Part shown: in pieces, positions 1-64,000 of the stretch
Position numbering within the stretch: position 1 is the stretch's first letter
Layout of the letters: each line of letters starts with the position of its first letter
From: Candidatus Iainarchaeum sp.
Lineage (GTDB): Archaea > B1Sed10-29 > WALL01
NCBI GenBank assembly: GCA_023129115.1
Contig: JAGMCR010000009.1
Coordinates: forward strand, 6,121-70,120
Length of the DNA: 64,000 bases
Direction of reading: 5' to 3'
Position numbers and translations under genes: made by a program
Notes under the pieces: generated by a model
The model's input: only the letters and a program-made list of their open reading frames with translations
Databases searched by the model: none
Told to the model about the DNA's origin: nothing

Positions 1-295
1 CGCGGGTGATGGTCCTGCCGAGCAAGAGCTTTCTGTCGGCAGGCGTTATGAGCAGGTGCTGGGCGTCTGTGTTCATGGCGATGGATTCAGCGCCCTGGAC
101 GCCGACCTCGTGGAGGCGGCGCATGGTGTTGTTTCCGGAGCCGCCGGTGCCGACGACACGAATCCTGGCCTGCGAGCTCGAAAGAATGTCCTCGATTTCC
201 TTGTTGGAGAGCGCAGCCCTCACACGCGGCTTCCTTGCCTTTGACTTTGACTTGGATTTAGCCCTCTTGGCGGCCTTTTTCACTATTTTCCTCAA
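1..295 (-). CDS. ftsZ: FtsZ/tubulin-family cell division GTPase, N-terminal part (gene runs off the window start)
   Basis: Own minus-strand translation gives ...[94 protein letters not shown]. The GxGGxGxN and NTDAQ motifs are the FtsZ N-terminal signature. Start is TTG 295 or GTG 283, with an in-frame TGA at 302-304. It is absent from the ORF track because it is open at the window edge. Confidence 0.75.
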
Positions 296-324
296 GAAGA
301 ATCACCTTGCCTATCACGCTGTAA

Positions 325-348
325 GCACAATTAGCGGCGTAATTGTGC
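325..348. promoter_or_regulatory. Perfect inverted repeat GCACAATTA-N6-TAATTGTGC in the ftsZ leader/promoter region
   Basis: GCACAATTA at 325-333 and TAATTGTGC at 340-348, with spacer GCGGCG. It lies between the TATA-like box (357-369, minus strand) and the ftsZ start (283/295). Confidence 0.35.
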
Positions 349-356
349 AGAAAGGG

Positions 357-1163
357 GTTTAAATAGGTTATGCTGTTTACTGGTTATCCTTGCATGGCCT
401 TCTCTAATTCCATGGCGAGGTAATCAGTTAACGACCTTTCTTCGAAAATGCCTTTTTTGACAATTTTCTTGACTAGGTTAGGGACTGGTTCGCCAGTCAA
501 ATCAGACAGATAGATTATCGCTTCAGTAATGGCAGTTGGCGGAGTCTGAGCCAGTATGCCTGGCTTAAGCCCCTTATCGATTTCCTTCAAACGTTTGCAC
601 ATCTCAAGATACTCTTGCGGAGACCCATATGCGTTCTCATGTACATCTTCTTTGACCGAGGGGTGCAGGTTTTCTTCCCCCAAGACAAAATAAGCTAACG
701 CTTTACTGACTGATTCATGAAAAGTCTTGAACTTTGAGTAATGCGTGGAAGGATCATTGCCATCTTTGCCGACAAGATGCATGAGGACAACGTGGGACAA
801 TTCTTCCGGAATCGTGCGCCTAGCGAGTTCTACCTCGCCGAAAATGCCTGCACGTTGATTTGCCCCAAGATGATACTCGAACTTGCCGTTTACTTCGAGG
901 GGGAGGGCTACACCAGTAGTGAACTTAGAAACGAGGTTGGAACTATGACTAGCGATTTTGTCTTGCGATTCTTTTGATGCAGAGGGGTGGTTGGCAACGT
1001 AATCCTTTGCATCACCCACAGACTCATGGAATACTATCTTCTCAGGGAGTTCAAAATGAGTTGAGAGTATACTGTTCACCCTGTTTACCCTATCACGAGC
1101 CCACTCTGCCCTGACTTCAATAGGCATGAATCCGATTTATGCCTCTGAGAGTTTAAATAGGTT
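357..1163. mobile_element. Putative single-gene insertion cassette bounded by a 13-bp exact direct repeat
   Basis: GTTTAAATAGGTT occurs at 357-369 and again at 1151-1163. On the minus strand each copy is a TATA-like box: one in front of ftsZ, one about 24 nt in front of the ATG of ORF 384-1127. The enclosed gene is visibly AT-richer than its flanks (GC not computed). Confidence 0.45.
384..1127 (-). CDS. Hypothetical protein (247 aa), no domain recognised
   Basis: Intact ORF from the track with a TATA-like box about 24 nt upstream (1151-1163). It is AT-richer than its neighbours. No motif that I can name. Confidence 0.6.
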   Translation of the reverse strand: MPIEVRAEWARDRVNRVNSILSTHFELPEKIVFHESVGDAKDYVANHPSASKESQDKIASHSSNLVSKFTTGVALPLEVNGKFEYHLGANQRAGIFGEVELARRTIPEELSHVVLMHLVGKDGNDPSTHYSKFKTFHESVSKALAYFVLGEENLHPSVKEDVHENAYGSPQEYLEMCKRLKEIDKGLKPGILAQTPPTAITEAIIYLSDLTGEPVPNLVKKIVKKGIFEERSLTDYLAMELEKAMQG

Positions 1164-1233
1164 CTTGACTGACTGTTCCACTTGCCACGAGCGGGTTGTA
1201 TTGGCTCCAAGAGGATTCATAGAAGAACCTAAC

Positions 1234-1241
1234 CTTTAAAT
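1234..1241 (+). promoter_or_regulatory. TATA-like box for the ribose-1,5-bisphosphate isomerase / AMP phosphorylase pair
   Basis: CTTTAAAT lies about 27 nt upstream of ATG 1265, consistent with a leaderless archaeal promoter. Confidence 0.45.
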
Positions 1242-1264
1242 CCCAAGACTGCTTTTTAGCACCC

Positions 1265-2164
1265 ATGAAGTCGAAAACCACTGCCCAGCGCATAAAGCGG
1301 CTCGAAATCCAGGGCGCGAGGAATATTGCCCGCAAGGGGCTTGAGGCCCTGGCTTTTGACGCGCGCCGGAGCAAGGCGAAGACGCTGGCGGCGTTCGGGA
1401 AGGAAGTGGAGAAGAACAGCGCTCTGCTCGCCGGCGCGCGGCCCACCGAGCCAGCGCTGCGGAACGGCCTCGCGCTCGTGCAGAGCGCGCTCGCAATCGA
1501 GAGCTCTTTGCCCGGGGCAAAGGAGGCGGTCGCAGAGGCGACAACGCAGTACGCCAAGCAGATGGAAGAGGCCAAGAAAAAAATTGTGCAGGTGGGCGTG
1601 AAGCGGATAAGGAGTGGTATGACCGTGTTCACGCACTGCCATTCTTCCACGGTCACTGCGATACTGGTGGCGGCGTGGAAAAAAGGAAAACGGTTCGACG
1701 TGATTAACACGGAAACGCGCCCGCGCTTCCAGGGGAGGATTACTGCCCGCGAGCTTGTTGGCGCCGGGATTCCGGTGACGCACATCGTTGACTCCGCGGC
1801 GAGGAGGGTGATGAACGAGGCAGACCTTGTGCTGGTGGGTGCGGACGCCGTGACTGCAGAGGGCAGCCTCGTGAACAAGATTGGGACGAGCATGATTGCG
1901 CTGGCGGCGCACGAGGCGAGGACAGAGTTTGCCTCCGCGTGCGAGACGTTCAAGTTCGACCCGCTTACGCTGGGCGGCGAGGACGAGCCAATTGAGTACA
2001 GGAGCCCGAAAGAAGTGTGGGCGAGGCCGCCGCGCGGACTCAGTATAAGGAACCCTGCTTTTGATGTGACGCCGCCTGAATATATAGACTATATTATAAC
2101 AGAAGAGGGAATCATCCCGCCGTCAGAGGTAGCGCATATCCTGCGCGAAAGGGCGCGCTGGTGA
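1265..2164 (+). CDS. Ribose-1,5-bisphosphate isomerase (eIF-2B alpha/beta/delta family)
   Basis: Typical eIF-2B-family core: THCHSSTV, RPRFQGR, VGADAVTAEGSLVNKIGT. The specific call rests on the AMP phosphorylase gene immediately downstream. Confidence 0.75.
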   Translation: MKSKTTAQRIKRLEIQGARNIARKGLEALAFDARRSKAKTLAAFGKEVEKNSALLAGARPTEPALRNGLALVQSALAIESSLPGAKEAVAEATTQYAKQMEEAKKKIVQVGVKRIRSGMTVFTHCHSSTVTAILVAAWKKGKRFDVINTETRPRFQGRITARELVGAGIPVTHIVDSAARRVMNEADLVLVGADAVTAEGSLVNKIGTSMIALAAHEARTEFASACETFKFDPLTLGGEDEPIEYRSPKEVWARPPRGLSIRNPAFDVTPPEYIDYIITEEGIIPPSEVAHILRERARW

Positions 2165-2199
2165 ATCTTTATAAACAACGGCTCCGTTAGTGGGATTGG

Positions 2200-3720
2200 A
2201 TGAAAACAGCTTTCAAAGTCAAGTGCGTAGACTTGTCCACGGCAGGGGTGCGCGTGGTCGTGCTCAACAGGGAGGACGCGCGGGACTTGGACCTGAAGGC
2301 GATGGACCGCGTGGAGCTGTCGACTGATGGGCGCCAGCCAGTAACCTGCATCGTTGACCTGACGGACACGTTCGTCCCGCCGGGGATAGTGGGGCTGTTC
2401 AAGGAGGCCTACACGCGGGGCGGCCTCAGCGACAGGGACCAGGTCTACATCACGCCGAAGGGGAAGCCGACGAGCCTGCGCTACATCAAGGAGAAAATGG
2501 CTGGGAAGCCCCACACCGAAGAGGAAATCAATGGCATCATCCATGACCTGATGAACGAGGAGCTCAGCGACGTGGAGCTCACGGGCTGGATTTCGTCTAT
2601 TTACATCCGGGGCCTTGAGAAGGAAGAGACTATTGCCCTCACGAAGGCCATTGTCGCGTCCGGGACGACGCTCGACCTGCGGGAGAAAAGGGTTTTTGAC
2701 AAGCACTGCATCGGCGGAGTCGCCGGGAACAGGACCACGATGATTGTGGTGCCGATTATTGCCGCGGCGGGTTTGACGTGCCCCAAGACATCGAGCCGCG
2801 CGATTACTTCGCCGGCGGGGACTGCGGACACTATGGAAGTGCTTGCGCCGGTGAACCTGAACAAGGACGACATCGAGGAAGTCGTGAACAAGATTGGCGC
2901 GTGCATCGTGTGGGGAGGCGCAGTGAACTTGGCTGCGGCGGACGACAAGCTGATTCGAATTCGCCATCCGTTGTCGCTTGACCCGCGCGGCATGCTTTTG
3001 GCGTCAATCATGGCGAAGAAGAAGGCCGTGGGCGCGACGGACGTGATTATTGACATTCCGGTGGGCGTGGGCGCGAAAATCAAGAGCCCAGACGAGGCCA
3101 CTATCCTGGCGAAGCAGTTCAACGCGCTCGGGGCTTCGCTCGGGATGAACATCCACTCGCTTTTGACGAACGGCGACCACCCGATTGGGCTCGCGGTCGG
3201 GCCGACGATTGAGGCGCGGGAGACGCTGCGGATTCTCAATGGCGAGAATGTTTCGCCTGAGCTGATTGAGAAGAGCGTGCAGCTTGCGGGAGTATTGCTC
3301 GAGATTGGGGAGAAGGCTGCGCAGGGGCAGGGCCGGGAGATGGCGCTGAACCTTATCCGGAGCGGCAAGGCGGGGGAGAAGTTCAGGAAAATGATTGAGC
3401 AGCAGGGCGGCGACGGCAGCATCAAGGTAGAAAGTATTCCAATTGGCGAATATGACCACACCGTGGTCGCGCAGCGCGAGGGGCGGATTGAGCAGGTGAA
3501 CAACCGCGGGATTTCTGCGGTGGTGCGGAACGCGGGTGCGCCGAGAGACAAGGTGGCGGGCATGTATTTGCATGTGGAAGAGGGCGACCGCGTGAAGAAG
3601 GGCCAGCCGCTGTTCACAGTGTACGCGAAGAGCGAGAGAAAAATCGAGCAGGCGCTGGAGGCGTACAAGCAGCACGAGCCAATCAAGTTCGCGAGAATTA
3701 TCCTGCAGACGCTGGACTAG
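2200..3720 (+). CDS. deoA: AMP phosphorylase (thymidine phosphorylase family with extra N-terminal domain)
   Basis: 506 aa. It has the glycosyl-transferase-3 core (KHCIGGVAGNRTT, TSSRAITSPAGTADT) plus the N-terminal extension typical of archaeal AMP phosphorylases. It is adjacent to the R15P isomerase. Confidence 0.8.
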   Translation: MKTAFKVKCVDLSTAGVRVVVLNREDARDLDLKAMDRVELSTDGRQPVTCIVDLTDTFVPPGIVGLFKEAYTRGGLSDRDQVYITPKGKPTSLRYIKEKMAGKPHTEEEINGIIHDLMNEELSDVELTGWISSIYIRGLEKEETIALTKAIVASGTTLDLREKRVFDKHCIGGVAGNRTTMIVVPIIAAAGLTCPKTSSRAITSPAGTADTMEVLAPVNLNKDDIEEVVNKIGACIVWGGAVNLAAADDKLIRIRHPLSLDPRGMLLASIMAKKKAVGATDVIIDIPVGVGAKIKSPDEATILAKQFNALGASLGMNIHSLLTNGDHPIGLAVGPTIEARETLRILNGENVSPELIEKSVQLAGVLLEIGEKAAQGQGREMALNLIRSGKAGEKFRKMIEQQGGDGSIKVESIPIGEYDHTVVAQREGRIEQVNNRGISAVVRNAGAPRDKVAGMYLHVEEGDRVKKGQPLFTVYAKSERKIEQALEAYKQHEPIKFARIILQTLD

Positions 3721-4997
3721 AACTTACAAAACTTCTGCGCTTTCTTCAAAGTGTTTTTTTCGTTTAGCCGCAGGATTTTCTGGTCGCGCATCACGAGTTC
3801 GCCGTTGATAATTGAGTGGATGACGGGAGAGTCCGCGAACAATGCCTTTTGCAAGAGCGAAGAGTCGTCCTGCGGCACCACGCGGTCGCGCATCGAGACC
3901 ACTACAAGGTCGGCGAGCGAGCCCGGGGCCAAAGTTCCTGTGGCGTGGCCGTACAGCCGCGAGTTGAACGCCATCGAAAGCAATTGCTTCAGCGACAACT
4001 GCTTGCCAAGCGTCTGCTGCAGCAGCAAGGCGTTCGACAATTCGCGCCGCAGGTCATTGCTCATGTTCGCCACGGGGTGGTCGACCCCAAGGCCCACCGC
4101 GACGCCCGCCTCAAGCATGTCCGCCACAGGCGCAATCCCCGTGCCGAGGTTCAGGTTCGCCGTCGGGCAGTGCACCACAGTCACGCGGCTTTTGGAGAGG
4201 AGGAGCACGTCCTTCTTGGAGACATTGACCGCGTGCACTGCCAGGGAGTGGTCGCTCAACACGCCGAGGTCGTACAGGTAGCGCACGCTTGTCTTGCCAG
4301 TTCGTTGTAATACAAATCCTTTTTCGCCGAGCGACTCCGCAACGTGCAGGTGCACGCCGGTGTGGTTCTCGACCGCGAGCTGCCTCACGGTCTTGATTAA
4401 GCTCTCGGTCGCCTCGACCTCGTTCGCGAGGCCGAACATTCCCGACAAAAGAGGGTGGTCCTCGAGGCGCTTGACCAGCCACTCGTTTTCCGGCAGGGAC
4501 TTGCAGTCAAAAGTTGCGCTGGTCTTGATGTCGCGGTCCTTGAGCGCGAGCGCCATCGTCCCGCGGAGGCCGAGGCGGTCCAATGCCTTCAGCACGGGCT
4601 TCGACCACCTCGCGTTGATGTTGTTGATGGTGGTGGTGCCGGTGTGCAGGAACTCGAGGCCGGCGACCAGCGCGCCGAGGTAGGCGTGGTTGTCCGTCAT
4701 TTTTTTCTCGAGGGGAAACAAGACGTTTTCGAACATCTCGAAGAGGGGCATGCCCACACCAAAGCCCTGGGCGAGGCCGAGCGCCATGTGGGTGTGCGCG
4801 TTGATGAAGCCGGGCATCACGAGGCAGCCCGTGGCGTCAATCCGGTCGTAGCGCTTGTGCGACTTGCGCATCTTTTCCTTGCCGCCGACGCCGGTGATAA
4901 CAGTGTCCTCGACCGCCACGGACTGCTCCCTCAGGGAGTAGTTGGGCTGGAGGACTTTGCCGTTTTCGATTAACAGAGACACGCTTAAACACCACAA
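3717..4997 (-). CDS. Amidohydrolase, nucleoside (MTA/SAH/adenosine) deaminase-like
   Basis: Metal-binding INAHTHM motif near the N-terminus and an amidohydrolase-fold length. The track start is TTG 4997; GTG 4982 is an alternative. Confidence 0.65.
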   Translation of the reverse strand: MWCLSVSLLIENGKVLQPNYSLREQSVAVEDTVITGVGGKEKMRKSHKRYDRIDATGCLVMPGFINAHTHMALGLAQGFGVGMPLFEMFENVLFPLEKKMTDNHAYLGALVAGLEFLHTGTTTINNINARWSKPVLKALDRLGLRGTMALALKDRDIKTSATFDCKSLPENEWLVKRLEDHPLLSGMFGLANEVEATESLIKTVRQLAVENHTGVHLHVAESLGEKGFVLQRTGKTSVRYLYDLGVLSDHSLAVHAVNVSKKDVLLLSKSRVTVVHCPTANLNLGTGIAPVADMLEAGVAVGLGVDHPVANMSNDLRRELSNALLLQQTLGKQLSLKQLLSMAFNSRLYGHATGTLAPGSLADLVVVSMRDRVVPQDDSSLLQKALFADSPVIHSIINGELVMRDQKILRLNEKNTLKKAQKFCKF

Positions 4998-5011
4998 ATG
5001 ACGAGGTTATC

Positions 5012-5018
5012 TTTATAT
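5012..5018 (+). promoter_or_regulatory. TATA-like box of the por operon
   Basis: TTTATAT lies about 29 nt upstream of ATG 5045. A second box (5026-5035) faces the divergent amidohydrolase gene. Confidence 0.45.
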
Positions 5019-5044
5019 CCGGTGCTGGTTTTTAAAGATACACC

Positions 5045-5572
5045 ATGATGGAAATACGCTTTCACGGGCGCGGCGGGCAGGGCGCCGTTACGGCAGCAGA
5101 AGTCCTTGCGGTCGCAGCATTCAAGGACGGCAAGTACGCGCAGGCCTTCGGCAAGTTCGGGCCGGAGCGCCGCGGCGCGCCGGTCCAGTCCTTCACGCGG
5201 ATTAGCGACGAGCCGATTAGGATTAGGCAGGAGGTCTACGAGCCAGACTGTGTCGTGGTGCTGGACGCGAGCCTCATGAAGGTCGTGGACGTCAGGGAAG
5301 GGCTCAAGGAAGGCGGCATCCTGATAATCAACACTGGCGAAGAAGTCGCCGGCGCGTGGGCCGTCGACGCCACCCAAATCGCCATGGACGTAATCGGCAA
5401 GCCCATAGTGAACACGGCGATGCTCGGCGCGTTCAACAAGGCCAGCGAGTGCGCGGTCACGCTGGACTCGCTCACCGAGGCAATCAAGGAAAGGTTCCCG
5501 GGGAAAATCGGGGAACTCAATTCAAAAGCGATAGTGAAGGCCAGCGAGGGCTGCGCCTGCTGTGAGGTGTGA
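5045..5572 (+). CDS. porG: 2-oxoacid (pyruvate-type):ferredoxin oxidoreductase, gamma subunit
   Basis: N-terminus [19 protein letters not shown]...GPERRGAP is the gamma-subunit signature. It is the first gene of a 4-gene gamma-delta-alpha-beta operon. Confidence 0.85.
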
Positions 5573-5826
5573 AGATGGTCGGTGGCGTGGTGACAAAGGT
5601 TGGGAGCCTGGACTCCAACAAAACGGGGAGCTGGCGGAGCTTCAGGCCGGTGATTGACAGGGAAAAGTGCATCGGATGTGGGCTGTGCAAGAAGTTCTGC
5701 CCCGACGTCTGCATAGAAATCAAGGACAAGAAGGCAGAGGTCGACTACGACTACTGCAAGGGGTGCCTGATTTGCAAGAGCGTGTGCCCTGTCCAGGCGA
5801 TATCGTCGGAAGAGGAGGAGAAGTAG
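5569..5826 (+). CDS. porD: 2-oxoacid:ferredoxin oxidoreductase, delta subunit (2x[4Fe-4S])
   Basis: Two CxxCxxCxxxCP clusters ([24 protein letters not shown]). The start overlaps the porG stop. Confidence 0.85.
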
Positions 5827-6945
5827 ATGGTGAAAAAGATTGCCGAGGGGAGCCACGCCGTGGCAGAAGTCGTGCGGCTTCTGAACCCGGACGTGCTGGC
5901 AATGTACCCAATCACTCCGTCGACACATATCCCTGAGCGGCTGAGCGACTTCGAGTCCGACGGGGAATTGGATGGCACGATAATCCGTGTCGACTCAGAG
6001 TTTTCGGCGATGTCCGCGCTCGTGGGCGCGAGCGCGACTGGCGTGAGGACGTACACGGCGACGAGCAGCCAAGGGCTGGCACTAATGCACGAGGTCTTGT
6101 TCGTCGCGTCCGCGATGAGGCTGCCGATTGTCATCACGGTCGTGAACCGCGCGCTTAGCGCGCCATTGAATATCTTTAACGACTGGCAGGACTCGATTAG
6201 CGAGCGCGACTCGGGATGGATACAGATGTACGGAGAGGACTCGCAGGAAGTCGCGGACCTGATGGTGCAGGCGTACCGCATCGCGGAAGACAAGAGGGTG
6301 CTGCTGCCGGTCATGGTGTGCATGGACGGCTTTTTCTTGAGCCATACCTACGACGTGATTGACGTGCCCGAGGACCTGAAGGGGTTCGTGCCTCCGTACA
6401 AGCCAGAGCACGCGTACCTGGACCCGAAGAGGCCGCAGACGCAGGGCGCGTGGGCCATGCAGGAGCCCTACTTCGAGCTGAGGAAAGAGCTGGAGGAGGC
6501 GGTGGGCGCGGCGCTGCCAGTGATAAAAGAGGTTCATGACGAGTTTGCGAAAGTGTTCGGCCGAAGTTATGGGGGCGGGGCCATTGATGTCTATGGCGAG
6601 GGCGACACTGTCGTTGTGTCCATGGGCAGCGTGTGCACCAACCTAAAGGTCCTTGCCGACAGGCTGGGCTTCCAGGTGGTGCGCGTGAGGTGCTACCGGC
6701 CGTTCCCGGCCGAAGACGTTAAGAAGGCGCTGGAGGGGAAGAAGGCGGTTGCGGTGTTCGAGAAGGACGTTGCGTACGGCACTGGCCACGGCGCGCTCTA
6801 CAACGACGTGCGGGCGTGCACGACGGGCAAGGCAGTGAACTTCATCGTCGGGCTCGGCGGGCTGGACGTCCCAATCAATGCACTGGAGAAGATGTGCGGG
6901 GAGATAGATGCCATGAATGACGGCGAGACGAGGTGGCAGAGATGA
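5827..6945 (+). CDS. porA: 2-oxoacid:ferredoxin oxidoreductase, alpha subunit
   Basis: 372 aa. The N-terminus EGSHAVAEVVRLLNPDVLAMYPITPST is typical of alpha subunits. The operon context supports the call. Confidence 0.85.
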   Translation: MVKKIAEGSHAVAEVVRLLNPDVLAMYPITPSTHIPERLSDFESDGELDGTIIRVDSEFSAMSALVGASATGVRTYTATSSQGLALMHEVLFVASAMRLPIVITVVNRALSAPLNIFNDWQDSISERDSGWIQMYGEDSQEVADLMVQAYRIAEDKRVLLPVMVCMDGFFLSHTYDVIDVPEDLKGFVPPYKPEHAYLDPKRPQTQGAWAMQEPYFELRKELEEAVGAALPVIKEVHDEFAKVFGRSYGGGAIDVYGEGDTVVVSMGSVCTNLKVLADRLGFQVVRVRCYRPFPAEDVKKALEGKKAVAVFEKDVAYGTGHGALYNDVRACTTGKAVNFIVGLGGLDVPINALEKMCGEIDAMNDGETRWQR

Positions 6946-6951
6946 CTATGA

Positions 6952-7010
6952 TGCCTCTGGGGGCATCTGTTGATGCCCCCAAGTCTACCGCGCCAGCTGA
7001 GGTTTCGGCT
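6952..7010 (+). repeat. G-run hairpin mini-element, copy a (inserted between porA and porB)
   Basis: Sequence is TGCCTCT-GGGGGCATC-tgtt-GATGCCCCC-AAGTCTACCGCGCCAGCTGAGGTTTCGGCT. It has a perfect 9-bp stem (6959-6967 / 6972-6980). It is bracketed by the 16-bp direct repeat GAGGTGGCAGAGATGA (6930-6945 and 7016-7031). Confidence 0.8.
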
Positions 7011-7027
7011 GAGATGAGGTGGCAGAG

Positions 7028-7915
7028 ATGAGTAGTGAAGTTATTTCGTCTGGGCACTCGGCTTGCGCCGGGTGCGGCGAAATCATTGGCGAGCGCATGG
7101 TGCTCGAGGCGCTGGGCAAGGACGTGATTGTTTGCCAGGCGACGGGGTGCATGGAAATCACTACAACGCCTTATCCGCGGACCGCGTTCAAGGTGCCGTG
7201 GCTGCACGTGACTTTCGAGAACGCGGCGTCTGCCGCCAGCGGGATTGTCGAGGCCGACAGGAAGCTCGGCCGCAATACCACTGTCGTGGCCATCGGCGGC
7301 GACGGCGGCATGATGGACATCGGGGTTCGCGCCTTGAGCGGGGTGATGGAGCGGGGCCACGACCTGATGCTGGTCGTGACCGATAACGAGGCGTACATGA
7401 ACACCGGGATACAGCGGTCGAGCGGCACGCCGAAGTACGCGGCGACTACGACTACTCCGGCGGGCAGCGTTGTGCCTGGGAAGAGGGAGTGGAAGAAGAG
7501 CATTTCGAGGATTGCGATTGCGCACGGGATTCCGTACGTCGCGACGGCAAGCATTGGGTTCCCCGAGGACCTGGTGGCCAAGGTAAAGAAGGCCCAGGGC
7601 ATCAAGGGCCCAAAGCTGCTGCACATTTACACGCCGTGCCCTGTGGGGTGGGGGTATGACTCGAGCAAGACGGTTTACTACGCCAAGAAGATTGTCGAGA
7701 CCGGGCTGTGGCCGCTTTACGAGATAGAGAACGGGAAGCTCACGATAAGCCAGAGGCCGACGTTCGCGCCGCTGGAAGAATATTTCACTGGCCAGAAGCG
7801 GTACAAGCACATCAAGCCCGAGCACATCAAGGAAGTCAGTGAGCGCGTCAAGGCTGGCTGGAAAGAACTGGAAAAGCAGGAGAAGGCCGGCGTCGACTTG
7901 ATGCTTCTTCCCTAG
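7028..7915 (+). CDS. porB: 2-oxoacid:ferredoxin oxidoreductase, beta subunit (TPP-binding)
   Basis: N-terminal SGHSACAGCG cluster and the TPP motif GGDGGMMDIG. ATG 7028 is preceded by GAGGTG. The track start at GTG 7019 lies inside the duplicated 16-mer. Confidence 0.85.
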   Translation: MSSEVISSGHSACAGCGEIIGERMVLEALGKDVIVCQATGCMEITTTPYPRTAFKVPWLHVTFENAASAASGIVEADRKLGRNTTVVAIGGDGGMMDIGVRALSGVMERGHDLMLVVTDNEAYMNTGIQRSSGTPKYAATTTTPAGSVVPGKREWKKSISRIAIAHGIPYVATASIGFPEDLVAKVKKAQGIKGPKLLHIYTPCPVGWGYDSSKTVYYAKKIVETGLWPLYEIENGKLTISQRPTFAPLEEYFTGQKRYKHIKPEHIKEVSERVKAGWKELEKQEKAGVDLMLLP

Positions 7916-9480
7916 AGCCCTGCCTCGAGCTGTGACTTTAGCTGGCCGAGCTTCTGGATTATTTCCTTGGTCTTGGCGAGGTTTTGCAGCGAGACTGAGG
8001 TCTCGAGCGACACCAGGCCGATGTCTGTTTTTGCGACGAGCAGGTTGAGTGCGGAGACGTCCTGCCCCGCTGCCTTGCCTGTGGTGATTTTGCTTTTGGC
8101 GCTGGCGAGCGTGTCCTTCAGGAAGTCGGCGACGTCCTTGCCAAGCTTTTGCCAGAGGGCTTTTGCGTCCTCTGGCGACGCCGCGGTGTTCAGCTTCTTC
8201 TCGAATCCGGTGAACGTGTCAAGCACGGCCTTGTCTGCCTCGCCTCCCTTCAGCGCCTTCCTGAGCTCCAGCATTTTGGTCCTGACGTCTTTTTGGGCGG
8301 GCGCCGCGGCGCGCCTCGGCTTTGCGGCCTTGCCCTCAAGCTGCTCGAACTCTTTCTCGAAGTCCTGCCTGGAGAGTGTCGCGAGCACGGCCTTGCGGAC
8401 CAGTTCTTTCATCCCGCGGTCGAATTCCACGAGCTGCTGCTGTGTCTCTAGGAGGTCGCGCTCCTGGCGCTGCAGCGACTCCACGCGGTCCGCGAGCATG
8501 CCCATGGTGCCGCTGAACTCGTCAATCCTTTTGCCGAAGTCCCTTGACTTGATTTCCTTTGCCAGCGCCGCGAGGTCTGTGCGGATGTCGTGGACCTCTT
8601 GTAGGTTTTCGGTGTTGCGCTCCCCCCACTCCACGAGCTTTGTCTGGAGGCCCAAGACGGACTCGTTTAGGGTGTTCAGCTCCACGCGCTCCTTCCCGAC
8701 CGCGGAGTAAAGGTCCTCGAACTCCTCGTTGTGCTTGACGATTGTCTTCTTGAGCTCCTCGAACTTGTCGATGGAGCCCGCGACCTGGCCCATCTGGCCC
8801 ATGGTGCGCTCCATTTCCTTCTTGAGCTTTTCGCCGACCTGGGCCTGGGACTCGATGGCGGCGACGCGCTTCAGGAGCGCGTTTAGCTCTTTGGCGTTGC
8901 TCATGCTTTCCTTGTGCCACGCCTCGAGCTCGGTCTTGAGGGTCCGGAGGAATTCCTCTCCCTCTTTGGTCTCGGCCGCCATCTTGCGCGGCGCGGCCTT
9001 GACCTCTTCCTTGAGTGACGTGAGCTCTTCGTCGTGCCGCTGGTCGGTGCTGTCGGACGACGCAGAGAGCTCCTCGAGCTTTTTCTGCAGCTCGATTATG
9101 CGTTCTTTTTCCGTCTGCAGCTTGGAAAGCTGCTCCTCGATGGCGGCCCTCGCCTCGGGGGCTGCCTGCGAAAGCGGGAGCTTTGCGAGTGTCTCCATTT
9201 GGGCCTGGAGCCTGGCGAGCTCTGCCTTTGTCTCCGGCGGCATCGTGGGCTTCTTGGCCGCCATCTGCTGGACCTTCGTGGCCAGGCCCGCAATCTCCTG
9301 CTGGAGCTCGGGGGGGATTGCAGTCTTCTGGGAAAGCAGCTCGAGCCGCTTGTTCAGCGCCGCGATTGAGGTCTGGTTCCTCTTGCTCTCGTCGTGCCAC
9401 TCCTGCAGCTCGTCCTTTATGGACTTGAGGGAGATGGCGAGCTTCTGCATCACTTGCGCCGTAGAAACGTCTTCTGGCAT
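7912..9480 (-). CDS. Long coiled-coil protein (522 aa), function unknown
   Basis: E/K/Q/L/A-rich throughout. It has three internal repeats of the type L..EL.EWH.ES..N...L.AL.KR. No enzymatic motif. Confidence 0.6.
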   Translation of the reverse strand: MPEDVSTAQVMQKLAISLKSIKDELQEWHDESKRNQTSIAALNKRLELLSQKTAIPPELQQEIAGLATKVQQMAAKKPTMPPETKAELARLQAQMETLAKLPLSQAAPEARAAIEEQLSKLQTEKERIIELQKKLEELSASSDSTDQRHDEELTSLKEEVKAAPRKMAAETKEGEEFLRTLKTELEAWHKESMSNAKELNALLKRVAAIESQAQVGEKLKKEMERTMGQMGQVAGSIDKFEELKKTIVKHNEEFEDLYSAVGKERVELNTLNESVLGLQTKLVEWGERNTENLQEVHDIRTDLAALAKEIKSRDFGKRIDEFSGTMGMLADRVESLQRQERDLLETQQQLVEFDRGMKELVRKAVLATLSRQDFEKEFEQLEGKAAKPRRAAAPAQKDVRTKMLELRKALKGGEADKAVLDTFTGFEKKLNTAASPEDAKALWQKLGKDVADFLKDTLASAKSKITTGKAAGQDVSALNLLVAKTDIGLVSLETSVSLQNLAKTKEIIQKLGQLKSQLEAGL

Positions 9481-9519
9481 CGAATCAGGGTAAGATAACC
9501 ACGGAGGGTTTATAAATAT

Positions 9520-10179
9520 TTACTTTCTAAGGCGGGAGAGCACCACAGCGATGCCTTTGGCCTCTCCGCCAGAGATAAAGGCGCGGGAGACCACGTTCCG
9601 GAACATTTTGACTGCATTCTCGGGGTTGCGGAGGCCGCTTGACTCGGCGGCCCCGGTGAACAGGCGGACAAGGGTTTTCTTCTCCATCCTGTCGGACTGG
9701 CGGCGCGTGCTGGCTTTGGAGGAAAAGAGCTCGTAGAAGACGATGGCGGCGGCGTGGGTGATGTTCATGACGCGGTAGCCCGGGCACTCGATGTGGACCA
9801 CGGTGTCGCACGCGCGGAGCTCTTTGTTGGTGAGGCCGCGGGACTCGCGGCCGAACACGAGGGCGTAACGGCCTTTCGCGCGGGCAGAGGCGAGCTCGCG
9901 GGGAGTGAGGTAGGAGCGGGTGGTGTTGTTGTCCGTGCTTGGCTTCGCGGTTGTGGCGATTACCTCGTCGAACCCGGTGACGGCTTCGGAAAATGTTTTT
10001 ACGGTGCGGGCCTTCTCGAGTATTTTGGTGGAGTGCATGGCGCGGGCGCGGGTCATGGCAGTCATGTCGCATGGGTTCACTAGGACCAGGTCGGAAAGGG
10101 AGAAGTTGTTCATGGCCCGGGCTACGAATCCGATTGTGCCGGGGTTTTCTGGTTCAACAAGTATGATTGTCCAACTCAT
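9520..10179 (-). CDS. SPOUT (TrmH/SpoU, TrmJ-like) RNA 2'-O-methyltransferase
   Basis: MSWTIILVEPENPGTIGFVARAMNNF... and FGRESRGLT...NITHAAAIVFYE are SpoU motifs. I start at ATG 10179. The 30 upstream codons in the track ORF are translated hairpin element. Confidence 0.75.
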   Translation of the reverse strand: MSWTIILVEPENPGTIGFVARAMNNFSLSDLVLVNPCDMTAMTRARAMHSTKILEKARTVKTFSEAVTGFDEVIATTAKPSTDNNTTRSYLTPRELASARAKGRYALVFGRESRGLTNKELRACDTVVHIECPGYRVMNITHAAAIVFYELFSSKASTRRQSDRMEKKTLVRLFTGAAESSGLRNPENAVKMFRNVVSRAFISGGEAKGIAVVLSRLRK

Positions 10180-10184
10180 CCAGC

Positions 10185-10250
10185 TGCCTCTCTTAAGGGG
10201 GGCTACGCCAATTGGCGTAGCCCCCCAAGTTGTGGGGATTAACCCCCATA
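10185..10250 (+). repeat. G-run hairpin mini-element, copy e
   Basis: TGCCTCT-cttaa- followed by the perfect 30-nt palindrome GGGGGGCTACGCCAATTGGCGTAGCCCCCC (10197-10226), then AAGT. A small second hairpin TGGGG-attaac-CCCCA follows at 10233-10248. The 3' boundary is uncertain. Confidence 0.7.
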
Positions 10251-10305
10251 GTACGCGGCACAAAAGCACCTAGATTTTTATACTCATAGCTTGTATTCCA
10301 CCTCA

Positions 10306-11637
10306 ATGAAAAGGATTGCGGTAATGCTCTTGCTGCTTTTGGCTGTGGCAGCGGCAGAAGAAGTGTCACTGAACCGCGCCGCCACGCTCGCGGTCGTGGA
10401 ATTCCCCAACCTCGAGACCCAGCCCCAGAGCATTCCCAGCCAGCTCGCCGTCACCGATAGCGGGAGCTACTGGATAGTCGAGTTCGACGGCACGTGGGTG
10501 CCGGTCACGCGCGAGGGCGAGGTGCTGAAGGAAGAGGAAGAAGAGATAAAGGCCGCGTACCGCGTGCACTACGCGCTCAAGAAGGTGGTGGAGCAGCGCG
10601 ACTCCGACCAGTACCCCACCACCAAGGACATGTCGCTCACGCTTATGCTCGGCGACATCGAGGGCAAGGAGACCTACCTCGTGTCGTACCGCAGCCAGCT
10701 CCCAACAGAGCTGCAGGGCGACGCCGACGAACTGGTTGCGGCGGCGCAGGCGCTCAAGGCCTCGGTACAGGGCTCCATCAACGCCATAACCATGCTGCGC
10801 GCCAGGGAAAATGAAGTGCTGTACAGCCCAGCGGACTACGCGGCGTTCGAGTCGTGGCGCGGGGACTTCAACTCCCTGATGAGTTCGTTCCAGCAGGTCG
10901 CGGCAAAGGGCTATGCCTACGACGACGGGCGGACCGCGTTTAATTTGGCGGCGCAGGACTTCCTGAACCAGAGCACTGACGCCACCGAGAACCAAATCGT
11001 GCAGGCGTTCGCGAGCGGAATCTCGATATCCAACATTCCAGGGTCACTGCCCGGGCTCGAGGGCACGGTCAGCCAGTGGAAGGTGAACTGGCTCGACGTA
11101 ACCCTCACGGACGCGAAGATAAACAAGAGCGTGGGAGAGATTTACATAATTTACCAGGAGTTCTACAGCGGCGAGACAGTGGACGTGCTCCAGCAGCAGG
11201 CCTACGAAAAGGTGCAGGGCCTAGCGGTCACCGTGCCGCTGATTGTGGGCGACCTGATGCAGTGCGAGGACGACCTCAGCGCCAGGGAGCAGACCGACCT
11301 CCACGAGCTGAACGAGACGTACGAGAGGGCGGTGAAGAGCTACAACGAGGGCGCGGACTGGGAGCGGGCGCGCGAGGACGGGAAGGCCAGGACCGCGTAC
11401 CTCAACGCCGTGAGCTATGCCGAGGACGCGGCCGAGCTGGAGGCCGGGCTCAGGGACGTCGAGTGCCCCAGGGCCACGCCGAAGCCCCCGGGCGGCGACA
11501 CGCTCATGGACTTCCTCACGTCTGGGTGGGGCATCGCGTTCATTGTCCTGGTGCTGCTGCTGGTCGGGCTCTACGTGTGGAACAGCAGGAAAAAGGAGGA
11601 GACGTACGATGAAGGCGAATATGTTCCTGATTGGTAG
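10306..11637 (+). CDS. Secreted, C-terminally membrane-anchored protein, function unknown
   Basis: Signal-peptide-like MKRIAVMLLLLLAVAAA and a C-terminal TM helix GIAFIVLVLLLVGLYVW. A TATA-like TTTTTATAC box lies about 25 nt upstream of ATG 10306. Confidence 0.6.
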   Translation: MKRIAVMLLLLLAVAAAEEVSLNRAATLAVVEFPNLETQPQSIPSQLAVTDSGSYWIVEFDGTWVPVTREGEVLKEEEEEIKAAYRVHYALKKVVEQRDSDQYPTTKDMSLTLMLGDIEGKETYLVSYRSQLPTELQGDADELVAAAQALKASVQGSINAITMLRARENEVLYSPADYAAFESWRGDFNSLMSSFQQVAAKGYAYDDGRTAFNLAAQDFLNQSTDATENQIVQAFASGISISNIPGSLPGLEGTVSQWKVNWLDVTLTDAKINKSVGEIYIIYQEFYSGETVDVLQQQAYEKVQGLAVTVPLIVGDLMQCEDDLSAREQTDLHELNETYERAVKSYNEGADWERAREDGKARTAYLNAVSYAEDAAELEAGLRDVECPRATPKPPGGDTLMDFLTSGWGIAFIVLVLLLVGLYVWNSRKKEETYDEGEYVPDW

Positions 11638-12328
11638 CATTCTGCTGATGGCGATGGCTTGCGCGGCGTCATTGGACGTCCAGGGCAGGCACGTCTTTGA
11701 GGGAGAGGAATTCGCTGTGGTGTACTCCGCGAGCGCGCCAATCTCGCAGCACGAGGTATCGATTGCGTTCGCGGACCAGACGCGTACCATCACCCTGCCC
11801 ACGGCGCCGACCGGGACTTACTCCAACACGATTACGTTCACGGCGCCGCAGAAGGGAACGTACGAAGTCGTGTCCGGCGAGGCCAAAGCGGTTGTGGAAG
11901 TGGAGCCCGCGCTGCTCGTGCTCGAGGACGTGAGGATTAGCCCGGAGTCCGTGTCGCCGGGCGAGGCGGCGAGGCTGGGGTACACGGTGCGGAATGATGG
12001 GGACATGGCGGTCTACAACGTGAAGAGCCGCGTCGGCCTCTCGTCGGACAGGTTCGACTACAACGCTGACGAGCAGGAGCTCTTCAGCACGATGGCGCCC
12101 GGCGAGCAAATAGGGCAGGTCAAGGAAATCCGCGCGAGGCAAAACGCCGGGGGCGAGGCCAGGATACAGGTCGTCGTGAGCTATGAGTACGACGGCGAAA
12201 CGCACACGCGGGAAGAGTGGGCAACGCTCAGCGTATCCTCAATGGACTTGGGAATGATTGTGGCCGGGGTGCTGGTCGTGGTTGCAGCCTTCCTCGTTTT
12301 CTCAAAGTCAAAGAAGGCCGGCGAGTGA
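11609..12328 (+). CDS. Cell-surface protein with signal peptide, beta-rich (CARDB-like) region and C-terminal TM anchor
   Basis: I start at MKANMFLIGSILLMAMACAA (ATG 11609), which overlaps the previous gene's end. The upstream part of the track ORF is Arg-rich out-of-frame overlap. The CARDB-like call is tentative. Confidence 0.55.
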   Translation: MKANMFLIGSILLMAMACAASLDVQGRHVFEGEEFAVVYSASAPISQHEVSIAFADQTRTITLPTAPTGTYSNTITFTAPQKGTYEVVSGEAKAVVEVEPALLVLEDVRISPESVSPGEAARLGYTVRNDGDMAVYNVKSRVGLSSDRFDYNADEQELFSTMAPGEQIGQVKEIRARQNAGGEARIQVVVSYEYDGETHTREEWATLSVSSMDLGMIVAGVLVVVAAFLVFSKSKKAGE

Positions 12329-12883
12329 GCCGTCGCACGACGGGCTGCTGAGGTCTGCCTTCCCGTCCGACAGGGGGTAGAGGCAGTTCATGGTCAGCCC
12401 AGGTTTGATTGCCGGGTTTGAGGACTCAAGTGCCTTGACGAAGACCTGGCAGTAAGTGCCCTGGTTGGTTATTTCGTAGGAGTAGGCCATGCCGCGGTAA
12501 GAGCTTTTGTGCCTGCCCTCCACGCAGTCAATCGTCTTTTGGACGCAGAACGTGTCGTCGCCGCAGTCCTGCTCGCCCGAGAGCGCGAAGGCAGCGAAGG
12601 AGGCGGCCGCGATGAGGACGAGCACGGCGACGAAGGCCAAGAAGATTAGGGGGAAGTTTATTTTTTTCTTGGGCTTGGCGTAAACAATGGCTTCGGCGCG
12701 AGAAACGATTTTTTCGGTGTCCTGGAAGCTGTAGCCCTGGCCCCGGAGGAGGGACTTTATGGTGCCCCGCTTCTTGCCGGTGCGCAGGAGCTCGGCGGCA
12801 TTGTCGATTGCCGCGTCATTGATTTCCTTTTTTGATGACTCTTCGACCTCGCCGAACTTGCTGAGGTCCACTACCTCGCCCAT
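12308..12883 (-). CDS. Membrane protein with small cytoplasmic helical N-domain, one TM helix and a Cys-rich extracellular domain
   Basis: TM segment FPLIFLAFVAVLVLIAAASFAAFAL. Its 3' end overlaps the convergent gene by 21 nt. Confidence 0.5.
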   Translation of the reverse strand: MGEVVDLSKFGEVEESSKKEINDAAIDNAAELLRTGKKRGTIKSLLRGQGYSFQDTEKIVSRAEAIVYAKPKKKINFPLIFLAFVAVLVLIAAASFAAFALSGEQDCGDDTFCVQKTIDCVEGRHKSSYRGMAYSYEITNQGTYCQVFVKALESSNPAIKPGLTMNCLYPLSDGKADLSSPSCDGSLAGLL

Positions 12884-12916
12884 AGGGTCACAGATAGGCG
12901 GAAGGAGTTTATAAAA

Positions 12917-14011
12917 TCAGCGCTTCAGGTGGAGCTCCAGCACGTCGCTGTCGAGGAGCAGGTGGTTCGCGCCGACGGTTTGCCCGTCGAACCTCGCGCT
13001 CTTGCCCCAGACCTTGGCGTACTGGAAGCGCGTTGCCCACTCCCTGCGGATTTTTCTGCAGGCGCCGAGGACGGTGTGGTTCTTCTTGAGGATGAGTGGC
13101 TCGTCATAGTCAGGCGCGGCACCGATTCTTTTCATGTAGACGCGGATTATGCCAAGGCGCTTGAGTATTTCCTCTCGGAGGGCACCAAGATTTTCAGCCG
13201 TCTCGGCCGAGATGGGGAGGGAGCCGGCGGCCTCCTTCTGCAGTGCCGCGATTTCTTTCTTGCCGAGTGAATCGATTTTGTTGATGACGACCAGGGCCGG
13301 GACGTACTTCCGGTTGCCGGTGATTGCGTCGATGAGCTGGTCGACTGTGACGTCCTGCCGCATGACCACGTCCGCGTTGTGGATGCCGTACTCGTGGAAG
13401 ATGTCCTTGGCGAACTTCTCGGTCAAGTGGGTGAGCTTGCACGACGCGACAAAGTGCACTCCCCCGCTGATTTTTTTCCTTATCGTGACGTTGGGGGGGC
13501 GCCCGTTGAGGCGGAGGTTCGCGGTGTAGAGCTCGTCAAAAATCACTTTGAGCTGGCCCGGCTTGTCAATCATGGCGAGCACCAGGTCCGCGTTGCGGAC
13601 CACGCTAAGGATTTCCCTGCCGCGGCCCTTGCCCTCGGACGCGCCGCTGATGATTCCGGGCACGTCAAGGAGCTGGATTTTTGCGCCCTTGTACTGCATG
13701 AGGCCGGGGATTACGTTAATGGTGGTGAACTCGTAGGCAGCGACCTTGGACTCGGCGTTCGTCAATTGGTTGAGGAGGGTGCTTTTGCCGACTGATGGGA
13801 AGCCGACGAAGAGCACGGTCGCGTCGCCGGTTTTTCTGACGGCGTATGACGGGCCGGAGTGGCTCGACTTCTTGGCGGCGACTTCCTGGCCCGCCTTGAG
13901 CTTCGCTATCTTTGCCTTGACCAAGCCGATGTGGTGCTGCGTGCGCTTGTTGTACTTGGTCTTCTGCAGCTCTTCCTCGAGCTCCGCGATTTTTTCTGCT
14001 ATTGTACCCAT
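12917..14011 (-). CDS. DRG/Obg-family GTP-binding protein with C-terminal TGS domain
   Basis: G1 motif GFPSVGKST, G3 DVPGII and G4 NKID. The overall layout matches archaeal DRG (Rbg) proteins. Confidence 0.8.
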   Translation of the reverse strand: MGTIAEKIAELEEELQKTKYNKRTQHHIGLVKAKIAKLKAGQEVAAKKSSHSGPSYAVRKTGDATVLFVGFPSVGKSTLLNQLTNAESKVAAYEFTTINVIPGLMQYKGAKIQLLDVPGIISGASEGKGRGREILSVVRNADLVLAMIDKPGQLKVIFDELYTANLRLNGRPPNVTIRKKISGGVHFVASCKLTHLTEKFAKDIFHEYGIHNADVVMRQDVTVDQLIDAITGNRKYVPALVVINKIDSLGKKEIAALQKEAAGSLPISAETAENLGALREEILKRLGIIRVYMKRIGAAPDYDEPLILKKNHTVLGACRKIRREWATRFQYAKVWGKSARFDGQTVGANHLLLDSDVLELHLKR

Positions 14012-14511
14012 GCCCTGAACACCACTAGTTCCTCGGTCATTATTGACGTCGAAGAGACTATTTCGTGCCTGTAGCCCAGTTGCGAGAGCAGTTGCTTCGT
14101 CTTTTCAATGCTCGTGATTGAGCTCTGGACGAAGAGTATTTGCCCGCCCGGGGTTAAATAATGTTTTGCCTCTGCGAGGAAGCGGGTGAGCAGCTCAATG
14201 CCTGTGGGGCCGCCGTCCAGCGCTGGGTCCCGGGGCTCGGCGTCCGGCAGGTAGGGGGGGTTGAAGACTATGGTGTCGAACCTTCCGGTGATGTCTTCGA
14301 AGAGGTCGGACTGGATTGCGTTGACTCCCTGGGCTTTGGCTGCGGCGACTGCCTCGGGGTCGATGTCACAGGCGAGGGTTGGGAGGCCCTTGGACAGGGC
14401 GGCCTTGGCCTGGATGCCGCTCCCGGTGCCGACGTCAAGGACTCGGCCGTGGGCGTGTCGCTTGACTGCTTGCTTGAGGAGGAGCGAGTCCTCCCTTGGC
14501 TCGTACACCAT
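13999..14511 (-). CDS. HemK/Mtq2-type N5-glutamine methyltransferase (release-factor methylase)
   Basis: SAM motif VLDVGTGSGI and the catalytic NPPY motif (FNPPYLP). Confidence 0.75.
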   Translation of the reverse strand: MVYEPREDSLLLKQAVKRHAHGRVLDVGTGSGIQAKAALSKGLPTLACDIDPEAVAAAKAQGVNAIQSDLFEDITGRFDTIVFNPPYLPDAEPRDPALDGGPTGIELLTRFLAEAKHYLTPGGQILFVQSSITSIEKTKQLLSQLGYRHEIVSSTSIMTEELVVFRAWVQ

Positions 14512-14512
14512 G

Positions 14513-15250
14513 CTAAAACGGGAGGGCGCCGAAGGCCATCGTGCCGACGAGCGTCGCGAGGATGGCGGAGAAGACCACCAGCACTATGACCGCGCCGAGG
14601 GAGAGCACGAGTGACGGCAGCACGACAGAGGCGCCGGCCCTCATCAGGTCGAACTGGTGCACCTCGGACGTCACGGCTATCTGAAGCCAGAGGATATACA
14701 ACCAGAGCAGGAGAAGGACAATTGCCTCTATCCAGAGTAGGACGACTGCGAGGATTGAGACCAGCGGCATCAGCACCGAGGCCAGGAGGGTGAGCAGCCC
14801 TATAATGAGTGAGGACAGGATGAAGCAGAGCGTGAGGGGGTAGGCCATCACGCCGAAGTGGGTGCCGTAGTCGGCCTGGCCGCCCAACAGCTTCGCGGTC
14901 CCCCAAATCAGGCCGTACCAGACAATCAAGATGATGATGAGTGCGATTATGGCCGGGAGGAAGACGATGACGTAGATGATTACCCCGAGAATCGATTCAA
15001 TGGCTGCAGTGATTAGGTCTGCTGTCGTGCCACTCACGAAGAGGTTGACGAGCGAGCCCAGGAGCTTGCCAATCGCCATGAGCATTACGCCGATTAAGCC
15101 AGCGATGAACCCAAAAAGCGTCACCAGCTTGACGCCTGAGCCTAGGTTTGCCTTGCGGACGACCCGGCGCGCGCCCATCCGCGGCCGGAAAAGAAGCATC
15201 CTGAAGTCGTTAAATTTTTCGTTGAAGTATTGAACCACACCCATGCGCAT
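14513..15250 (-). CDS. Multi-pass membrane protein, Yip1-like
   Basis: About 5 hydrophobic helices after a short cytoplasmic N-terminus. The family call is tentative. Confidence 0.5.
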   Translation of the reverse strand: MRMGVVQYFNEKFNDFRMLLFRPRMGARRVVRKANLGSGVKLVTLFGFIAGLIGVMLMAIGKLLGSLVNLFVSGTTADLITAAIESILGVIIYVIVFLPAIIALIIILIVWYGLIWGTAKLLGGQADYGTHFGVMAYPLTLCFILSSLIIGLLTLLASVLMPLVSILAVVLLWIEAIVLLLLWLYILWLQIAVTSEVHQFDLMRAGASVVLPSLVLSLGAVIVLVVFSAILATLVGTMAFGALPF

Positions 15251-15259
15251 CTCCAGTAT

Positions 15260-15862
15260 CTATTTTTGTGCAATGGCGTTTAAAACCTTTTCGTGGTCTG
15301 AGCCCTCGCGGAGAATCTCAGGGGTGTCCCGGAGGTCGAGGACGGTCGACGATGCGCCGGCTATTTCTCCGGCGTCGATGTAGAGCTCGACCAGGTCGCC
15401 GAAGTAGCGGTATGCTTCTTCTGCTGTGGTCGCGGCCTCTTCGCCCGCCGGGTTGGCCGAAGTGGCGGTGATTGGCTTGTTGAACGACTCAACTATCTCG
15501 GCGGCGAGGGGGTTCAGCGGCAGGCGGAAGCCAATGCCGCTTGGGGAGAGGTTCTTCGCGAAGCCCCTGCCCTCGAGGACAACCGTGACCTTGCCGGGGA
15601 GGAGCTGCTTGAGGATGGCCTCCTGCTCGGGAGTCACTTCGGCGTAGGCCTTTAGCATCCTGAAGCTCGAGACCATAACGCTTATGGGCTGCTCGGGGTC
15701 GCGCTTTTTCAGGGTGAATATTTGCCGGACGCAGTCGTGGCGCGTCGCGTCCGCGCCGATGGCGTAGAGCGTGTCTGTTGGGTATACAGCCATCATTCCC
15801 CCGTCTAGCACGGAGACTGCGCGCTCGACTATGCCGGGTGAGTCCGCCTTGAGTATTGCCAT
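15260..15862 (-). CDS. L-threonylcarbamoyladenylate synthase (Sua5/YrdC/TsaC family)
   Basis: YPTDTLYAIGADA and the TATSANPAGE motif are typical of the YrdC domain. Confidence 0.75.
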   Translation of the reverse strand: MAILKADSPGIVERAVSVLDGGMMAVYPTDTLYAIGADATRHDCVRQIFTLKKRDPEQPISVMVSSFRMLKAYAEVTPEQEAILKQLLPGKVTVVLEGRGFAKNLSPSGIGFRLPLNPLAAEIVESFNKPITATSANPAGEEAATTAEEAYRYFGDLVELYIDAGEIAGASSTVLDLRDTPEILREGSDHEKVLNAIAQK

Positions 15863-15875
15863 TCCGATTCTCCCC

Positions 15876-16529
15876 TTATTGCCTGCCGGGCCTGCCGGTG
15901 AAATAGATGCCGACGGCCACTGATATTATGGCAAAAGTGATTAGCCCGAGGCTTTGGAGCAGGAGGATGACGCCCTGGTTCAGGTCCGTGAAGTCGAGGG
16001 AGATTACCTGGGGCGCTATTGAGATGAGGACGTAGAGGATTACAGCGATGCCGAAGAAGAGGAAGAACATGGACGCGATGAGCCTCCACTGGCTCGGCCC
16101 GCCGAGGAGTGAGTCAATGTCCAGGCGGTTCAGCTTCTGTGCCTCCGCGAGCCTGAGGTTTTCCTCCCGCATTTTCTTTACGGCGAGGGTCATGTCCGTG
16201 CTCTTTTCGTTGACGGTCTTGGCGAACTCGCCGAATCTCGTCTCGGACCCGGCGAGCATGTCCTTTTTCACGGACTCCATCTTTTTCTCGAGCGCTTTTG
16301 CCACCATGGAGTCGATGATGTCCTGGCTCTTCTGTATGCGCTCGGCGATGAACGTGTTCATCTCGCGCTTGAATTTGGAGTAGACGTCCTTGTCCGCGAC
16401 CTGCATTATCCTTTTTACCTGGTCGTCGGTGAGGCCCAGCTGCCGCAGGTTGTCAACAATCTTGTCGTCGCTGAAGCCCTCGGCCCTCATGTCCGCGACT
16501 ATCTGCAGAATCTTTGGCTTTTCCGCCAT
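15876..16529 (-). CDS. Membrane protein with cytoplasmic helical/coiled-coil N-domain, function unknown
   Basis: I start at MAEKPKIL (ATG 16529), about 25 nt downstream of a TATA-like box TTTAAATA on the minus strand. It has two C-terminal TM helices. Confidence 0.5.
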   Translation of the reverse strand: MAEKPKILQIVADMRAEGFSDDKIVDNLRQLGLTDDQVKRIMQVADKDVYSKFKREMNTFIAERIQKSQDIIDSMVAKALEKKMESVKKDMLAGSETRFGEFAKTVNEKSTDMTLAVKKMREENLRLAEAQKLNRLDIDSLLGGPSQWRLIASMFFLFFGIAVILYVLISIAPQVISLDFTDLNQGVILLLQSLGLITFAIISVAVGIYFTGRPGRQ

Positions 16530-16570
16530 AACGCCAACCATTATAAAGCGAGGGTATTTAAAGTTATTCG

Positions 16571-17044
16571 ATGGATTTTGAGCTGCCGTCACTGCCGAAA
16601 TCGGTCGTTTTCAACTCCGCGGTACTCGCAGCCATAGCACTTTCCGCCATCATCGCAATCGTTTTGCTGTGGCAGTTCCTTCCAACTTTTCTGGAAGAAG
16701 AAATAATATTGAACCCTGCCGGCGAGCTCAAGGCGAACTTTACTTACCTTAGGGCTGTCTCGCCCGGCGAGGAGTGGCAGGTCAATGGCACCCTCAGGAA
16801 CCCCAGCGCCGAGAGGCTGAACAACATAACCATCCGGCTGGTCTCGGACAGCAACATAGAGGGCGCCGAATACTTCATCCCCTCCATCGGGCCCAAGCAG
16901 ATGGAAGAGTTCGTTCTGGACGCGAGGATACGGGCGGCCGCGTTCGAGGGCGAGGGGACTGCGCAAGTCGCTGTGAAGGTCGGCGACGAGCCATCGAAGG
17001 CCTACGAGATGCCTATACTCATAACCCGTGAATCAGACGATTGA
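16571..17044 (+). CDS. Membrane-anchored extracellular protein, function unknown
   Basis: N-terminal TM anchor VVFNSAVLAAIALSAIIAIVLLW followed by a beta-rich domain. Confidence 0.5.
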   Translation: MDFELPSLPKSVVFNSAVLAAIALSAIIAIVLLWQFLPTFLEEEIILNPAGELKANFTYLRAVSPGEEWQVNGTLRNPSAERLNNITIRLVSDSNIEGAEYFIPSIGPKQMEEFVLDARIRAAAFEGEGTAQVAVKVGDEPSKAYEMPILITRESDD

Positions 17045-17061
17045 CGAAGATATATACGATA

Positions 17062-17071
17062 ATTATTTAAA
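17062..17071 (+). promoter_or_regulatory. TATA-like box upstream of the HTH regulator / mevalonate-entry gene cluster
   Basis: ATTATTTAAA lies about 29 nt upstream of ATG 17096. Confidence 0.4.
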
Positions 17072-17095
17072 CATTTCCGTTCTAAACCCATTCTT

Positions 17096-17776
17096 ATGGA
17101 TCCTCTTAAGCAACAGATAGCTGGTGAGATAGCCCTTGCCAGGAACCCTGGGGCCACCATAAAGAAGTGGCGGGAAATCTTCGGGATAACCCAGACCGAG
17201 CTTGCGGACTACCTAGGCATAACACCGTCGACCATAAGCGACTACGAGAGCAACAGGCGCAAGAGCCCGGGCATCGGCGTCATCCGCCGGTTCGTCGACG
17301 CGCTCGTCGACATCGACAGCAAGAAGGGCGGCTGGGTGCACAAAAAGCTCGCGGGGGAGAAGAAGCCGGACGTGTTCAGCGTCGTGGACTTCGAGAAGCC
17401 AATCCCGGCGAAGTCTTTCGTTAACGCGATAAGCGGCCGGGTCGTCACGAACAAGCGGAAGCTGGCGGACATCCAGCTCTCGGGGTACTCACTCGTGGAC
17501 TCGCTGCGGGCGATACTGGAGCTTCCCGTGGACAACTTCGCGAACATTTACGGCAGGAGCAGCAACCGCGCGGTCGTCTTCACCCACGTCGGGGTTGGGA
17601 GGTCGCCGATGGTCGCAATCCGCGTGACCAACCCAAAGCCGAGCCTCGTCGTCTACCACGGGCTCGACAAGATGGACGACCCAATCGCCAAGAAAATCAG
17701 CGAGGTCGAGAGAATACCAATAATCCTCACCAACCTAGACATCGACACGATAAAGGAAAAGCTGGGAAGGTTTTAG
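17096..17776 (+). CDS. XRE-type HTH transcriptional regulator with C-terminal domain
   Basis: HTH segment [34 protein letters not shown]. It lies directly upstream of the HMG-CoA synthase gene. Confidence 0.7.
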
Positions 17777-17778
17777 GA

Positions 17779-18807
17779 ATGGCAGGAATAGTCGGGTACG
17801 GGGCATACATCCCCCGCTACAGGATAAAAGTCGAGGAAATCGCGCACGTCTGGGGCAAGGACGCGAGGGCAATCAGCGGAGGCCTCGGCGTCAAGGAAAA
17901 AAGCGTGCCATCGCTCGACGAGGACACTATCACAATTTCTACGCAGGCCGCGCGCAACGCGCTCGAGTACTGCGGCATTGACCCGCAAAAAATCGGTGCG
18001 GTGTACGTCGGCAGCGAGTCCCACCCATACGCAGTCAAGCCGTCCGCCACCGTGGTCGCCGAGGCAATCGGCGCCACGCCAGAGCTGATGGCGGCGGACT
18101 ACGAGTTCGCGTGCAAGGCCGGCACCGCGGCGATGCAGACGTGCATGGCCTTCGTGGACAGCGGCATGGTCGACTACGGGCTTGCAATCGGCACGGACAC
18201 AAGCCAGGGCAGGCCAGGCGACCCGCTCGAGTACACCACCGCTGCCGGCGGGGCCGCGTACATAATCGGCAAGAAGGACACTGTCGCCGACATCGAGGCG
18301 ACTTACTCGTTCACCACGGACACCCCGGACTTCTGGAGGCGCGAGGGAGAGCCGTACCCCAGCCACGGCGCGAGGTTCACGGGAGAGCCCGGCTACTTCA
18401 GGCACGTCCGCGGCGCGACCGAGGGCCTGCTGGAGAAGACGGGTTACAAGTTCGACGACTTCGACTACGTCGTGTTCCACCAGCCCAACGGGAAGTTCCC
18501 CATGCGCATGGCCAAGAAGTTCGGCATCCCAAAGGAAAAGATCGAGGTGGGCCTCCTGACGCCGATGATAGGGAACACTTACTCCGGCTCGACGCCGCTC
18601 GGGCTTGCCGCCGTCCTGGACGTGGCAAGGCCAGGGCAGCTGATTCTCGCGACGAGCTTCGGCTCGGGCGCGGGCGGCGACTCGTTCGCGATAAAGGTCA
18701 CGGACAAAATCCACAAGAACCCACGGCCCGTGAAGGACTACGTCGAGCGGAGGAGCTACCTCACCTACGGCGAGTACATCAAGCACAGGAAGAAAATCAG
18801 GATGTGA
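17779..18807 (+). CDS. Hydroxymethylglutaryl-CoA synthase (archaeal type)
   Basis: N-terminus [16 protein letters not shown] and a thiolase-like fold with the active-site Cys context EFACKAGT. It is followed by thiolase and a DUF35 gene. Confidence 0.85.
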
Positions 18808-18812
18808 TTTCC

Positions 18813-19979
18813 ATGGAAAAAGTTGCAATCATTGGAATGGGCATGACCAAGTTCGGGGAATGCTGGGACAAGGGCTTGAGGGACTTGATAGCCGAGGCCG
18901 GCGCCAAGGCCGTCACCAGCGCCGGAATCGATGGGAAGGACATCCAGGCGATTTACGGCGGCAACATGAGCGCCGGGAGGTTCATCGGCCAGGAGCACGT
19001 TGGGGCACTGATTGCAGACGCAATCGGCCTCAGCCCGATTCCGTCGACCCGCGTGGAGGCGGCGTGCGCGTCCGGGGGCCTGGCACTAAGGGAGGCATAC
19101 CTGTCAATCGCTGGGGGGATATACGACGTCGTCGTCGCGGGCGGTGTCGAAAAAATGACTGACGTCTACACAGAGCAGGTGTCGCTCACGCTCGGCGGCG
19201 CGGGCGACCAGGAGTGGGAGGTCTTCCACGGCGCAACGTTCCCGTCGCTCTACGCCATGATGGCCAGGAGGCACATGCACGACTACGGCACGACCGAAGA
19301 GCAGCTCGCCGCGGTGGCAGTGAAGAACCATTCCAACGGCGCGAAGAACCCGCTCGCGCAGTTCCCGTTCGAAATCACTCTAGAGCAGGTCATGAAGTCC
19401 AGCAAGGTGGCCGAGCCGCTGAAGCTGCTGGACTGCTCGCCAATCACGGACGGCGCGGCCGCCGTGATTCTCGCGAAGGAAAGCTTTGCCAAGAAGGTTT
19501 GCGACAATCCAGTGTGGATAACCGGCAGCGGCCACGCCACGGACACGCTGGCGCTCGACGACAGGCGGAGCATGACCACGCTCGACGCGACCAAGCTCGC
19601 CACCAAGGTGGCGATGAAGCAGGCGGGCATCACGCCAAAGCAGGTCGACCTCGCGGAGGTGCACGACTGCTTTACCATTGCAGAGATTTGTGCGGTCGAG
19701 GACATAGGGTTCGTCAAGAAGGGGGAGGGCGGCAAGGCAGAGGCGGACGGCATGTTCGACCTGAACTCTGATATTCCAGTGAACACTTCCGGCGGCCTGA
19801 AGGCGTGCGGCCACCCTGTGGGCGCGACGGGCATAAAGCAGGCGGTCGAAATCTCGTGGCAGCTCCGCGGCGAGGCGGACAAGCGCCAGGTCAAGGACGC
19901 GAACATCGGGCTGGCGCACAACGTAGGGGGCTCGGGGGCAACTGCAGTAGTGCACGTGTTCTCGAGGGAGGTGAGGTAG
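18813..19979 (+). CDS. Acetyl-CoA acetyltransferase (thiolase)
   Basis: [16 protein letters not shown]..., VEAACASGG and GHPVGATG motifs. The track ORF 18111-19979 is the same frame spuriously extended over the HMGCS gene. Confidence 0.85.
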
Positions 19980-20399
19980 ATGCCGCACCGGAAGAGCCTT
20001 GCATCGGTATGGAGGCGCATCCCGCAGAGGTACCGCATGGAGAGCACAATGTGCGAGACGTGCGGGACCTATTTCTTCCCGCCGAGGAATTTCTGCCCGA
20101 CCTGCAGGCGCAAGAGCAAGATAAAGCATTATGCCGCCAAGGGCACGGGGAAGGTTTATTCCTATACAGTAATCCATGTGCCGCAGGAGGGGTTCGAGCT
20201 GGAAATCCCTTACGTGCTGGCAGTGGTCGAGCTGGACGAGGGGGCAAAGCTGACTGCACAATTGTGCGACGTCGACCTCGAGGACCTGAAGATTGGGATG
20301 CCGGTCGAGGTCACGTTCAGGAGAATCAGTGAGGGCAAGGGCGGCGGCATAATCCATTATGCGTACAAGTTCACGCCTATAAGCGGACAGAATAAGTGA
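19980..20399 (+). CDS. DUF35 Zn-ribbon/OB-fold protein (scaffold of the archaeal thiolase/HMGCS complex)
   Basis: Zn ribbon CETCGTYFFPPRNFCPTCRRKS followed by an OB-fold-length tail. It shows the conserved three-gene arrangement. Confidence 0.8.
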   Translation: MPHRKSLASVWRRIPQRYRMESTMCETCGTYFFPPRNFCPTCRRKSKIKHYAAKGTGKVYSYTVIHVPQEGFELEIPYVLAVVELDEGAKLTAQLCDVDLEDLKIGMPVEVTFRRISEGKGGGIIHYAYKFTPISGQNK

Positions 20400-21084
20400 C
20401 GGAATACCTCTTTTTGCCTGTCTCCTTGTCGACGCCCTTCAGGGTATAAGACTCCTTAACTGTTGGGCGGTAGGTCGCCTGCAGGTGCTGCAGCGCGACT
20501 TTGGCGGCGCGGGCCGAGCCGAAGTAGACGTCGACTCCGTTCTTGACCATTTCGTACCTGAAGATTTCGGCCTTGCGGTCTTTTTTTACCATGGCGCGGG
20601 CCTCGTTGCGCAGGAACATGAGCGCGGAGCGCATGCGCTGTAGGTCGATTTCCCTGCCCGCGGGCCTGAGCTGCAGGATTGCCTCGTAGTAGTTGCCGCT
20701 CTTGCGCGAGCAGACGTCGCACGTCTGCTTCTCGTACTTCACCGTGACGAGCTGGGTGAGCGACACGGGCTCAGCTCCGAGCGCGCCCTTCACGGTCACT
20801 TCGTACACTTCCTTTTTTTCGCCGGGCTCGACGAGCTCGACCGTGACCTCGGGCGACTCGAGCGAGGTCTTGACGTGGGCGCGCACGATTTCGCCCATGG
20901 ACGCCGGCGCCCCACTCTCCCAAACGCCCCGCGTCTTGACGCGCAGGCAGTGGGTGCACCGCTTGATTGTAATGTCCTCTGTCTCGGCGAGGCCGGGGTG
21001 GTCCTTGAGGTAGCAGTCGATGCAGAACCCGCCGTGGAAGGGCCTGTCCGTTGCACCGCACTTGGGGCAGAACTTTCCCTTCAC
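20377..21084 (-). CDS. NMD3-family protein (short, 235 aa)
   Basis: Cys clusters CPKCG...CIDC, CTHC and CDVCSRKSGNYYEAILQLR are NMD3-like. I start at GTG 21084, which overlaps the upstream TGA. The longer track ORF overlaps the beta-CASP gene. Confidence 0.6.
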   Translation of the reverse strand: MKGKFCPKCGATDRPFHGGFCIDCYLKDHPGLAETEDITIKRCTHCLRVKTRGVWESGAPASMGEIVRAHVKTSLESPEVTVELVEPGEKKEVYEVTVKGALGAEPVSLTQLVTVKYEKQTCDVCSRKSGNYYEAILQLRPAGREIDLQRMRSALMFLRNEARAMVKKDRKAEIFRYEMVKNGVDVYFGSARAAKVALQHLQATYRPTVKESYTLKGVDKETGKKRYSVTYSVRL

Positions 21085-22364
21085 AGGTAGTCCTCCAGCT
21101 TGTACTTTTCGCCGAGCTTTGGCGCGAAGGCGTAGCAGCCGAGCTCGCCCTCGGCCCACTGGCGCAGCAGCTCGCACTGCTCTTCCTCGCCGTGGTTCAC
21201 AAACACGACGGAGGGGCTCGCCTTTTTCAGCATCTTGTGCAGGCCATCCTTCCCCGCGTGCGCCGAGAAGTCGAAGTGCCGGACGTCCAGCCCAGAGCAG
21301 TCTGCCGAGACCCTTTCTGTCTCGAACCTTTTTTCCTCGAGGAGCTGGCGGCCGGGAGTGCCGGGCACCTGGAATCCCGTGAAGAAGACCGCGGACCTGT
21401 CGACGTCTCTTATGTCCTGGACGTAGCGCACGGCCGGCCCGCCGGAGAGCATGCCAGCGGTCGAGACGATTACGGAGGGCTCGTTGAAGACGTCGTTGCG
21501 CTGTGGCGGCGCGACAATCCAGTTCACCCACTTCATGGCGTTGTAGAACTGCTCGTAGTCCTTCAGGAGCTCGGGGAAGTCGAGGTAGATTTCGGTGACC
21601 GCCCTCGACATGCCGTCCATGTAGACCGGCACGTCAAGCTTGTGGGCATAAAGCATCGTGATTATTTCCTGGGTTCGGCCGACGGCAAAGCACGGCAGGA
21701 GGACGGAGCCGCCGTTGTCGGTGACGCCCTTGATTGCCTCCAGAAACTCGTCTTCCAGCTGCTTGCGCGGCGGGTGGTCGCGGTCGCCGTACGTGGCCTC
21801 GATGATTAGTGCGTCTGCGTTTTTTGGCAGGTCGGCGCCCTTGTGCAGGCAAGTGTCCTCGGTCTTGAAGTCGCCGCTGTAAACGATTGTGCGGCCCTCG
21901 GCCTCGGCCTCGACTATTGCGGCGCCGAGTATGTGGCCAGCGTCCCTCGGGGTGACGGACACGTCGGAAGTGGCGTGGTAGGTCTTGCCGTAGCTCATGC
22001 CGTCCGTGTTCCGGAGCATGCGCTTGAACTGGGGCTTGCGGAAACAGCGTGTCTTGTTGCTGGCGGCGATTTTCATGGAGTCCTGGAGCAGTAGCTGCAC
22101 TATGGGGACGGACGCGGTGTGCGTCAGGACCTGTGGCTCGCCGGCCTGGAAGAGGAACGGGAGTGCGCCGCTGTGGTCGAGGTGCGCGTGCGACAGCACG
22201 GCCGCGTCAAGGAAGCCATGGACCGGGAGGGGGAACTGTGGCTCGCGGTTTTCCTCGTCGCTCATCTTCATTCCGTAGTCAAAAACGACTTTGCTCTTGT
22301 TGGTCTCGAGCAGTACCGCGCTCCTCCCAACTTCACGCGCGGCGCCCAAAAATGACAGCTGCAT
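21081..22364 (-). CDS. Metallo-beta-lactamase / beta-CASP ribonuclease (aCPSF2-like, no KH domains)
   Basis: HAHLDHSG motif. Length and layout match the beta-CASP RNA-metabolising MBL family. Confidence 0.8.
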   Translation of the reverse strand: MQLSFLGAAREVGRSAVLLETNKSKVVFDYGMKMSDEENREPQFPLPVHGFLDAAVLSHAHLDHSGALPFLFQAGEPQVLTHTASVPIVQLLLQDSMKIAASNKTRCFRKPQFKRMLRNTDGMSYGKTYHATSDVSVTPRDAGHILGAAIVEAEAEGRTIVYSGDFKTEDTCLHKGADLPKNADALIIEATYGDRDHPPRKQLEDEFLEAIKGVTDNGGSVLLPCFAVGRTQEIITMLYAHKLDVPVYMDGMSRAVTEIYLDFPELLKDYEQFYNAMKWVNWIVAPPQRNDVFNEPSVIVSTAGMLSGGPAVRYVQDIRDVDRSAVFFTGFQVPGTPGRQLLEEKRFETERVSADCSGLDVRHFDFSAHAGKDGLHKMLKKASPSVVFVNHGEEEQCELLRQWAEGELGCYAFAPKLGEKYKLEDYL

Positions 22365-22386
22365 TGCGCTAGTTAAACCCGGGAAG

Positions 22387-22396
22387 ATTTATAAAG
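22387..22396 (+). promoter_or_regulatory. TATA-like box of the acd genes
   Basis: ATTTATAAAG lies about 26 nt upstream of ATG 22419. Confidence 0.45.
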
Positions 22397-22418
22397 CTAC
22401 GGTGCCTCTTACGCTACA

Positions 22419-23048
22419 ATGCTGAGCATGAAGGCGGGGTTTGCGCTTCTCGACAAGTACGGAATCCCCACCGCGAAGTTCGCCGTCGTGAAGAGAGTTG
22501 ACGCGGCGGCAAAGGCGGCGAAAAAAATCGGCTACCCCGTGGCGGTGAAGATTGACTCGCCGGACATTGTGCACAAGACAGAGCGTGGCGTCGTGGCGGC
22601 GAACCTGAAAGACGAGGCCGAGCTGCGCGCCGGGGTCAAGAGGGTGCTGAAGCGCGCTGGCAAGGCGAGGGTGAGGGGCATCATTGTCCAGGAACACTGC
22701 TCGGGGAAGGAAGTCATTATTGGCGGGACGTGCGACGCGCAGTTCGGCGACGTGGTGCTGTTCGGCCTCGGCGGAATCTTCGTCGAGGTGCTGAAGGACT
22801 TTTCTGTCCGCGTAACGCCCATCACCAGGAGGGACGCCAAATCGATGGTGAAGGAAATCCGTGGCTATCCACTTCTTGCCGGGACGAGGGGGGAGAAGCC
22901 CGTGGCAATCCCCACCATCGTGAACACAATTATCAAGGCGTCAAGAATGCTCGAGAGAGAGCCGAAGATAAAGGAGCTTGACATCAACCCGCTGTTCGTA
23001 GATGAAAAAGGGGTTAAGGCGGCTGACGTGAGAGTGATAACATACTGA
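22419..23048 (+). CDS. acdB: ADP-forming acetyl-CoA synthetase, beta subunit (ATP-grasp)
   Basis: ATP-grasp-type sequence (GYPVAVKIDSPDIVHKTERGVV). It pairs with the alpha subunit gene downstream. Confidence 0.75.
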   Translation: MLSMKAGFALLDKYGIPTAKFAVVKRVDAAAKAAKKIGYPVAVKIDSPDIVHKTERGVVAANLKDEAELRAGVKRVLKRAGKARVRGIIVQEHCSGKEVIIGGTCDAQFGDVVLFGLGGIFVEVLKDFSVRVTPITRRDAKSMVKEIRGYPLLAGTRGEKPVAIPTIVNTIIKASRMLEREPKIKELDINPLFVDEKGVKAADVRVITY

Positions 23049-23059
23049 GCCTCGATGTC

Positions 23060-24418
23060 GTGTTCAAGCCTAAGAGCGTGGCGATGGTCGGCGCGTCAGC
23101 GACTCCTGGAAAAATCGGGCACGTAATCCTGCAGGGGCTTATGAAGGGGTTCGAGGGGAGGGTTTATCCCGTGAACCCGCACGAGGAAGAGATACTCGGG
23201 CTCAAGTGCTACCCGAAAGTGGCGGCAATCCCGAAGCAGGTGGATCTCGCGGTCATCGCGGTGCCCGCCAAGCTTGTGCCACAGGTGATGAGGGACTGCG
23301 GGAAAAAGGGCATGAGGGGCGCGATAATAATCTCGGGCGGGTTCAGCGAGATTGGCAACAAGGCGCTGGAAGACGAAGTGCGGCGCATAGCGAACAAGAA
23401 CAAAATTGCAGTCATCGGGCCGAACTGCCTCGGCGTCTACGACTCGTACAGCAAGATGGACACACTGTTCAACCCGCGGTACAAGATGGAGCGACCGAGG
23501 GAGGGCGGCATATCATTTATATCGCAGTCCGGAGCGGTCGGAGCGGTCGTAATGGACTGGGCCGGCGCAGAAGGGTTCGGGTTCAGCAAATTCATCTCGT
23601 ACGGCAACGCGCTGAACATTGACGAGGTCGACCTGCTGGACTACCTCGGCAAGGACCCGAGCACCAAGGTAATATGCATGTACCTCGAGGGCACGCGCAG
23701 GGGCAAGGACTTCATCAAGGCCGCGAAGCGCGTCAGCCTCAAAAAGCCCATCATTGGCCTGAAGGCGGGGAAGAGCGACGAGGGTGCGAAGGCGGTTGCG
23801 TCGCATACGGGCTCACTTGCCGGCACAGCCAGGGTGTGGGAGGCCGCGTTCCGCCAAGCGGGCGTGGTCGAGGCGAGGAGCATGCCCGAAGTGTTCAACT
23901 ACGCGCGCGCGTTCGCGGAGCAGCCGCTGCCGAAGGGCGGCAGGGTCGGCATAATCACTAATGGGGGAGGGTTCGGCGTGCTCGCGACCGACGCGTGCAT
24001 AGAGAATGGCCTGGAAGTCCCGCCGCTGGCCAAGAAGACCGCGCAGGAAATCCGGAAAAAAGTGCCTTCGTACGCGACCGTGAAGAACCCGATTGACCTA
24101 GTGGGCGACTCGGACTATTTGAGGTATGAGGCCGCCATCAACGCCCTGCTGAAGGACAAGTCAATCGACTCGATACTCTGCATCGTGCTGTTCCAGACCG
24201 CCGACATAGACTCGAGAGTGATAAGCGTGATTTCAGAGGCGAGCGACTTGGCGAAGAAGCCGATAGTCTGCTGCGCAGCCGGCGGCGAGTACTCGAGGCT
24301 GCACAGCCAATTGCTTGAGGAGGCCGGAGTCCCAACGTTCAGCAGCCTCAAGGCGGCGGCTGACACGCTGGCAGCAATAACTTATTACGATGAGTTCAGG
24401 AAGTCTGTCCGGAAATAA
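23060..24418 (+). CDS. acdA: ADP-forming acetyl-CoA synthetase, alpha subunit (CoA-binding + succinyl-CoA-synthetase-like domains)
   Basis: KSVAMVGASATPGKIGH CoA-binding start and the phospho-His loop context AVASHTGSLAG. GTG start. Confidence 0.8.
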   Translation: MFKPKSVAMVGASATPGKIGHVILQGLMKGFEGRVYPVNPHEEEILGLKCYPKVAAIPKQVDLAVIAVPAKLVPQVMRDCGKKGMRGAIIISGGFSEIGNKALEDEVRRIANKNKIAVIGPNCLGVYDSYSKMDTLFNPRYKMERPREGGISFISQSGAVGAVVMDWAGAEGFGFSKFISYGNALNIDEVDLLDYLGKDPSTKVICMYLEGTRRGKDFIKAAKRVSLKKPIIGLKAGKSDEGAKAVASHTGSLAGTARVWEAAFRQAGVVEARSMPEVFNYARAFAEQPLPKGGRVGIITNGGGFGVLATDACIENGLEVPPLAKKTAQEIRKKVPSYATVKNPIDLVGDSDYLRYEAAINALLKDKSIDSILCIVLFQTADIDSRVISVISEASDLAKKPIVCCAAGGEYSRLHSQLLEEAGVPTFSSLKAAADTLAAITYYDEFRKSVRK

Positions 24419-25580
24419 TTTTCCGCGCTTCCTCTTCCTTTCCTTCCACGAGCAGCGGCAGCAGGTCAGGGGCGCGGGGGCCGGAGTAGCCGGCCTGCTC
24501 AAGGTTTTTCTCGAGGATGGAGAGGCCGATTTCGTCAATGCTTTTCTTTGCCTGGGCCTCGCGGAGTATCTCTATTTTTTTCTTGAAGTGCTCGGACTCG
24601 GCCGTGCTGTCGACGCTGATGACAAGGGAGTCGAAGCCGCGCGTGATGTCTGCAGTGCTCAGGAAAGAGCCGGGCGGGAGCGAGCCCGTGACCTTCAGCT
24701 TGACGAGGGGGTGCGGGTTGTGCGGCCTGATGCCCTCGAGGAGCTCGCGGGCCTTGCGCACAGTTTCTGCGGCATCGCCGGTCGCCTTGAGCTCGAGGCA
24801 GTAGAGCTTCCTCGGCGTGTCGAGCGATTCGGACGAGAGCTCACCTGTAGCGGTGTCGTAGAACCAGACGCGCTTCGGGTGCTCTGACTCGGACTTTATC
24901 ATCTGTGTGATTATGGTGCTGCCCGGGTGGAGCAAAGTCTTGCCGTCCTTCTGCTTCACGTCGCCGGTGTGGACGTGGCCATTTATGTATAGGTCGAAGC
25001 CGTCTGGGAGGTCGCCCATCGAGAGGAAGGCGGCGTCTTCGTAGACGTATTCCCTAAAGCTCTGGTGCAGGACGAGTATGTTGACGGCGCCGGGCAGCGG
25101 CTTGAAGCTGCATTCTTTGAGTGCGAGGGGCGCGTACTGTTCGGGCACGCCGCCCATGCCGTGGATGGCGACGCTTTCGCCCTGCCTGGAGATGATGACA
25201 GCGTCGTTGTGTGCGGCCACGCACAAGCCCGCGGCCTCGAGGAGCTGGACAGGGTTCGTGAGCCCCCTGGCGCGCCGCTCGTGCGTGCCGTGTATTGCGA
25301 CGACTGGAGTGCCCATGCTGGCCGGGACTTCCCTGCCCGAGCGGAAGCCGGTGATTGCGGCGGGGCTGTGGGACGAGTGCACAAGACGCAGGACGCGCAT
25401 GGCCTTGTCCATGACCTCTGGCTTGGGCACGCGGGAGTCGAAGATGTCGCCCGGGAGGATTATGGCGTCGGCGTCAAGGCACTTGGCGATTGCCTCGCGG
25501 CCCTGGACAAAAGAGTCTTCCTGGCGCTCGGTGCCCCACGCGTAGCCGAAGTGCATGTCACTGGCGATGGCTATTTTCAT
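24396..25580 (-). CDS. Mre11/SbcD-family metallophosphoesterase nuclease
   Basis: Phosphoesterase motifs DMHFG, GDIFD, GTHE and GHVH appear in the canonical order. No Rad50-like gene is adjacent. Confidence 0.65.
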   Translation of the reverse strand: MKIAIASDMHFGYAWGTERQEDSFVQGREAIAKCLDADAIILPGDIFDSRVPKPEVMDKAMRVLRLVHSSHSPAAITGFRSGREVPASMGTPVVAIHGTHERRARGLTNPVQLLEAAGLCVAAHNDAVIISRQGESVAIHGMGGVPEQYAPLALKECSFKPLPGAVNILVLHQSFREYVYEDAAFLSMGDLPDGFDLYINGHVHTGDVKQKDGKTLLHPGSTIITQMIKSESEHPKRVWFYDTATGELSSESLDTPRKLYCLELKATGDAAETVRKARELLEGIRPHNPHPLVKLKVTGSLPPGSFLSTADITRGFDSLVISVDSTAESEHFKKKIEILREAQAKKSIDEIGLSILEKNLEQAGYSGPRAPDLLPLLVEGKEEEARKIISGQTS

Positions 25581-25606
25581 CGAGAAGAGTTAGGCAGAAG
25601 AGAGTA

Positions 25607-26578
25607 TTAAAGGGTTTTGATGAACTTCTGTGTCTTGGAGACGCAAATGGAAAGGGCGTCGTCGAGCGCGTCTGGGTTCACGCCGTTGGCCCCGGCGGCT
25701 GCTGCGTGGCCGCCCGCGTCGCCGCCTATTAGTTCGGCTATTGAGGGTAGGATGTCGCGCCCCAGGTGCAGGCCTTTTTTGACTAGGTCGTCCCTGGCAC
25801 GCGCGCTTATGCGGGCCTCGCCCTCTTTTGCCGCCGCGACGAACGAGACGTCGGCGCCAAGGCGAAGCAGTGAGCGGGCCACGCTGCCCTCGAACGAGCT
25901 TACGTGGCTGGCCACGATTATGTAGCCGCCCTCGCGCGTTATCTTGAGGCGCTGCGCGCCCTTGAGCCGCGCGATTTTCTCTGCCTGCTCGCGGGGGGCG
26001 GCAATCAGCTTCAGGACTTCCTGAAAAGAAGCTTTTGTCTCGGTGAGCGACTCGGCGAGCACGCCGAAGGCCTCTGGCGTTGCCGCGATGAAGTTCGCGG
26101 AGTCCGTCACTATGCCCGCGCACACCGCGAGTGCAGTTTCTTTGGTCAGCGGCTCATCCATTTCCTTCAGGAGGGAATAAATGATTTGTGTGGTGGAGAC
26201 TGCAGCCTCGTCGATTATGCACTCGTCGAACCCCTTCATCACGCCGTCTTTGGGCGAGTGGTGGTCAATCAAGATTTTCTTGGCCTTGGACTTCTTGACT
26301 GAGTCCAGGTCGAAGAGGGACGGCGAGTTTGTGTCCAGCACGATTATGCAGTCCACAGAGAAGTCGGGCTCCGTGATTTCAAGGCCGAACACACTGGCAA
26401 AGTCGGCTATCTGGCCGTTGACCGCGCCCTCGGCCGATATAGTTACTTTCTTTTTCCTGCGCTTGAGGGCGAGTGCGAGTGCGGCCGCTGACGCGATGCT
26501 GTCTATGTCGGGAGAACGGTGCGGCAGCAAAAGAAATGAGTTGGATTCCTTGATTAAGGAAACTGCTTTCTTACTCAT
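25607..26578 (-). CDS. DHH-family phosphoesterase (NrnA/RecJ-like)
   Basis: PDIDSIASA (DxD) and the LIDHHSP (DHH) motif, with a DHHA1-length C-terminus. Confidence 0.7.
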   Translation of the reverse strand: MSKKAVSLIKESNSFLLLPHRSPDIDSIASAAALALALKRRKKKVTISAEGAVNGQIADFASVFGLEITEPDFSVDCIIVLDTNSPSLFDLDSVKKSKAKKILIDHHSPKDGVMKGFDECIIDEAAVSTTQIIYSLLKEMDEPLTKETALAVCAGIVTDSANFIAATPEAFGVLAESLTETKASFQEVLKLIAAPREQAEKIARLKGAQRLKITREGGYIIVASHVSSFEGSVARSLLRLGADVSFVAAAKEGEARISARARDDLVKKGLHLGRDILPSIAELIGGDAGGHAAAAGANGVNPDALDDALSICVSKTQKFIKTL

Positions 26579-26894
26579 TCTTTTCAGACTCGCGGAGCTT
26601 CTTCTGCAGCTCTTCGAGGCGCTTCTTCAGCTTTTCTTCCTGTGGGGCCAGCTTCGCCAGATCCTCGGTCGCCTGCTTCTTCTGCTCCTCGAGGCGCTTT
26701 GTGACATCGTCCTTGGTGCTCTCGATGAGCACGGCGCCGGTGGCGAAGTAGACCTTGCCGGTGGCGTTCTCGAGCTCCTTGAGAGTCGCGTCCATTTCAG
26801 CGTTCCTTGCTTCAAGGGCCTGCTTCTGCAGCGCCACCATTTGGTATTGCTGGCTGTAGGCCCGGTACTCTTGCATCTCTTCTTCGGTTGGCAT
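26571..26894 (-). CDS. pfdB: Prefoldin beta subunit
   Basis: 107 aa with coiled-coil/beta-hairpin/coiled-coil organisation. It sits at the usual position at the end of the exosome superoperon. Confidence 0.75.
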   Translation of the reverse strand: MPTEEEMQEYRAYSQQYQMVALQKQALEARNAEMDATLKELENATGKVYFATGAVLIESTKDDVTKRLEEQKKQATEDLAKLAPQEEKLKKRLEELQKKLRESEKNE

Positions 26895-26900
26895 ATTGTT

Positions 26901-27122
26901 TCACCTCATTACTGACAGGCACGCGTCGAGCAGCCGGAGGCTGCTGTTTGCCGACGCGCGGATGGCGACATTGTCGTCGCCGTGAATGTCAATCCTTATT
27001 TTTTTCCCTTGCGGGGCGAAGGCAATCGTGCCCCGCTTTGGCTTCGCGTCTGCCGCGAGGGCCTTCGCGATGGCCCTGGCCTTTTTTTCTTCGCCCGTGT
27101 CGACCTCGATTTCGAGCCTCAT
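26901..27122 (-). CDS. KEOPS subunit Pcc1-like
   Basis: 73-aa product MRLEIEVDTGEEKKARAIAKAL...SANSSLRLLDACLSVMR. The start overlaps the Brix stop (ATGA). The longer track ORF is a spurious extension. Confidence 0.55.
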   Translation of the reverse strand: MRLEIEVDTGEEKKARAIAKALAADAKPKRGTIAFAPQGKKIRIDIHGDDNVAIRASANSSLRLLDACLSVMR

Positions 27123-27577
27123 GCTTTTTCCTTCCTGAGGTGAAGCCGCGGCCCGACTTCCGCGCCGCCCTGGATGAATGTTATTGCGTCCTTGTTCGCG
27201 GAAAGCACTGTGTCGCTTTCCCCTGGCTCGACGCCGAGCGCCTCGGCGAACCCGATTTCGTCTTCCACTGCAAGCGCGTCCGGCCTCTTGGATCGGCCGA
27301 ACTCGCGCCCGAGCCTCACGCCCTTGATGGGGAACTCCTTGCCCCACTCCCAGCCGGCCTCGTCCACTTCAAGGACGCGTATGGAGCTGGGGTTGCCGTG
27401 CCGCCCCGTGACGACCGCCACAACCGAATAGCCCTCCTGGCGGGCCTTTTCGGCTACGGAGTCGATGGGCTGCTTGCCCCTCGTGAGCGAGACAGAGCCG
27501 GGGATTAGCCGGGCCATCTCTTTCACGAGCGAGCGCACCCGGGCACATGGCTTCCGTGAAGTCGTGAACAGTGGCAT
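27119..27577 (-). CDS. Brix-domain (Imp4-like) ribosome biogenesis protein
   Basis: The MPLFTTSRKPCARVRSLVKEMARLIPGS start is typical of archaeal Brix proteins. The superoperon context supports the call. Confidence 0.65.
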   Translation of the reverse strand: MPLFTTSRKPCARVRSLVKEMARLIPGSVSLTRGKQPIDSVAEKARQEGYSVVAVVTGRHGNPSSIRVLEVDEAGWEWGKEFPIKGVRLGREFGRSKRPDALAVEDEIGFAEALGVEPGESDTVLSANKDAITFIQGGAEVGPRLHLRKEKA

Positions 27578-27706
27578 TCACACAGCCTGCACTTTCTTTG
27601 CGAGTGGGGGGCGCTCCTTTGTGATTATCTTGTGGCCGCAGTAAGGGCACGTCACGAACTTTTCCACGTCGTCAATCTTTTTTCCGCAGTTCTGGCACGT
27701 GTACAT
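27578..27706 (-). CDS. rpoP: DNA-directed RNA polymerase subunit P (Rpo12)
   Basis: Own translation gives MYTCQNCGKKIDDVEKFVTCPYCGHKIITKERPPLAKKVQAV (42 aa, CxxC...CxxC zinc ribbon). It is too short for the ORF track and is wedged between eL43 and Brix. Confidence 0.8.
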   Translation of the reverse strand: MYTCQNCGKKIDDVEKFVTCPYCGHKIITKERPPLAKKVQAV

Positions 27707-28273
27707 CTACTTCGCCTCCTCTTCGGCTGGCTCTTCCTCTTCTTCAGGGTTTTCCTCACCAGAAGAACTGGGAGAGTCGCCAGTTGGCGACTCCCCGGTT
27801 GGAACGTTCTCCGGCTCTTCGGTTGGAGAGTCTTCTGCCTTTTCGGCTGTGGCTTCGGTTGGCTCGGCTGCCTTCTTGGCTTTCTTCTTGGCTTTCTTCT
27901 TGGCTTTCTTCTTGGCTGTCTTCTTCTTCGGAGCCGCCGCTTTCTTCGGCTCTTCTTTTTCTTCGACTGCCTCGTAGGCAGCGATGATTTCTTCCTTGGC
28001 CGCGCCCTGGACAGCGCGCTGGCTTATCCTGCCGACGTCTGTTTGGGGGGCGTACGCGCCGCCGGCCAGCTTGGTCCTGCACTTGGTGCACTCCCAGATG
28101 CCGGTCGAGACGCGCTTCAGCGAGACCTTGCCGCACTGCGGGCACTTGTGCTTGGACTTGGCCTTAGCCTCCGCCTTTCGCACGTTCTCGCGGATTTTCC
28201 TTCCGTAGCGCGCGCCGTACCTTCCGGCTATGCCGACCTTCTTGGTCTTCCTCAGCCTCTTCCTTGTGGCCAT
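27707..28273 (-). CDS. rpl37ae: Ribosomal protein eL43 (L37Ae) with a roughly 100-aa charged low-complexity C-terminal extension
   Basis: MATRKRLRKTKKVGIAGRYGARYG...CPQCGK...CTKCR is the eL43 zinc-ribbon core. It is followed by a KKKA-repeat and an acidic tail. I start at ATG 28273. Confidence 0.8.
   Translation of the reverse strand: MATRKRLRKTKKVGIAGRYGARYGRKIRENVRKAEAKAKSKHKCPQCGKVSLKRVSTGIWECTKCRTKLAGGAYAPQTDVGRISQRAVQGAAKEEIIAAYEAVEEKEEPKKAAAPKKKTAKKKAKKKAKKKAKKAAEPTEATAEKAEDSPTEEPENVPTGESPTGDSPSSSGEENPEEEEEPAEEEAK
27872..27919. repeat. Four tandem 12-bp units (CTTCTTGGCTTT) inside the eL43 extension
   Basis: 27872-27883, 27884-27895 and 27896-27907 are identical. 27908-27919 has one change. 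They encode KKAKKKAKKKAKKK on the minus strand. Confidence 0.85.
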
Positions 28274-28284
28274 GCCAAACCGCC

Positions 28285-29067
28285 TCACAATAGCTTTGTC
28301 AGTTCCTTTGACTTCTTGAAGGACATGTCGACGAGCTCGTCGATTTCCTTCATTGTGAAAGAGCCGTTCCCGCCCTTCTGCATGGCGCATATCCTGTCGC
28401 CGACCGTTGCCACGGTGAGCCTGGCGTCAAGCGCCTTGTCCTCGCCGAGCGACGGGTCGAGCATCAGCATGTCGCCAATCTTGAAGAAAGTGCACTCCAC
28501 TGGCTTCTTCTGCACCGACAGCTTGCCCTTCGTCTCCTCGCGGATGACTTTGCCGTCCTCGTACTTCGGCATCTTCGTGTTCAGCAGGGCCGAAATCGCG
28601 GCCAATGCGAACGCGTCGAACAAGTTGCCGTTGTAGTCCAGGACATGCAGGTCAAGTATCACCATCCAGACCTCTTCGCCTTCTGTGACGCAGAGCTTTT
28701 CGAAGTCAAGGGTCCCGGACTCACGGATTCCGCGGTCCACGACTCTCGCGTACTCTACGGCGTTCGGCCTAGGCGGGCCGGACTCGAACATCGGCGACGC
28801 GATTGGCGTCAGCTCAACGCTCGTCATCAGCGTTCCTGCGTTCAGCTTGTCGGGGTAGGGCGTGCCCATCACGAGGCTTACGCCCGCGATGACTTCCGTC
28901 TTCCCGAGCCTCACGCGGGTCGAGCCGAGGGCGTTGGGTATGTAGCCGTTCTCGAGCTCTATTTTCCTGTACTCGAACGGCTTGCGCTTGTCTTCCCTCA
29001 TCTTTTTCTTCGCCAAGTGGCGGGTGTAGTCAGTCTTTATTTCCCATGAAATGTCTTCAACAGTCAT
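28285..29067 (-). CDS. rrp42: Exosome complex component Rrp42
   Basis: RNase-PH-like fold length and sequence. It lies immediately downstream of Rrp41 in the conserved order. Confidence 0.8.
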
Positions 29068-29804
29068 TCCTTGCCACCCCCTTTCTTGAAGCGCTCAGTA
29101 AGTGCCTTCTTCTGCAGCTCATAGATTTGCTTGGCTGCCTTGACAGACATGTCAATTGCCTCCTTGAACTCTTCCTTTGTCAGGTCACCGTCCATCTGCA
29201 GCAGAACGATTTCCTCGCTGTGCGGCAGGATGGCGATTGGCACGTCGGCCTGGCCGAAGTTGTCCTCTTTTTTGCCCAGGTCAAGCACGACGGTGTCGTC
29301 GATTTTGCCTGCGGCGCATGACACAATCAGGTCCCTCATGGGGAGCCCGGCGTCGGCTGCGGCGACCGCGGCCGCGGTAAGCGCGGCGCAGCGCGTGCCC
29401 GCATCTGCCTGGAGGACTTCCACGAACACGTTAATCATTGTGTTGGGGAACTTCTCTACCTCGATGACTCTCTCGAGCGCCTCTGCCGAGATTTTGCTTA
29501 TCTCGGTGGACCTGCGGTCGGGGCCCGGCCTCTTCCGGTCGTCCACAGAAAATGGCGCCATGTTGTAGCGGTAGGTGAGGTATGCCTTGTAGGGGCTGGA
29601 CCTGTGCCTCGGGAGGCACTCGCGCGGGCCGTAGACGCCTGCGATTACCTTGTTCCCACCCCACTCCAAATAAGCGGAGCCATTAGCGTTGTCGAGCACT
29701 CCTGCCTTGATTGTTATCGGCCTGAGCTCGTCGGGCTTTCTCCCGTCCAAGCGCTTTCCGTTTTTTATTAGTTTCAAATCACTTTTCATTCCCATCTTTT
29801 CCAC
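29064..29804 (-). CDS. rrp41: Exosome complex exonuclease Rrp41 (RNase PH family)
   Basis: [13 protein letters not shown] start and RNase PH core motifs. It shows the conserved Rrp4-Rrp41-Rrp42 order. Confidence 0.85.
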
Positions 29805-30432
29805 CTGTCTCCAATAGTTTCTTTATCCTGTCTGTAAGTCCTTTAGTGTGAGCCTCGCGCTCTATGAGGCGGATGGCCGCCTCGGCGCGAGCGATGTCCT
29901 CTTCTTCTCCCTTGATGTATATCCGGCCGTTGCGGCCGACGAATATCCTGCAGTTGCTCCCCGCCGCCAGGGTCTCGACCATGGACGCCTGCCTGCCGAC
30001 GATGCGGGGTATCTTGACCGGGGAAACGTTAATCAGCTTGCCGCCGTACAGCGGCTTCGCGAAGTCAAGGTCCATCTTGTTGATTTCGTTGACGTGCTTG
30101 ATTTCCATTATCATGAGGTCGCCGATTTTGTACTCCCTGTCGCCGAAAAACGATAGGTAGCCGGTGTATGCCGAGTTTATGTCGACGAAGCAGCCCTTGC
30201 CCATGAGGCCCTCGATGATGCCAATCACGTGGTCGCCCTCGCGCGGCATGTACCTGCCGTTGAGCGGGACTACTTTGGCGAATCCCTTGGACGTGTCCAC
30301 AAGGCCCATGACGTCCGCATAAACGCCGTCCTTTTTCTTGAAGGTCCCGTGTCCAGCCCTCAGCTCTTTTCCTCCAGCGATTTTTTCGCCGGGAATAACT
30401 ACTTCACGCATTTCTCTCTTCCTTCCCAACAA
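29779..30432 (-). CDS. rrp4: Exosome RNA-binding subunit Rrp4 (S1 + KH)
   Basis: N-terminal VIPGEKIA, S1-like and KH-like regions. The start may be the internal ATG at residue 8. Confidence 0.8.
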
Positions 30433-30435
30433 AAC

Positions 30436-31131
30436 TTAGATTGTTTCTATTAGCTTGGTTTCTACCGAGCCATGGGTTGATGAATTAAGCTTATCATAAA
30501 CAGCCGACTGCATTCCCGCCGGCATTTCGACGACTGCCACGAGTGAGCCGTCGTTCTTCCACTCCTCTTTCACCCTCTTCAGGTCGTGCAAGAGCCCGTA
30601 GACCTTGCCCGTGTACTGCGGCGGCACGCGGATTTCGACGCGGACCAGCGCGAACTTGATTGGCAGCACGGGCCGCAGCTTCTCGACGACTTCGTCGACC
30701 TGCCGCGACGTGGCCTTTACGGGGTCGATGTGCACCTTCGCCTCGTCCATCGCCTTCTCGATTCGGGCGGGCGGGTGCGGCGTGTTGCTCCTCGGGTCAA
30801 TCGCGTTCTGGGCGATTGCATTGATTATCTGCTTTTTCTTGGCCTTGATGAGCTCCTTCCGCTGCTCCGTCGTCATCTGGATTTCGCCTTTCGCGATTAT
30901 CCTCTTCGCGACCTTGTCGAAGTCCGTGGTGCCGAACGACTCCTTCAGGGCCTCTTCGCTGGCCTTCTCCGCCTTGGACGCGTCGCGGTAGACCTCGTCC
31001 GAGGCCACCCAGTCCCTGACCGGGAGGTCTTTCTCCTTTGCCTCTGCCGCCATCTCGGGGTCCACGAGTATCTCGAAGTGGTGGCCGTGCGTCGTGAGCC
31101 TTGCGATGACAGCGTCGTCCAGTGAAATCAT
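30436..31131 (-). CDS. SBDS/Sdo1 ribosome maturation protein
   Basis: MISLDDAVIARLTTHGHHFEILVDP is the SBDS N-terminal signature. The start overlaps the psmA stop (TAATG). The longer track ORF is spurious. Confidence 0.85.
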   Translation of the reverse strand: MISLDDAVIARLTTHGHHFEILVDPEMAAEAKEKDLPVRDWVASDEVYRDASKAEKASEEALKESFGTTDFDKVAKRIIAKGEIQMTTEQRKELIKAKKKQIINAIAQNAIDPRSNTPHPPARIEKAMDEAKVHIDPVKATSRQVDEVVEKLRPVLPIKFALVRVEIRVPPQYTGKVYGLLHDLKRVKEEWKNDGSLVAVVEMPAGMQSAVYDKLNSSTHGSVETKLIETI

Positions 31132-31844
31132 TACTTTCCCTTCAATGCCTTCTTTATCTCGTCCTGCGTCATCTTGACGAACTTCCTGTCCGCCGCAGAA
31201 ACATAGGAAATCGCGATTGTGTCCGCCGACGCGGACTTGCCGCCCGCCCTCTTGAGCGCCTTGAGCGCCAGCTTTATCGCGTCGTCGCGCGACGCCTGGG
31301 CGCTGTACTCCTTCTCGAACAATGCCTCGACCTCTTTCTTGTTGGAGCCGATGGCCACGGCAAATACTTCGCTGAACGCGCCGCTGGGGTCTGTCTCGAA
31401 GAGCTTTGCCCCCGAGTCGTCGACGCCCATTATGAGGAGAGACGTCCCGAACGGCCTCGTGCCGCCGTACTGCGTGTACATCTGCTTGAGGTCGCACACG
31501 TCCTTGGTGAGCACCTCGATGCGCACCGGCTCGTTGTACGCGACTTTCTCGCGCTGCGCCTCGACGCGGGCGTAATGGATTAGCCTGCGCGCGTCGGCGA
31601 CCAGGCCCGAAGTGGCTGCGCCGACGTGCTCGTCAATCTTGAATATTTTTTCTATGGACGCTGCCTTGACGAGGCGCGTCTTAAGGTTCTTGTCTGTCGC
31701 GAGGAGCACGCCGTCGCCGTAAACAATGCCGATTGCGGTCGTGCCGCGCTTGACTGCCTCGCGGGCGTACTCTACCTGGAACAGCCTGCCGTCAGGTGAG
31801 AATACAGTGATTGCCCTATCATATGCTGAAGAAGCTGGATACAT
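31131..31844 (-). CDS. psmA: Proteasome alpha subunit
   Basis: YDRAITVFSPDGRLFQVEYA is the hallmark alpha-subunit motif. Confidence 0.9.
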   Translation of the reverse strand: MYPASSAYDRAITVFSPDGRLFQVEYAREAVKRGTTAIGIVYGDGVLLATDKNLKTRLVKAASIEKIFKIDEHVGAATSGLVADARRLIHYARVEAQREKVAYNEPVRIEVLTKDVCDLKQMYTQYGGTRPFGTSLLIMGVDDSGAKLFETDPSGAFSEVFAVAIGSNKKEVEALFEKEYSAQASRDDAIKLALKALKRAGGKSASADTIAISYVSAADRKFVKMTQDEIKKALKGK

Positions 31845-31905
31845 TACTAAAACACCCCATTTTCCTTTTTTCTCTTAATTCGGCGTATATTACAATTCAA
31901 GCCCT

Positions 31906-32229
31906 TTAAATACCTTTGGCTTTCCGGATTGTCTTGAGCGTGCCGGACACGCTTAAAACCGTGATTCTCGCCTTTTCTCCCTTTATTTGGCCCACGAAGG
32001 CCAGGGCGATGAGGATATTGTCGAGCCATTCGTGGGTGCACCTGCAGATTCCAACACCCTTTTCGTACTCGATTATCGAGAAGTTGGCGCGTGCGTAGCC
32101 GTCCTCGCCGAACAGCGAGAGGACCGAGTTGCTGATGGCCTGGGAAACGTCTTTTTCAGTGGTGGGGCCGTGGACCTTGAACTCTATGTAGCGGCGCTTC
32201 TCGCGGAGAGTCGGGGGGAACGGCTTCAT
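31906..32229 (-). CDS. RNase P protein component 2 (Pop5)
   Basis: The PPTLREKRRYIEFKV start is typical of archaeal Pop5. It is adjacent to the Rpp30-like gene. Confidence 0.75.
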   Translation of the reverse strand: MKPFPPTLREKRRYIEFKVHGPTTEKDVSQAISNSVLSLFGEDGYARANFSIIEYEKGVGICRCTHEWLDNILIALAFVGQIKGEKARITVLSVSGTLKTIRKAKGI

Positions 32230-32684
32230 TGCTGTGCCTCCATCACGTACTCAGGCGCCTTTGAAATCGCCCACTTGGCCTGCTGGCGCGTCAGGCCGAG
32301 GAATACGCCGAATGCAATCAGTTGCTCGGGCGAGCGGAGCTCGAACTCGTCTTCCGCGCCGGAAGCAAGTATAATCCTGTTTTTCTTTTTGAGGCAGAGC
32401 TGAATCAACTTGCGGTAAGCCACAATCAAGCGAATTCTCTTGAATTTACTTGCGTTCAAAAACTGGCGGAAAGTGACTGCGATGGCTATGTCGTTGTCCT
32501 TCGCCACTTGCAAAGTGGCGGTGTCGATTGTCATCTTGCCGCTGTCCATGGGGTCGAGGAGGACCTGGGTGCGCGAGCGCGCGATTTTTTTGTTGGCTTC
32601 CTCGGTCCCGCCCTTCGTGGACTTCACGGGCTTCGCTGGCGAAAACCCTTCTTCTTTCCTGAAGGCGAACAAGTCGTAATACAC
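32226..32684 (-). CDS. RNase P protein component 3 (Rpp30-like), short form
   Basis: YYDLFAF... start and a TIM-barrel-like remainder. I chose GTG 32684, about 25 nt downstream of a TATA-like TTTATATT box. The upstream ATG 32786 of the track ORF is the alternative. Confidence 0.55.
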   Translation of the reverse strand: MYYDLFAFRKEEGFSPAKPVKSTKGGTEEANKKIARSRTQVLLDPMDSGKMTIDTATLQVAKDNDIAIAVTFRQFLNASKFKRIRLIVAYRKLIQLCLKKKNRIILASGAEDEFELRSPEQLIAFGVFLGLTRQQAKWAISKAPEYVMEAQQ

Positions 32685-32814
32685 GCTGTTTAATGGGCAA
32701 AGGCGGCAATATAAAGGGGTACGCTTATAAAGCCCAGCACGCAGAATGGATGCTACTCGCTTAGAGTGCCGTGAATGTGGGCGCAATGCCTGAACGCGGG
32801 GGAAGTGACCAATA

Positions 32815-33390
32815 ATGGGAGCTTATAAGTACATTCAAAAGACTATGCAGCAGGAGTACGCCAAGCGCGACGAGAACTACAAGCAGAGGCTCATCGCGAT
32901 GAGGCGCGAGCCGACCGTGACCCGGCTCGAGAAGCCGACCAACCTTGCCAGCGCCCGGAGCATCGGCTACAAGGCCAAGCAGGGCTTTGTGGTGGCGCGC
33001 GTCCGCGTCACGCGCGGGAGCGGGATGCAGACCCGCCCCAACAAGGGAAGGCGCCCGAAGCGCATGGGCGTGAACAAGCTCACGCGCGGCAAGAGCAAGC
33101 AGTCGATGGCTGAAGAGAAGGCACAGAGGAAGTTCAAGAACCTCGAGGTGCTGAACTCGTACTGGATTGCAGAAGACGGGCAGCACAAGTGGTTCGAGAT
33201 AGTCATGGTCGACCCCTCGCACCCGAGCATCGCCAATGACCCCAAAGTGTCGTGGACCGCTAGCCAGCGCGGCAGGGTGTACCGCGGAAAGACTTCTGCC
33301 GGCAGGAAAGGAAGGGGCATCACCAAGCGCGGCAAGGGCACGGAGAAGACCCGGCCGAGCATCAGGAGCAAAGAGAGGAAGGGGAAGTGA
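32815..33390 (+). CDS. rpl15e: Ribosomal protein eL15
   Basis: MGAYKYIQKTMQQEY... and a basic composition typical of L15e. Confidence 0.85.
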   Translation: MGAYKYIQKTMQQEYAKRDENYKQRLIAMRREPTVTRLEKPTNLASARSIGYKAKQGFVVARVRVTRGSGMQTRPNKGRRPKRMGVNKLTRGKSKQSMAEEKAQRKFKNLEVLNSYWIAEDGQHKWFEIVMVDPSHPSIANDPKVSWTASQRGRVYRGKTSAGRKGRGITKRGKGTEKTRPSIRSKERKGK

Positions 33391-33395
33391 TTTGA

Positions 33396-33938
33396 ATGGC
33401 AAAGAAGAGCAAAAGGCCGGCAAGCTGCTACAAGAAGCCGCCCAAGCACGCCTACACGCGGACAGCCAAAAAAGTTGTGAAGAAAGCGTTCGTGCGTGGT
33501 GTGCCCAACGTCACCATTTTCCACTTTGACATGGGGAGCTCGGGCAAGAAGTACAAGTACGTCGTGAAGCTCATTTCCAAGAACGCTGTCCAGGTCAGGC
33601 ACAACGCGCTCGAGGCCACGAGGATTGTGGTGAACAGGACCCTCCAGAAGACCATCGGCCTGGAGAACTACCACTTCCAGATAAGGATTTATCCCCACCA
33701 CGTCATGAGGGAAAACGCGATTATCTCCGGGGCAGGGGCAGACCGGCTCCAGACCGGGATGAAGCACGCGTTCGGCAAGCCAATCGGCAAGGCGGCGCGC
33801 GTCAAGCGCAACCAGGCCATGATGACCATCAAGGTCAACACGAAAGCCAACACCGAGAAGGCGAGGCAGGCGTTCAAGAAAATCGTCGCCAAGCTGCCGA
33901 CGGCGTGCGCAATCGTGGTGGAAGAGCTCAAGAAATGA
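33396..33938 (+). CDS. rpl10e: Ribosomal protein uL16 (L10e)
   Basis: RPASCYKKPPKHAYTR...RIYPHHVMRENA is typical of L10e. Confidence 0.85.
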   Translation: MAKKSKRPASCYKKPPKHAYTRTAKKVVKKAFVRGVPNVTIFHFDMGSSGKKYKYVVKLISKNAVQVRHNALEATRIVVNRTLQKTIGLENYHFQIRIYPHHVMRENAIISGAGADRLQTGMKHAFGKPIGKAARVKRNQAMMTIKVNTKANTEKARQAFKKIVAKLPTACAIVVEELKK

Positions 33939-34822
33939 TTCCCGAAGAAGTCGTCAGGGAGCTGAAGGGAAAAAAGAACGCGCGCGTTCTGGTCCAGCTC
34001 CCCGAGGGCCTCAAGACAAAAGCAGTCGAGATTGCTGGTGAGCTGCGGCAAAAGGGCTTCGAGCCCATTGTTTCCGGGGACCTGTGCTTCGGCGCCTGTG
34101 ACCTGAAGACACTGAAGGGCGCGACGACGCTGCACGTCGGCCACTCCGAGTTCGTGAGGCAGGAAAATGTTGTCTACTGGGAATACGATTACGGCCAGGG
34201 CCTGGTCCCCGCGGCCGAGAAGGCATTGCCGCTGTTGGGGGAGCGGGTCGGATTGTTCACCACGGTGCAGCACCTCAAGAAGATTGGAGAGGCGAAAAAG
34301 TTTCTTGAGGGAAAAGGAAAAACCGTGCTCACCGCCGCAGGAAAAACGACGCGCGACTACCAGATACTCGGGTGCGACGCCGCGGGCGCGGTGAAGATAA
34401 AGGGCGGGGTCGACTCTTTCCTTTACATCGGCGGCGGAAGGTTCCACCCGATTGCGATTGCATATTACACTGGGAAGCCCGTGGTTGCAATTGACCCGTT
34501 TTCCCTCGAGCTGCAGGAAATCGATTCCGCGGTTTGGGAAAAAGACCGCGCGCTGCGGCAGACCAAGGCCATGAACGCAAGTAGTTACGGAATACTTGTT
34601 TCTTCCAAGCCCGGCCAGAAGAACTGGAACCTCGCGGAAACAATAAAGAAAAAGCTTGAGTCGGCTGGAAAGGAAACGCTCGTCATTTATCTTGAGAACA
34701 TTACTCCAGACACTTTGCTGCCGTACGGCGTGGACGCCTTCGTTGTTACTGCGTGCCCCCGCATCGTTGTCGACGACTGGAAGAGCTACAAGAAGGCAGT
34801 GCTGCTCCCGGAGGAAGTGTAA
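33935..34822 (+). CDS. dph2: Diphthamide synthesis protein Dph2 (2-(3-amino-3-carboxypropyl)histidine synthase)
   Basis: VLVQLPEGLK start and conserved Cys positions. ATG 33935 overlaps the uL16 stop (ATGA). Confidence 0.75.
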   Translation: MIPEEVVRELKGKKNARVLVQLPEGLKTKAVEIAGELRQKGFEPIVSGDLCFGACDLKTLKGATTLHVGHSEFVRQENVVYWEYDYGQGLVPAAEKALPLLGERVGLFTTVQHLKKIGEAKKFLEGKGKTVLTAAGKTTRDYQILGCDAAGAVKIKGGVDSFLYIGGGRFHPIAIAYYTGKPVVAIDPFSLELQEIDSAVWEKDRALRQTKAMNASSYGILVSSKPGQKNWNLAETIKKKLESAGKETLVIYLENITPDTLLPYGVDAFVVTACPRIVVDDWKSYKKAVLLPEEV

Positions 34823-35676
34823 TGCTTGGCTGGTTCGGGTTCGCCGTCCTGGCGATGTCGCTCTACGCAATCCAGAACTTTCTCTCCAAGGGCGCGATGG
34901 AAAAGAAGTGCAACTCGGCCACTGTCATGTCCATCTTCTTCGCCACTGCGGGGCTGTTGGCCGCCGGGGCAATGCTCGTCACGGGAGAGGCGTGGGCCAA
35001 CAGCTGGACCGTGTTCCTCGCTTTGGCCGTCATCAACGGCTCCTGCTTTCTCATGGGCTCGATAGCCCGGCTTGAGGCGCTGAAGTACCTGCCGCTCATC
35101 ATGGTCTATCCCATGAAAAAAATGGACGTCGCCATCATCGCTGTGGTGGGGCTGCTGTTTTTCGGCGAGGCCTTGTCGCTGGCCCAGGGCATTGGGGTGG
35201 TGCTGGCGATTGCGGTAATCTGGGTCCTCGCCATGGACAAAAAAGCCGAAAAGCCAAAGGACTTCAGGAAGGGAATCGTGCTGGTCGGGATTGCGATACT
35301 CTTTTTTACAGTTACCGATGTCGTGCTGAAGCCTGCCGCGAGCGAGGGGAGTATCTACATGTTCATTGTGGTGGCGTACGGCCTGATGCTTTTGCCGTCC
35401 CTCCTGCTGCAGAAGAGGCTTGGCAAGGACAGGAGCGCCTCGCTCGAGACGACGCTGAAGTGGGGCGTGGCGATTGGCGTGGTGAACTTTTTCGCGATTA
35501 CTGCATTGCTCACGTCACTAATGGATGGGCCGCTGTCCATAGTGTTCCCGATTACTGCGCTCGCCGTCCCGCTCGCGGGGGCGCTGAGTGTTGTGTTCTA
35601 CAAGGAAAAGCTCACGGTGAACCGCATCGTCGGGGTGCTGCTCGCGGTCGCCGTGCTCGTGCTGATGAGCATGTAG
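34822..35676 (+). CDS. EamA/DMT-family transporter
   Basis: About ten hydrophobic helices in a two-repeat layout. ATG 34822 overlaps the dph2 stop (TAATG). Confidence 0.65.
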   Translation: MLGWFGFAVLAMSLYAIQNFLSKGAMEKKCNSATVMSIFFATAGLLAAGAMLVTGEAWANSWTVFLALAVINGSCFLMGSIARLEALKYLPLIMVYPMKKMDVAIIAVVGLLFFGEALSLAQGIGVVLAIAVIWVLAMDKKAEKPKDFRKGIVLVGIAILFFTVTDVVLKPAASEGSIYMFIVVAYGLMLLPSLLLQKRLGKDRSASLETTLKWGVAIGVVNFFAITALLTSLMDGPLSIVFPITALAVPLAGALSVVFYKEKLTVNRIVGVLLAVAVLVLMSM

Positions 35677-35708
35677 TAATTTAAACCGAGCCGCCCCTTT
35701 TTGTTTTC

Positions 35709-36185
35709 GTGAAAAAAGAAATCATCGCAGTGCTTGTGCTGCTGGCCATGGCATGGCTCAGCATGCCCCAGCTGGACCACCACGTTGAGCCGTGGCTCGA
35801 CACCGTGGTGCTTCCGGGCGAAGTCGAGGCAGCGCGCTGGGTGAAAAACAATGTCGACGGCCTGTTTCTCGCGGGAATCTTCGGCGGGGAGCTCGTAATG
35901 GGCATCGCAAGCCAGCCGTCGCTCGTCGGCGGCGACTGGGCCGCTAACATTAATTCGCCCAAGCAAATGAGCGACATGGACGAGTTTTATAAGACGGATT
36001 CTGCGGATAAAGCAGAAGAAATCTGGCGCAACTACAACGCGAGCTACGCCTGGTTCCCGGCGCGCCAGGTCTACGCCGGCTACGGGTGGATAGGCGCCAA
36101 CGAGGAAAAGATGAGTGACCCGCGGTTCGAGGTCGTGTACACAAACCCGGAGGTGAGGGTATACAAATTAAGCGAGAGCACATAG
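35709..36185 (+). CDS. Membrane-anchored extracytoplasmic domain protein; resembles the C-terminal soluble domain of GT-C glycosyltransferases (tentative)
   Basis: One N-terminal TM helix, then ...ARWVKNNVD...DEFYKTDSADKAEEIW...DPRFEVVYTNPEVRVYKL. This pattern recalls AglB/PMT C-terminal domains, but without a WWDYG motif. GTG start. Confidence 0.45.
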   Translation: MKKEIIAVLVLLAMAWLSMPQLDHHVEPWLDTVVLPGEVEAARWVKNNVDGLFLAGIFGGELVMGIASQPSLVGGDWAANINSPKQMSDMDEFYKTDSADKAEEIWRNYNASYAWFPARQVYAGYGWIGANEEKMSDPRFEVVYTNPEVRVYKLSEST

Positions 36186-36199
36186 CACTCGCCGCCGCA

Positions 36200-37117
36200 A
36201 TGCTGTTCGGCATCTGGTACCGGCTTAAGGCGCTCGAGGGGCTGGTGCACCCGACGTACGGCAACACGATGTACCACACCGGCATCATCAGGGCAATCGT
36301 CGAGACCGGTTTTATGCCCGTGTATGACCTGTCGTACGGCGGGTTTACCAAGAGCTTTTACGTGCCGGCGTACCGGCTGTTCACAGCGTCGGTCTCGAGC
36401 CTTTCCGGCACCGACCCAATTGTCTCGGCGGGGCTGATGGTCGTCGCGCTCGGCGCAGTATCGATATGCGCAATTTACCTGCTCGGGAAGGAGTTCGGCG
36501 GGCCGTGGGCAGGGGCTTGCTGTGCAATACTGTTCGTGCTGTCGCCCGAATTAACGATATACACGATAAGGCCGTTCCCCGAAGTGCTTGGCGTGCCCAT
36601 GCTCTTGCTGGCGCTTTACTTCGTGAAGAAGCAGGACCTCGGGATGGCCGTGCTTGCCTCGGTATTGACCGCACTCACGCACCAAACCAGCGCGGCGGTC
36701 CTCGGCTCGGTGCTGCTCGTCTATTCCGTGCTGGCGAGGGACAAAAAAGCTGCGGTGGCATTGCTCTCGATGTTCGTGGCGTACTTTGCGTGGCAGCTCT
36801 ACGCGCTCAACAGCCTAGACATATTTAGCATGAGGCAGATTGCTCTCAAGGAAAGCGGGAAAATCACGCTGATGCACGTCGAGCGGATTGGGTTGTTTGC
36901 ATTGCTGGCCGCGCCAATCGGCGCGATAAAAGCGGTGAAGAAAAGGCATTGGCTGCTCGCGTCGTTCGCAATCGCGGCGCTGCTGCTGGCGAAGAACGAG
37001 TGGCTAGGCATCGGGATATTCAACGACCGGCTCTTTACTTTCCTCGCGCTTGCGGTCGTTGTGCTTGGGGGCGTCGGCCTCGCAGAGCTGGGGAAGATGT
37101 GGGGTGAGGCAAAGTGA
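36200..37117 (+). CDS. Polytopic membrane protein, GT-C glycosyltransferase-like N-terminal module (tentative)
   Basis: About 8-9 TM helices. The first loop, HPTYGNTMYHTGIIRAIVETG, recalls the STT3/AglB D-x-x-YH-x-R loop. The frame is open 81 nt upstream of the ATG without a canonical start. Confidence 0.45.
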   Translation: MLFGIWYRLKALEGLVHPTYGNTMYHTGIIRAIVETGFMPVYDLSYGGFTKSFYVPAYRLFTASVSSLSGTDPIVSAGLMVVALGAVSICAIYLLGKEFGGPWAGACCAILFVLSPELTIYTIRPFPEVLGVPMLLLALYFVKKQDLGMAVLASVLTALTHQTSAAVLGSVLLVYSVLARDKKAAVALLSMFVAYFAWQLYALNSLDIFSMRQIALKESGKITLMHVERIGLFALLAAPIGAIKAVKKRHWLLASFAIAALLLAKNEWLGIGIFNDRLFTFLALAVVVLGGVGLAELGKMWGEAK

Positions 37118-37371
37118 ACATTGGTGTGCTGGAGTTCGCCTCGTTCGCCGCGGCGTTCGCGTTTTTGTTCCTCGCGCCGGGTTATGCTTTACTGCGGAAG
37201 AAAAAATACGCGCTGCCGGAACTGGCCGCGAGGGCGTTTGCAATAAGCGCCGGAGTCGTGCTCGTGGAGAGCTTTTTGCTGGCGTCATTCGTCGGGCTGA
37301 GTGCTTTGTCGCTGGCGGTTGTGGTCGGGGCCACGGCTATGCTATTTTTCCGGTCTGCCAGTCCCGGATAA
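37114..37371 (+). CDS. Small membrane protein (85 aa)
   Basis: Three hydrophobic helices. The GTG/ATG start overlaps the preceding stop. It could be the continuation of the same membrane-protein module. Confidence 0.4.
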   Translation: MNIGVLEFASFAAAFAFLFLAPGYALLRKKKYALPELAARAFAISAGVVLVESFLLASFVGLSALSLAVVVGATAMLFFRSASPG

Positions 37372-38041
37372 GGCGCTTTGCGGCGCGGTCAAGGTCGAGC
37401 TCTGCGCCCTTGCGCAGCATCATCCACTTGCCGGCAAGCTCTTCGAGCTGCTCGTAGGGCTCGTCGAACGGCTCGGCCGTGTAGGCCTTCGCGATTTTTT
37501 GGGGGCCAAGCGTTCTGATGAGCTTCATGGCTGCGCCGATTGGGTCCTTCAGCTTCGTGACGTCATAGGCGCCCTTGATGGCGAGCTTTGCCTCGTCCTC
37601 GTCGCGCGGGATTATGCCGGGCGAGTCGAGCAGGACCACGCGCTTCGTGACGCGGAGCCACTGCTTTCCGCGCGTGAAGCCTGGCTTGCTGGACGTCTTT
37701 GCCTTGCCGCCCAGCGCGTTTATTACGGTGCTTTTGCCGGTGTTGGCGTAGCCCACCAGCCCAGCTTTTATTTTTTCTTTGCCCGGGAGGCACAAGTGGA
37801 TTAGCGAGCGGAGCTCGCGCGTGCCCTGGCGCTTCTTGGCGCTCATCAGGACGACGCGGCCGCTCGGGACTTTGGTCTCCTTCACGAGGTCCATTTTGTT
37901 GACGACGAGCAGGAGTACTTTGCCCTTGCGGCGGACGAGGCCCTCGAGCTTTCTCGAGCGCGTGCCCTCGACGTCCCTGGCGTCCACTACCTCGATTATT
38001 ACGTCGCACTCGTCGATGACTTCGCGCACGTGGCGGTTCAT
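37337..38041 (-). CDS. Circularly permuted GTPase (YlqF/RbgA/MMR-HSR1 type), ribosome biogenesis
   Basis: G4 NKMDL precedes G1 GYANTGKST and G3 DSPG, which is the circularly permuted order. Confidence 0.75.
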   Translation of the reverse strand: MNRHVREVIDECDVIIEVVDARDVEGTRSRKLEGLVRRKGKVLLLVVNKMDLVKETKVPSGRVVLMSAKKRQGTRELRSLIHLCLPGKEKIKAGLVGYANTGKSTVINALGGKAKTSSKPGFTRGKQWLRVTKRVVLLDSPGIIPRDEDEAKLAIKGAYDVTKLKDPIGAAMKLIRTLGPQKIAKAYTAEPFDEPYEQLEELAGKWMMLRKGAELDLDRAAKRLIRDWQTGKIA

Positions 38042-38061
38042 GCGTTAGTTCACCACGGGGT

Positions 38062-39162
38062 GGAATAAAAGAGTAGGTGCCAATCAGCGACTGGGAGTTG
38101 CTGGGATAAACGGGGTTGAGACTTACTCCTCAAGGAGCTTATTTACAAACTTAACGAGGAATTCTGAGGCTTGACGGGCTGTTTCACGGTTTTCTTTGTT
38201 TAACTTTTGGGCTCCAGCGTAGCCAAGCGAGCAACTGCTGCAGAAACAGCCACTCCGCTCCAGTCCATTGTAGTATTCCTCAACTTCTTTCGGCGTAAAC
38301 TCTGATTGCTCTACCTTTGATGGCCGCGTGAGCACTTCCATAAACATATCCGCAGGCGGACACGGCGCTAAGTTCTCCGCGGGCTTTATCTCCAACGAGT
38401 CTTTTAGTGACTTCGCAACCTTGCGGTGTTCTTCTTTATCTGTAAGTAACTCAAACGGTGGCTTGTTTTCATCAAAAGAGAATCTAGGGTCCCCGTGAAC
38501 ATCAATGTAGTGTTCAGGCCTCATAAGGTAATACACGACGTGATGAATTTCAGGGCGGTCGTACCCCTCAGACGGGATGATATTTTCTTTTATCAGCTCT
38601 TCCTCAGCCCGTGTCATCGCTTCCGCGTCTGGCTTAAGCCCAATCACTCCTTTTTCCACTAACTCTCTTGGCGTGGCACTCATTAGCCCTTTGTCCACCC
38701 ATCTTTGGTATTTTTCTTCTGACTCACCATACCCCAACTGCTTCAGGACCTCGTCGGTCGGAACTGGCTTACTGTACTTGCGTGCTCTTGAATTGATTAA
38801 TGCGTCTCTGTGGATATCACAAACACCGTTCAGCTCAATGAAACCCACTTCTTTTTTGTCCTCAAGATTCTTGCGTGCGAGCATAGCGGTAAGCTTACCA
38901 ATTTTCTCATTAAGGTGAACGCCATACTGCAAGACTACCTTTTTGCCAGCTAAGCCAACGAGCTGACGAAGGATGTCTCGATCCACTTCATTTTTGGGCT
39001 TACCCATCTCACCAATAATGAGCTTGCGTAGCTCCTTTGGCGTAGCTTCCTTTGGGAAACCAGGAAAACGCCCGCGCAAGAACTCTTGGTGTCTTTCTCC
39101 CTTGGCCATGCTACACTATTGTGCAGGTTGGAATAAAAGGTTAGATGCCAAGCAGTGGTTGG
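38062..39162. mobile_element. Putative single-gene insertion cassette bounded by roughly 33-bp imperfect direct repeats
   Basis: 38062-38094 (GGAATAAAAGAGTAGGTGCCAATCAGCGACTGG) versus 39130-39162 (GGAATAAAAGGTTAGATGCCAAGCAGTGGTTGG) matches at 26/33 by eye. The right copy contains the real stop and last codons of the ThiI-like gene plus a TATA-like box. The left copy is a decayed duplicate that retains the TATA-like part in front of the GTPase gene. Confidence 0.5.
38123..39109 (-). CDS. Hypothetical protein (328 aa), no domain recognised; C-terminal CFCSSC cluster
   Basis: Intact ORF, visibly AT-richer than its flanks. No motif that I can name. Confidence 0.6.
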   Translation of the reverse strand: MAKGERHQEFLRGRFPGFPKEATPKELRKLIIGEMGKPKNEVDRDILRQLVGLAGKKVVLQYGVHLNEKIGKLTAMLARKNLEDKKEVGFIELNGVCDIHRDALINSRARKYSKPVPTDEVLKQLGYGESEEKYQRWVDKGLMSATPRELVEKGVIGLKPDAEAMTRAEEELIKENIIPSEGYDRPEIHHVVYYLMRPEHYIDVHGDPRFSFDENKPPFELLTDKEEHRKVAKSLKDSLEIKPAENLAPCPPADMFMEVLTRPSKVEQSEFTPKEVEEYYNGLERSGCFCSSCSLGYAGAQKLNKENRETARQASEFLVKFVNKLLEE

Positions 39163-39878
39163 AACACTGGATACGGCTTTTTCGCTGTTGGGGGCTCCTT
39201 GCCTCCAGTGACGAGTGCGGGATAGTTTTCCATTAGTTCTTCCACGCCGCCGTCGGCGTAGTTCACTTCGTGGCCGATGCTCCACTCCTCAATGAGCGGG
39301 CTTTTTTCCCCGAGGATGTCGAGCGTGCAGCCGCGCTTCATCATCATCCACCCCGCGCGCTGTGCGTCTTTGGAGTCGTTCAAGAGCAAAAGCCTCCCGG
39401 AGGTGCCGAGCGGCAGGCCGCCGGGGCCGCGAATGGTTTCCGTGAATACATAGACTACGTCCTCGAAGACTTCCACGAATACTTCCTGGTCGGGCTTGGA
39501 CAAGTTTACCTTGTTTCCCTTCGCCTCGACGACCGCGCTGCCGAGCTCCACCGCGATTTCCTGGCTTGTCTTGGGAAAGCCCTTGAACGGCCGGTTGACG
39601 CGCAGCGCGAAAGTTCCCTCGTGCACCAGGGGCACGACTGCTTTCTTCATTTCTTCGAGTGTTGGCTCGCACGTTGTCACAGGGGAATAGGAAACGATGC
39701 CGAATATCTTTCCGATGGCCTCGCCGCTTTTGTCTTCGACAAGTATCCTGCCGCGGCGCCGCGTTATTTTCGCGCCGGGCATTCCGGCCTGGAGGTTCGC
39801 GATTAGCCGCTGCTCGAATCGCTTCTTCACCGGCTCGGACTTCAGGAACAGCTCGCCGTAGCGGACGAGGAACAGCAT
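39141..39878 (-). CDS. ThiI-like THUMP-domain protein with degenerate, truncated PP-loop region
   Basis: N-terminus [25 protein letters not shown] plus a THUMP-length region is ThiI-like. Where ThiI has SGGxDS, this protein has [10 protein letters not shown], and only about 80 aa follow. Confidence 0.6.
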
Positions 39879-39900
39879 CGGTCTTGTTTTGGAGTCCGGG

Positions 39901-39910
39901 TTTTATAAAG
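39901..39910 (+). promoter_or_regulatory. TATA-like box of pdxS-pdxT
   Basis: TTTTATAAAG lies about 38 nt upstream of ATG 39944. Confidence 0.4.
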
Positions 39911-39943
39911 TGGGGAGTCGATAAAGCCCCGCGAGGGATAACA

Positions 39944-40831
39944 ATGCCTAACACTAAACATGGGACACAGGGCCTGAAGCGCGGCTTCGCGAAAATGGTC
40001 AAGAACGGCGTGATAATGGACGTCACAACGCCGGAACAGGCAAAGCTCGCAGAAAAAGCGGGCGCAGTCGCAGTGATGGCGCTGGAAAAAGTCCCTGCGG
40101 ACATCCGGGCCGCCGGGGGAGTGGCGAGGATGGCCGACCCCGCAATCGTGGGCAAGATAGTGAGGGCCGTCACGATTCCAGTAATGGCGAAGGCCCGGAT
40201 TGGGCACCTGGCAGAGGCCCAGGTCCTGGAAACATGCGGCGTTGACATGATTGACGAAAGCGAGGTCCTGACCCCGGTGGACGAAGAGCACATCGACAAG
40301 GCCAAGTTCACAATACCGTTTGTGTGCGGCGCGAGAAACCTGGGCGAGGCATTGAGGAGAATCAGCGAAGGCGCCGCCATGATAAGGACCAAGGGCGAGC
40401 CCGGCACGGGCGACGTGGCAGAAGCGGTCAGGCACATGAAGCTGATGAACAAACAGATTGCCGCACTCAAGGGGAAGGGCGCGGCTTTCCTGAAGAAGAA
40501 GGCGAAGGAATACCGTGTGAGCGTAAGGCTGGTCAAGGAAGTGGCAAGGCTCCAGAGGCTCCCCGTCGTCAACTTTGCTGCCGGTGGGATTGCGACGCCT
40601 GCCGACGCGGCATTGATGATGCAGCTCGGCGCGGACGGCGTGTTTGTCGGCTCCGGAATCTTCAAGTCAAACAACCCACAGAAAATGGCGAAGGCAATCG
40701 TGGAAGCGACCATGAACTACAACCAGCCCGAAGTCGTTGCGCGGGTCTCAAGAAACCTTGGCGAGGCAATGAAGGGCACTGAGGCAAAGAAGCTTCAGGA
40801 AAGCGACAAGATGCAGGCCAGGAGCAGCTAG
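39944..40831 (+). CDS. pdxS: Pyridoxal 5'-phosphate synthase, synthase subunit PdxS
   Basis: [27 protein letters not shown] and [12 protein letters not shown] motifs. I start at ATG 39944. The track ORF extends spuriously upstream. Confidence 0.9.
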
Positions 40832-41407
40832 ATGCTTGTAGGTGTTCTGGCGGTCCAGGGCGCGATAGCAGAGCACGTGCAGGCGCTCGAGAAAGCGGGG
40901 GCTTCTGCCCTTAAGGTGGAGAACAGGCAGGCGCTCGAGCGGGTTGACGCGCTCGTGATACCCGGCGGGGAGAGCACCACAATAGGCAGGCTCATCGGGG
41001 AGTATGGGCTATACACTGCAATCAGGAAAAGGGCAGCCGCGGGCATGCCGATAATGGGGACGTGCGCCGGGCTAATCCTGCTCGCGAAAGAGGGAGACAA
41101 GGACGTCCAGAGGACAAACCAAAAGCTGCTCGGGCTGATGGACACGAGGATAGCGAGGAACGCGTTCGGGGGGCAGCGCGAGTCTTTTGAGGCCATGCTA
41201 GAGATTCCCGTGATTGGCAGGAAGAAGTTCCGCGGGGTATTCATAAGGGCGCCCACGATAGAAAAGGCGGGCGAGGGAGTGGAAGTGATTTCCCGCTTCG
41301 AAGACAGGATTGTGGCGGCGCGGCAGGGCAGCCTGTTGGCGCTGTCGTTCCACCCAGAGCTCACCGCGGACACTAGGCTGCACAAATACTTTTTGGGAAT
41401 GATTTAG
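40832..41407 (+). CDS. pdxT: Pyridoxal 5'-phosphate synthase, glutaminase subunit PdxT
   Basis: GVLAVQGA, PGGESTT, GTCAG and FHPE motifs. Confidence 0.9.
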   Translation: MLVGVLAVQGAIAEHVQALEKAGASALKVENRQALERVDALVIPGGESTTIGRLIGEYGLYTAIRKRAAAGMPIMGTCAGLILLAKEGDKDVQRTNQKLLGLMDTRIARNAFGGQRESFEAMLEIPVIGRKKFRGVFIRAPTIEKAGEGVEVISRFEDRIVAARQGSLLALSFHPELTADTRLHKYFLGMI

Positions 41408-41408
41408 G

Positions 41409-43214
41409 CTATATACTCTCTTTGACTGCCCTTGCAATCAATTGGCCATCGGCTTTTCCGCGCAATTCTTTCATTACTTCGCCCATGATTTTCTGGAACG
41501 CGCGTGGGTCGCCGAGCGCGCCCTTGTTCTTTGCAACGATTTTCTTGACTGCCTTGCGGACCTGCTTCTCGTTCATTTTCGAGAAGTTGTCCTCAACAAT
41601 GTCGACCACTGTCCTCGTCGGGTTGAACACGATTGCGCGGATAATCTCGGGGAAGCCTTCCTTGGCGAACGCGCCCTTGTCGTAGAGCATGAACATCTCG
41701 ATTAGCTTTTGGTCGGGGAGCATGTCCACGTCAATGCCCTCGCGCCGCAGCTCGGTGAGCGTGTCCTCGAGCACGTGCGCCACAATCTCGGGGTGCTTCC
41801 ACTTGAGGTGGTCGAACAGGATTAGGTTGTTTGACGACGCGAGCTTTTCCGCGAGGTCGTTGCTCATCAGTTTTTTCAGCCGCGCGAGCGTTGCGCCGGG
41901 GAGCTCCGGCAAGGGAATCGCGTCGAGCCGTTTTTGCTCAACAACAACGGGGGGAATATCTGTTTCGATGTAAAGCCTTGCTGCCCCAGGCATGGGCCGC
42001 AGGAACTCACTGTTTCCATCAGGCAATGCCCTCCTTACTTCAGAAGGAACCCCTACGATTAGCTGATTGGCTCTTGCTGCTACCAGTTTCAGAGCGTTTT
42101 TGGCTCGTTTTTCGTCAGCCGCGACAAGGACGAACGCCTCACCCTCCAGCTTGAGGTTAACAATAATGTCTTTCTCAATCTGGTAGTTGCGCATGTCTTC
42201 GTCGCTGTGGATTATGCCGCCAACCCCTGCTTTCTTGGCATGGTCGGATAGTTCTGTGCCCACCCTTCGGTTGGGCTGCACTTCTTTCCCCAGAATTCCT
42301 TCAAAGCCAATCAGAGGTAACGCGAGAACAGTTTTTCCACGAATAAACTTACATTTAGTATTTTTGAATAGATTCGTGACGTCTATGATTTTTCCTACTT
42401 TGGCTTTTCTCTTTTCTAGCTCTTCAGCTACCTCAATCAATACTTGTTGCCGAGCTACTTCTCGGCGGGCTATCTCTGGGAACATTTTGAGGTCTTGTGC
42501 TCCTTTGATTTCAACTCTTGCTCCGCCTTTGATGCTGATGTTGATGTCCTGGCGGATTGTCCCTATGCCGCGCTTTACCTTCCGGGTCGCCCTCAATAAT
42601 GAGCCGATAGCCAAAGCGGTCTCGTATACATGCTCCGGTGACTTTATGTCGGGCTCTGTACTCAATTCAATCAGAGGTATCCCAAGCCGGTCAAGCCGGT
42701 ACCACACTTCTCCGGGCTTCCGGTCAACTACTGTTGCTGCATCTTCCTCAAGCTGGGTGTTGACCATGCGTACCGGCCCCAATGAAGTGTCAATTCTCCC
42801 CCCCCTCCCCACGAGAGAGGTTCTTTGAAATCCAGTTGTATTTGAGCCGTCAACTACTGTCTTCCTCATGACGTGTATTTCCCCGATTACATCTGCCCCA
42901 ATCATCTTGCAGACCTGGAGAGTAGTTTCCAAGGCCTCCTCATTCATTGGATGCGGGGGCTCGGAGTCTGTTTCCACAAGGCAGCTCGTGGCCGGGTTGT
43001 AGCAATAAACGAAGGTGATGTCGCGTGCTTGCTCGTGGCGGGCAGCCAAGTCGATTTCGCCCAGTTCGCCTGCCACTGCCCGTAGTTTGCGCCTTATCTT
43101 GAACGGAAAATCTTGGCTCCTGTGGGTGGGACACTCACAGAATAGCTTGGTAGCAGTATCTAATTGTACGTGAAGCTCCAAGCCGCTGCGGAAACCCATC
43201 TTTTCGTAGTCCAT
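41409..43214 (-). CDS. gatE: Glutamyl-tRNA(Gln) amidotransferase subunit E
   Basis: 601 aa. It has a GatB/E-type N-terminus (GLELHVQLDT.TKLFC), an insertion domain and a YqeY-like tail. Confidence 0.85.
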   Translation of the reverse strand: MDYEKMGFRSGLELHVQLDTATKLFCECPTHRSQDFPFKIRRKLRAVAGELGEIDLAARHEQARDITFVYCYNPATSCLVETDSEPPHPMNEEALETTLQVCKMIGADVIGEIHVMRKTVVDGSNTTGFQRTSLVGRGGRIDTSLGPVRMVNTQLEEDAATVVDRKPGEVWYRLDRLGIPLIELSTEPDIKSPEHVYETALAIGSLLRATRKVKRGIGTIRQDINISIKGGARVEIKGAQDLKMFPEIARREVARQQVLIEVAEELEKRKAKVGKIIDVTNLFKNTKCKFIRGKTVLALPLIGFEGILGKEVQPNRRVGTELSDHAKKAGVGGIIHSDEDMRNYQIEKDIIVNLKLEGEAFVLVAADEKRAKNALKLVAARANQLIVGVPSEVRRALPDGNSEFLRPMPGAARLYIETDIPPVVVEQKRLDAIPLPELPGATLARLKKLMSNDLAEKLASSNNLILFDHLKWKHPEIVAHVLEDTLTELRREGIDVDMLPDQKLIEMFMLYDKGAFAKEGFPEIIRAIVFNPTRTVVDIVEDNFSKMNEKQVRKAVKKIVAKNKGALGDPRAFQKIMGEVMKELRGKADGQLIARAVKESI

Positions 43215-43270
43215 ACCAACTGCCTTGTGATTTGTACCCTAACCTTCTATCGCATGCTTAAAAAAACTTC

Positions 43271-43753
43271 CTAGTCAGAGAGCCCTGGATACAGCTCAAT
43301 CGTGCCTTCTGCAATCTTTTTTCCGAGCCTTGTCAAGTAGACTCTGCCGTCCTTTGTTTTCTTGAGGTGGGTGAACTGCATCCCCTGCTTTACCTCTTTT
43401 GTTTGCTTTATCTTTACCGCATTCTGTGGGGAAAAAGCGCCTGATTTTAAGAGCTGTGCATACAATTCCGCTGACTCATCTGGCTGTGGGAAATACTTTT
43501 GTTTTGCGTACTGGAAGCCCATGCCGGGCATTGTGAGCAGCCCATGCGCCTTGTAAAGAACTCTATTCCCTGTCTTCACTTCAATTATCTTGGGGCCTCG
43601 CTGGGCTTCTTCTATTACCCTTAAGTAGCGGCCGACGGTTTCCGGCCTCAGCCCCGTTTCTTGGGAAATCCGGTGTTTTGAAAGGGCTACATCATTATGC
43701 TTCTCGATGTAGTCCATCATCTCAGTTACGATTTCAAGCGCGTCCTTTCTCAT
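43271..43753 (-). CDS. Winged-helix DNA-binding protein (160 aa)
   Basis: N-terminal wHTH-like segment SKHRISQETGLRPETVGRYLRVIEE. AT-rich gene. Confidence 0.5.
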   Translation of the reverse strand: MRKDALEIVTEMMDYIEKHNDVALSKHRISQETGLRPETVGRYLRVIEEAQRGPKIIEVKTGNRVLYKAHGLLTMPGMGFQYAKQKYFPQPDESAELYAQLLKSGAFSPQNAVKIKQTKEVKQGMQFTHLKKTKDGRVYLTRLGKKIAEGTIELYPGLSD

Positions 43754-43851
43754 TGGGTGATTTATAGCTATTGTAGTATATAAATATTACTATTACAATA
43801 GTAAATAACCTTATATGGCTCGGCAGAGAAAGTTTTCCTGGGGAGAGTAGA

Positions 43852-44112
43852 ATGAGAGACTACGAAGAAGCTGTGCTTATTGCTCTTTTTGATGAGAAAA
43901 TAATTGGCTCTAGCTATAAGCCAATTGAAAAGGCTGCTCGTAAAATTAACTGGGGTGGGATTGCCAGGAAGTACGATGTAAAGAAGTCTTTCAAGAAAGT
44001 CCTGCAGGGACTTGCCCGGAAGGGCGTTGTAAGTGACCATGGCAAGTCAGGCAGGGTGGTCTCCCTGACACTGGCTGGACTGGCTTACCTAAGGAGCGAG
44101 TTGGAAGTATAA
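43852..44112 (+). CDS. Small winged-helix protein (86 aa)
   Basis: ...VLQGLARKGVVSDHGKSGRVVSLTLAGLAYL is a wHTH recognition helix plus wing. It is divergent from 43271-43753 across a palindromic TATA region (43768-43801). Confidence 0.5.
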   Translation: MRDYEEAVLIALFDEKIIGSSYKPIEKAARKINWGGIARKYDVKKSFKKVLQGLARKGVVSDHGKSGRVVSLTLAGLAYLRSELEV

Positions 44113-44129
44113 AGGCGTTCTGGTCTTCT

Positions 44130-44798
44130 TCAAGAGACTTGGCCCTGGAGTTCCTTGAACAGGCGGAAGGCTGTTATCGCATCGTCGTCTGTGAGAGTGA
44201 AAGTTATCTCCGTGTAGCTGGACACCATTTGCAAGACGTTTATTGAGTTGCGTGCCAGCACCCCACTCAAAAAGTAAAGGAAGCCAGGGGTGCTGATGGA
44301 CCGCGCTTCGCTGAACTCAAGGGCAGATAACCCCCTCATTGTCCCCAAGAGCTTTTTCTTTGGGACGAGGGAGACAAGCCGGTCGAAGCGTTTTTCCTCA
44401 AGGACGACTTCTATCTCGCTTGTGCTAAGTATCAAGTAAAAATTCTCGCCCTTCCCCCACTCGACTTCTTTCATCACCCTGAAAATCGCTTTCTCGACTT
44501 CTTCGTCCCGCTCCAGCGCAACGTCACACATCCCGGACTTCAAAGAAAAACGGCAGCCCTTCAGCACGTCCAGGACTTCCTCGGAAACGACTTCCTTCGC
44601 CAGCTTGTCCTCATACCTCTTCAAGGCCAGCACAATTGCTTCCCGCGTCACCTTCCTGCCGAACTCCGCTTCCACCTCCGTCTTTATGGAGTTGGCAAAA
44701 GCAGAGCAATTCAGCACGCCCAGCCGCAGGGAATCGCGGACAAAGACCAATCGGTCCACCCTCTGCCGCACTAGCCCCGCCAGGCTACTCTTCTCCAT
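44130..44798 (-). CDS. ACT-domain-containing protein (predicted small-molecule-binding regulator)
   Basis: C-terminal ...STPGFLYFLSGVLARNSINVLQMVSSYTEITFTL... is an ACT-like beta-alpha-beta-beta-alpha-beta segment. The family call is tentative. Confidence 0.5.
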   Translation of the reverse strand: MEKSSLAGLVRQRVDRLVFVRDSLRLGVLNCSAFANSIKTEVEAEFGRKVTREAIVLALKRYEDKLAKEVVSEEVLDVLKGCRFSLKSGMCDVALERDEEVEKAIFRVMKEVEWGKGENFYLILSTSEIEVVLEEKRFDRLVSLVPKKKLLGTMRGLSALEFSEARSISTPGFLYFLSGVLARNSINVLQMVSSYTEITFTLTDDDAITAFRLFKELQGQVS

Positions 44799-44851
44799 AA
44801 TGTTATATTTGTAACATTATGTATATATATGTAACTAAGCCCAATTATCGC

Positions 44852-45529
44852 ATGAAATTTGCAATCTCGAGGGAAGTGGCCAGAAAATACCCTGGACTGA
44901 AGATTGGGATTGTGGTTGTGAAAAGGCTTGACAACAGCGATTACCCCGACTCGATAAGGCTCTTGAAGCAAAACGCGGAAGAATACACCAAGTTCAATTT
45001 CCGGGGCCTTGTGCATCCCCACTTGTTGGCCTGGAGAGAGGCCTACAAGAAGTTTGGCTGCGATGGCGGGTGTTCTGCTGAGTGGCTGGTCAAGCGTATA
45101 TTGGAGAAGAAAGCACTGCCGAAGATAAACAAGCTCGTCGACATCTACAACCTCGTGTCAGCCAAGAACGCCATGCCAATCGGCGGGCAGGACCTCGACA
45201 GGATTTGTGGGGACATAGTCTTGAGGATTTCACCGGGCGGCGAAAGGTTTGTGGGGATTGGCGGGAAAGAAGAAAAGACAACCCCCGGTGAAGTGGTTTA
45301 CGCCGACGATGAAAAAGTGTTGTGCAGGAATTGGAACCAAAAAGATTGTGATGCCGCCAAGTTTACCAAGGAAACCAAAAAAGCTGTCTTGTTCGTCGAT
45401 GGAATCGGTGGCATAAGCGAGGAAGCAGTAAAGAAAACAGCGAAGGACTTGGAGAGTATTATAACAGAGTACGGGAACGGCGTGGCAACTTCTTATTTTC
45501 TAGTGGGAGCCAACAGTGTTTCGCTGTGA
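44852..45529 (+). CDS. B3/B4 tRNA-binding-domain protein (PheRS-beta B3/4-like)
   Basis: KINKLVDIYNLVSAKNAMPIGGQDLD and CRNWNQKDC are typical of stand-alone B3/4-domain proteins. I start at MKFAIS (ATG 44852). Confidence 0.6.
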   Translation: MKFAISREVARKYPGLKIGIVVVKRLDNSDYPDSIRLLKQNAEEYTKFNFRGLVHPHLLAWREAYKKFGCDGGCSAEWLVKRILEKKALPKINKLVDIYNLVSAKNAMPIGGQDLDRICGDIVLRISPGGERFVGIGGKEEKTTPGEVVYADDEKVLCRNWNQKDCDAAKFTKETKKAVLFVDGIGGISEEAVKKTAKDLESIITEYGNGVATSYFLVGANSVSL

Positions 45530-45573
45530 GTCAGGTCACAGGAAAGATGATTTCGAGGCCTGCCTTGAAGCCG

Positions 45574-46116
45574 TCAGTCACTTTCTTCTCCGCCCTGTAT
45601 CTCTTCCATCACTTCGTCGATTCTTTCGTGGAGCTCTTTAAGAGTGCCCTCGTTGCGGATGATGTGGTCCGCCATCATGAACACAGTCTCCATGCCCTTG
45701 TTCTTGAGGTCGCGCTCGTCCCTCCCGAAGAACGCTTTCTTGTCCTGGGGGTCACTGTCGTCGCGGCGGGTGTAGCGCATTTCGCGCGGGGCTGACGCCA
45801 TTAGGAGGAAGAAGTGGGCGGTCTTGGCACGGAAGAACTCAACTTCTTGGGGGCTTCGGAATCCCGTTATGACGGCGTCCTCGGCGTCTATGATTGGGAA
45901 GAGCATGTTGGCCATTACGCCCATTCCACCTTCCTTGCGGAGCTCGTCGCCTAAGCGGCTTGCGTTGTCCTTGGTCGGCTCGAGGCCGCGCTTCTCAAGT
46001 TCCTTGAGGAAGACGTCATGGTAAAAGTCAAACTGCTTGAAGCCGTACTCCTTCATCAAGTAATGCGCGACAGTGTCCTTGCCGCTCCTCGCCGGGCCGG
46101 TCAAACCGATAATCAT
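45574..46116 (-). CDS. P-loop kinase, archaeal UPF0200 / dephospho-CoA-kinase-like family
   Basis: Walker A IIGLTGPARSGKDT, followed by ...GFRSPQEVEFF... and FFGRDERDL, as in UPF0200 proteins. I start at ATG 46116. Confidence 0.6.
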   Translation of the reverse strand: MIIGLTGPARSGKDTVAHYLMKEYGFKQFDFYHDVFLKELEKRGLEPTKDNASRLGDELRKEGGMGVMANMLFPIIDAEDAVITGFRSPQEVEFFRAKTAHFFLLMASAPREMRYTRRDDSDPQDKKAFFGRDERDLKNKGMETVFMMADHIIRNEGTLKELHERIDEVMEEIQGGEESD

Positions 46117-46148
46117 AGTAACCACGTTAGTAAAGGAACCTCGGAAAG

Positions 46149-47421
46149 TTATACAAGAAAGCTTTATAAAAGCATGAAGAGGTATTAAAGTATATGAAAA
46201 TTCACACCTTGGACGTGTTGCCCCGTCAGGTGAGAACAAAAGCTGGTAAAAAGCGGCTGCTCGTCTTGAAAGAAGGTTCCATCAGCTCCCTTCTGCCCAT
46301 AAAACTCAGGATATTGCGCCTACTCTCTAAGAAAGCCTTAAAAACAACCCAAGTCACGGAATTGCTAGGGATCCAGAAAAGGACGACCAGAAAATTTTTA
46401 AATGAGCTCGAGATTGAAGAAAAAATTGTGAGGACAGAAGGCAATCGCATTAACAACTCTTTTCGTTTCGCTGATTCATGGAGAATTGTTGGCAAGATAA
46501 GTGGCATCCCAAATAAACCCCCAAAAGACAGGGTATGTGTCTGGTACTCCACCAAGCACACTAATTACTCTACCCGTCATTACTGTTTTTTGCCGAAAGA
46601 GATAGGGCTAACAGACAACATCGCGTCTGCTATTGGCATATTTGATGGTGAGGGCAGCAAAACAAAAATTACTACGTTGGAGATTGTGAACAACGAGCCA
46701 CTGGTGATTAAATGCCTACTGGAGTTTTTTGGGATTTTTGGCATTCGGAAAAAAGACTGGAAGTGGAGATTAACATTCAATATTAAACTGAAGGACAAGT
46801 TGAGTGTAAAGGCTATTAAGAAGGCAAGAGAGTATTGGGTCAAGAGCACAAAGATATCCGCTGAAAACGAGACTGCTAGCTCCCCACAGTTTTTGGGTAC
46901 CCGCATAGGCAAAATCAGACGAGGCCCTCCGTGGGGGGCTTTGAGTATTTTTTACAATAGTGTGATACTGCGGAGCGTGCTAGCCTCAATTATGGAAAAC
47001 TTAAAACCAATGATACTACAGGATCCGCAGCTGGTCGCGGGGTATCTTAGGGGCTACCTCGCTGCAGAAGCATACGTTGGAGCAAACGACAGGGCGATAC
47101 AAACAGCCTCAACAAGAAAAGAAGAACTTGCTTATCTTGGAAAATGCTTTGATGTTATAGGGGTTAAAGCATCCATGAGTAAAGCAACAAGCACGTCGCC
47201 ACCACGCATTATTGTTACCAATTTTGATTCTTTCATGAAGCTATACAAGTTAGACGTGTTCAGGCTTCATCCATACAAAAAGGCTAACTTGCTTTCAAAA
47301 TTACTAAATTATACCCTATTAACTGGGGATGACAAAGAAAAAATTGGAAAAGAATTGAAGACACTAAACAACAAAATAGAAAACAGAGAAAAGCCTTTCA
47401 AAAAATTTACTTATACAAAAA
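46149..47421. mobile_element. Putative insertion of the LAGLIDADG gene, bounded by a short direct repeat that copies the gatD tail
   Basis: TTATACAAGAA (46149-46159) versus TTATACAAAAA (47411-47421), 10/11. The right copy is the gatD 3' end (reverse complement ...TTTTTGTATAAGTAA). The left copy (reverse complement TTTCTTGTATAAC) sits in the promoter region of the kinase gene. The repeat is short and AT-rich, so chance is not excluded. Confidence 0.35.
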
Positions 47422-47447
47422 CATATCTGGCTCGAGCTGGGGGTTGA
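46194..47447 (+). CDS. Free-standing LAGLIDADG homing-endonuclease-like protein with N-terminal wHTH
   Basis: Two LAGLIDADG-type motifs, IASAIGIFDGEGS and LVAGYLRGYLAAEAYVG, lie about 150 aa apart. An N-terminal wHTH (LRLLSKKALKTTQVTELLGIQKRTTRKFL) precedes them. This is the most AT-rich gene here. Its last 41 nt overlap the gatD 3' end. Confidence 0.65.
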   Translation: MKIHTLDVLPRQVRTKAGKKRLLVLKEGSISSLLPIKLRILRLLSKKALKTTQVTELLGIQKRTTRKFLNELEIEEKIVRTEGNRINNSFRFADSWRIVGKISGIPNKPPKDRVCVWYSTKHTNYSTRHYCFLPKEIGLTDNIASAIGIFDGEGSKTKITTLEIVNNEPLVIKCLLEFFGIFGIRKKDWKWRLTFNIKLKDKLSVKAIKKAREYWVKSTKISAENETASSPQFLGTRIGKIRRGPPWGALSIFYNSVILRSVLASIMENLKPMILQDPQLVAGYLRGYLAAEAYVGANDRAIQTASTRKEELAYLGKCFDVIGVKASMSKATSTSPPRIIVTNFDSFMKLYKLDVFRLHPYKKANLLSKLLNYTLLTGDDKEKIGKELKTLNNKIENREKPFKKFTYTKTYLARAGG

Positions 47448-48741
47448 GCTCGCCCTTAAGATTCGATGTCATGAGTTCTTTTACTTTGTCACCCTTGGCA
47501 TGCGCCAGCACCCAGCCGAGCTTTACGTACGCCGTCTCGGCGGTCATGTCGTACGCCGGGATTGCGCCCGCGTCGTGGTACAAAATGCGCAGGTTGGTGT
47601 AAACATTCGGGTTCACCGTGCCGTAGATGCACTGCGTCGCGACGACAATGGGGACACCGCTTTTGACGGCGGACTTTATGCGGGGAATCCAGCTCTTGCG
47701 CGCCTTTGTCGGCACGTGGCCGAGCGCAGTGCCCTCGATGACGAGGCCCTTGGCGCCGCTGTCCACGTGGTAGTCGATTATTTTTGGGTCCGAGCCGGGA
47801 TACGCCTTCAGCAGGGCGATGTGGCGCTCGAATTTCGTGTCTACCTCGGTTTTACCAGTGCCGCGCTTCTTAAATTTAGAAATGGGCTCGATTTTCCCGT
47901 CAGGGTAAATCTTGGCGAGGGGGTAGTCATTAATAGGCTTAAAAGCAGGCCTGACAGTACTACTCATTTTCCTCACTTTCGTTCCCCTCAAGAAATAGCA
48001 GTAATCATCAGAAAAGGTAGCGTGCATACAAGTCCCGACTTCAGCTATGTCGGACAGCGCGGCGTAGGCGGAACAAGTAAGGTTCAGCACCGCGTCCGCA
48101 GAGCCGCGGTCGCTCGAGCGCTGCGCGCCCGTGATTATGACTGGCTTCGTGGTGTTGAGCATGAAGGACAAGGCGGCTGAGGTGTAGTGCATGGTGTCCG
48201 TCCCTTGGGTAATTATGACGCCCTCTGCCTTGTCAAGCGCTTTTGCAGTGGCCTTGGCAAGGTCCACCCAGTCAAGCGGGTCAAGGTCCTCACTCATTTT
48301 CTCGAGGACTGTCTTGGTCTTGATGCACGCAATGTCGCCGAGCTCGGGCACGAGTGCAATCAAGTCGTCGCCCGTCATGTCAGTATAGACCGCGCCCGTG
48401 GAATAGTCAACGCGCGAAGTGATGGTGCCACCCGCACCGAGGAGCGCGATGTGCTTCTTTCCCTTGCACGACTGCTTTGCCTTTGCGTGGCCGCCGGTCT
48501 CGTACTTGTATTCCTTGGTGATTCTCTTGGGCTCGGGAGTGGAAGACTTGCTGATGGTTTGGCCCTCGTACTTTATGCCAATGTTGTAGCCGTTGTCCAG
48601 CTTGAGCACGATGTGGTCCGGTGAAGCAGTGATTTCGGGCGACGGCATTAACAGGCCTTCCTCACTCCCAACAACAATTCTGTCGCCTACGGCTGCCTTC
48701 GCCGCCTTCAGGGCACCCTGTATCTCCCTGGAATAAGCCAT
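47407..48741 (-). CDS. gatD: Glutamyl-tRNA(Gln) amidotransferase subunit D
   Basis: N-terminal AspRS-like beta domain plus asparaginase domain (LLGAGGTITSRVD, ITQGTDTM). Confidence 0.85.
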   Translation of the reverse strand: MAYSREIQGALKAAKAAVGDRIVVGSEEGLLMPSPEITASPDHIVLKLDNGYNIGIKYEGQTISKSSTPEPKRITKEYKYETGGHAKAKQSCKGKKHIALLGAGGTITSRVDYSTGAVYTDMTGDDLIALVPELGDIACIKTKTVLEKMSEDLDPLDWVDLAKATAKALDKAEGVIITQGTDTMHYTSAALSFMLNTTKPVIITGAQRSSDRGSADAVLNLTCSAYAALSDIAEVGTCMHATFSDDYCYFLRGTKVRKMSSTVRPAFKPINDYPLAKIYPDGKIEPISKFKKRGTGKTEVDTKFERHIALLKAYPGSDPKIIDYHVDSGAKGLVIEGTALGHVPTKARKSWIPRIKSAVKSGVPIVVATQCIYGTVNPNVYTNLRILYHDAGAIPAYDMTAETAYVKLGWVLAHAKGDKVKELMTSNLKGELNPQLEPDMFLYK

Positions 48742-49428
48742 TCAACCACTCGACGTTAGCTTTTCGCCCTTCTCGTTTTTAATGATAGGCACGGCCACGA
48801 CTTCCAGTGGCTGGAGCCCGAGCTCGATGCGCTTTTCATTGATTAGGTCGGCGCTGGGCCTCGTCTCGTCGCTGACCACGATGGTGCTGAACCGCGGCTC
48901 AAGCGCAAAGCCGTAGACGTCATCTATCTCGCAAATCACTGCGCCCCAGCCCATTTCCGAGAGGAACCGCTCGAGGCCTGCCTGCCTCTCCGCGAACGAA
49001 GGCACGTTGGAGTGCTTGGAAGACGCGAACTCGTCGCTCGTCAAGCCGATTTCCACTATCTTCCCAAGCGCGAACGCCATGCTGAACAAGTACTCGTGGC
49101 CCTTGTGGATAGCGCTGAAGGTCCCGCCAACACAGACCATGTCGCCCTTCTCTGCCGAAGCGTCCGGGAGGCGGATGTGCTCCAGGGAGCTGGAAGGAGT
49201 GGCAGCACTGGAGGAGCCGGCTTCTTCGCCACTGGGGGGGCTGGCAACTGCCAGCCCCCCGGTTTCAGCTTCTTCCTCCCCCGGTTGTGGCTCCTCTTCG
49301 ACGGTTTCTGGCTCTTCTTCAGTTTCTTGTTTTTCCTCCCCGGTTTCTTCTTCGGGCTCCAAAAGCAGGTCCTCGTCTTCTTCAATGTCCATTGCCGGGT
49401 CCAGCGGCGGGGGTGGGGGGCTGTTCAT
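48742..49428 (-). CDS. coaD: Phosphopantetheine adenylyltransferase (archaeal type) with a 96-aa acidic low-complexity N-terminal extension (or start at ATG 49140)
   Basis: The catalytic domain begins at MVCVGGTFSAIHKGHEYLF (nucleotidyltransferase H-x-G-H). Upstream is an in-frame P/E-rich region that contains a hairpin-element palindrome. Confidence 0.7.
   Translation of the reverse strand: MNSPPPPPLDPAMDIEEDEDLLLEPEEETGEEKQETEEEPETVEEEPQPGEEEAETGGLAVASPPSGEEAGSSSAATPSSSLEHIRLPDASAEKGDMVCVGGTFSAIHKGHEYLFSMAFALGKIVEIGLTSDEFASSKHSNVPSFAERQAGLERFLSEMGWGAVICEIDDVYGFALEPRFSTIVVSDETRPSADLINEKRIELGLQPLEVVAVPIIKNEKGEKLTSSG
49235..49270 (+). repeat. G-run hairpin element-like palindrome embedded in an ORF, copy f
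   Basis: GGGGGGCTGGCA-AC-TGCCAGCCCCCC (49235-49260) followed by GGTTTCAGCT (compare GGTTTCGGCT at the end of copy a). It reads in frame as ETGGLAVASPP on the minus strand. Confidence 0.55.
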
Positions 49429-50093
49429 TGCACCACCGTCCCACGCGTTCTTCCCTTGAGCGTCGACTCTATCTCGCCGGGAGTGCCGTTGATTATGAAG
49501 GTCCTTATTTTGGAGCGAGCGATTAGCTTGGCCGCGAGGAGGTCGAACACGAAGTGCGTCCTCGCGCCGCGCGCGTCCTGCTCCGCCGAGAGAGATATTA
49601 GTCTGGCGAACTTCATTTTCCGGAATTTTTTGGCGGACTTGTGCTTGCGCGGGTCCTTGGTGTACACTCCGTCCACGTTGGTGGCGTTGACAAGCTTTTT
49701 GGCGCCGATTGCCTCGGCGAGGAGGGCTGCGACGGTGTTCGTGGTGTGGCCCGGGACAGTGCCACCCATGACCGTGATGCCCTTGCGCTTCGCTTCCCTG
49801 CGGGCCTCGTCGATTGTTGCCGGGACTTTGCCGCGGAGGCCGAGCGCCTTGCGGAGGAGCATCGCGTTCTTGCGGGTTTGCCTGATTGCGACTGCGTCGA
49901 GGTCGTACTCGCTCACGCGCCTTTTCCTGGCGGCGAGGAGTGCTTTTTCGCCGCGCTTCCCCATGCCGACGACCACACCGACGACCGTGCGCCTTTTTAA
50001 GCGCTGCAATATAGAACTGACTTCCTTGACGTAACCCGCGTCTGTTTTGCCGGGAAACACCAGAGAGCCTCCAATCTTCAGGACTATGGCCAA
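49425..50093 (-). CDS. pyrH: UMP kinase (archaeal PyrH)
   Basis: MAIVLKIGGSLV..., GGTVPGHTTNTVAALLAE and NVDGVYTKDP motifs. Confidence 0.8.
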   Translation of the reverse strand: MAIVLKIGGSLVFPGKTDAGYVKEVSSILQRLKRRTVVGVVVGMGKRGEKALLAARKRRVSEYDLDAVAIRQTRKNAMLLRKALGLRGKVPATIDEARREAKRKGITVMGGTVPGHTTNTVAALLAEAIGAKKLVNATNVDGVYTKDPRKHKSAKKFRKMKFARLISLSAEQDARGARTHFVFDLLAAKLIARSKIRTFIINGTPGEIESTLKGRTRGTVVQ

Positions 50094-50146
50094 ATCAACA
50101 CCTCAGGCATTAAATACGCGGGACTATTATAAAAACGTGACTCGAA

Positions 50147-51337
50147 ATGGCGCACTCGAAAGAGAGGTACCTCTTCCGCAAGAAGCTGAAGGAACTGTCC
50201 GAAATGAAGGGACAGGGGACAGAATTGATTAGTATCTACATTACGCCCGGCTACAACGTCAGCGAGGTCACGAACAAGCTCCGCGAAGAAGCTGGCCAGG
50301 CCATGAACATCAAGAGCAAGCAGACGCGGAAAAACGTGAGTGCCGCGATTGAGCGGCTCCTGCACGCGCTGAAGAACATGAAGAAGCCGCCCGAGAACGG
50401 GCTCGCGATTTTTTCGGGAAACATCGACGACAAGGTCGAGTTGTTCTCGATTGAGCCGCCCGAGCCACTGAATATCCAGACGTACAGGTGCGACTCACAG
50501 TTCTTTTTGGACCCGCTGTGGGACATGCTCGAGGCCAAGGAGGCGTACGGCCTGATTATTGTTGACAGGCGCGAGGCCACGCTCGCGCTGCTGAAGGGCA
50601 AGCGCATCGAGCTAATAAAGTCCATGGGGTCGCAGGTCCCCGGAAAGCACCGCGCCGGCGGGCAAAGCAGCGTGCGTTTTGAAAGGCTTATTGAAATCGC
50701 CGCGCACGAGTGGTTCAAGAAAGTCGGCGACCTGGCGAACAAGAACTTCGAGCCCGAAGAGGTCAAGGGCGTTATTTTGGGTGGGCCGGGCCCGACCAAG
50801 CACGGGTTCCTGAACGCGGACTACCTCAGCAACAAAACCAAGAAAAAAATTGTCGCCACTGTGGACACGAGCTACACCGACGAGTTCGGCATACGCGAGC
50901 TGATGCAGAAGTCTGGCGACGTGATGCACGACCTCGAGATAATCAAGGAAAAGAAGCTCCTCGAAAAGTTTTTGAGCGAGGCGGCGCTAGGCGGCCTGGC
51001 GGCGTACGGCGAGAAAGAGGTGCGCGAGGCGCTCACGATGGGCAAAGTGGACACACTGCTCTTGAGCGAGGAATTGATGTGGAAGCGCGTCGAGTTCAAG
51101 TGCCCCCAGTGCGGCGCAATCAAGGAGATGACGGTGAAGGAGCACATGCCACTCGTGAAGTGCGACAAGGACCACATGAACATGGCGCCGCACGTCGAGA
51201 AGGACTTCGTGGAAGAATTGGCCGAGCTCGCGGAGCAGATGGCCAGCAAAATCGAGATGATTTCGACGGACACGCCGGAAGGGGAACAATTTAAAGAGGG
51301 GTTTGGTGGGATAGGTGCGCTCCTGAGGTTTAAATAA
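50147..51337 (+). CDS. prf1: Peptide chain release factor aRF1
   Basis: NIKS motif (AMNIKSKQTR) and GGQ motif (HRAGGQSSVRFERL). Confidence 0.9.
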   Translation: MAHSKERYLFRKKLKELSEMKGQGTELISIYITPGYNVSEVTNKLREEAGQAMNIKSKQTRKNVSAAIERLLHALKNMKKPPENGLAIFSGNIDDKVELFSIEPPEPLNIQTYRCDSQFFLDPLWDMLEAKEAYGLIIVDRREATLALLKGKRIELIKSMGSQVPGKHRAGGQSSVRFERLIEIAAHEWFKKVGDLANKNFEPEEVKGVILGGPGPTKHGFLNADYLSNKTKKKIVATVDTSYTDEFGIRELMQKSGDVMHDLEIIKEKKLLEKFLSEAALGGLAAYGEKEVREALTMGKVDTLLLSEELMWKRVEFKCPQCGAIKEMTVKEHMPLVKCDKDHMNMAPHVEKDFVEELAELAEQMASKIEMISTDTPEGEQFKEGFGGIGALLRFK

Positions 51338-51382
51338 TATATAAGGAAAAGCTTATATATGTAAGTAATTCCTAATACCTGC

Positions 51383-51946
51383 ATGCGGCTCGACAGAGTT
51401 TTAAACGAACTGCTTGGTTCTCAAGCCAAAGTAAGGATTACAAGGGTGGTTGTCACTAACCCCCGGCTGGAGCACACCGGGAGGGAACTTGCCCTGATTG
51501 CGGAAATATCTCAACCACAAGCCAAGGAAGCGCTGGGGGTGTTGGAGACTTATGGGGTGGTTGGGAGCAGGACCGTGGGGCGGGCAATCGTGTGGAGACT
51601 AAATAAAAAAAACTATATTTACAAAGAATTGCTGCTGCCTTTGTTCACGAATGAAAAAATGGTGCTAAGGGATTTGAAAAAAGAACTTGCCCGGACTCTC
51701 GAGCCATTCTCGGAAAAAGTCATTTTATTTGGGAGCATTGCCCGGGAGGGGGGCGGGTCGTCAAGTGACTTGGACTTGTGTGTTGTCACAAAGAACAAGA
51801 AACTAGCCAAAAAAGCACTCTTGGATTTGGGGGCAGAAATTGCCAGAAAGTATAATATAGTTGTTTCGTCAGTAATTTATTCGCCGAAAGAATACAAAAC
51901 ATCAAAAATAATCGAGGGGGGAGAGGCAATATGCGAACGAGGATAG
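51383..51946 (+). CDS. Nucleotidyltransferase (MNT-type) with N-terminal wHTH
   Basis: NTase motif LFGSIAREGGGSSSDLDLCVV (G-S-x-x-R...D-x-D). An N-terminal wHTH-like region precedes it. Confidence 0.7.
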   Translation: MRLDRVLNELLGSQAKVRITRVVVTNPRLEHTGRELALIAEISQPQAKEALGVLETYGVVGSRTVGRAIVWRLNKKNYIYKELLLPLFTNEKMVLRDLKKELARTLEPFSEKVILFGSIAREGGGSSSDLDLCVVTKNKKLAKKALLDLGAEIARKYNIVVSSVIYSPKEYKTSKIIEGGEAICERG

Positions 51947-52329
51947 TGGAAAAATTCAAGTACAATAATTTTCTTCAAAAGGCTAGAGAGTTTTATGACG
52001 AGATGAATGAGGCCCATGCAGCAAAGCGCTGGAATGCTGTTGGATTAAACGGTATTCACTGTGCAATCAGCTGCTGCGACGCGGTGACAGTTTACTTTCT
52101 CGGCAAACGAAGTGCTGGAGAGCGACACGAAGAAGTGGTCAAACTGCTACAGCAAATAAAGGACGTCGATGAAAAAGTAATAAAGCAGAGGATTGTGCAG
52201 ATTCTTGATGTGCTGAGGTCCAAAACACGAGTGGAGTACCACGCAGAAGTATTTTCTGAGAAAGAAGCTGGCATGATAGTCAAGCAAACAAAACGGGTTT
52301 ATGAATGGACAACTGGGCTACTTAAATGA
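51931..52329 (+). CDS. HEPN-domain protein (partner of the MNT gene)
   Basis: 132-aa helical protein that overlaps the MNT gene by 16 nt. It has R-x-x-x-H (RVEYH) near the position of the HEPN R-x(4-6)-H motif. The pairing is typical of HEPN/MNT modules. Confidence 0.6.
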   Translation: MRTRIVEKFKYNNFLQKAREFYDEMNEAHAAKRWNAVGLNGIHCAISCCDAVTVYFLGKRSAGERHEEVVKLLQQIKDVDEKVIKQRIVQILDVLRSKTRVEYHAEVFSEKEAGMIVKQTKRVYEWTTGLLK

Positions 52330-53399
52330 TAATCAAGCAGTCGCCGCAAGATTTTGTTGTCGAAGAAATAACTCTTGACGGGGAAGTGCTGGAGGTCGGG
52401 AAAGAATATTCTTTTTCTGGTGGGGAGGGAGAGCACCTTGTTTTTGTGCTGGAGAAGACAAACTGGGCGACTATGGGCGCGATGAAGGAATTGGGAAAGC
52501 GCTTGCATTGCTCGGAAAAGCGCTTGGGGTTCGCGGGCACCAAGGACCGGCGCGCCGTGACAACGCAGAGGTGCTCTGCGTGGAACGTGAAGAAGGAAGA
52601 GCTTGACAAAGTAAATATAAAAGACATAACGCTGAAGCCGCTCTGCTATGGCGAGCGCGTGGGGCTCGGCGACCTGTGGGGGAACAGGTTCACGATAACA
52701 GTGCGGGAGTTCGACGGCGAGGGAAAAATGCCGGAGAAAATCCCGAATTTTTTCGGGCCGCAGCGGTTTGGGGGGCAGAGGCCGATAACCCACCTCGTCG
52801 GCAAGGCGATTGTGAACGGCCAGTTCCACGACGCCGCCGACATATACCTTTTTGAGACGATGGAGGGCGACCCGGAGAGGGAAGTGCGGGAGAAATGCAG
52901 GGGCGACTACGCCCGCGCCCTCAAGGAATTCCCGATGCACCTTAAGTACGAGCGGTCGATGCTTGGCTGGCTCGCGAAGAGCCCGGGCGACTGGGTGGGT
53001 GCGCTGCGGGCATTGCCGCGGAAATTGCTGGTGATGTTCGTTCATGCTTACCAGTCGCACTTGTTCAACCGCGTGCTCGAGGAGCGGGGCATTGAGCCGA
53101 GGAAAGGGGACGTCCTTGAGGAGGGAGTGCCCACGGGCCCGCTGTTTGGCATGGAGTGCCCGCTCGCCGCCGGGGAGGCGGGCGAGATTGAGCGCCGCGT
53201 GCTTGAGGGCGAGTGGCTGGGGCTGAGGGACTTCGAAATCCACGGCATGCCTGACCTGACGAGCAAGGGCATGAGGCGGAGGCTCTGGATTGAGCCGAAG
53301 GGCTTCGAGGTGTTGGAGGGGGGCGGGAGCTGGATAAAAGTAAGGTTTTCGCTGCCGAAGGGGTGCTACGCGACTACTGCGTTAGATTACCTGAAGTAG
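52326..53399 (+). CDS. truD: tRNA pseudouridine synthase TruD/Pus7 family
   Basis: FAGTKDRRAVTTQ catalytic-Asp motif, and NFFGPQRFG. Confidence 0.85.
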   Translation: MIIKQSPQDFVVEEITLDGEVLEVGKEYSFSGGEGEHLVFVLEKTNWATMGAMKELGKRLHCSEKRLGFAGTKDRRAVTTQRCSAWNVKKEELDKVNIKDITLKPLCYGERVGLGDLWGNRFTITVREFDGEGKMPEKIPNFFGPQRFGGQRPITHLVGKAIVNGQFHDAADIYLFETMEGDPEREVREKCRGDYARALKEFPMHLKYERSMLGWLAKSPGDWVGALRALPRKLLVMFVHAYQSHLFNRVLEERGIEPRKGDVLEEGVPTGPLFGMECPLAAGEAGEIERRVLEGEWLGLRDFEIHGMPDLTSKGMRRRLWIEPKGFEVLEGGGSWIKVRFSLPKGCYATTALDYLK

Positions 53400-53400
53400 A

Positions 53401-53500
53401 TGCCTCTGGGGGGCGTCAACTGCCACCGGCTTAGGGGGGCGCCGACTGGCGCCCCCCTAGTCCATTGCGATGGCTTGGTAGTCTAACGCGAAGTTATCCT
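53401..53500 (+). repeat. G-run hairpin mini-element, copy b (composite/nested)
   Basis: It starts 1 nt after the truD stop with TGCCTCT-GGGGGGCGTCAACTG, whose 15 nt GGGGGGCGTCAACTG match copy c. A complete hairpin TAGGGGGGCGCC-gact-GGCGCCCCCCTA follows at 53432-53459, then TAGTCCATTGCGATGGCTTGGTAGTCTAACGCG. It is bracketed by GTTAGATTACCT at 53381-53392 and 53506-53517. Confidence 0.7.
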
Positions 53501-54353
53501 AAGCTGTTAGATTACCTTCAGTAAGGTTTCCCGGCTCGGCAGGAATGGCCAAGAAGTACGGCAGGCCTTCCCTCAGGAGCCCTATTGTCGCGTTGACCGC
53601 TTTTTGCGAGTCGCCGGGGGCGGGCTGTATGTCTATGGTCGAGTTGCCCACGTGCACCTGTGTCGTGGGGTAGGACGGGTAGCGCAGGATTATGGACGGC
53701 TCCTCGAGGGCCTGGCGGCACTTTTCGACCGGGACTTGCGCGTTTGAGCTGTTGGTGCACGAGAGCCAGTCGCCGTCCGCCTGCACGCCGTAGACGCTCA
53801 CGTTCACCCCCTCTGACGCGAGGTGGAAGACGAGCGGCACGAACGCGTCGACTGCTCCCTGGGGGTCTTCGCCGGGCTTTACCTCGAAAAAGAAGTTCAC
53901 TTCGGGGGAGTAGCCCAGCAATGCCGCCTTGAGCAGGGGGTTCCAGTGGTACGAGTAAAAGATTATGCCTGCCTGCTTGTCGCCGGCGGCGTTGTAGTCT
54001 ACGTAGAGGCCTTCCGAGTTGTGCAGGAGCTTGTGGCCGTTCTCGTCAGTGGCGTAGACGCTTATTTGCTTAAGGCCGACGTCGTCGTACGGCGAGACGA
54101 AGTAGCTGAAGAAGTAGCTGTTGCCCTCCTGCCTGTCAAGGGTGGCCTCGCGGTCCGGGAGGAGAACTGATATCTGGTTGAGCGGAATGCTGGAGTCCAC
54201 GCGTATCGTGGCGTAGCCTATGGCTGCGGGCTGGGGATGGGCGGAGACATTGAGCTCGGCGCGCTCGCTGTGGGACGTGCCGAAGTACGAAGTGATGCCT
54301 ATTGAAATGACGACTATAAGGGCGAGGAATATCCATTGCTTTTGTGCTTTCAT
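53499..54353 (-). CDS. Secreted protein with signal anchor, several N-x-S/T sequons, function unknown
   Basis: N-terminal MKAQKQWIFLALIVVISIGITSYF. It is downstream of, and possibly co-regulated with, the large surface protein gene. Confidence 0.55.
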   Translation of the reverse strand: MKAQKQWIFLALIVVISIGITSYFGTSHSERAELNVSAHPQPAAIGYATIRVDSSIPLNQISVLLPDREATLDRQEGNSYFFSYFVSPYDDVGLKQISVYATDENGHKLLHNSEGLYVDYNAAGDKQAGIIFYSYHWNPLLKAALLGYSPEVNFFFEVKPGEDPQGAVDAFVPLVFHLASEGVNVSVYGVQADGDWLSCTNSSNAQVPVEKCRQALEEPSIILRYPSYPTTQVHVGNSTIDIQPAPGDSQKAVNATIGLLREGLPYFLAIPAEPGNLTEGNLTA

Positions 54354-54375
54354 GGTATCAGCTAAGGGCTTTTTA

Positions 54376-54413
54376 GAATAAAAAAGAAAGGGGAAAGGGA
54401 CCTTATGGTCCCT
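54376..54413 (-). terminator. Hairpin plus oligo-T tract downstream of the surface-protein gene
   Basis: On the minus strand, AGGGACC-ataa-GGTCCCT (54396-54413) is followed by TTTCCCCTTTCTTTTTTATT (54376-54395). Archaeal termination commonly uses oligo-T tracts. Confidence 0.5.
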
Positions 54414-54424
54414 TCTCCGGGTTT

Positions 54425-56887
54425 TTAAAGTGCCTCAATCGCAGATATGAGACTGTTCACAGCCGAAGCAGTGTCCGAAGCGGTGTAACCCGCGACGTAC
54501 AGTGTGCTTCCGTCCAGCTCAGTCATCGTGGTGCCGGCACCAGTCAGCGTGCCCTCGGTCTTGCCGACCGCGAGCTTGTTGACGTAGTGGCCGCCGATAA
54601 CGATGGCGTTGCCGGTTGGGCTGGTCGAGTCACTCACAACGAGGTTGCTGGAGACAGTACCGAAGGTAACTCCGGTCGCAACAGACTCCACGTCACAGGT
54701 GAGCTCGGTCACAGTCACATCAGAGGTCACGTCGTACGGGAACGTCTTGGTTGTGTCGACGGTGAACGCACTCTCGCTCACGCCGGTTGTCTCGCTCACG
54801 CCAGGTGTCAGGGTTGCCCTGAGCTTCGCGTTTTCCTTGAAGACCTCGACCTCAACAGTTGAGGAGTCGGTAGCCTCAAGGTTCGCGTAGGCAAGCTCTT
54901 CGTACAAGAACCTGTCTTCACCAGACTTGTCAACGCTCTGCCTGATGTAGTCGCTGAAGACTTCCCTGATGCCCTCGTAGTCGCCACTTGCAGTCACGTC
55001 GTAGACGAAGCCGTGTACCGCGCTTCCAGGCGCGCGATAGATGGCCGCCACTAAGGTGTTGTTCTCGTAGACATACTCATGGCCCCCAGTGGTGATGTTG
55101 GTATAGTTGGTCCAGTTCCACATTGGGCCGGGCCACCACAGGTCATAGTAGTCACTCGTGATGTTCTGGTCTGCACCACTCATCACGTAGATGACGTCTT
55201 CACTGCCGTAGTCCATGTAGTCGCCCGAGGTCAGAGAGATGTTGACGTTCTGTGTTCCCTGGTTGGTGCTGACGGCTATTTCTTCCCAGATAAGCTGTGC
55301 GCCAGCCGTTGTGTTGTCGTAGCCAAGGAAGAACGGTCCAACTGCATTGACTGCCGCCATCTCGTTGTCACCCTTCGCGTTGGCAGCTGTTATGTTGCCG
55401 TAGTTTGAGAGGGTGTACTTGATGTCGTTCAGCTTCACGTAACTCTTCGCCTGGTTGGGGGCCGACCTATAGTAAATGGTGTCAATCTTGATTGGCTGTT
55501 CATTTGCTATAAAGTAGTCGCCCGACCTGAGCGGGAAGTAACCAATCTGGTTGATGGTGTGGTTGGTGAAGTTGTCCGCATAACCAACATAGGCGCTGGC
55601 ATTCTCTGCCAAGAACGTCTGGCCGCGGTAGTCAGAGTCGTCCCACATGTCGACGGTGTACTGGTTCTCGTAGGTGTCCGAGTACGTCAGCTCGTCAATG
55701 ATGTACCTGTCGCTCGACTCAGTGCCATGGATGGTAAACTTGTCCACCTCAATCTCGTTGCGGTCTGCGTTTGTTCCGGCGTACTTCAGGGTGAAGTACC
55801 CCTTCGGGCCGACAATCTCGGTCACCATATCGTTCTTCCCGTAGTTCTTGTTCAAGTAGAGGTCTACGTAGTTGGTGTTGGGTGGTGCGTTAACAATGTC
55901 GACCTTCCAGATGTCGCTGCCGGGGAACTTGTCGTTGTCAATTAGCTTCAGCAGCTCGCCGCCAACGCGGAGGGTTGCCGAGCCGCCCTGTCCAGGCGTG
56001 TAGGACTTCTGGACCGACTGCAGGTAGGTGTAGAAACCACCCTGGGTCGCGTCCTGGTTGTTGCCTGTGTCGAGCTGCGTGCTCACCGGGCTGGTAAGGT
56101 CGCCGCCGCTCACGGTCACTGTTGCATAACCAACGTTGACCACGCCGGTTTCGTCCAGGCTCGCGCTGTCGAGCGTGACCGTGTAGGTCAGGTCGCCGAC
56201 AGTCACGTCAGTGCTCTGTCCGATACCGAGGCTGACTTTCTCGCCCTTGACCAGGTGCATCTCGTTGGACGTCATCTTGTTCACGACATACGTCTCGCCG
56301 AGGAACACAATCTCGAGAGTCTGGTTCAGCTTGTTGTCCGAGTACGGGAAGTTCTTGATAAAGTCAAACCTGTACTTTACCGCCGGGCTGCCGGTGTCCT
56401 CAAAGTAGACACCGTGGTGGTCCTTGTCCTCCTCGTACTGCAGGGTCACGGCATTGCTCACGTCCACGCTTTCCTTGTAGTCGTATTCCAGGTTGTTGAA
56501 GGTAAACGTGCCCTTGTGCATGCCGTGGGCTTCACCCAGGGTCAAGGAGTCAATTGCTTCGTTGACAATGGTTCCGGTAACATCCTGATCCATATAGGTG
56601 CCTTCTGTCGGAACAGCGGAGGCGCCACTAACCTTCAGCTTGACGGTTCCGGTCGCGTCGGGGGTAACTGCCCCGCCGGTCTCGACGTATGCCTTGCGAC
56701 CAATCCTAGCGGCCAAGTTGCCCGCCAAAACAGCGTCGTCAAGGGAACCGACAACAATCTGAACATTGGTGTTGCCACTTACGTCCCAATAGAAGTCCTT
56801 TGCTGGCAGCGCAGCTAGAGCCGCACCGACAAGCAAAGCAGTACCTGCCGCCACAGCAGCTGCTTTCTTTATGTTTAGAGACTTCAT
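54425..56887 (-). CDS. Large secreted surface glycoprotein candidate (S-layer-like)
   Basis: Signal peptide MKSLNIKKAAAVAAGTALLVGAALAALPA. The 820-aa product is T/S/N/V-rich with many N-x-T/S sequons. ATG 56887 is preceded by GAGGTGA. The track start 56908 lies upstream of that Shine-Dalgarno site. Confidence 0.55.
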   Translation of the reverse strand: MKSLNIKKAAAVAAGTALLVGAALAALPAKDFYWDVSGNTNVQIVVGSLDDAVLAGNLAARIGRKAYVETGGAVTPDATGTVKLKVSGASAVPTEGTYMDQDVTGTIVNEAIDSLTLGEAHGMHKGTFTFNNLEYDYKESVDVSNAVTLQYEEDKDHHGVYFEDTGSPAVKYRFDFIKNFPYSDNKLNQTLEIVFLGETYVVNKMTSNEMHLVKGEKVSLGIGQSTDVTVGDLTYTVTLDSASLDETGVVNVGYATVTVSGGDLTSPVSTQLDTGNNQDATQGGFYTYLQSVQKSYTPGQGGSATLRVGGELLKLIDNDKFPGSDIWKVDIVNAPPNTNYVDLYLNKNYGKNDMVTEIVGPKGYFTLKYAGTNADRNEIEVDKFTIHGTESSDRYIIDELTYSDTYENQYTVDMWDDSDYRGQTFLAENASAYVGYADNFTNHTINQIGYFPLRSGDYFIANEQPIKIDTIYYRSAPNQAKSYVKLNDIKYTLSNYGNITAANAKGDNEMAAVNAVGPFFLGYDNTTAGAQLIWEEIAVSTNQGTQNVNISLTSGDYMDYGSEDVIYVMSGADQNITSDYYDLWWPGPMWNWTNYTNITTGGHEYVYENNTLVAAIYRAPGSAVHGFVYDVTASGDYEGIREVFSDYIRQSVDKSGEDRFLYEELAYANLEATDSSTVEVEVFKENAKLRATLTPGVSETTGVSESAFTVDTTKTFPYDVTSDVTVTELTCDVESVATGVTFGTVSSNLVVSDSTSPTGNAIVIGGHYVNKLAVGKTEGTLTGAGTTMTELDGSTLYVAGYTASDTASAVNSLISAIEAL

Positions 56888-56975
56888 TTGTTTTTTCACC
56901 TCATGCATCTGTAAAAAGATTTACATCAAGGATAGAGCAAGAGCCCTACCCTTGGTGAGCATAAATCACACTCCA

Positions 56976-56984
56976 TTTATAAAC
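56976..56984 (-). promoter_or_regulatory. TATA-like box of the surface-protein gene (long leader)
   Basis: Minus-strand TTTATAAAT lies about 90 nt upstream of ATG 56887. Unlike most genes here, a leader with GAGGTGA (56896-56902) is implied. Confidence 0.35.
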
Positions 56985-57080
56985 ATATCGCTTTATTATC
57001 GTCATTTTGCGAATATTTGGGTTTAAAGGGGTGTTGCCTGTTTGATGGATTCAGACCTATATAAGCCTATTTAAAAGCCC

Positions 57081-57716
57081 TCATTTTATGAAGATTTCCT
57101 TGCTTTGCTTGCGGTATTCCTTGATTGCGAGGTCTTTCTGGACCAAATTGGCTGCATAGGCCTGGAGGACTGAGGCTATATCCATGAGGATGCCCTGGGC
57201 CTCATTGGGGCTGATTGTGTACTCTTCCATGGGCTCCAGCTCTATTGAAGAGGGCCCATACGTCAAAACGAAGTAAACGATGTCCTCGAGCCGCTTTGCC
57301 GCCACATCAGCTTCTATCAGGTTGGTATAGAACGCGTCTTCCTTTATAATCTCGTCCTGGAGCGTGTTGCTCACTGCCACAATCTGGTCCTTGGCCATTT
57401 CTCCCACCATGTGCTTCGTGGCGTCCTCCAAATCCTTTTTTTTCTTGGCCTGGCCCTCAATAATGACGTGCGCCCTGAAAATGTGTGCTTCTGTTGGTTT
57501 TTCACCCATAACTCCTCGCCTCACTGCCTCTACAGCCCTGTACTTGGTTGGGTAGCCGCCCAGCTTTTCCACTGTCCTTAGCTTAATCAGCTTGGCCAGG
57601 TCGCCCTCGAGCTCGTGGAGCGGCATCCCAAGCTCGTCCCTGAGCTCTTTCGCCGTCTTCTCGCCATCGACAAGCGCCTTGGCAATCAGTGCCTGATTGC
57701 GGCTAAACCCGGGCAT
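57081..57716 (-). CDS. wHTH protein with uncharacterised C-terminal domain (211 aa)
   Basis: N-terminal wHTH-like IAKALVDGEKTAKELRDELGMPLHELEGDLAKLIKLRTVEK. Confidence 0.5.
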   Translation of the reverse strand: MPGFSRNQALIAKALVDGEKTAKELRDELGMPLHELEGDLAKLIKLRTVEKLGGYPTKYRAVEAVRRGVMGEKPTEAHIFRAHVIIEGQAKKKKDLEDATKHMVGEMAKDQIVAVSNTLQDEIIKEDAFYTNLIEADVAAKRLEDIVYFVLTYGPSSIELEPMEEYTISPNEAQGILMDIASVLQAYAANLVQKDLAIKEYRKQSKEIFIK

Positions 57717-57721
57717 AGGGC

Positions 57722-57730
57722 TTTTTATAA
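57722..57730 (+). promoter_or_regulatory. TATA-like box of the small membrane protein gene
   Basis: TTTTTATAA lies about 27 nt upstream of ATG 57753. Confidence 0.4.
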
Positions 57731-57752
57731 TTGGGTTTGTTTAAAAACGCTT

Positions 57753-58049
57753 ATGGTCAATCCCGCCAACTTCACGGCGCTGCCCATTGCATTTAACGAG
57801 CCGAGCGGGCTCATAGTGCTCGCCGTGGGCGCAGTCGTCGTCGTTGCCGCGTTCTACATATTCTTCCGCATAATCAAGGACGTCATCGCAAACGCCATAA
57901 TCGGCGGAATCGGCTTGATAGTGCTGCACTTCGCCGGCCCACACATCGGCGTCAGCGTGCCCATCGACTTGATAAACATCGTAATCGCCATCCTCGGCGG
58001 ATTGCCGGGACTGGCCATAATAGTCGTTTTCTCGGCTCTTGGGCTATAG
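57753..58049 (+). CDS. Small membrane protein, BofA-like (tentative)
   Basis: 98 aa with 3 hydrophobic helices. The pattern IANAIIGGIGLIVLHF...INIVIAILGGLPGLAIIV recalls the BofA family. I start at ATG 57753. Confidence 0.4.
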   Translation: MVNPANFTALPIAFNEPSGLIVLAVGAVVVVAAFYIFFRIIKDVIANAIIGGIGLIVLHFAGPHIGVSVPIDLINIVIAILGGLPGLAIIVVFSALGL

Positions 58050-58110
58050 CCTAGCTCAGTAGACTAGGGGGGCGTCAACTGACGCCCCCCCTAGGCTGGT
58101 TTGAATTAAG
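58050..58110 (-). repeat. G-run hairpin mini-element, copy c
   Basis: Plus strand: CCTAGCTCAGTAGACTA-GGGGGGCGTC-aact-GACGCCCCCC-CTAGGCTGGTTTGAATTAAG, with the stem at 58067-58076 / 58081-58090. Its two ends abut the TAG of the BofA-like gene and the TAA of the duplicated radical SAM tail. Confidence 0.75.
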
Positions 58111-58198
58111 TTATTTGAATACTCCAGCAATCTTCGCGCTGCACGACGGGCACTTCCCCTTGTCCACGTGGCTTTCCAGCAGCGCGAAGCCGTGCCGC
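58111..58198 (-). pseudogene. Displaced duplicate of the last 29 codons of the radical SAM gene
   Basis: The minus strand reads RHGFALLESHVDKGKCPSCSAKIAGVFK-stop, versus RHGFALLESHVDKGKCHSCGQKIAGVFK-stop in the real gene. 58149-58198 is identical to 58294-58343 (50/50). The last 39 nt differ at 14 positions. Confidence 0.8.
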
Positions 58199-58254
58199 AG
58201 CCCAAACCTGAGCTGGCGAGGTAGACTTGGGGGGCACAAAGCCCCCCAGAGGCA
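58199..58254 (-). repeat. G-run hairpin mini-element, copy d
   Basis: The reverse complement is TGCCTCT-GGGGGGC-tttgt-GCCCCCC-AAGTCTACCTCGCCAGCTCAGGTTTGGGCT. It starts 1 nt after the radical SAM TAA. Its flanks are nearly identical to copy a. Confidence 0.8.
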
Positions 58255-58255
58255 G

Positions 58256-59302
58256 TTACTTAAAAACGCCGGCAATCTTCTGCCCGCAGCTGTGGCACTT
58301 CCCCTTGTCCACGTGGCTTTCCAGCAGCGCGAAGCCGTGCCGCTTTATCAATGCCTCGCCGCAGTTGGGGCAGTGCGTGTTCTCGAACGGGTCGCCGGGA
58401 TAAGTGTTGCCGCAGTACACGTACTTCACGCCGCTCTCGAGCGCGATTTCCCTTGCCTTTACGAGCGTCTCGCGCGGGGTGGGGTTGGTGTTCCGCATCT
58501 TGTACGCGGGAAAGAACGCGGAGAAGTGGAGGGGCATGTTTGGGTCGAGGTCGTGCACGAACTCCGAGATTTGTAGTATGGACGCGTTGTCGTCGTTCTG
58601 GCCGGGGATGATGAGGTTGGTCACCTCGACCCAGGTCTTGTTCCGCTTCATTCTTTTTATTGAGTCGAGGACGTGCTGCATCTCGACGCCGCCGCACACT
58701 TTTTTGTAGAACTCTTCGTTGCCCTTTACGTCGACGTTGGCGGCGTCCAATTCCTTGTAGTCCTTGAGCATTTCTTTGGTCATGTAGCCGTTCGTGACGA
58801 AGACGTTCTTGATTTTTTGTTTGTGCGCGAGCACGCTGGTGTCCTTGGCGTACTCGTAGAAAATCGTTGGCTCCGTATAAGTGTAGCTGATGCTTGGTGT
58901 TTTGTACTCGCCCGCCAATCGCACGACTTCACTTGGCGGGACCTCGCGCTGCGGCCCGGCCTCCCACGCGGCCTGGCTGATTTCCCAGTTCTGGCAGTGC
59001 TGGCAATGCAGGTTGCATCCCACAGTCGCGATGCTGAGGGTTTCGGTGCCCGGCAAAAAATGAAACAGCGGCTTTTTTTCGATGGGGTCCGTGTTGACCG
59101 AGCATGGCTTGGCGTACGTCATTGCGTACAGGGTGCCGCGGATGTTCTCGCGCACCTGGCAGTTGCCCCTGCCGCCCTCGGGGATTTTGCACCGCCGGTT
59201 GCACAGGCTGCACTGGACGGCCTTGTCCTTGAGCTTTTTGTATAGGTACGCTTCTTTCACGCGAGAGACAAAGCGCCCCGCCGATATAAAGGTTTTGTGC
59301 AA
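58256..59302 (-). CDS. AmmeMemoRadiSam-system-type radical SAM enzyme (PflA-like activase family)
   Basis: CNLHCQHCQNW radical SAM cluster, an N-terminal CSLCNRRCKI cluster and a C-terminal CPNCG...CHSCG zinc ribbon. Confidence 0.75.
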   Translation of the reverse strand: MHKTFISAGRFVSRVKEAYLYKKLKDKAVQCSLCNRRCKIPEGGRGNCQVRENIRGTLYAMTYAKPCSVNTDPIEKKPLFHFLPGTETLSIATVGCNLHCQHCQNWEISQAAWEAGPQREVPPSEVVRLAGEYKTPSISYTYTEPTIFYEYAKDTSVLAHKQKIKNVFVTNGYMTKEMLKDYKELDAANVDVKGNEEFYKKVCGGVEMQHVLDSIKRMKRNKTWVEVTNLIIPGQNDDNASILQISEFVHDLDPNMPLHFSAFFPAYKMRNTNPTPRETLVKAREIALESGVKYVYCGNTYPGDPFENTHCPNCGEALIKRHGFALLESHVDKGKCHSCGQKIAGVFK

Positions 59303-59386
59303 AAATAATGCAAGGGTTTTATATAGTGGGAAAGCCGCAATAGTAGCTACGTGATAGCGATGAAAGGCGATTCACTTCACAAGGGC

Positions 59387-59555
59387 ATGGAAAGTTAGGC
59401 TGGACAAGAAGTTCAGGCTAGTTCTGCCTTTGGAAGCGAGGGAGTCGCTTGGAATCACGGACGAGGTTCTTGTTGTTTTTGACGGCAAAGCGGTAGCCAT
59501 AACCAATTCGAAGGGCGAGAGCGGGAGAGCTATTTCAAAGAATGTTGTTGAGTGC
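59387..59555 (+). pseudogene. SpoVT/AbrB (MazE-like) domain relic, start out of frame by one nt and no stop before the tRNA
   Basis: The frame from 59391 reads KVRLDKKFRLVLPLEARESLGITDEVLVVFDGKAVAITNSKGE. ATG 59387-59389 is separated from that frame by a single extra nt (G 59390). An in-frame TGA lies at 59361-59363. The frame runs through tRNA-His to 59654. Confidence 0.45.
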
Positions 59556-59628
59556 GGCTCGGGTAGTGTAACGGCTGGCACAGTAGGTTGTGGTCCTGCT
59601 AGAGCGGGTTCGACTCCCGCCCCGAGCC
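59556..59628 (+). tRNA. tRNA-His (anticodon GTG) with genome-encoded G-1
   Basis: Hand-folded structure:
- G-1
- acceptor GCTCGGG / CCCGAGC
- D stem GTGT / GCAC
- anticodon stem GTAGG / CCTGC with loop TTGTGGT
- 4-nt variable loop
- T arm GCGGG-TTCGACT-CCCGC
- discriminator C pairing with G-1
No encoded CCA. Confidence 0.85.
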
Positions 59629-59805
59629 CTAAACGAGGTGGTGAAGATGATTAAGGGTGTTTCACTTCACCAAAGCCTACTTTCTGGAGACGCAAGGCTC
59701 GGCAGCCCTCATAGCTGAAGCAGTCATTCTCAGGAATGGCATTGTTTGCAATGTAGAGATTATTGTTAATGGTTCAATGCGGGGCAAAGCAGAGGTGAGT
59801 TTTTC

Positions 59806-60978
59806 ATGAATGAAAAAGTTCAGGGAATTATCCTGGATGTTCGGGAGAACGGCGACGCAGCTATTCGCAAGTATGCCAGGCAATTCGACGGCGTTGAGAT
59901 GGACTGTCTGGAGGTAACAAAAAAAGAAATCCGGGAAGCGTACGCCGCCTTAAGCGAGAAAGAATTGGCTGCGATAAAAAAAGCCGCGTCAAACATCAAG
60001 TGGTTTGCAGAGAAGCAGAAGCCAAAGGAGTGGATGGAAGAGAGGGAGGGGATGCTCCTCGGCCAGATAGTGAAGCCGCTTGACTCTGTGGGCGTGTACG
60101 TGCCCGGCGGGAATTATCCACTGCCGTCCTCGGCCCTCATGGGCGTGATACCGGCGAAGGTGGCTGGCGTAGGGGAAATTGTCGTGTGCTCTCCAAAGGC
60201 AAGGCCGGCGGTCCTGGTGGCGGCCGACATTGCCGGCGCTGACAGGATATTCAGGATAGGGGGAGTCCAGGCAATAGCTGCAATGGCGTATGGCACAGAA
60301 AGCGTTCCAAAGGTAAGCAAGATTGTTGGGCCTGGGAACGCCTACGTGACCGCAGCCAAAAAACTGTTGTTCGGCGAGGTCGGGATTGACATGCTCGCGG
60401 GGCCGACCGAGGTCATGATAATTGCCGACGAAAACGCGAACCCAAAGTACATCGCAGCCGACATGCTCGCGCAGATGGAGCACGACACGAATGCGGAAGC
60501 GATTCTGGTCACGACATCAAAGGAAGTTGCTGCAGAAGTGGAGAAGCAGCTCGAAAGGCAGCTGGAAACGCTTTCGACAAGCGGGATAGCGAGCGAGGCA
60601 AAAAAAGAGATAATCGTTGTTGGGAACCTGGGCGAGGCGTTTGAGCTGGCGAACGAGCGTGCGCCGGAGCACCTCGAGATAATGATTCCGGATGAGGGGC
60701 TGCTGGAAAAAGTGAGGAACGCTGGGGCAGTCTTCATCGGCGAGTACAGTGTGGAGGCTGGGGGCGATTACGCCACTGGCCCCAACCACGTTCTGCCGAC
60801 TGGCGGCTTTGCAAAAGCAAGGGCGGGCCTTTCGGTCATGGACTTCGTGAAAATGCCAAGCGTCCAGATTGTTTCCAAAGAAGGGCTGGAGAACTTGAGG
60901 GAAACCGTTGGGACACTGGCGGACATGGAGGGATTGGAGGCCCACAAAAAATCAGTGGAGGTGAGGTTCGATGGGTAA
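59806..60978 (+). CDS. hisD: Histidinol dehydrogenase
   Basis: ARQFDGV..., VYVPGG.YPLPSS, VGPGNAYVTAAK and QMEHD motifs. A GAGGTGA Shine-Dalgarno site lies 8 nt upstream. Confidence 0.9.
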   Translation: MNEKVQGIILDVRENGDAAIRKYARQFDGVEMDCLEVTKKEIREAYAALSEKELAAIKKAASNIKWFAEKQKPKEWMEEREGMLLGQIVKPLDSVGVYVPGGNYPLPSSALMGVIPAKVAGVGEIVVCSPKARPAVLVAADIAGADRIFRIGGVQAIAAMAYGTESVPKVSKIVGPGNAYVTAAKKLLFGEVGIDMLAGPTEVMIIADENANPKYIAADMLAQMEHDTNAEAILVTTSKEVAAEVEKQLERQLETLSTSGIASEAKKEIIVVGNLGEAFELANERAPEHLEIMIPDEGLLEKVRNAGAVFIGEYSVEAGGDYATGPNHVLPTGGFAKARAGLSVMDFVKMPSVQIVSKEGLENLRETVGTLADMEGLEAHKKSVEVRFDG

Positions 60979-62590
60979 GAAACCAAGAAAGTGCATTGAG
61001 GCGTTGAAGCCGTACGTATGCGCCAGAAGCCTTTTCAAAAAAGGCGTGATGATGGACGCAAACGAGAACTCGATAGGCTCAGCCGTAAGCAATGGGCTAA
61101 ACAGGTACCCGGACCCGGCATGCAGTGAACTGAAGAATGCTTTGTCGGAATACGTTGGTGTTCCCGCTGAAAACATATTTGTGGGGAACGGCTCGGACGA
61201 ATGCATTGACCTCTTGGTCAAGTGCTTTGTGGAGGCGGACGAGAACGTGGTGGTCCTCGAGCCGACGTATGCAATGTACCGGGTCGCCGCAGAGTCCTAT
61301 GGCGTTGAGTACCGGAGTTGTTTGCTTGACGAGGGCTTCCAGATAGACTTCGCGGAATTGGAAGGGATTGTTGACCGCAAGACCAAGCTGGTCTTCTGCT
61401 GTTCCCCGAACAACCCGACCGGCAATAGTTTGGAGAGTGTGCTTGAGGTGGCGAAGAGGCTTGACGCGATTGTCGTGGTGGACGAGGCATACGCCGAGTT
61501 CTCGGGAAAGGGCCTGGCCGCTGACGCCGTGGGCTATGACAACCTGGTTGTGCTCCGGACCTTTTCAAAGGCGTGGGGGCTTGCTGGCGCGAGGGTCGGC
61601 TACTTGGTTGCCGCCAAAAGGATTGTCGAGTGCCTGGACAAGGCCAAGCTCCCTTACAACGTCAGCGCTGTCTCGCAGCGGCTTGCGCTGGGCGCGCTCA
61701 AGAACAAAGGCAAAATGCTCGCGATGGTGGAAGAAATAACCAGGGAGCGGGAGAGGATGGCGCAGGAGATTCGCCGGATGGGGGGCGAGGCCTTTGCGTC
61801 AGAAGCGAACTTTGTTTTGTTCAGGTTTAACAAGAATGCCAGGCAGATACAGGAAAGGCTTGCACGCAAGGGCATCGTGATAAGGGACAGGTCAGGGCTG
61901 CCAAGAACAGGGAATTGCCTGAGGGTGACTGTCGGGGGAAAAAGTGAAAACGATGAGTTCCTGAAGCGGCTTGGGTTGGCTGTCGCCGATGCAGTCATCT
62001 TCGATATTGACGGCGTGCTTGTTGATGTGTCCAGCTCTTACAGGGAAGCAATCCTGCGGACAGTGGAGTGGTGGGGGGGACAGGCAACGAATGGCGACAT
62101 CAGCCGGCTCAAGGGCTTGGGATTCAATAACGATTGGGACGTCACGTATGCGCTCGCGAAAAAAACTACGGGCGTGGACCGGGGCGACCCGGATTACTCC
62201 CTGCTGAAGCAAAAGTTTCAGGAACTCTACCTCGGTGGGCTCATAGACAAAGAAAAAAAGATTGTCAAGCCGGAGATGCTGGACAGGTTAGTGGGTTATA
62301 GGCTTGGCATCGCCACCGGCAGGCCAAGAGCCGAGGCACTCTACTGCCTGAAGGGCTTCATCCCGAAATACTTCAGAGAGGGGTGTATAGTGGCGCTCGA
62401 GGACTGTGGGAAAGAAAAGCCGGACCCCACACCGCTGCTCAAGGCAAAGAAAGCACTGGGGTGCAAGGCGCCAGTGTATGTCGGGGACACTGCAAGTGAT
62501 GAGCTCGCGGCAAAGGCAGCGAACATGCCCTGCATCATTGTTGGCAGGGACATCGAGGACGTTAACGAATTACCGGAGGCAATGGGATGA
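60971..62590 (+). CDS. hisC: Histidinol-phosphate aminotransferase fused to a C-terminal HAD-family phosphatase domain (candidate histidinol-phosphatase)
   Basis: Residues 1 to about 345 are HisC (SPNNPTGN, PLP-Lys context RTFSKAWGLAGARVGY). Residues from about 350 to 539 carry HAD motifs: FDIDGVL (I), GIATGR (II), KPDP (III) and YVGDTASD (IV). Confidence 0.8.
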   Translation: MGKKPRKCIEALKPYVCARSLFKKGVMMDANENSIGSAVSNGLNRYPDPACSELKNALSEYVGVPAENIFVGNGSDECIDLLVKCFVEADENVVVLEPTYAMYRVAAESYGVEYRSCLLDEGFQIDFAELEGIVDRKTKLVFCCSPNNPTGNSLESVLEVAKRLDAIVVVDEAYAEFSGKGLAADAVGYDNLVVLRTFSKAWGLAGARVGYLVAAKRIVECLDKAKLPYNVSAVSQRLALGALKNKGKMLAMVEEITRERERMAQEIRRMGGEAFASEANFVLFRFNKNARQIQERLARKGIVIRDRSGLPRTGNCLRVTVGGKSENDEFLKRLGLAVADAVIFDIDGVLVDVSSSYREAILRTVEWWGGQATNGDISRLKGLGFNNDWDVTYALAKKTTGVDRGDPDYSLLKQKFQELYLGGLIDKEKKIVKPEMLDRLVGYRLGIATGRPRAEALYCLKGFIPKYFREGCIVALEDCGKEKPDPTPLLKAKKALGCKAPVYVGDTASDELAAKAANMPCIIVGRDIEDVNELPEAMG

Positions 62591-63162
62591 AAGTTGAAGT
62601 GGAAAGGAACACAACGGAAACGCAGGTTGAAGTAAAGCTGGACATCAATGGGACAGGAGAAAGGAGGATAGACACGGGCGTTGGGTTCCTGGACCACATG
62701 CTTGAGTTGTTCGCGAAGCAAGGGCTTTTTGACCTGGAGGTGAAGGCCACTGGGGACCTAAGGGTCGACGACCACCACACTGTCGAGGACGTCGGGATTG
62801 TGCTGGGCCAGGCGTTCAGGAAAGCGATTGGCGACAAGATAGGCATTGGGAGGTACGGCTACTTTGTCCTGCCAATGGACGAATCGCTTGCAATGTGCGC
62901 CATTGACCTTTGCGGGAGGGGCTCGCTTGTGTTCAACGCAGAATTCGAGAGGGAGCGGGTCGGCGACTTGAGCACTGAATTGGTCTATGACTTTTTCAAG
63001 GCGTTCGCGGACAACTGTGGCGCAAGCGTGCACGTGAAAGTGTTCTACGGGCGGAACGAGCACCACAAGATAGAGGCAATCTTCAAGGCGTTCGCAAAAG
63101 CGATGCGCATGGCCTGCGAAATTGAAGGCGGAGGGATTCCGAGCACGAAGGGGATGCTATGA
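62587..63162 (+). CDS. hisB: Imidazoleglycerol-phosphate dehydratase (monofunctional)
   Basis: RNTTETQVEV..., DDHHTVEDVGIVLG and RNEHHKIEA motifs. At 191 aa it has no phosphatase domain. Confidence 0.9.
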   Translation: MKVEVERNTTETQVEVKLDINGTGERRIDTGVGFLDHMLELFAKQGLFDLEVKATGDLRVDDHHTVEDVGIVLGQAFRKAIGDKIGIGRYGYFVLPMDESLAMCAIDLCGRGSLVFNAEFERERVGDLSTELVYDFFKAFADNCGASVHVKVFYGRNEHHKIEAIFKAFAKAMRMACEIEGGGIPSTKGML

Positions 63163-63749
63163 TTGCAATAGTTGACTATGGCATGGGAAACATTAGGAGT
63201 GTTGAAAAGGCTCTGCAGAAAGCCGGGGCAGAAGTAGTGGTAACCAGCGATGCCGAAGCAATTCGGGAGGCGGATGGCGTCGTGGTGCCGGGCGTGGGTG
63301 CGTTCGACAGCGCGATGAAGAGGCTGGGCCCGTTCAGGGAAGCAATCCTTGGCTCGATAGAAGACGGAAAGCCTTTCCTCGGCATTTGCCTCGGGATGCA
63401 GGTGCTGGTCGAAAAAAGCGAGGAGGGAAAGGAGCCCGGGCTGGGGGTTGTGAAAGGAAGGGTCGTGAGGTTCCGTGGCGTGAAGACGCCGCATGTTGGG
63501 TGGAACCAGCTGGAGATGGAGCCTGGCTGCCCGCTGTTCAAGGGGATTCCCCAGGAGAGCCGGGTTTACTTCGTGCACTCCTATTACGCGGTCCCGGGCG
63601 AGCAGGTGATTGCAAGCAAAACAGAGTACGGTACAATGTTCTGCTCGGCGATATGGAAAAAGAACGTGCTGGCGACGCAGTTCCACCCCGAAAAAAGCGG
63701 CGAAGCCGGGCTGAAGATGCTCAAGAACTTTGTGGAGTTGGTTGAATGA
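63159..63749 (+). CDS. hisH: Imidazole glycerol phosphate synthase, glutaminase subunit
   Basis: VDYGMGNIRSV, GICLGMQ and QFHPEKS motifs. Confidence 0.9.
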   Translation: MIAIVDYGMGNIRSVEKALQKAGAEVVVTSDAEAIREADGVVVPGVGAFDSAMKRLGPFREAILGSIEDGKPFLGICLGMQVLVEKSEEGKEPGLGVVKGRVVRFRGVKTPHVGWNQLEMEPGCPLFKGIPQESRVYFVHSYYAVPGEQVIASKTEYGTMFCSAIWKKNVLATQFHPEKSGEAGLKMLKNFVELVE

Positions 63750-64000
63750 AAGTGATTCCGGCAATAGACATCATGGACGGAAAAGCAGTGAGGCTTGTGC
63801 AGGGAGACCCAAACAAAAAGAGGGTTTACGGAGAGCCTGCAGAGGTAGCGGAAGCCTTTGCGGAATGCGTTGACTTGGTGCATGTGGTTGACCTTGACGG
63901 CGCGTTCGAGGGCAGGCCGGTGAACACGGGCACAATCAAGAAGCTGTCGGGAATCGTGCGCGTGCAGGTGGGCGGCGGAATACGCTCTGAAAAAGCATTG
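63746..64000 (+). CDS. hisA: ProFAR isomerase HisA (N-terminal part, runs off the window end)
   Basis: Own translation gives MKVIPAIDIMDGKAVRLVQGDPNKKRVYGEPAEVAEAF...VVDLDGAFEG. ATG 63746 overlaps the hisH TGA. It could alternatively be hisF, but the IPAIDI..G..VRL start favours hisA. Confidence 0.7.
   Translation, partial: MKVIPAIDIMDGKAVRLVQGDPNKKRVYGEPAEVAEAFAECVDLVHVVDLDGAFEGRPVNTGTIKKLSGIVRVQVGGGIRSEKAL

Follow-up and report, generated by a model that had tools for sequence, protein, structure and literature searches.

Variable-length junction duplications flank most DNA insertions in a compact DPANN-type archaeal chromosome

The window, a 64-kb stretch of DNA analyzed over its entire length, is part of an extremely compact, DPANN-type archaeal chromosome. 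The closest named relatives of its TruD are from Ca. Diapherotrites and other DPANN. The window carries 77 genes with a coding share of 95.7% and a median gap of 8.5 nt, and 31 of the 76 gene junctions overlap or abut. Neighboring genes usually share their boundary as an ATGA, CTAG, or GTGA stop/start overlap; other shared boundaries are tail-to-tail overlaps of 9–26 nt or a single TATA box located right after the stop codon. Gaps longer than 60 nt occur 16 times, and 11 of these are insertion junctions. The 1-kb windows with the lowest GC content are inserts (0.41–0.49 versus 0.57 overall), and these low-GC inserts are of foreign origin.

The window was compared with its closest relative, SAG AM-311-L14, whose syntenic contig JBHOSQ010000004.1 (∼77% nucleotide identity) serves as an independent test. 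Four metagenome lineages were compared in addition. An assembly artefact is ruled out since three independent assemblies (L083, L084, and L086) are 100% identical to the window over cases 1–4 of the ten insertions described below.

The original prediction listed ten insertions (cases 1–10), each bracketed by a repeat. All ten sequence pairs were confirmed at the predicted coordinates, and their strength is uneven. As a background, exact direct repeats no more than 1.5 kb apart were counted in the real window and in 30 dinucleotide shuffles. The counts were 150 versus 74 for 10-mers, 60 versus 19 for 11-mers, 23 versus 5.3 for 12-mers, 3 versus 1.3 for 13-mers, and 5 versus 0.03 for repeats of at least 16 nt. 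Given this background, the pairs of cases 6 and 7 (10–11 nt, one mismatch) do not exceed chance as repeats, and neither do the gapped pairs of cases 3 and 5. The repeats of cases 2, 4, 8, 9, and 10 are solid. In a local-alignment permutation test, cases 3, 5, 6, and 7 lie at the null mean. The test is not informative for cases 2 and 3, where the compared windows overlap, or for case 1, where the right copy is outside the compared window. Cases 2, 4, 8, and 9 are solid, with a single copy at the empty or overlapping site in relatives. Cases 1, 6, and 7 are at chance level as repeats (10–13 nt, which alone is not significant) and are supported by the anatomy of their junctions.

The segments found in the window and not in SAG are 373–1233 (case 1), 6930–7015 (case 2), 38078–39135 (case 4), 39879–41402 (pdxST), 43185–45581 (containing case 5), 46137–47419 (case 6), 51338–52343 (case 7), a unit of ∼133–145 nt at case 9, and 59262 to ∼66581 (tRNA-His and the his operon, containing case 10). 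A third lineage, L097, is without the case 4, pdxST, case 5, and case 6 segments. When all indels of 60 nt or more were tallied without bias, 8–9 of 10 had duplicated junction sequence, one of them a 2-kb low-GC insert present only in SAG that has a duplicated CTAG overlap at both flanks; pdxST is without any. The original claim holds for most insertions: a host gene end, start, or TATA box is duplicated on their two sides. It also extends to indels that had not been listed. Empty sites with one copy are seen in SAG at cases 1, 2, 6, 7, and 9, in L097 at case 4, pdxST, case 5, and case 6, in L096 and L098 at case 8, and in L098 at case 9. Differences between copies fall at third codon positions in 27 of 50 instances, and changed codons are synonymous in 23 instances and nonsynonymous in 14 (the misframed case 6 row was left out).

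The hairpin inserts are members of a new family of strand-specific, ∼60-nt elements, termed E, with two hairpins backed by covariation. The layout is 5′-TGCCTCTG, hairpin 1, CAAGTCTACCNCGCCAGCTSAGGTTTSGGCTG-3′, with hairpin 2 formed by the last 19 nt. In an alignment of eight copies, compensatory changes occur at six of the eight pairs of hairpin 1, and hairpin 2 has an invariant U·G pair and three compensatory changes. Run on the window, the covariance model R1 detects four members; on 1.05 Mb of unrelated genomes it detects none. No Rfam family matches E. A diverged member, E′ (58037–58100, − strand, R1 23.5 bits), has an orthologous hairpin in SAG, the stem of which differs and is still fully paired via compensatory changes. 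Copies in JGI metagenomes (L092 and L093) show the same order of gene end, E, and gene end. At all seven independent duplicated E or E-like sites, the 5′ end of the element is 0–3 nt past a stop codon, and the excess duplication is entirely on its 3′ side. At several sites, the 3′ end of E, GGGCTG, matches the host sequence immediately preceding the left copy. Selection alone fails to account for excess duplication confined to the 3′ side of E.

At case 2, the left copy (6925–6948, + strand) holds the last codons of POR alpha (ETRWQR) and its stop, and the right copy (7011–7034, +) holds the SD-like GAGGTGG and the ATG (7028) of POR beta. This 24-nt repeat, identical at 22 positions, encloses an E element with two hairpins (6949–7010, +; R1 80.8 bits, fold z-score −4.0, with covariation). 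SAG lacks the element and has a single copy with an ATGA stop/start overlap, and the metagenome lineage L091 carries the element at the same junction. The case 8 repeat (19 nt, 16 identical, permutation p ∼0.012) consists of the end of TruD (53381–53399, +; LDYLK and stop) and the C-terminus of a convergent 284-aa gene call (53506–53524, −; gene at 53499–54353, −). Between the copies is an E element (53400–53505, +; R1 22.6 bits at full model length) in which a second hairpin unit is nested in hairpin 1. This element is orthologous in SAG and L095, and it is absent from L096 and L098, where the overlap between TruD and the convergent gene is 26 and 9 nt long, respectively. The right copy is homologous to the L096 overlap region.

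At case 9, the functional end of the AmmeMemoRadiSam radical SAM gene (58254–58343, −; ending CHSCGQKIAGVFK and stop) is separated by an E element (58199–58253, −; R1 81.5 bits; missing from SAG and L098) from a relic of its last 29 codons and stop (58109–58198, −). The 90-nt repeat is identical at 76 positions, the first 50 nt exactly. An extra conversion or crossover event is needed here because these 50 identical nucleotides adjoin 40 nt with 65% identity. The relic tail reads CPSCSAKIAGVFK before its stop and is similar to alleles of other lineages (CPECGAKIAG..). Case 3 is not supported as a bracketed insertion. An E-like element with two hairpins (10185–10256, +) separates the divergent SpoU-type methylase gene from a 443-aa gene, and since SAG carries the hairpin at the orthologous position, no empty site exists. 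Only the second hairpin (10232–10253) is specific to the window, and the repeat is at chance level.

Larger inserts carry gene cassettes. The left copy of case 1 (357–369) is the TATA/BRE-like 13-mer GTTTAAATAGGTT upstream of ftsZ (start 295, −), and it ends 3 nt before the junction defined by SAG at 372|373. The insert (370–1150, −; GC 0.46), missing from SAG, holds a 247-aa ORFan gene (384–1127) with no match in Pfam, NCBIfam, or PADLOC. An identical right copy (1151–1163) lies 24 nt upstream of the cassette gene ATG (−), and SAG has the 13-mer once. The right junction is less clean, since the ∼70 nt that separate this copy from the e2B2 TATA box fail to align to the 16-nt SAG spacer.

The case 4 repeat (37 nt, 29 identical, permutation p ∼0.003) flanks a 328-aa ORFan gene (38123–39109) on an insert at 38095–39125 (−, GC 0.48). 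Only six relatives of this ORFan occur in 1.84 billion representative proteins. The left copy (38058–38094, −) contains the TATA box of a GTPase gene, GGAATAAAAG, and a decayed THUMP end (QSLIGTY, stop absent), and the right copy (39126–39162, −) contains the functional THUMP end (QPLLGI and stop) and a TATA box that serves the cassette gene. In L097, the genes abut without the insert; SAG has neither cassette nor duplication, but an E-like element is present. The synonymous bias originally proposed for case 4 is not supported, as four of five changed codons are nonsynonymous.

At case 6, the ancestral gatD end persists as a relic (46127–46139, −; reverse complement GTTCCTTTACTAA, FLY and stop). 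The SAG alignment breaks exactly at this relic, and gatD in SAG and L097 ends with EPDMFLY and stop. The functional end (47407–47421, −; ATG TTT TTG TAT AAG TAA) has the FLY codons recoded without exception when set against the relic. The insert (46140–47406, +; GC 0.41; not in SAG or L097) contains the gene end a third time (46149–46159) and encodes a 417-aa HTH and LAGLIDADG_3 protein (46194–47447; Pfam PF14528, 24.6 bits versus a cutoff of 22.5), for which a single, distant homologue was found. The last 41 nt of this gene overlap the gatD end.

Case 7 lies between eRF1 and TruD. The left copy (51328–51340, +) is the eRF1 end and stop (TTTAAATAA TA), and the right copy (52320–52332, +; CTTAAATGATAA) includes the TruD start codon (52326). 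The insert (51341–52319, +; GC 0.44) carries an HTH-nucleotidyltransferase (MNT, 51383–51946) and a HEPN gene (51931–52329), which resemble a toxin–antitoxin or defense-like pair. In SAG, TTCAAATGAGG occurs once and the two genes overlap by ATGA, and L097 retains an 86-nt remnant with an identical left end. L095 and L098 have E-like elements with ∼10-nt duplications at this junction, and thus an earlier E-like insertion, and not the cassette, may have given rise to the case 7 duplication. Because the element is found in distant lineages and the site is empty in the close SAG, some "empty sites" may represent secondary losses.

The THUMP gene and gatE share an ATGA overlap in SAG and L097. The window has pdxS/pdxT between them (39879–41408, +), an exception without junction duplication that was not listed in the original prediction. 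The adjoining gatE (41409–43214, −; GC 0.52; 68.8% nucleotide identity) is a xenologous allele whose N-terminus, MDYEKMGFRSGLELH, has diverged. Its amino acid identity to SAG is 74.7%, versus 78–89% for nine other compared genes, and it is about equally distant from SAG and L097. A low-GC 2.3-kb segment (43215–45545), missing from both relatives, carries four genes (160 aa, 86 aa, DUF7523, and B3_4). It is followed by a relic, VTDGFKAGLEII (45546–45581, −), of the 5′ end of the ancestral gatE, which abuts and overlaps the AAA_18 gene stop. The relic matches the SAG gatE start at 31 of 36 positions, versus only 13 of 30 for the window's own gatE start, and its L097 counterpart is VKDTGFKAGLEIH. 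This relic, 2.4 kb from the xenologous gatE, is the true bracket of the case 5 segment. The repeat pair proposed within the segment was rejected as chance-level.

Case 10 lies in a region (59303–59805, GC 0.49) near one end of the segment missing at this locus in both SAG and L098. In those relatives, hisS is preceded by a conserved leader. The 5′ part of this leader occurs as a left copy (59360–59405, +; permutation p ∼0.017) and a right copy (59647–59690, +), and after the right copy come a 50-aa ORF and the his operon (hisD at 59806). The insert between the two copies (59406–59646, +) comprises an AbrB-like pseudogene fragment and tRNA-His (59557–59629).

Relative to its closest relatives, the window has gained two kinds of DNA: E copies and low-GC accessory DNA, the latter comprising the MNT–HEPN pair, the HTH–LAGLIDADG gene, ORFans, and the block with xenologous gatE. 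At nearly every insert site, a boundary sequence that occurs once in the empty site stands on both sides of the insert, which leaves each neighbor with its stop, start, SD, or TATA intact. The predicted bracketing is real, though not for all ten cases as listed: the case 3 bracket and the case 5 pair are not supported. Both copies are functional in cases 2, 7, and 8, one for the upstream gene and the other for its neighbor. In cases 1 and 4, both copies function as TATA boxes. Duplication lengths are 4, ∼10, 13, 18, 24, ∼19–31, 36, 37, and 90 nt, a range that, as anticipated, is unlike a fixed transposase stagger. No duplication falls short of the signal that the neighbors share, and the excess varies.

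We favor, with a probability of roughly 60%, an explanation in which insertion generates variable-length junction duplications, selection retains those that preserve both neighbors, and homologous or homology-facilitated exchange follows. The duplication would be made in the insertion event itself without a fixed stagger, perhaps by fill-in of variably staggered breaks or by microhomology-guided template switching or priming. The ∼77 kb covered by annotation contain no gene annotated as a transposase, integrase, reverse transcriptase, or Y1 enzyme. An undescribed recombination system possibly produces these structures instead. Under the insertion, selection, and exchange explanation, an insertion would survive only if its duplication covers the signal shared by the neighbors, because ∼96% of the DNA is coding. 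Of the four explanations originally suggested, two gain direct support. The first, a selection filter, is supported by the empty sites of relatives, which show ATGA, CTAG, and GTGA overlaps and tail-to-tail overlaps of 9 and 26 nt, and by the two functional copies in cases 2, 7, and 8. Later homologous exchange with related lineages could overwrite either copy up to the heterology, and at gatE and the gatD end the insert may have come along with a foreign allele of the neighbor by one-sided homology-facilitated recombination. Such exchange and the arrival of foreign alleles would be why many relics resemble intact, synonymously recoded alleles. The second of the two supported suggestions, recombination with DNA carrying an allelic gene end, is backed by the case 6 gene end, by the xenologous gatE together with the relic of its ancestral counterpart, by the case 9 relic tail, which is allele-like, and by the synonymous excess. 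The direct repeats would also permit precise loss of an insert, restoring the overlap. The junction duplications mark where and how a genome nearly without spare DNA acquires new DNA.

The window carries lineage-specific insertions at gene junctions, and these insertions are bracketed by duplicated copies of the junction signal that the neighboring genes formerly shared. The evidence begins with the closest syntenic relative, the single-cell genome AM-311-L14 (SAG), whose contig JBHOSQ010000004.1 is collinear with the window at 69–85% nucleotide identity. The window itself is contained, in reverse orientation, in the ENA metagenome scaffold ZHAN22-2_SAMN18200505 scaffold_7 (268,886 bp). Its gene content is archaeal housekeeping (ftsZ, eRF1, gatD/E, exosome, proteasome, RNase P, POR, his operon), and the best named matches of its TruD protein are Candidatus Diapherotrites and other DPANN archaea, at 58% identity and below. 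The genes are closely packed: 77 were called in 64 kb, with 95.7% of the DNA coding and a median of 8.5 nt between genes; of the 76 gene junctions, 31 overlap or abut. Annotation of the window and the surrounding 13 kb (−7.8 kb to +5.3 kb) shows no gene for an integrase, a transposase, or a reverse transcriptase.

A full catalog of window–SAG indels of at least 60 nt has ten entries. Those found only in the window lie at 373–1233, 6930–7015, 38078–39135, 46137–47419, and 51338–52343 (respectively cases 1, 2, 4, 6, and 7 of the ten insertions with bracketing repeats listed in the original prediction), at 39879–41402 (pdxS/pdxT), and at 43185–45581 (which contains case 5). The remaining entries are a 133–145-nt unit at case 9, the stretch from 59262 to about 66581 that holds tRNA-His and the whole his operon, and a 2,070-bp segment found only in SAG. 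Except for pdxST and the his operon, the window-only segments are the lowest-GC DNA of the window (0.41–0.49 vs. 0.57). In a more distant lineage, L097, whose TruD is 75% identical, the genes run GTPase–THUMP–gatE–AAA18–gatD and every junction abuts or overlaps, so that the DNA of case 4, pdxST, case 5, and case 6 is absent from L097 as well. The low-GC window-only segments are thus gains in the lineage of the window.

Each of the ten proposed repeat pairs is present where it had been placed. As a background, exact direct repeats within 1.5 kb were counted in the real window and in dinucleotide shuffles. The counts are 23 vs. 5.3 for 12-mers, 3 vs. 1.3 for 13-mers, and 5 vs. 0.03 for repeats of at least 16 nt; such repeats are common up to 12–13 nt and rare from 16 nt. 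Shuffled controls place cases 2, 4, 8, 9, and 10 above chance and do not do so for cases 1, 3, 5, 6, and 7. The clearly nonrandom pairs are those of case 9 (90 nt, 76/90 identical, 50 exact) and case 2 (22/24 identical), together with case 4 (29/37 identical, p about 0.003), case 8 (16/19 identical, p about 0.012), and case 10 (p about 0.017) in a permutation test that used 120-nt windows and is uninformative for spacings below 120 nt and for case 1, whose right copy fell outside the window compared. In the same test the gapped pairs of cases 3 and 5 score at the null mean, with overlapping windows for case 3 as for case 2. The pairs of cases 1 (13/13), 6 (10/11), and 7 (9/10) are not significant alone against the shuffle background.

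Could the brackets be chance repeats or recurring TATA and stop/start motifs, with the "empty sites" (junctions of relatives that have no insert) being deletions in SAG and L097? Repeats of 10–13 nt do occur near the chance rate, TTTAAATAGG is present three times in the window, and the eRF1/TruD junction suggests a loss in SAG. However, the repeats of the five nonrandom cases are far above chance, and the repeats lie at junctions that synteny defines independently. The inserts are also the lowest-GC DNA of the window, those of cases 4, 5, and 6 are missing from two lineages of different depth, and the relics (redundant gene-end copies beside an insert) of gatE and of the gatD end are possible only as derived states. 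We consider this explanation quite improbable overall; for cases 2, 4, 8, 9, and 10 and for the large block of case 5 it is largely refuted. An assembly artifact, in which the assembler placed variants of one gene end from different strains side by side as a tandem, might be suspected from the allele-like relics and from the metagenomic source of the scaffold. However, cases 1–4 recur with 100% identity in contigs L083, L084, and L086, which come from different samples and a different assembler, the same architecture occurs in the single-cell genome and in unrelated JGI and ENA contigs, and k-mers across the gene end–element junctions must be in the reads. Such an artifact is extremely improbable.

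Several larger inserts are cassettes, which are low-GC and carry genes. At case 1 (373–1233) the repeated 13-mer is a TATA/BRE-like box that is single in SAG; in the window one copy stands before ftsZ and the other before an inserted ORFan gene. The junction on the right is less sharp: 70 nt of spacer there cannot be aligned. At case 4 (38078–39135) the 37-nt repeat consists of a TATA box and the last seven codons of the THUMP gene. Its right copy is functional twice, as the end of the THUMP gene (QPLLGI-stop) and as the TATA box of the cassette gene; the left copy keeps the TATA box of the GTPase gene and has a decayed gene end (QSLIGTY). The same junction in SAG holds an element resembling the hairpin family E, described below, and no duplication. 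The cassette proteins of cases 1 (247 aa) and 4 (328 aa) have very few relatives and match no Pfam, NCBIfam, or PADLOC family.

The case 7 cassette (51338–52343) is inserted between the genes for eRF1 and TruD. The empty state in SAG is an ATGA overlap (eRF1..TTCAAATGAGG..TruD), and the window has TTTAAATAA to the left and CTTAAATGATA to the right of a 1-kb MNT–HEPN cassette. Two further lineages, L095 and L098, carry E-like elements of 78 and 104 nt at this site, with duplications of about 10 nt, and L097 has an 86-nt remnant whose left end is common with the cassette of the window. These occupants indicate that the eRF1/TruD junction is a recurrent or ancient insertion site, and the emptiness of SAG may be a precise secondary loss. 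The cargo consists of adjacent nucleotidyltransferase and HEPN genes with a 16-nt overlap, the arrangement of a Type VII (MNT–HEPN) toxin–antitoxin or defense pair. It matches PF18765 (34.6 bits), PF01909 (33.6 bits), PF05168 (24.7 bits), and PADLOC PDC-M05A (1.5e-16), and its match to the NCBIfam MntA model is under that model's cutoff.

At case 6 (46137–47419), the ancestral end of gatD, as found in SAG and L097, is EPDMFLY-stop. A relic of this end (GTTCCTTTACTAA) persists at 46127–46139, and the gatD gene of the window now ends ATG TTT TTG TAT AAG TAA, with every codon recoded. The repeat listed in the original prediction is a third copy of the gene end, located just within the insert. The cargo is an HTH plus LAGLIDADG_3 protein with a weak match to PF14528 (24.6 bits vs. 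a 22.5 cutoff) that covers residues 281–346 only. One homolog has the same Pfam domain, and a search for PDB sequence matches gave none.

The large block at 43185–45581 contains the case 5 repeat pair, which is at chance level in the permutation test and is not a bracket. A 36-nt segment at 45546–45581 is a relic of the ancestral gatE start (VTDGFKAGLEII); it is 31/36 identical to SAG and overlaps the AAA18 stop, as at the empty sites. The gatE gene of the window is 2.3 kb from this relic and begins MDYEKMGFRSGLELH. This gene (41409–43214) is an identity outlier, with 74.7% amino acid identity to SAG, where nine other genes in the comparison reach 78–89%; its distances to SAG and L097 are about equal. 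The essential gatE appears to be a xenologous replacement and, as far as sequence comparison can tell, the block that carries it together with four low-GC genes is what displaced the resident gatE. The pdxS/pdxT genes (PLP synthase; 39879–41408), which occur only in the window, between the THUMP gene and gatE, have normal GC content (0.59). Their junctions carry no duplication, the single clear exception to the pattern, and they were perhaps also part of the incoming gatE block.

The insert found only in SAG (contig L087, 36789–38858; 2,070 bp, GC 0.48) corresponds to the position between 3716 and 3717 of the window. It lies between convergent AMP phosphorylase and amidohydrolase genes, with the 4-nt CTAG stop overlap on both sides, and codes for a 677-aa protein with a CNLSCGHC radical-SAM motif.

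The copies of case 10 (59360–59405 and 59647–59690) are the 5′ part of an ∼85-nt leader, and they bracket an AbrB-like pseudogene fragment and tRNA-His. The leader is conserved before hisS in three lineages (∼66550–66590 of the window scaffold, ∼87130–87205 of the SAG contig, and ∼7555–7658 of L098) in the form ATG..CAAGGCGATTTACTTCAY..TGATTTYTCTAG..ATAAAAAC..AGTAGTG..ATG. It contains in frame 0 the mini-ORF M(K)QGDLLH[RC]-stop, whose single His codon is directly before the stop, and it is a candidate archaeal leader responsive to histidine. In the window the leader is split, with the 5′ part standing ahead of tRNA-His and the his operon and the 3′ part remaining before hisS. The operon (59262–64000, continuing to about 66581) comprises hisD, a HAD–aminotransferase fusion, hisB, hisH, hisA, hisF, hisIE, and hisG. 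It is located with tRNA-His between a radical SAM gene and hisS, has host-like GC content (0.55), and is absent at this locus from SAG (128-nt spacer) and L098 (356 nt). The AbrB/SpoVT-like frame at 59364–59556 (..KVRLDKKFRLVLPLEARESLGITDEVLVVFDG..) has no in-frame start and continues into tRNA-His; it is probably what is left, as a pseudogene, of an antitoxin-like gene beside the tRNA.

The smaller inserts belong to E, a family of ∼60-nt elements with two hairpins. Eight copies from the window, SAG, and five metagenome contigs were aligned. They have a conserved 5′ end (TGCCTCTG), hairpin 1, and a conserved 3′ part (CAAGTCTACCNCGCCAGCTSAGGTTTSGGCTG). The sequence of hairpin 1 varies and its pairing is always kept, with compensatory changes at 6/8 pairs; hairpin 2, the last 19 nt of the 3′ part, has an invariant U·G pair and three compensatory changes at one pair. 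This covariation and the invariant U·G pair point to a structure that is read on one strand, as RNA or as single-stranded DNA. A covariance model of E matches the window at 6949–7014 (+), 53398–53509 (+, with a nested unit), 58195–58257 (−), and 58037–58100 (−), the last being a diverged member, E′. The model finds no E in 1.05 Mb of unrelated genomes. A scan of GTDB genomes returned the known SAG copy only, and a scan of viral contigs returned none.

Rfam holds no such family. At the gathering threshold tRNA-His alone is detected, and a permissive search of the E regions gave sub-threshold chance matches only (C/D snoRNA-like, 20.7 bits vs. a cutoff of 64, and a frameshift-element hairpin). 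A C/D-box reading of the case 2 copy fails for other E copies. Translational bypass like that of T4 gene 60 was rejected because the take-off and landing codons differ (e.g., TTG vs. CTC in L093) and because the protein already terminates within the left copy. Reading through E in frame was rejected as well, since none of the spacings between repeats (86, 125, and 145 nt) is divisible by 3.

Hairpins of the form G6..C6 occupy orthologous intergenic sites in the two genomes (58067–58091 vs. SAG 86015–86040; 10197–10226 vs. SAG 45252–45281). Their stems differ in sequence yet stay paired in both, which indicates that the structure itself is maintained. Case 3 is not supported as a bracketed insertion, since its hairpin is also present at the orthologous SAG site and its repeat is not above chance. 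A perfect G-run hairpin (GGGGGGCTGGCAACTGCCAGCCCCCC) at 49235–49260 is located within the CTP_transf_like coding region (48742–49428, −), in a low-complexity acidic N-terminal extension that is shorter in SAG and absent in L097 (132 aa); the arrangement recalls that of palindromic elements that have inserted into genes in frame. G-run hairpins, along with an E-like fragment (CGCCAGCTCAG), occur at about −6070, −6020, and −1490 relative to the window, and contig L085 (1–1650), ∼6 kb upstream of the window start, carries a gene for a giant 3,135-residue protein with no Pfam match. A 12-nt tandem repeat (CTTGGCTTTCTT) at 27863–27925 codes for a Lys/Ala-rich stretch on the minus strand and is 33 nt longer than in SAG.

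At gene ends, E copies too are bracketed by duplications. At case 2 (6930–7015), the POR alpha and beta genes overlap in SAG (..GGTGGCAGAGATGAGCAGTG..), and in the window this 24-nt stretch flanks a 62-nt element on both sides. The left copy ends POR alpha (ETRWQR-stop) and the right copy gives GAGGTGG plus ATG to POR beta; each copy is 20/24 identical to the ortholog (counted by eye) and the two are 22/24 identical mutually. At case 8, TruD and a convergent gene overlap tail-to-tail without an element by 26 nt in L096 and by 9 nt in L098. In the window (53398–53509), SAG, and L095, an element separates the genes and the overlap region is present twice, the left copy as the end of TruD and the right copy as the coding C-terminus of the convergent gene. 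Because both copies are functional, this is not a gene-plus-relic arrangement. The idea that one copy is always functional and the other redundant, as originally proposed, breaks down at case 8. At case 9, one gene end is present in SAG and L098, and that of L098 overlaps the bofA stop by 4 nt. The order in the window is gene end, E (58195–58257), second gene end, E′ (58037–58100). The 90-nt repeat has 50 identical nucleotides followed by 40 nt at 65% identity, and the relic tail (CPSCSAKIAGVFK) resembles CPECGAKIAG.. alleles of other lineages. Metagenome contigs add two loci where the element follows right after a stop codon: VIWPAFANLL-stop and VIWPAFANIL-stop flank E in L092, and IKSLL-stop flanks it twice in L093. 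E or E-like copies in spacers (L094, SAG 73066, window 10185) have neither a duplication nor an adjoining stop codon.

Across all sites the duplications measure 4, about 10, 13, 18, 24, about 19–31, 36, 37, and 90 nt. For the E family alone they are 0, ∼10, 18, 24, ∼19–31, 36, and 90 nt, in agreement with the original prediction that repeat length varies, unlike a fixed target-site duplication. Every duplication is at least as long as the signal that the genes share at the empty site, and the surplus varies. Seven independent sites of E or E-like elements have a duplication. In all of them (7/7) the element points the same way as the gene upstream, its 5′ end is 0–3 nt past the stop of that gene, and all excess duplication is 3′ of the element. 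The 3′ end of E, GGGCTG, also matches host sequence just upstream of the left copy (GGGCTG at TruD, CGGC at POR, and 6/9 nt in L092). When relic and functional copies are compared (case 6 left out), 27/50 differences are at third codon positions, and 23 changed codons are synonymous vs. 14 nonsynonymous. Judged by these substitutions, the relic copies look like functional alleles.

In one alternative explanation, recombination would be the primary generator of the pattern: DNA from a diverged relative, whose insert is already beside the same gene, would enter an empty site. It would come in as a linear fragment that has a single homologous anchor, or as a small circle of insert plus gene end looped out between repeats. 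Either a crossover in the gene plus an illegitimate join (homology-facilitated illegitimate recombination, HFIR) or a Campbell-type single crossover would leave donor and recipient gene ends flanking the insert. The xenologous gatE with its ancestral 5′ end left as a relic fits this explanation, as does the gatD end of case 6, which is recoded at all codons beside a relic of the SAG/L097 allele. The copies in L093 differ at 7/18 nt, all synonymous, and those in L092 by five synonymous changes and one conservative change. The structure of case 9, in which identical sequence gives way to two allele-like tails, is expected from a crossover inside the repeat, and the 3′ half of E is identical in the window and L091 despite flanking genes that are 78% identical. 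HFIR is known to leave strings of kept "orphaned" 3′ gene regions at T6SS, Rhs, and CDI loci (PMC5361080). However, a donor with the insert already between the same overlapping genes is needed, and the first event at each locus is left over. The case 2 copies, closer mutually than to the ortholog, fit duplication in situ. The constant 3′ boundary of E at unrelated loci is unexpected for illegitimate joins, and measured frequencies of HFIR are low (PMC5361080). We consider recombination as the primary generator possible, but less likely than not.

A second explanation is element-specific: the mobility of E would depend on an enzyme acting in trans that generates long target duplications of variable length and places E directly behind stop codons. 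An IS1634-type DDE transposase could do this, or else a process primed by the target (SINE-like reverse transcription) or by replication, and cassettes would land afterwards in the dispensable DNA made by E. The conserved ends of E, its two structured hairpins with strand-specific U·G pairing, its fixed orientation and distance relative to the upstream stop, and the microhomology at the start of the duplication favor such a mechanism. Cassette junctions of the window also hold E-like elements in relatives (case 4 in SAG; case 7 in L095 and L098), and IS1634 makes long, variable-length direct repeats according to a title cited in PMC2266710 and PMC1798306. However, E has no terminal inverted repeats, no candidate enzyme is present in the ∼77 kb examined, and the spacer copies stand without duplication or adjoining stop. 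Moreover, the 4-nt duplication of the SAG-only cassette, like the relic on the other side of the gatE block, indicates that the phenomenon is not restricted to E. We regard this explanation as rather unlikely.

The closest descriptive matches among known systems are REP/MITE-like elements for E, IS1634 for the long variable duplications, and HFIR for gatE and gatD. Like MITEs, REP–RAYT elements, and IS200/IS605-derived PATEs, E is ∼60 nt, multicopy, noncoding, and strand-specific, conserves hairpin structure over sequence, and is found at gene 3′ ends and between convergent genes. In contrast to MITE/REP elements, it has no terminal inverted repeats (the ends TGCCTCTG.. and ..GGGCTG are not complementary) and no fixed short target duplication, and no Y1/RAYT gene was seen in the region examined. 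No cognate transposase for E is among the genes called from −7.8 kb to +5.3 kb of the window. E does have the one-strand subterminal hairpins of the IS200/IS605–REP type, namely two hairpins with compensatory changes and an invariant U·G (T·G) pair. IS200/IS605 and REP elements insert without any duplication, whereas the gene-end copies of E are flanked by duplications of 10–90 nt. There is no fixed 5′ target motif, the flanks being GTAG, GTAA, GTGA, ATGA, GTTT, GAG, and AGC (GTRA in some). IS1634, an autonomous, IS4-related DDE element with inverted repeats, resembles the present case in having target duplications of tens to ∼100 nt whose length differs per copy. It is unlike the present case in that no DDE/inverted-repeat element is found in the region examined and in that cassettes and blocks without element ends share the bracket; no inverted repeats were noted at the cassette ends on inspection by eye.

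HFIR is similar in that an incoming homologous gene part displaces the resident end and leaves an allele-like relic, which is the product found at the gatE block (an identity outlier with its relic 31/36 identical to SAG) and at the gatD end. In contrast to known HFIR loci, relics here are 12–90 nt, at housekeeping junctions, and not tied to toxin/immunity polymorphism, and near-identical in-situ duplicates also occur (case 2). By analogy, non-LTR retroelements and SINEs may be compared for variable duplications, microhomology between element 3′ end and target, and RNA-like structure of the sense strand; unlike them, E has no A-tail and one end abuts stop codons, and no reverse transcriptase was found in the region examined. 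Integrative elements that carry the 3′ end of a tRNA or protein gene as an att site likewise have gene-end direct repeats, one functional and one redundant, of element-dependent length. The repeats beside E change from locus to locus and are unrelated among copies; they are therefore not an att site that E brings along, and no tyrosine or serine integrase was found in the region examined. Integron attC cassettes were rejected: the E ends do not match the RYYYAAC .. GTTRRRY core sites, and the inserts are single and scattered between housekeeping genes with no integrase in the region examined. The VR/TR arrangement of DGRs is similar in that a gene 3′ end is repeated just downstream and a GC-rich hairpin follows the first copy. 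This reading was rejected because the mismatches are not adenine-specific, involving all four bases in both directions (case 9, L092, L093), and no reverse transcriptase is annotated. Overall, E fails the defining tests of DDE MITEs, IS200/IS605–REP elements, attC cassettes, att-carrying integrative elements, and DGRs.

The explanation that we favor, with moderate confidence, is that the insertion event itself makes the duplication, without a fixed stagger, and that selection then discards every product that does not leave both neighboring genes intact. Later exchange with relatives would explain the allele-like relics, through conversion tracts ending at heterology, crossovers inside the repeat, or, for the gatE block, one-sided homology-facilitated recombination. 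The direct repeats would also permit precise loss. "Duplication first, insertion later" is disfavored because E is always exactly between the copies and never inside the relic. The asymmetry of E and its 3′-end microhomology fit a primed, microhomology-guided mechanism better than pure selection. A more novel and less likely hypothesis is that E, as a strand-specific unit of two hairpins, represents an undescribed class of archaeal mobile element that integrates directly behind the stop codons of co-oriented genes. A primed integration (RNA- or replication-based and microhomology-guided) would re-copy 10–90 nt of the gene end, and by un-overlapping genes E would make the sole dispensable DNA of these DPANN genomes, a landing pad for foreign cassettes. 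We assign this hypothesis a probability of roughly one in five. What is new here is the element family, together with an insertion signature in which the mark of selection is unusually clear; that the integration mechanism itself is also new is less likely than not.

DPANN and other reduced genomes have hardly any noncoding DNA and many overlapping genes, and their route of gene acquisition is poorly understood. In the window, each acquisition leaves a readable scar, a duplicate of the shared stop, start, or promoter. Such scars can help to find insertions and estimate their age, to separate gains from losses, and to recognize where an essential gene, such as gatE, has been replaced by a xenolog. 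E is a new clade-specific structured mini-element whose stop-adjacent position and long, variable duplications match no transposition chemistry compared. An element-specific mechanism would amount to a new mode of integration; with a generic one, the window would be a clean case from nature of how selection shapes the spectrum of products of illegitimate recombination.

Follow-up and report, generated by a model that had tools for sequence, protein, structure and literature searches.

The pyruvate:ferredoxin oxidoreductase operon of the 64-kb window (the whole stretch of DNA that was analysed) contains an inserted two-hairpin element at its porA-porB junction: the element follows the porA stop codon, and 21 nt of the ATGA junction are duplicated on both sides of it. 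On balance we favour, with moderate confidence, an account in which a clade-specific element inserted at the porA stop, made this 21-nt duplication and left a short open reading frame (the relay ORF) that would couple translation of the two genes.

A structured insert at the porA-porB junction

The porA gene (5827-6945, + strand; alpha subunit) is the third in the order porG-porD-porA-porB. Pfam domains POR_N and PFOR_II are found on the identical porA gene of the source contig, and its C-terminus (ETRWQR*), followed by the stop TGA at 6943-6945, agrees with that of relatives. The porB gene (7028-7915, + strand; TPP-binding beta subunit) is identified by its ORF, Pfam TPP_enzyme_C and homologues, and has GAGGTG ahead of the ATG at 7028. 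The operon is tightly packed elsewhere, with spacings of 2 nt and 0 nt. The two genes encode subunits of an essential enzyme; their host is an uncultured DPANN archaeon.

The first-pass annotation had described a 16-mer, GAGGTGGCAGAGATGA, duplicated so that the porA stop and the Shine-Dalgarno (SD) site and start of porB both survive. The repeat proved exact on recheck: the window has it at 6930-6945 and at 7016-7031 and nowhere else, even when two mismatches are allowed, and two matches were seen in none of 100 shuffles. The TGA and the GAGGTG and ATG of porB are likewise present. The further upstream similarity with an indel that had been proposed is not target DNA: the ‘CGGC’ in question belongs to the conserved 3′ end of the element (..GGCT), which copies at other loci have as well, and no indel is required. 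The alleles of relatives set the true extent of the duplication at 21 nt (GAGACGAGGTGGCAGAGATGA at 6925-6945 and GAGATGAGGTGGCAGAGATGA at 7011-7031, one mismatch), spanning the codons ETRWQx, the stop and ATGA. The left copy (+ strand) holds the last six porA codons and the TGA, and retains the former porB SD (GAGGTG, 6930-6935) and ATG (6942-6944), while the right copy (+ strand) holds the working porB SD (7016-7021) and the porB ATG. Since the 21 nt are duplicated on both sides, the porA stop is kept on the left and the porB start signals on the right.

A linker, CTATG (6946-6950, + strand; TT in the relative L010 and AACCACTA in L013), joins the left duplicate to the element itself (copy A; 6951-7010, + strand), which consists of ATGCCTCT, hairpin 1, AAGTCTACCGCGCC and hairpin 2. 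The element scores 82 bits with a covariance model and was aligned with four other copies. Hairpin 1 (6958-6981, + strand) has ten pairs (T-A plus GGGGGCATC/GATGCCCCC) closed by the loop TGTT; nine of them lie in a G/C-rich stem, which matches the 9-bp GC stem originally noticed within the 70 nt between the 16-mers. Its apex differs among copies, with pairing retained. Hairpin 2 (6995-7010, + strand; AGCTG / CGGCT, loop AGGTTT) covaries, reading AGCTC/GGGCT and AGCCC/GGGCT in other copies. The structure alignment has 95.8% of its paired cells in agreement with pairing, four pairs are changed on both sides (0 in all slid controls) and the covariation score was matched by one of 500 shuffles: both hairpins are supported by compensatory changes. 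Four of the five copies have a U.G pair in hairpin 2 that would be an A.C mismatch on the opposite strand, and together with the covariation this points to the sense, transcribed strand as the structured one. Hairpin 1 alone folds with about -21 kcal/mol (centroid fold), and the 120-nt region around the insert has a fold z of -3.1. An enclosing helix, GCCUC/GAGGU, seen in the minimum free energy folds of two copies, was rejected, as it is not kept in copy B (see below) or in the truD copy of the genome SAG AM-311-L14.

A direct ATGA overlap of porA and porB had been predicted for related genomes, and this empty state was indeed seen in five of them (L001, L002, L012, L014 and L016); the outgroup Iainarchaeum L003 has TGAATG at the junction and no element. 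The earlier reading, a repeated hairpin element inserted in the por operon, is supported. The site is filled in three lineages, namely the window, L010/L008 and L013, and the 21-nt unit brackets the element in L010 and L013 as well. An assembly artefact is excluded, since the insertion is seen in three independent assemblies (ENA, JGI and Logan). The filled alleles are not monophyletic but scattered on the PorB tree, and in close relatives including SAG AM-311-L14 the insert was apparently lost or never gained. The variable codon within the duplication agrees inside each genome (AGA/AGA in the window, GCA/GCG in L013), which may point to repeated insertion or to conversion.

The dispersal of filled alleles would also fit an ancestral spacer, with the ATGA overlap of the relatives produced by deletion and no insertion at all; recombination between the 21-nt repeats yields an exact ATGA junction, and some of the empty sites may be secondary losses of this kind. 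As a general explanation this is very improbable: the outgroup L003 has an empty site, as do the basal L014 and L016; copies of this element at unrelated loci have other flanking duplications; and direct repeats of the target on both flanks are the signature of an insertion.

The por element is better conserved than the adjoining coding DNA. Between the window and L010 it is identical at 50 of 50 positions outside the apex, compared with 55.6% identity at four-fold sites of porB, 84% across porB nucleotides and 65% in the upstream 150 nt. Between the window and L013, 33 of 40 positions agree, compared with an identity of 38.8% at four-fold sites (P about 2e-8). This pattern suggests constraint on both sequence and structure and that the element probably has a role of its own at the RNA level, such as protein binding, stability or processing. 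Alternatively, the window and L010 could each have received a recent insertion of their own, with conserved master copies as the source of the identity.

Other members of the family

The window contains at least six copies of the element (A-F), and a further one is found at truD in SAG AM-311-L14. Copy B (58199-58255, - strand; 81.8 bits) lies directly past the stop of a radical-SAM gene (58256-59302, - strand) and is missing at the orthologous site of SAG AM-311-L14. It is flanked by a 90-nt direct duplication of the 3′ end of that gene (58109-58343, - strand), of which 58254-58343 is the functional and 58109-58198 the displaced unit. The differences between these units are not adenine-specific, and a diversity-generating retroelement was rejected as their source. 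Copy C (58040-58108, - strand; 25 bits), of a diverged ‘TAG’ subtype, is orthologous to the single element that SAG AM-311-L14 has there.

Copy D (53400-53502, + strand) lies directly after the truD stop and is composite or nested; SAG AM-311-L14 has one clean copy at its truD site, by comparison with which that of the window is broken or nested, so that conservation in place does not hold for every copy. It sits within a duplication of the truD end (53373-53524, + strand), about 27-32 nt in length, whose left unit (53373-53399) ends truD and whose right unit (53503-53524) encodes the C-terminus of a convergent gene (53499-54353, - strand). Among the matches listed in a scan of this locus, all of them from distant relatives, at least three Iainarchaeum genomes have the ancestral arrangement, a tail-to-tail overlap of 26-38 nt. 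The truD insertion resolved this ancestral overlap.

Copy E (10184-10255, + strand), a long-stem variant with a fold z of -7.25, lies between a divergent trmJ-like gene (start 10179, - strand) and a gene at 10291, and has a diverged counterpart in L010. The ACTCAT repeats that flank it are likely due to chance, the right flank being a conserved promoter-like region. Copy F (49225-49275, + strand; GCCACTGGGGGGGCTGGCAACTGCCAGCCCCCCGGTTTCAGCT), whose likeness to the family was judged by eye, is internally deleted and lies inside a coding region (48742-49428, - strand), in an acidic low-complexity stretch of its host gene. The GCTTCTTC repeats on either side of it are likewise probably chance in low-complexity sequence. 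Four of the copies outside por are sense-oriented and immediately follow the 3′ end of a gene, and long duplications are present at three loci: 21 nt at por, about 27-32 nt at truD and 90 nt at the radical-SAM gene.

Searches of 185,579 species genomes with the linker motif, in exact and in degenerate form, returned a genuine match only in SAG AM-311-L14 (the truD copy); a motif match on a Pirellulaceae contig has no hairpin and is due to chance. A metagenome scan returned one contig, the por site of L008. Viral contigs gave no motif match, and a protein search with the translated frame of the element gave no matches. The only further copies that a covariance model recovered, from the window and about 86 kb of adjacent or related sequence, were weak or degenerate, and weak matches at 31900 and at position 7476 of L007 were judged not to be copies. 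The family is restricted to this Iainarchaeum-related DPANN clade.

A relay ORF and its alternatives

Because the left duplicate keeps the porB SD and ATG, an ORF of 26-29 codons arises across the insert. In the window this relay ORF has 29 codons (MTMMPLGASVDAPKSTAPAEVSAEMRWQR*; 6942-7031, + strand) and an ATGA overlap at each end: its ATG overlaps the porA TGA (6942-6945) and its TGA overlaps the porB ATG (7028-7031). The equivalent open frame has 26 codons in L010, with ATGA at both junctions, and 29 in L013, with ATGA and GTGA; the other two frames contain stops. The first-pass annotation had placed a hairpin between the cistrons and had overlooked the complete translation start that the left duplicate retains; the hairpins lie inside an ORF that overlaps both genes, and this changes the most likely mode of action of the insertion.

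Insert lengths in the window, L010 and L013 are 86, 77 and 86, all 2 mod 3, and the differences among their linkers (5, 2 and 8) and hairpin-1 lengths (22, 16 and 19) are all multiples of three. For these three alleles and four length differences, the chance of such frame keeping is about (1/3)^4 with a single origin and about (1/3)^3 with three independent insertions. The relay frame and one other frame of the element itself are intrinsically stop-free; an open frame at the time of insertion had roughly a one-in-three chance.

In Haloferax and E. coli reporters, reinitiation is nearly abolished at a spacing of about 20 nt, and genes for subunits of heteromeric complexes are over-represented among overlapping pairs (PMC10666635). 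We infer from the sequence that the relay ORF preserves termination-reinitiation coupling. Ribosomes leaving porA, or starting at the left SD, would open the hairpins as they translate the relay ORF and, on reaching its stop at the porB start codon, would terminate and reinitiate there, restoring a coupling that an 82-nt untranslated spacer would otherwise abolish. Against this, porB still has an SD of its own, from which it could be translated without the relay, and the relay would then be unnecessary. The arrangement shares with the known ATGA/TGATG coupling (Huber et al. 2019, 2023; PMC10666635) the 4-nt ATGA overlaps and the subunits of a heteromeric complex, and differs from it in being a three-step relay of gene, bridging ORF and gene, with the coupling deduced from sequence. 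No description of a three-step relay with an insertion-born bridging ORF was found in the coupling literature examined.

The original proposal was that the GC hairpin could be an attenuator within the operon, a site of processing or an mRNA stabiliser. If it acted on the transcript in this way, as a 3′-end stabiliser for instance, the porGDA:porB ratio would change. Such a role, which is compatible with the relay ORF, is possible but doubtful. REP/BIME hairpins do act on the transcript in the malEFG operon of E. coli, and the por hairpins are stable and conserved (about -21 kcal/mol; z = -3.1), with covariation and a U.G pair that favour the transcribed sense strand and four other copies in sense just 3′ of genes. 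However, no oligo-T tract, the usual archaeal termination signal, follows the hairpins, translating ribosomes would unfold hairpins that lie within an ORF with a good start site, and a strong block between alpha and beta should be harmful when the two subunits form an obligate complex. An intrinsic or oligo-T terminator in particular was rejected: T runs within the element are no longer than TTT, and a scan of 5000-8200 gave no terminator-like site at 6946-7031. Rfam assigned no family to the insert, and we give almost no credence to a small RNA gene of the C/D-box type. The window copy with its flanks holds ATGATG and CTGA and yields a weak C/D-box match over 161 nt (20.7 bits, E = 0.045), but this score is far under the gathering threshold of 64 bits, a ten-pair GC hairpin lies where the guide sequence would be, and the box-like motifs come from locus-specific flanks; conserved C (RUGAUGA) and D (CUGA) boxes are missing in copy B and the SAG truD copy.

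It is also rather unlikely that the insert is tolerated junk, a selfish or accidental insertion in which porB uses its own duplicated SD and the through ORF is incidental. The right copy does have a full SD and ATG, two of the three frames of the element are open anyway, the truD copy of the window is decayed or overwritten, and close relatives such as SAG AM-311-L14 do without the por insert. Yet every length difference among the three alleles keeps the frame, the por copy is identical at 50 of 50 positions where four-fold sites are 44% diverged, and both hairpins keep their pairing through compensatory changes.

The kind of element and its significance

The element has no terminal inverted repeats: its 5′ end, ATGCCTCTGG, and the reverse complement of its 3′ end, AGCCGAAACC, match at two of ten positions, and the only inverted repeats are the internal hairpins. 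Dispersed copies and presence/absence polymorphism (por filled in three lineages and empty in five genomes; copy B absent in SAG AM-311-L14) are traits of MITEs, but duplications of 21, about 27-32 and 90 nt are unlike the short, fixed-length target duplication of that class. Nor do these duplications agree with REP/RAYT or IS200/IS605-type (PATE) insertion, which proceeds without duplication, and the left flanks (..ATGA, ..GTAG and ..GTAACT) share no fixed 4-5-mer. A Pfam scan of ten large ORFs detected no transposase, reverse transcriptase or Cas1; the sequence examined amounted to 64 kb plus about 13 kb of a 269-kb scaffold. An integron attC site was rejected by eye, as R′/R″ core motifs are absent. 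An archaeal bulge-helix-bulge intron, by which the element would be spliced out, was also rejected, since its flanks repeat each other directly instead of being complementary, and no such motif appears in the folds.

Short GC-rich hairpin repeats occupy intergenic and intercistronic positions in compact bacterial genomes, as exemplified by REP/BIME, the malE-malF REP, ERIC and Correia/NEMIS; such repeats are often found immediately 3′ of genes, differ in presence from strain to strain and can affect the mRNA of operons. The DPANN element is likewise a short, GC-rich, intercistronic hairpin repeat of variable presence. It differs from these bacterial repeats in being archaeal, in its two hairpins with a conserved single-stranded linker, in having neither terminal inverted repeats nor a TA or short fixed duplication, and in its long flanking duplications (21, about 30 and 90 nt); no RAYT or other partner was found among the ten ORFs scanned. 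Rickettsia palindromic elements are small palindromic repeats that persist in translated sequence and are read in frame, inserting within existing genes and adding peptide segments to proteins. In-frame translation is predicted here for the relay ORF and perhaps for copy F, but unlike the Rickettsia elements the por copy makes up a mini-ORF of its own, located between genes. Long target duplications that differ from copy to copy recall the IS1634 family, in which direct repeats of variable length are reported (8-514 bp in IS1634 and IS1549) and which is reported to occur preferentially in Euryarchaeota (PMC2266710). Members of that family are 1.5-2 kb long, encode a DDE transposase and end in inverted repeats, in contrast to a unit of 55-60 nt without such repeats, and a link between the two is speculation.

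The data weakly suggest a process of insertion that would give long target duplications of variable length, combined with a survival filter: in so tightly packed a genome, the insertions that survive would be those whose duplication covers the whole region shared by two genes. Only tentatively do we extend this to an undescribed archaeal mobile element, a structured module of 55-60 nt without inverted ends that would insert at stop codons with duplications of 21-90 nt and separate overlapping or abutting genes, both left undamaged, the por mini-ORF being kept as a ribosome relay, as a general route for compact genomes.

In bacteria, operons that contain small hairpin repeats are well known; for DPANN archaea, to our knowledge, very little is known of elements of this kind, and the genomes of these archaea are compact enough that nearly any insertion should hit a gene. 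The por case offers a concrete route by which an insertion into the genes of an essential enzyme, right at their 4-nt stop/start overlap, can be long retained: the duplication rebuilds both gene ends, and the relay ORF can maintain the ribosome hand-over. At truD the same process dissolves a tail-to-tail overlap of roughly 30 nt and so frees both genes from dual-coding constraint. The long, variable duplications point to a mechanism of insertion not yet described for such small elements. If the relay is real, a simple rule would follow, in which frame and stop position matter and peptide sequence does not, with relevance to translational coupling and synthetic operon design; and if the element is indeed novel, it would offer ultra-compact genomes a general means of tolerating insertions in translationally coupled operons and of dissolving gene overlaps.

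Duplication and insertion at the porA-porB junction

The por operon, which encodes pyruvate:ferredoxin oxidoreductase, has the order porG-porD-porA-porB, and the identical genes on the source contig (ENA ERZ23498683, scaffold_7, 268,886 bp) carry the expected Pfam domains. Its intergenic spacings are 2 nt, 0 nt and then 82 nt at the porA/porB junction. The first-pass annotation described a hairpin insertion here, with an exact 16-bp duplication preserving the porA stop and the porB ribosome binding site and start. Both copies of this 16-mer, GAGGTGGCAGAGATGA, were found on rechecking: in a scan of the window allowing up to 2 mismatches it occurs at 6930-6945 and 7016-7031 only, and two hits were seen in 0 of 100 shuffles. 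The porA ORF (5827-6945) ends inside the first copy, and the second contains the porB start (ATG at 7028, with GAGGTG six bases upstream), so the signals of both genes are indeed intact. Between the repeats, the sequence folds into a G/C-rich hairpin 1 of 10 pairs (6958-6981) and a small hairpin 2 (6995-7010).

Searches with PorA and PorB recovered the por operons of relatives, DPANN archaea allied to Candidatus Iainarchaeum. Five of these loci (L001, L002 from SAG AM-311-L14, L012, L014 and L016) have an empty junction, ..GAAACGAGGTGGCARNNATGAGYAGT.., with the direct ATGA overlap that had been anticipated, and a more distant Iainarchaeum (L003) has TGAATG. The junction is filled in the window, in L010 (whose PorB is the same as that of L008 and L011 and 87% identical to that of the window) and in L013 (81% identical to the window). 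These five empty sites, set against the three filled ones, support insertion into the por operon. The same 21-nt unit, GARACGAGGTGGCANNN(A/G)TGA, flanks the element on both sides in each of the three filled alleles; the duplication is therefore real, but extends over 21 nt (6925-6945 and 7011-7031) rather than 16. The extra upstream similarity previously noted (‘CGGC’) is the element’s own 3′ end (..GGCT), common to other copies.

The filled alleles do not form a clade on the PorB tree: (window, (SAG empty, L010 filled)), L012 empty, (L013 filled, L001 empty), L014 empty. The identical duplication boundaries argue for one insertion followed by precise losses, since the 21-nt repeats could recombine to restore ATGA exactly. 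A fast-evolving codon within the duplication points the other way, to two or more insertions at this por spot or to conversion between the repeats, since its two copies agree within genomes: the window has AGA/AGA, matching the empty SAG, and L013 has GCA/GCG, matching the empty L014.

Structure and copies of the element

The element has the consensus ATGCCTCT, hairpin 1 (G5-6 ... C5-6, with a free apex), AAGTCTACCNCGCC and hairpin 2 (AGCYS AGGTWY SGGCT). With five copies aligned, standard pairs make up 95.8% of pair cells, and both sides have changed at four pairs (e.g. AGCTG/CGGCT, AGCTC/GGGCT and AGCCC/GGGCT); slid-register controls gave no such both-sided changes. A U.G pair is kept in four of the five copies; as the opposite strand would have an A.C mismatch there, the structure belongs to the sense strand. 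Most simply, it would be a structure of the RNA. The element has no terminal inverted repeats, no T-tract and no matching Rfam family. Its conserved linker motif was found only in SAG AM-311-L14 among 185,579 species genomes scanned, and was absent from the viral contigs scanned.

Besides the por copy (A), the window contains copy B (58199-58255, minus strand) directly after a radical-SAM gene, a diverged copy C (about 58040-58108, minus strand), a composite copy D (53400-53502, plus strand) directly after truD, copy E (10184-10255, plus strand) in a divergent promoter region, and a candidate copy F (about 49225-49275), internally deleted and inside a coding region. Another family member, degenerate or rearranged (..GGGGGGTGCTCGCCAGCTCAGCGGGGGGTGCAACCCCCCAAGGGGCTG..), is found outside the window, about 1.4 kb ahead of its start and just 3′ of an Spt5/NusG gene (L009, 2680-2745). 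The truD site of the SAG has a clean copy. Copy D shares its first 23 nt with that copy, followed by a second ‘TAG’-type hairpin in place of the 3′ arm and then a linker remnant, TAGTCTAACGCG, which suggests nesting or replacement. Copy E is a long-stem variant (13-pair hairpin 1 and 8-pair hairpin 2, z = -7.25) with a TTTTTATA box just downstream of it; it is flanked by a divergent trmJ-like gene and the gene of a putative secreted protein, and has a diverged orthologous copy in L010 (3910-4020). Copy F, a perfect 11-pair G6/C6 hairpin within the gene at 48742-49428 (minus strand), lies in an acidic low-complexity N-terminal stretch with flanks resembling element ends (GCCACTGGGGGGG ... CCCCCCGGTTTCAGCT), and may be an in-frame, internally deleted element copy.

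Elsewhere in the window, GC content is lowest at 42-48 kb (0.46-0.48 vs about 0.58 elsewhere). This stretch holds a 417-aa ORF (46194-47447) with weak HTH_DeoR and LAGLIDADG_3 matches, and could represent a homing-endonuclease-like gene or foreign DNA. A tRNA-His gene (59557-59629) is directly upstream of a complete histidine-biosynthesis operon (59806 onward; L097), comprising hisD, a hisC-HAD phosphatase fusion, hisB, hisH, hisA, hisF, hisIE and hisG, followed by histidyl-tRNA synthetase.

Long duplications at the truD and radical-SAM loci

The final ~27-32 nt of truD are repeated after the element, in the SAG as well as in the window, and the second copy encodes the C-terminus of a convergent gene (284 aa). 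The two genes overlap tail-to-tail by 38, 26 and 29 nt in three element-free Iainarchaeum genomes (L017, L018 and L019); the duplication around the element (window 53373-53524; SAG locus L007, 1170-1300) therefore separated overlapping genes, each now with a private 3′ end. The two duplicates have diverged since.

Compared with the SAG, the window carries an insertion of 145 nt at the radical-SAM gene, consisting of copy B and a 90-nt repeat of the gene’s 3′ end (58109-58198 displaced, 58254-58343 working). The repeat is a mosaic: its first 50 nt are identical and its last 40 nt have 14 differences, synonymous in six of the nine differing codons, and it is the displaced copy, not the working one, that departs from the SAG orthologue. 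The displaced copy resembles part of a functional allele that has diverged, and later homologous recombination with such an allele is a candidate reading of the mosaic. A Logan SRR13892594 contig (L098), assembled independently from essentially the same organism, breaks at its position 1 inside the 3′ part of this gene, beside the duplicated end and copy B, consistent with the repeat confusing the assembler.

Long duplications are thus a trait of the element family, and at all three loci (por, truD and radical-SAM) the right edge of the left duplicate lies 0-2 nt past a stop codon. Variable long direct repeats (8-514 bp) also occur with IS1634/IS1549 (PMC2266710), which, unlike the element, are full-size insertion sequences. 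No transposase was found among ten large window ORFs scanned.

A reading frame bridging porA and porB

The left por duplicate retains GAGGTG, a 6-nt spacer and ATG, and so duplicates the porB initiation region in full. Starting at this ATG (6942), a 29-codon ORF, the putative relay, runs through the whole element to a TGA (7029-7031) overlapping the porB ATG. The ORF has 26 codons in L010 and 29 in L013, where porB starts with GTG within GTGA; the other two frames across the insert are closed in all three alleles. Insert, linker and hairpin-1 lengths are 86, 5 and 22 in the window, 77, 2 and 16 in L010, and 86, 8 and 19 in L013. Every insert length is 2 mod 3, and between alleles the linker, like hairpin 1, varies in length only in multiples of 3 nt. 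For alleles of a single origin, this represents four frame-keeping length changes (chance about 1 in 81); for alleles of separate origins, three in-frame insertions (about 1 in 27, with the no-stop requirement not yet counted).

Outside the hairpin apex, the por copies of the window and L010 match at 50/50 positions, against 55.6% at porB four-fold degenerate sites, 84% over porB overall and 65% in the 150 nt of porA just upstream of the insert. Between the window and L013, 33/40 positions are identical, against 38.8% at four-fold sites. Copies at different loci of one genome differ where the same locus agrees across genomes, and homogenisation among copies therefore does not explain this conservation. 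Either purifying selection would be acting on the por copy at its site, or its alleles would be younger than the surrounding genes.

Published experiments found that termination-reinitiation drops sharply as the distance grows in both Haloferax volcanii and E. coli, with essentially none left at about 20 nt, and subunits of heteromeric complexes are enriched among overlapping gene pairs (PMC10666635). If the 82-nt spacer were untranslated, porB would thus lose its coupling to porA, whereas an ORF that bridges the gap and is joined to each gene by an ATGA overlap would preserve it. On these grounds we infer a relay in which the mini-ORF would be translated, passing ribosomes on to porB and melting the hairpins on the way. 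The roles suggested for the hairpin in the first-pass annotation (attenuator, processing site or mRNA stabiliser) must reckon with this ORF.

Among interspersed hairpin repeats, the element family is a new variant restricted to one lineage. Two features of it are unusual, the long variable target duplications at stop codons and the bridging ORF, conserved in frame, that spans a translationally coupled junction, and both merit testing.
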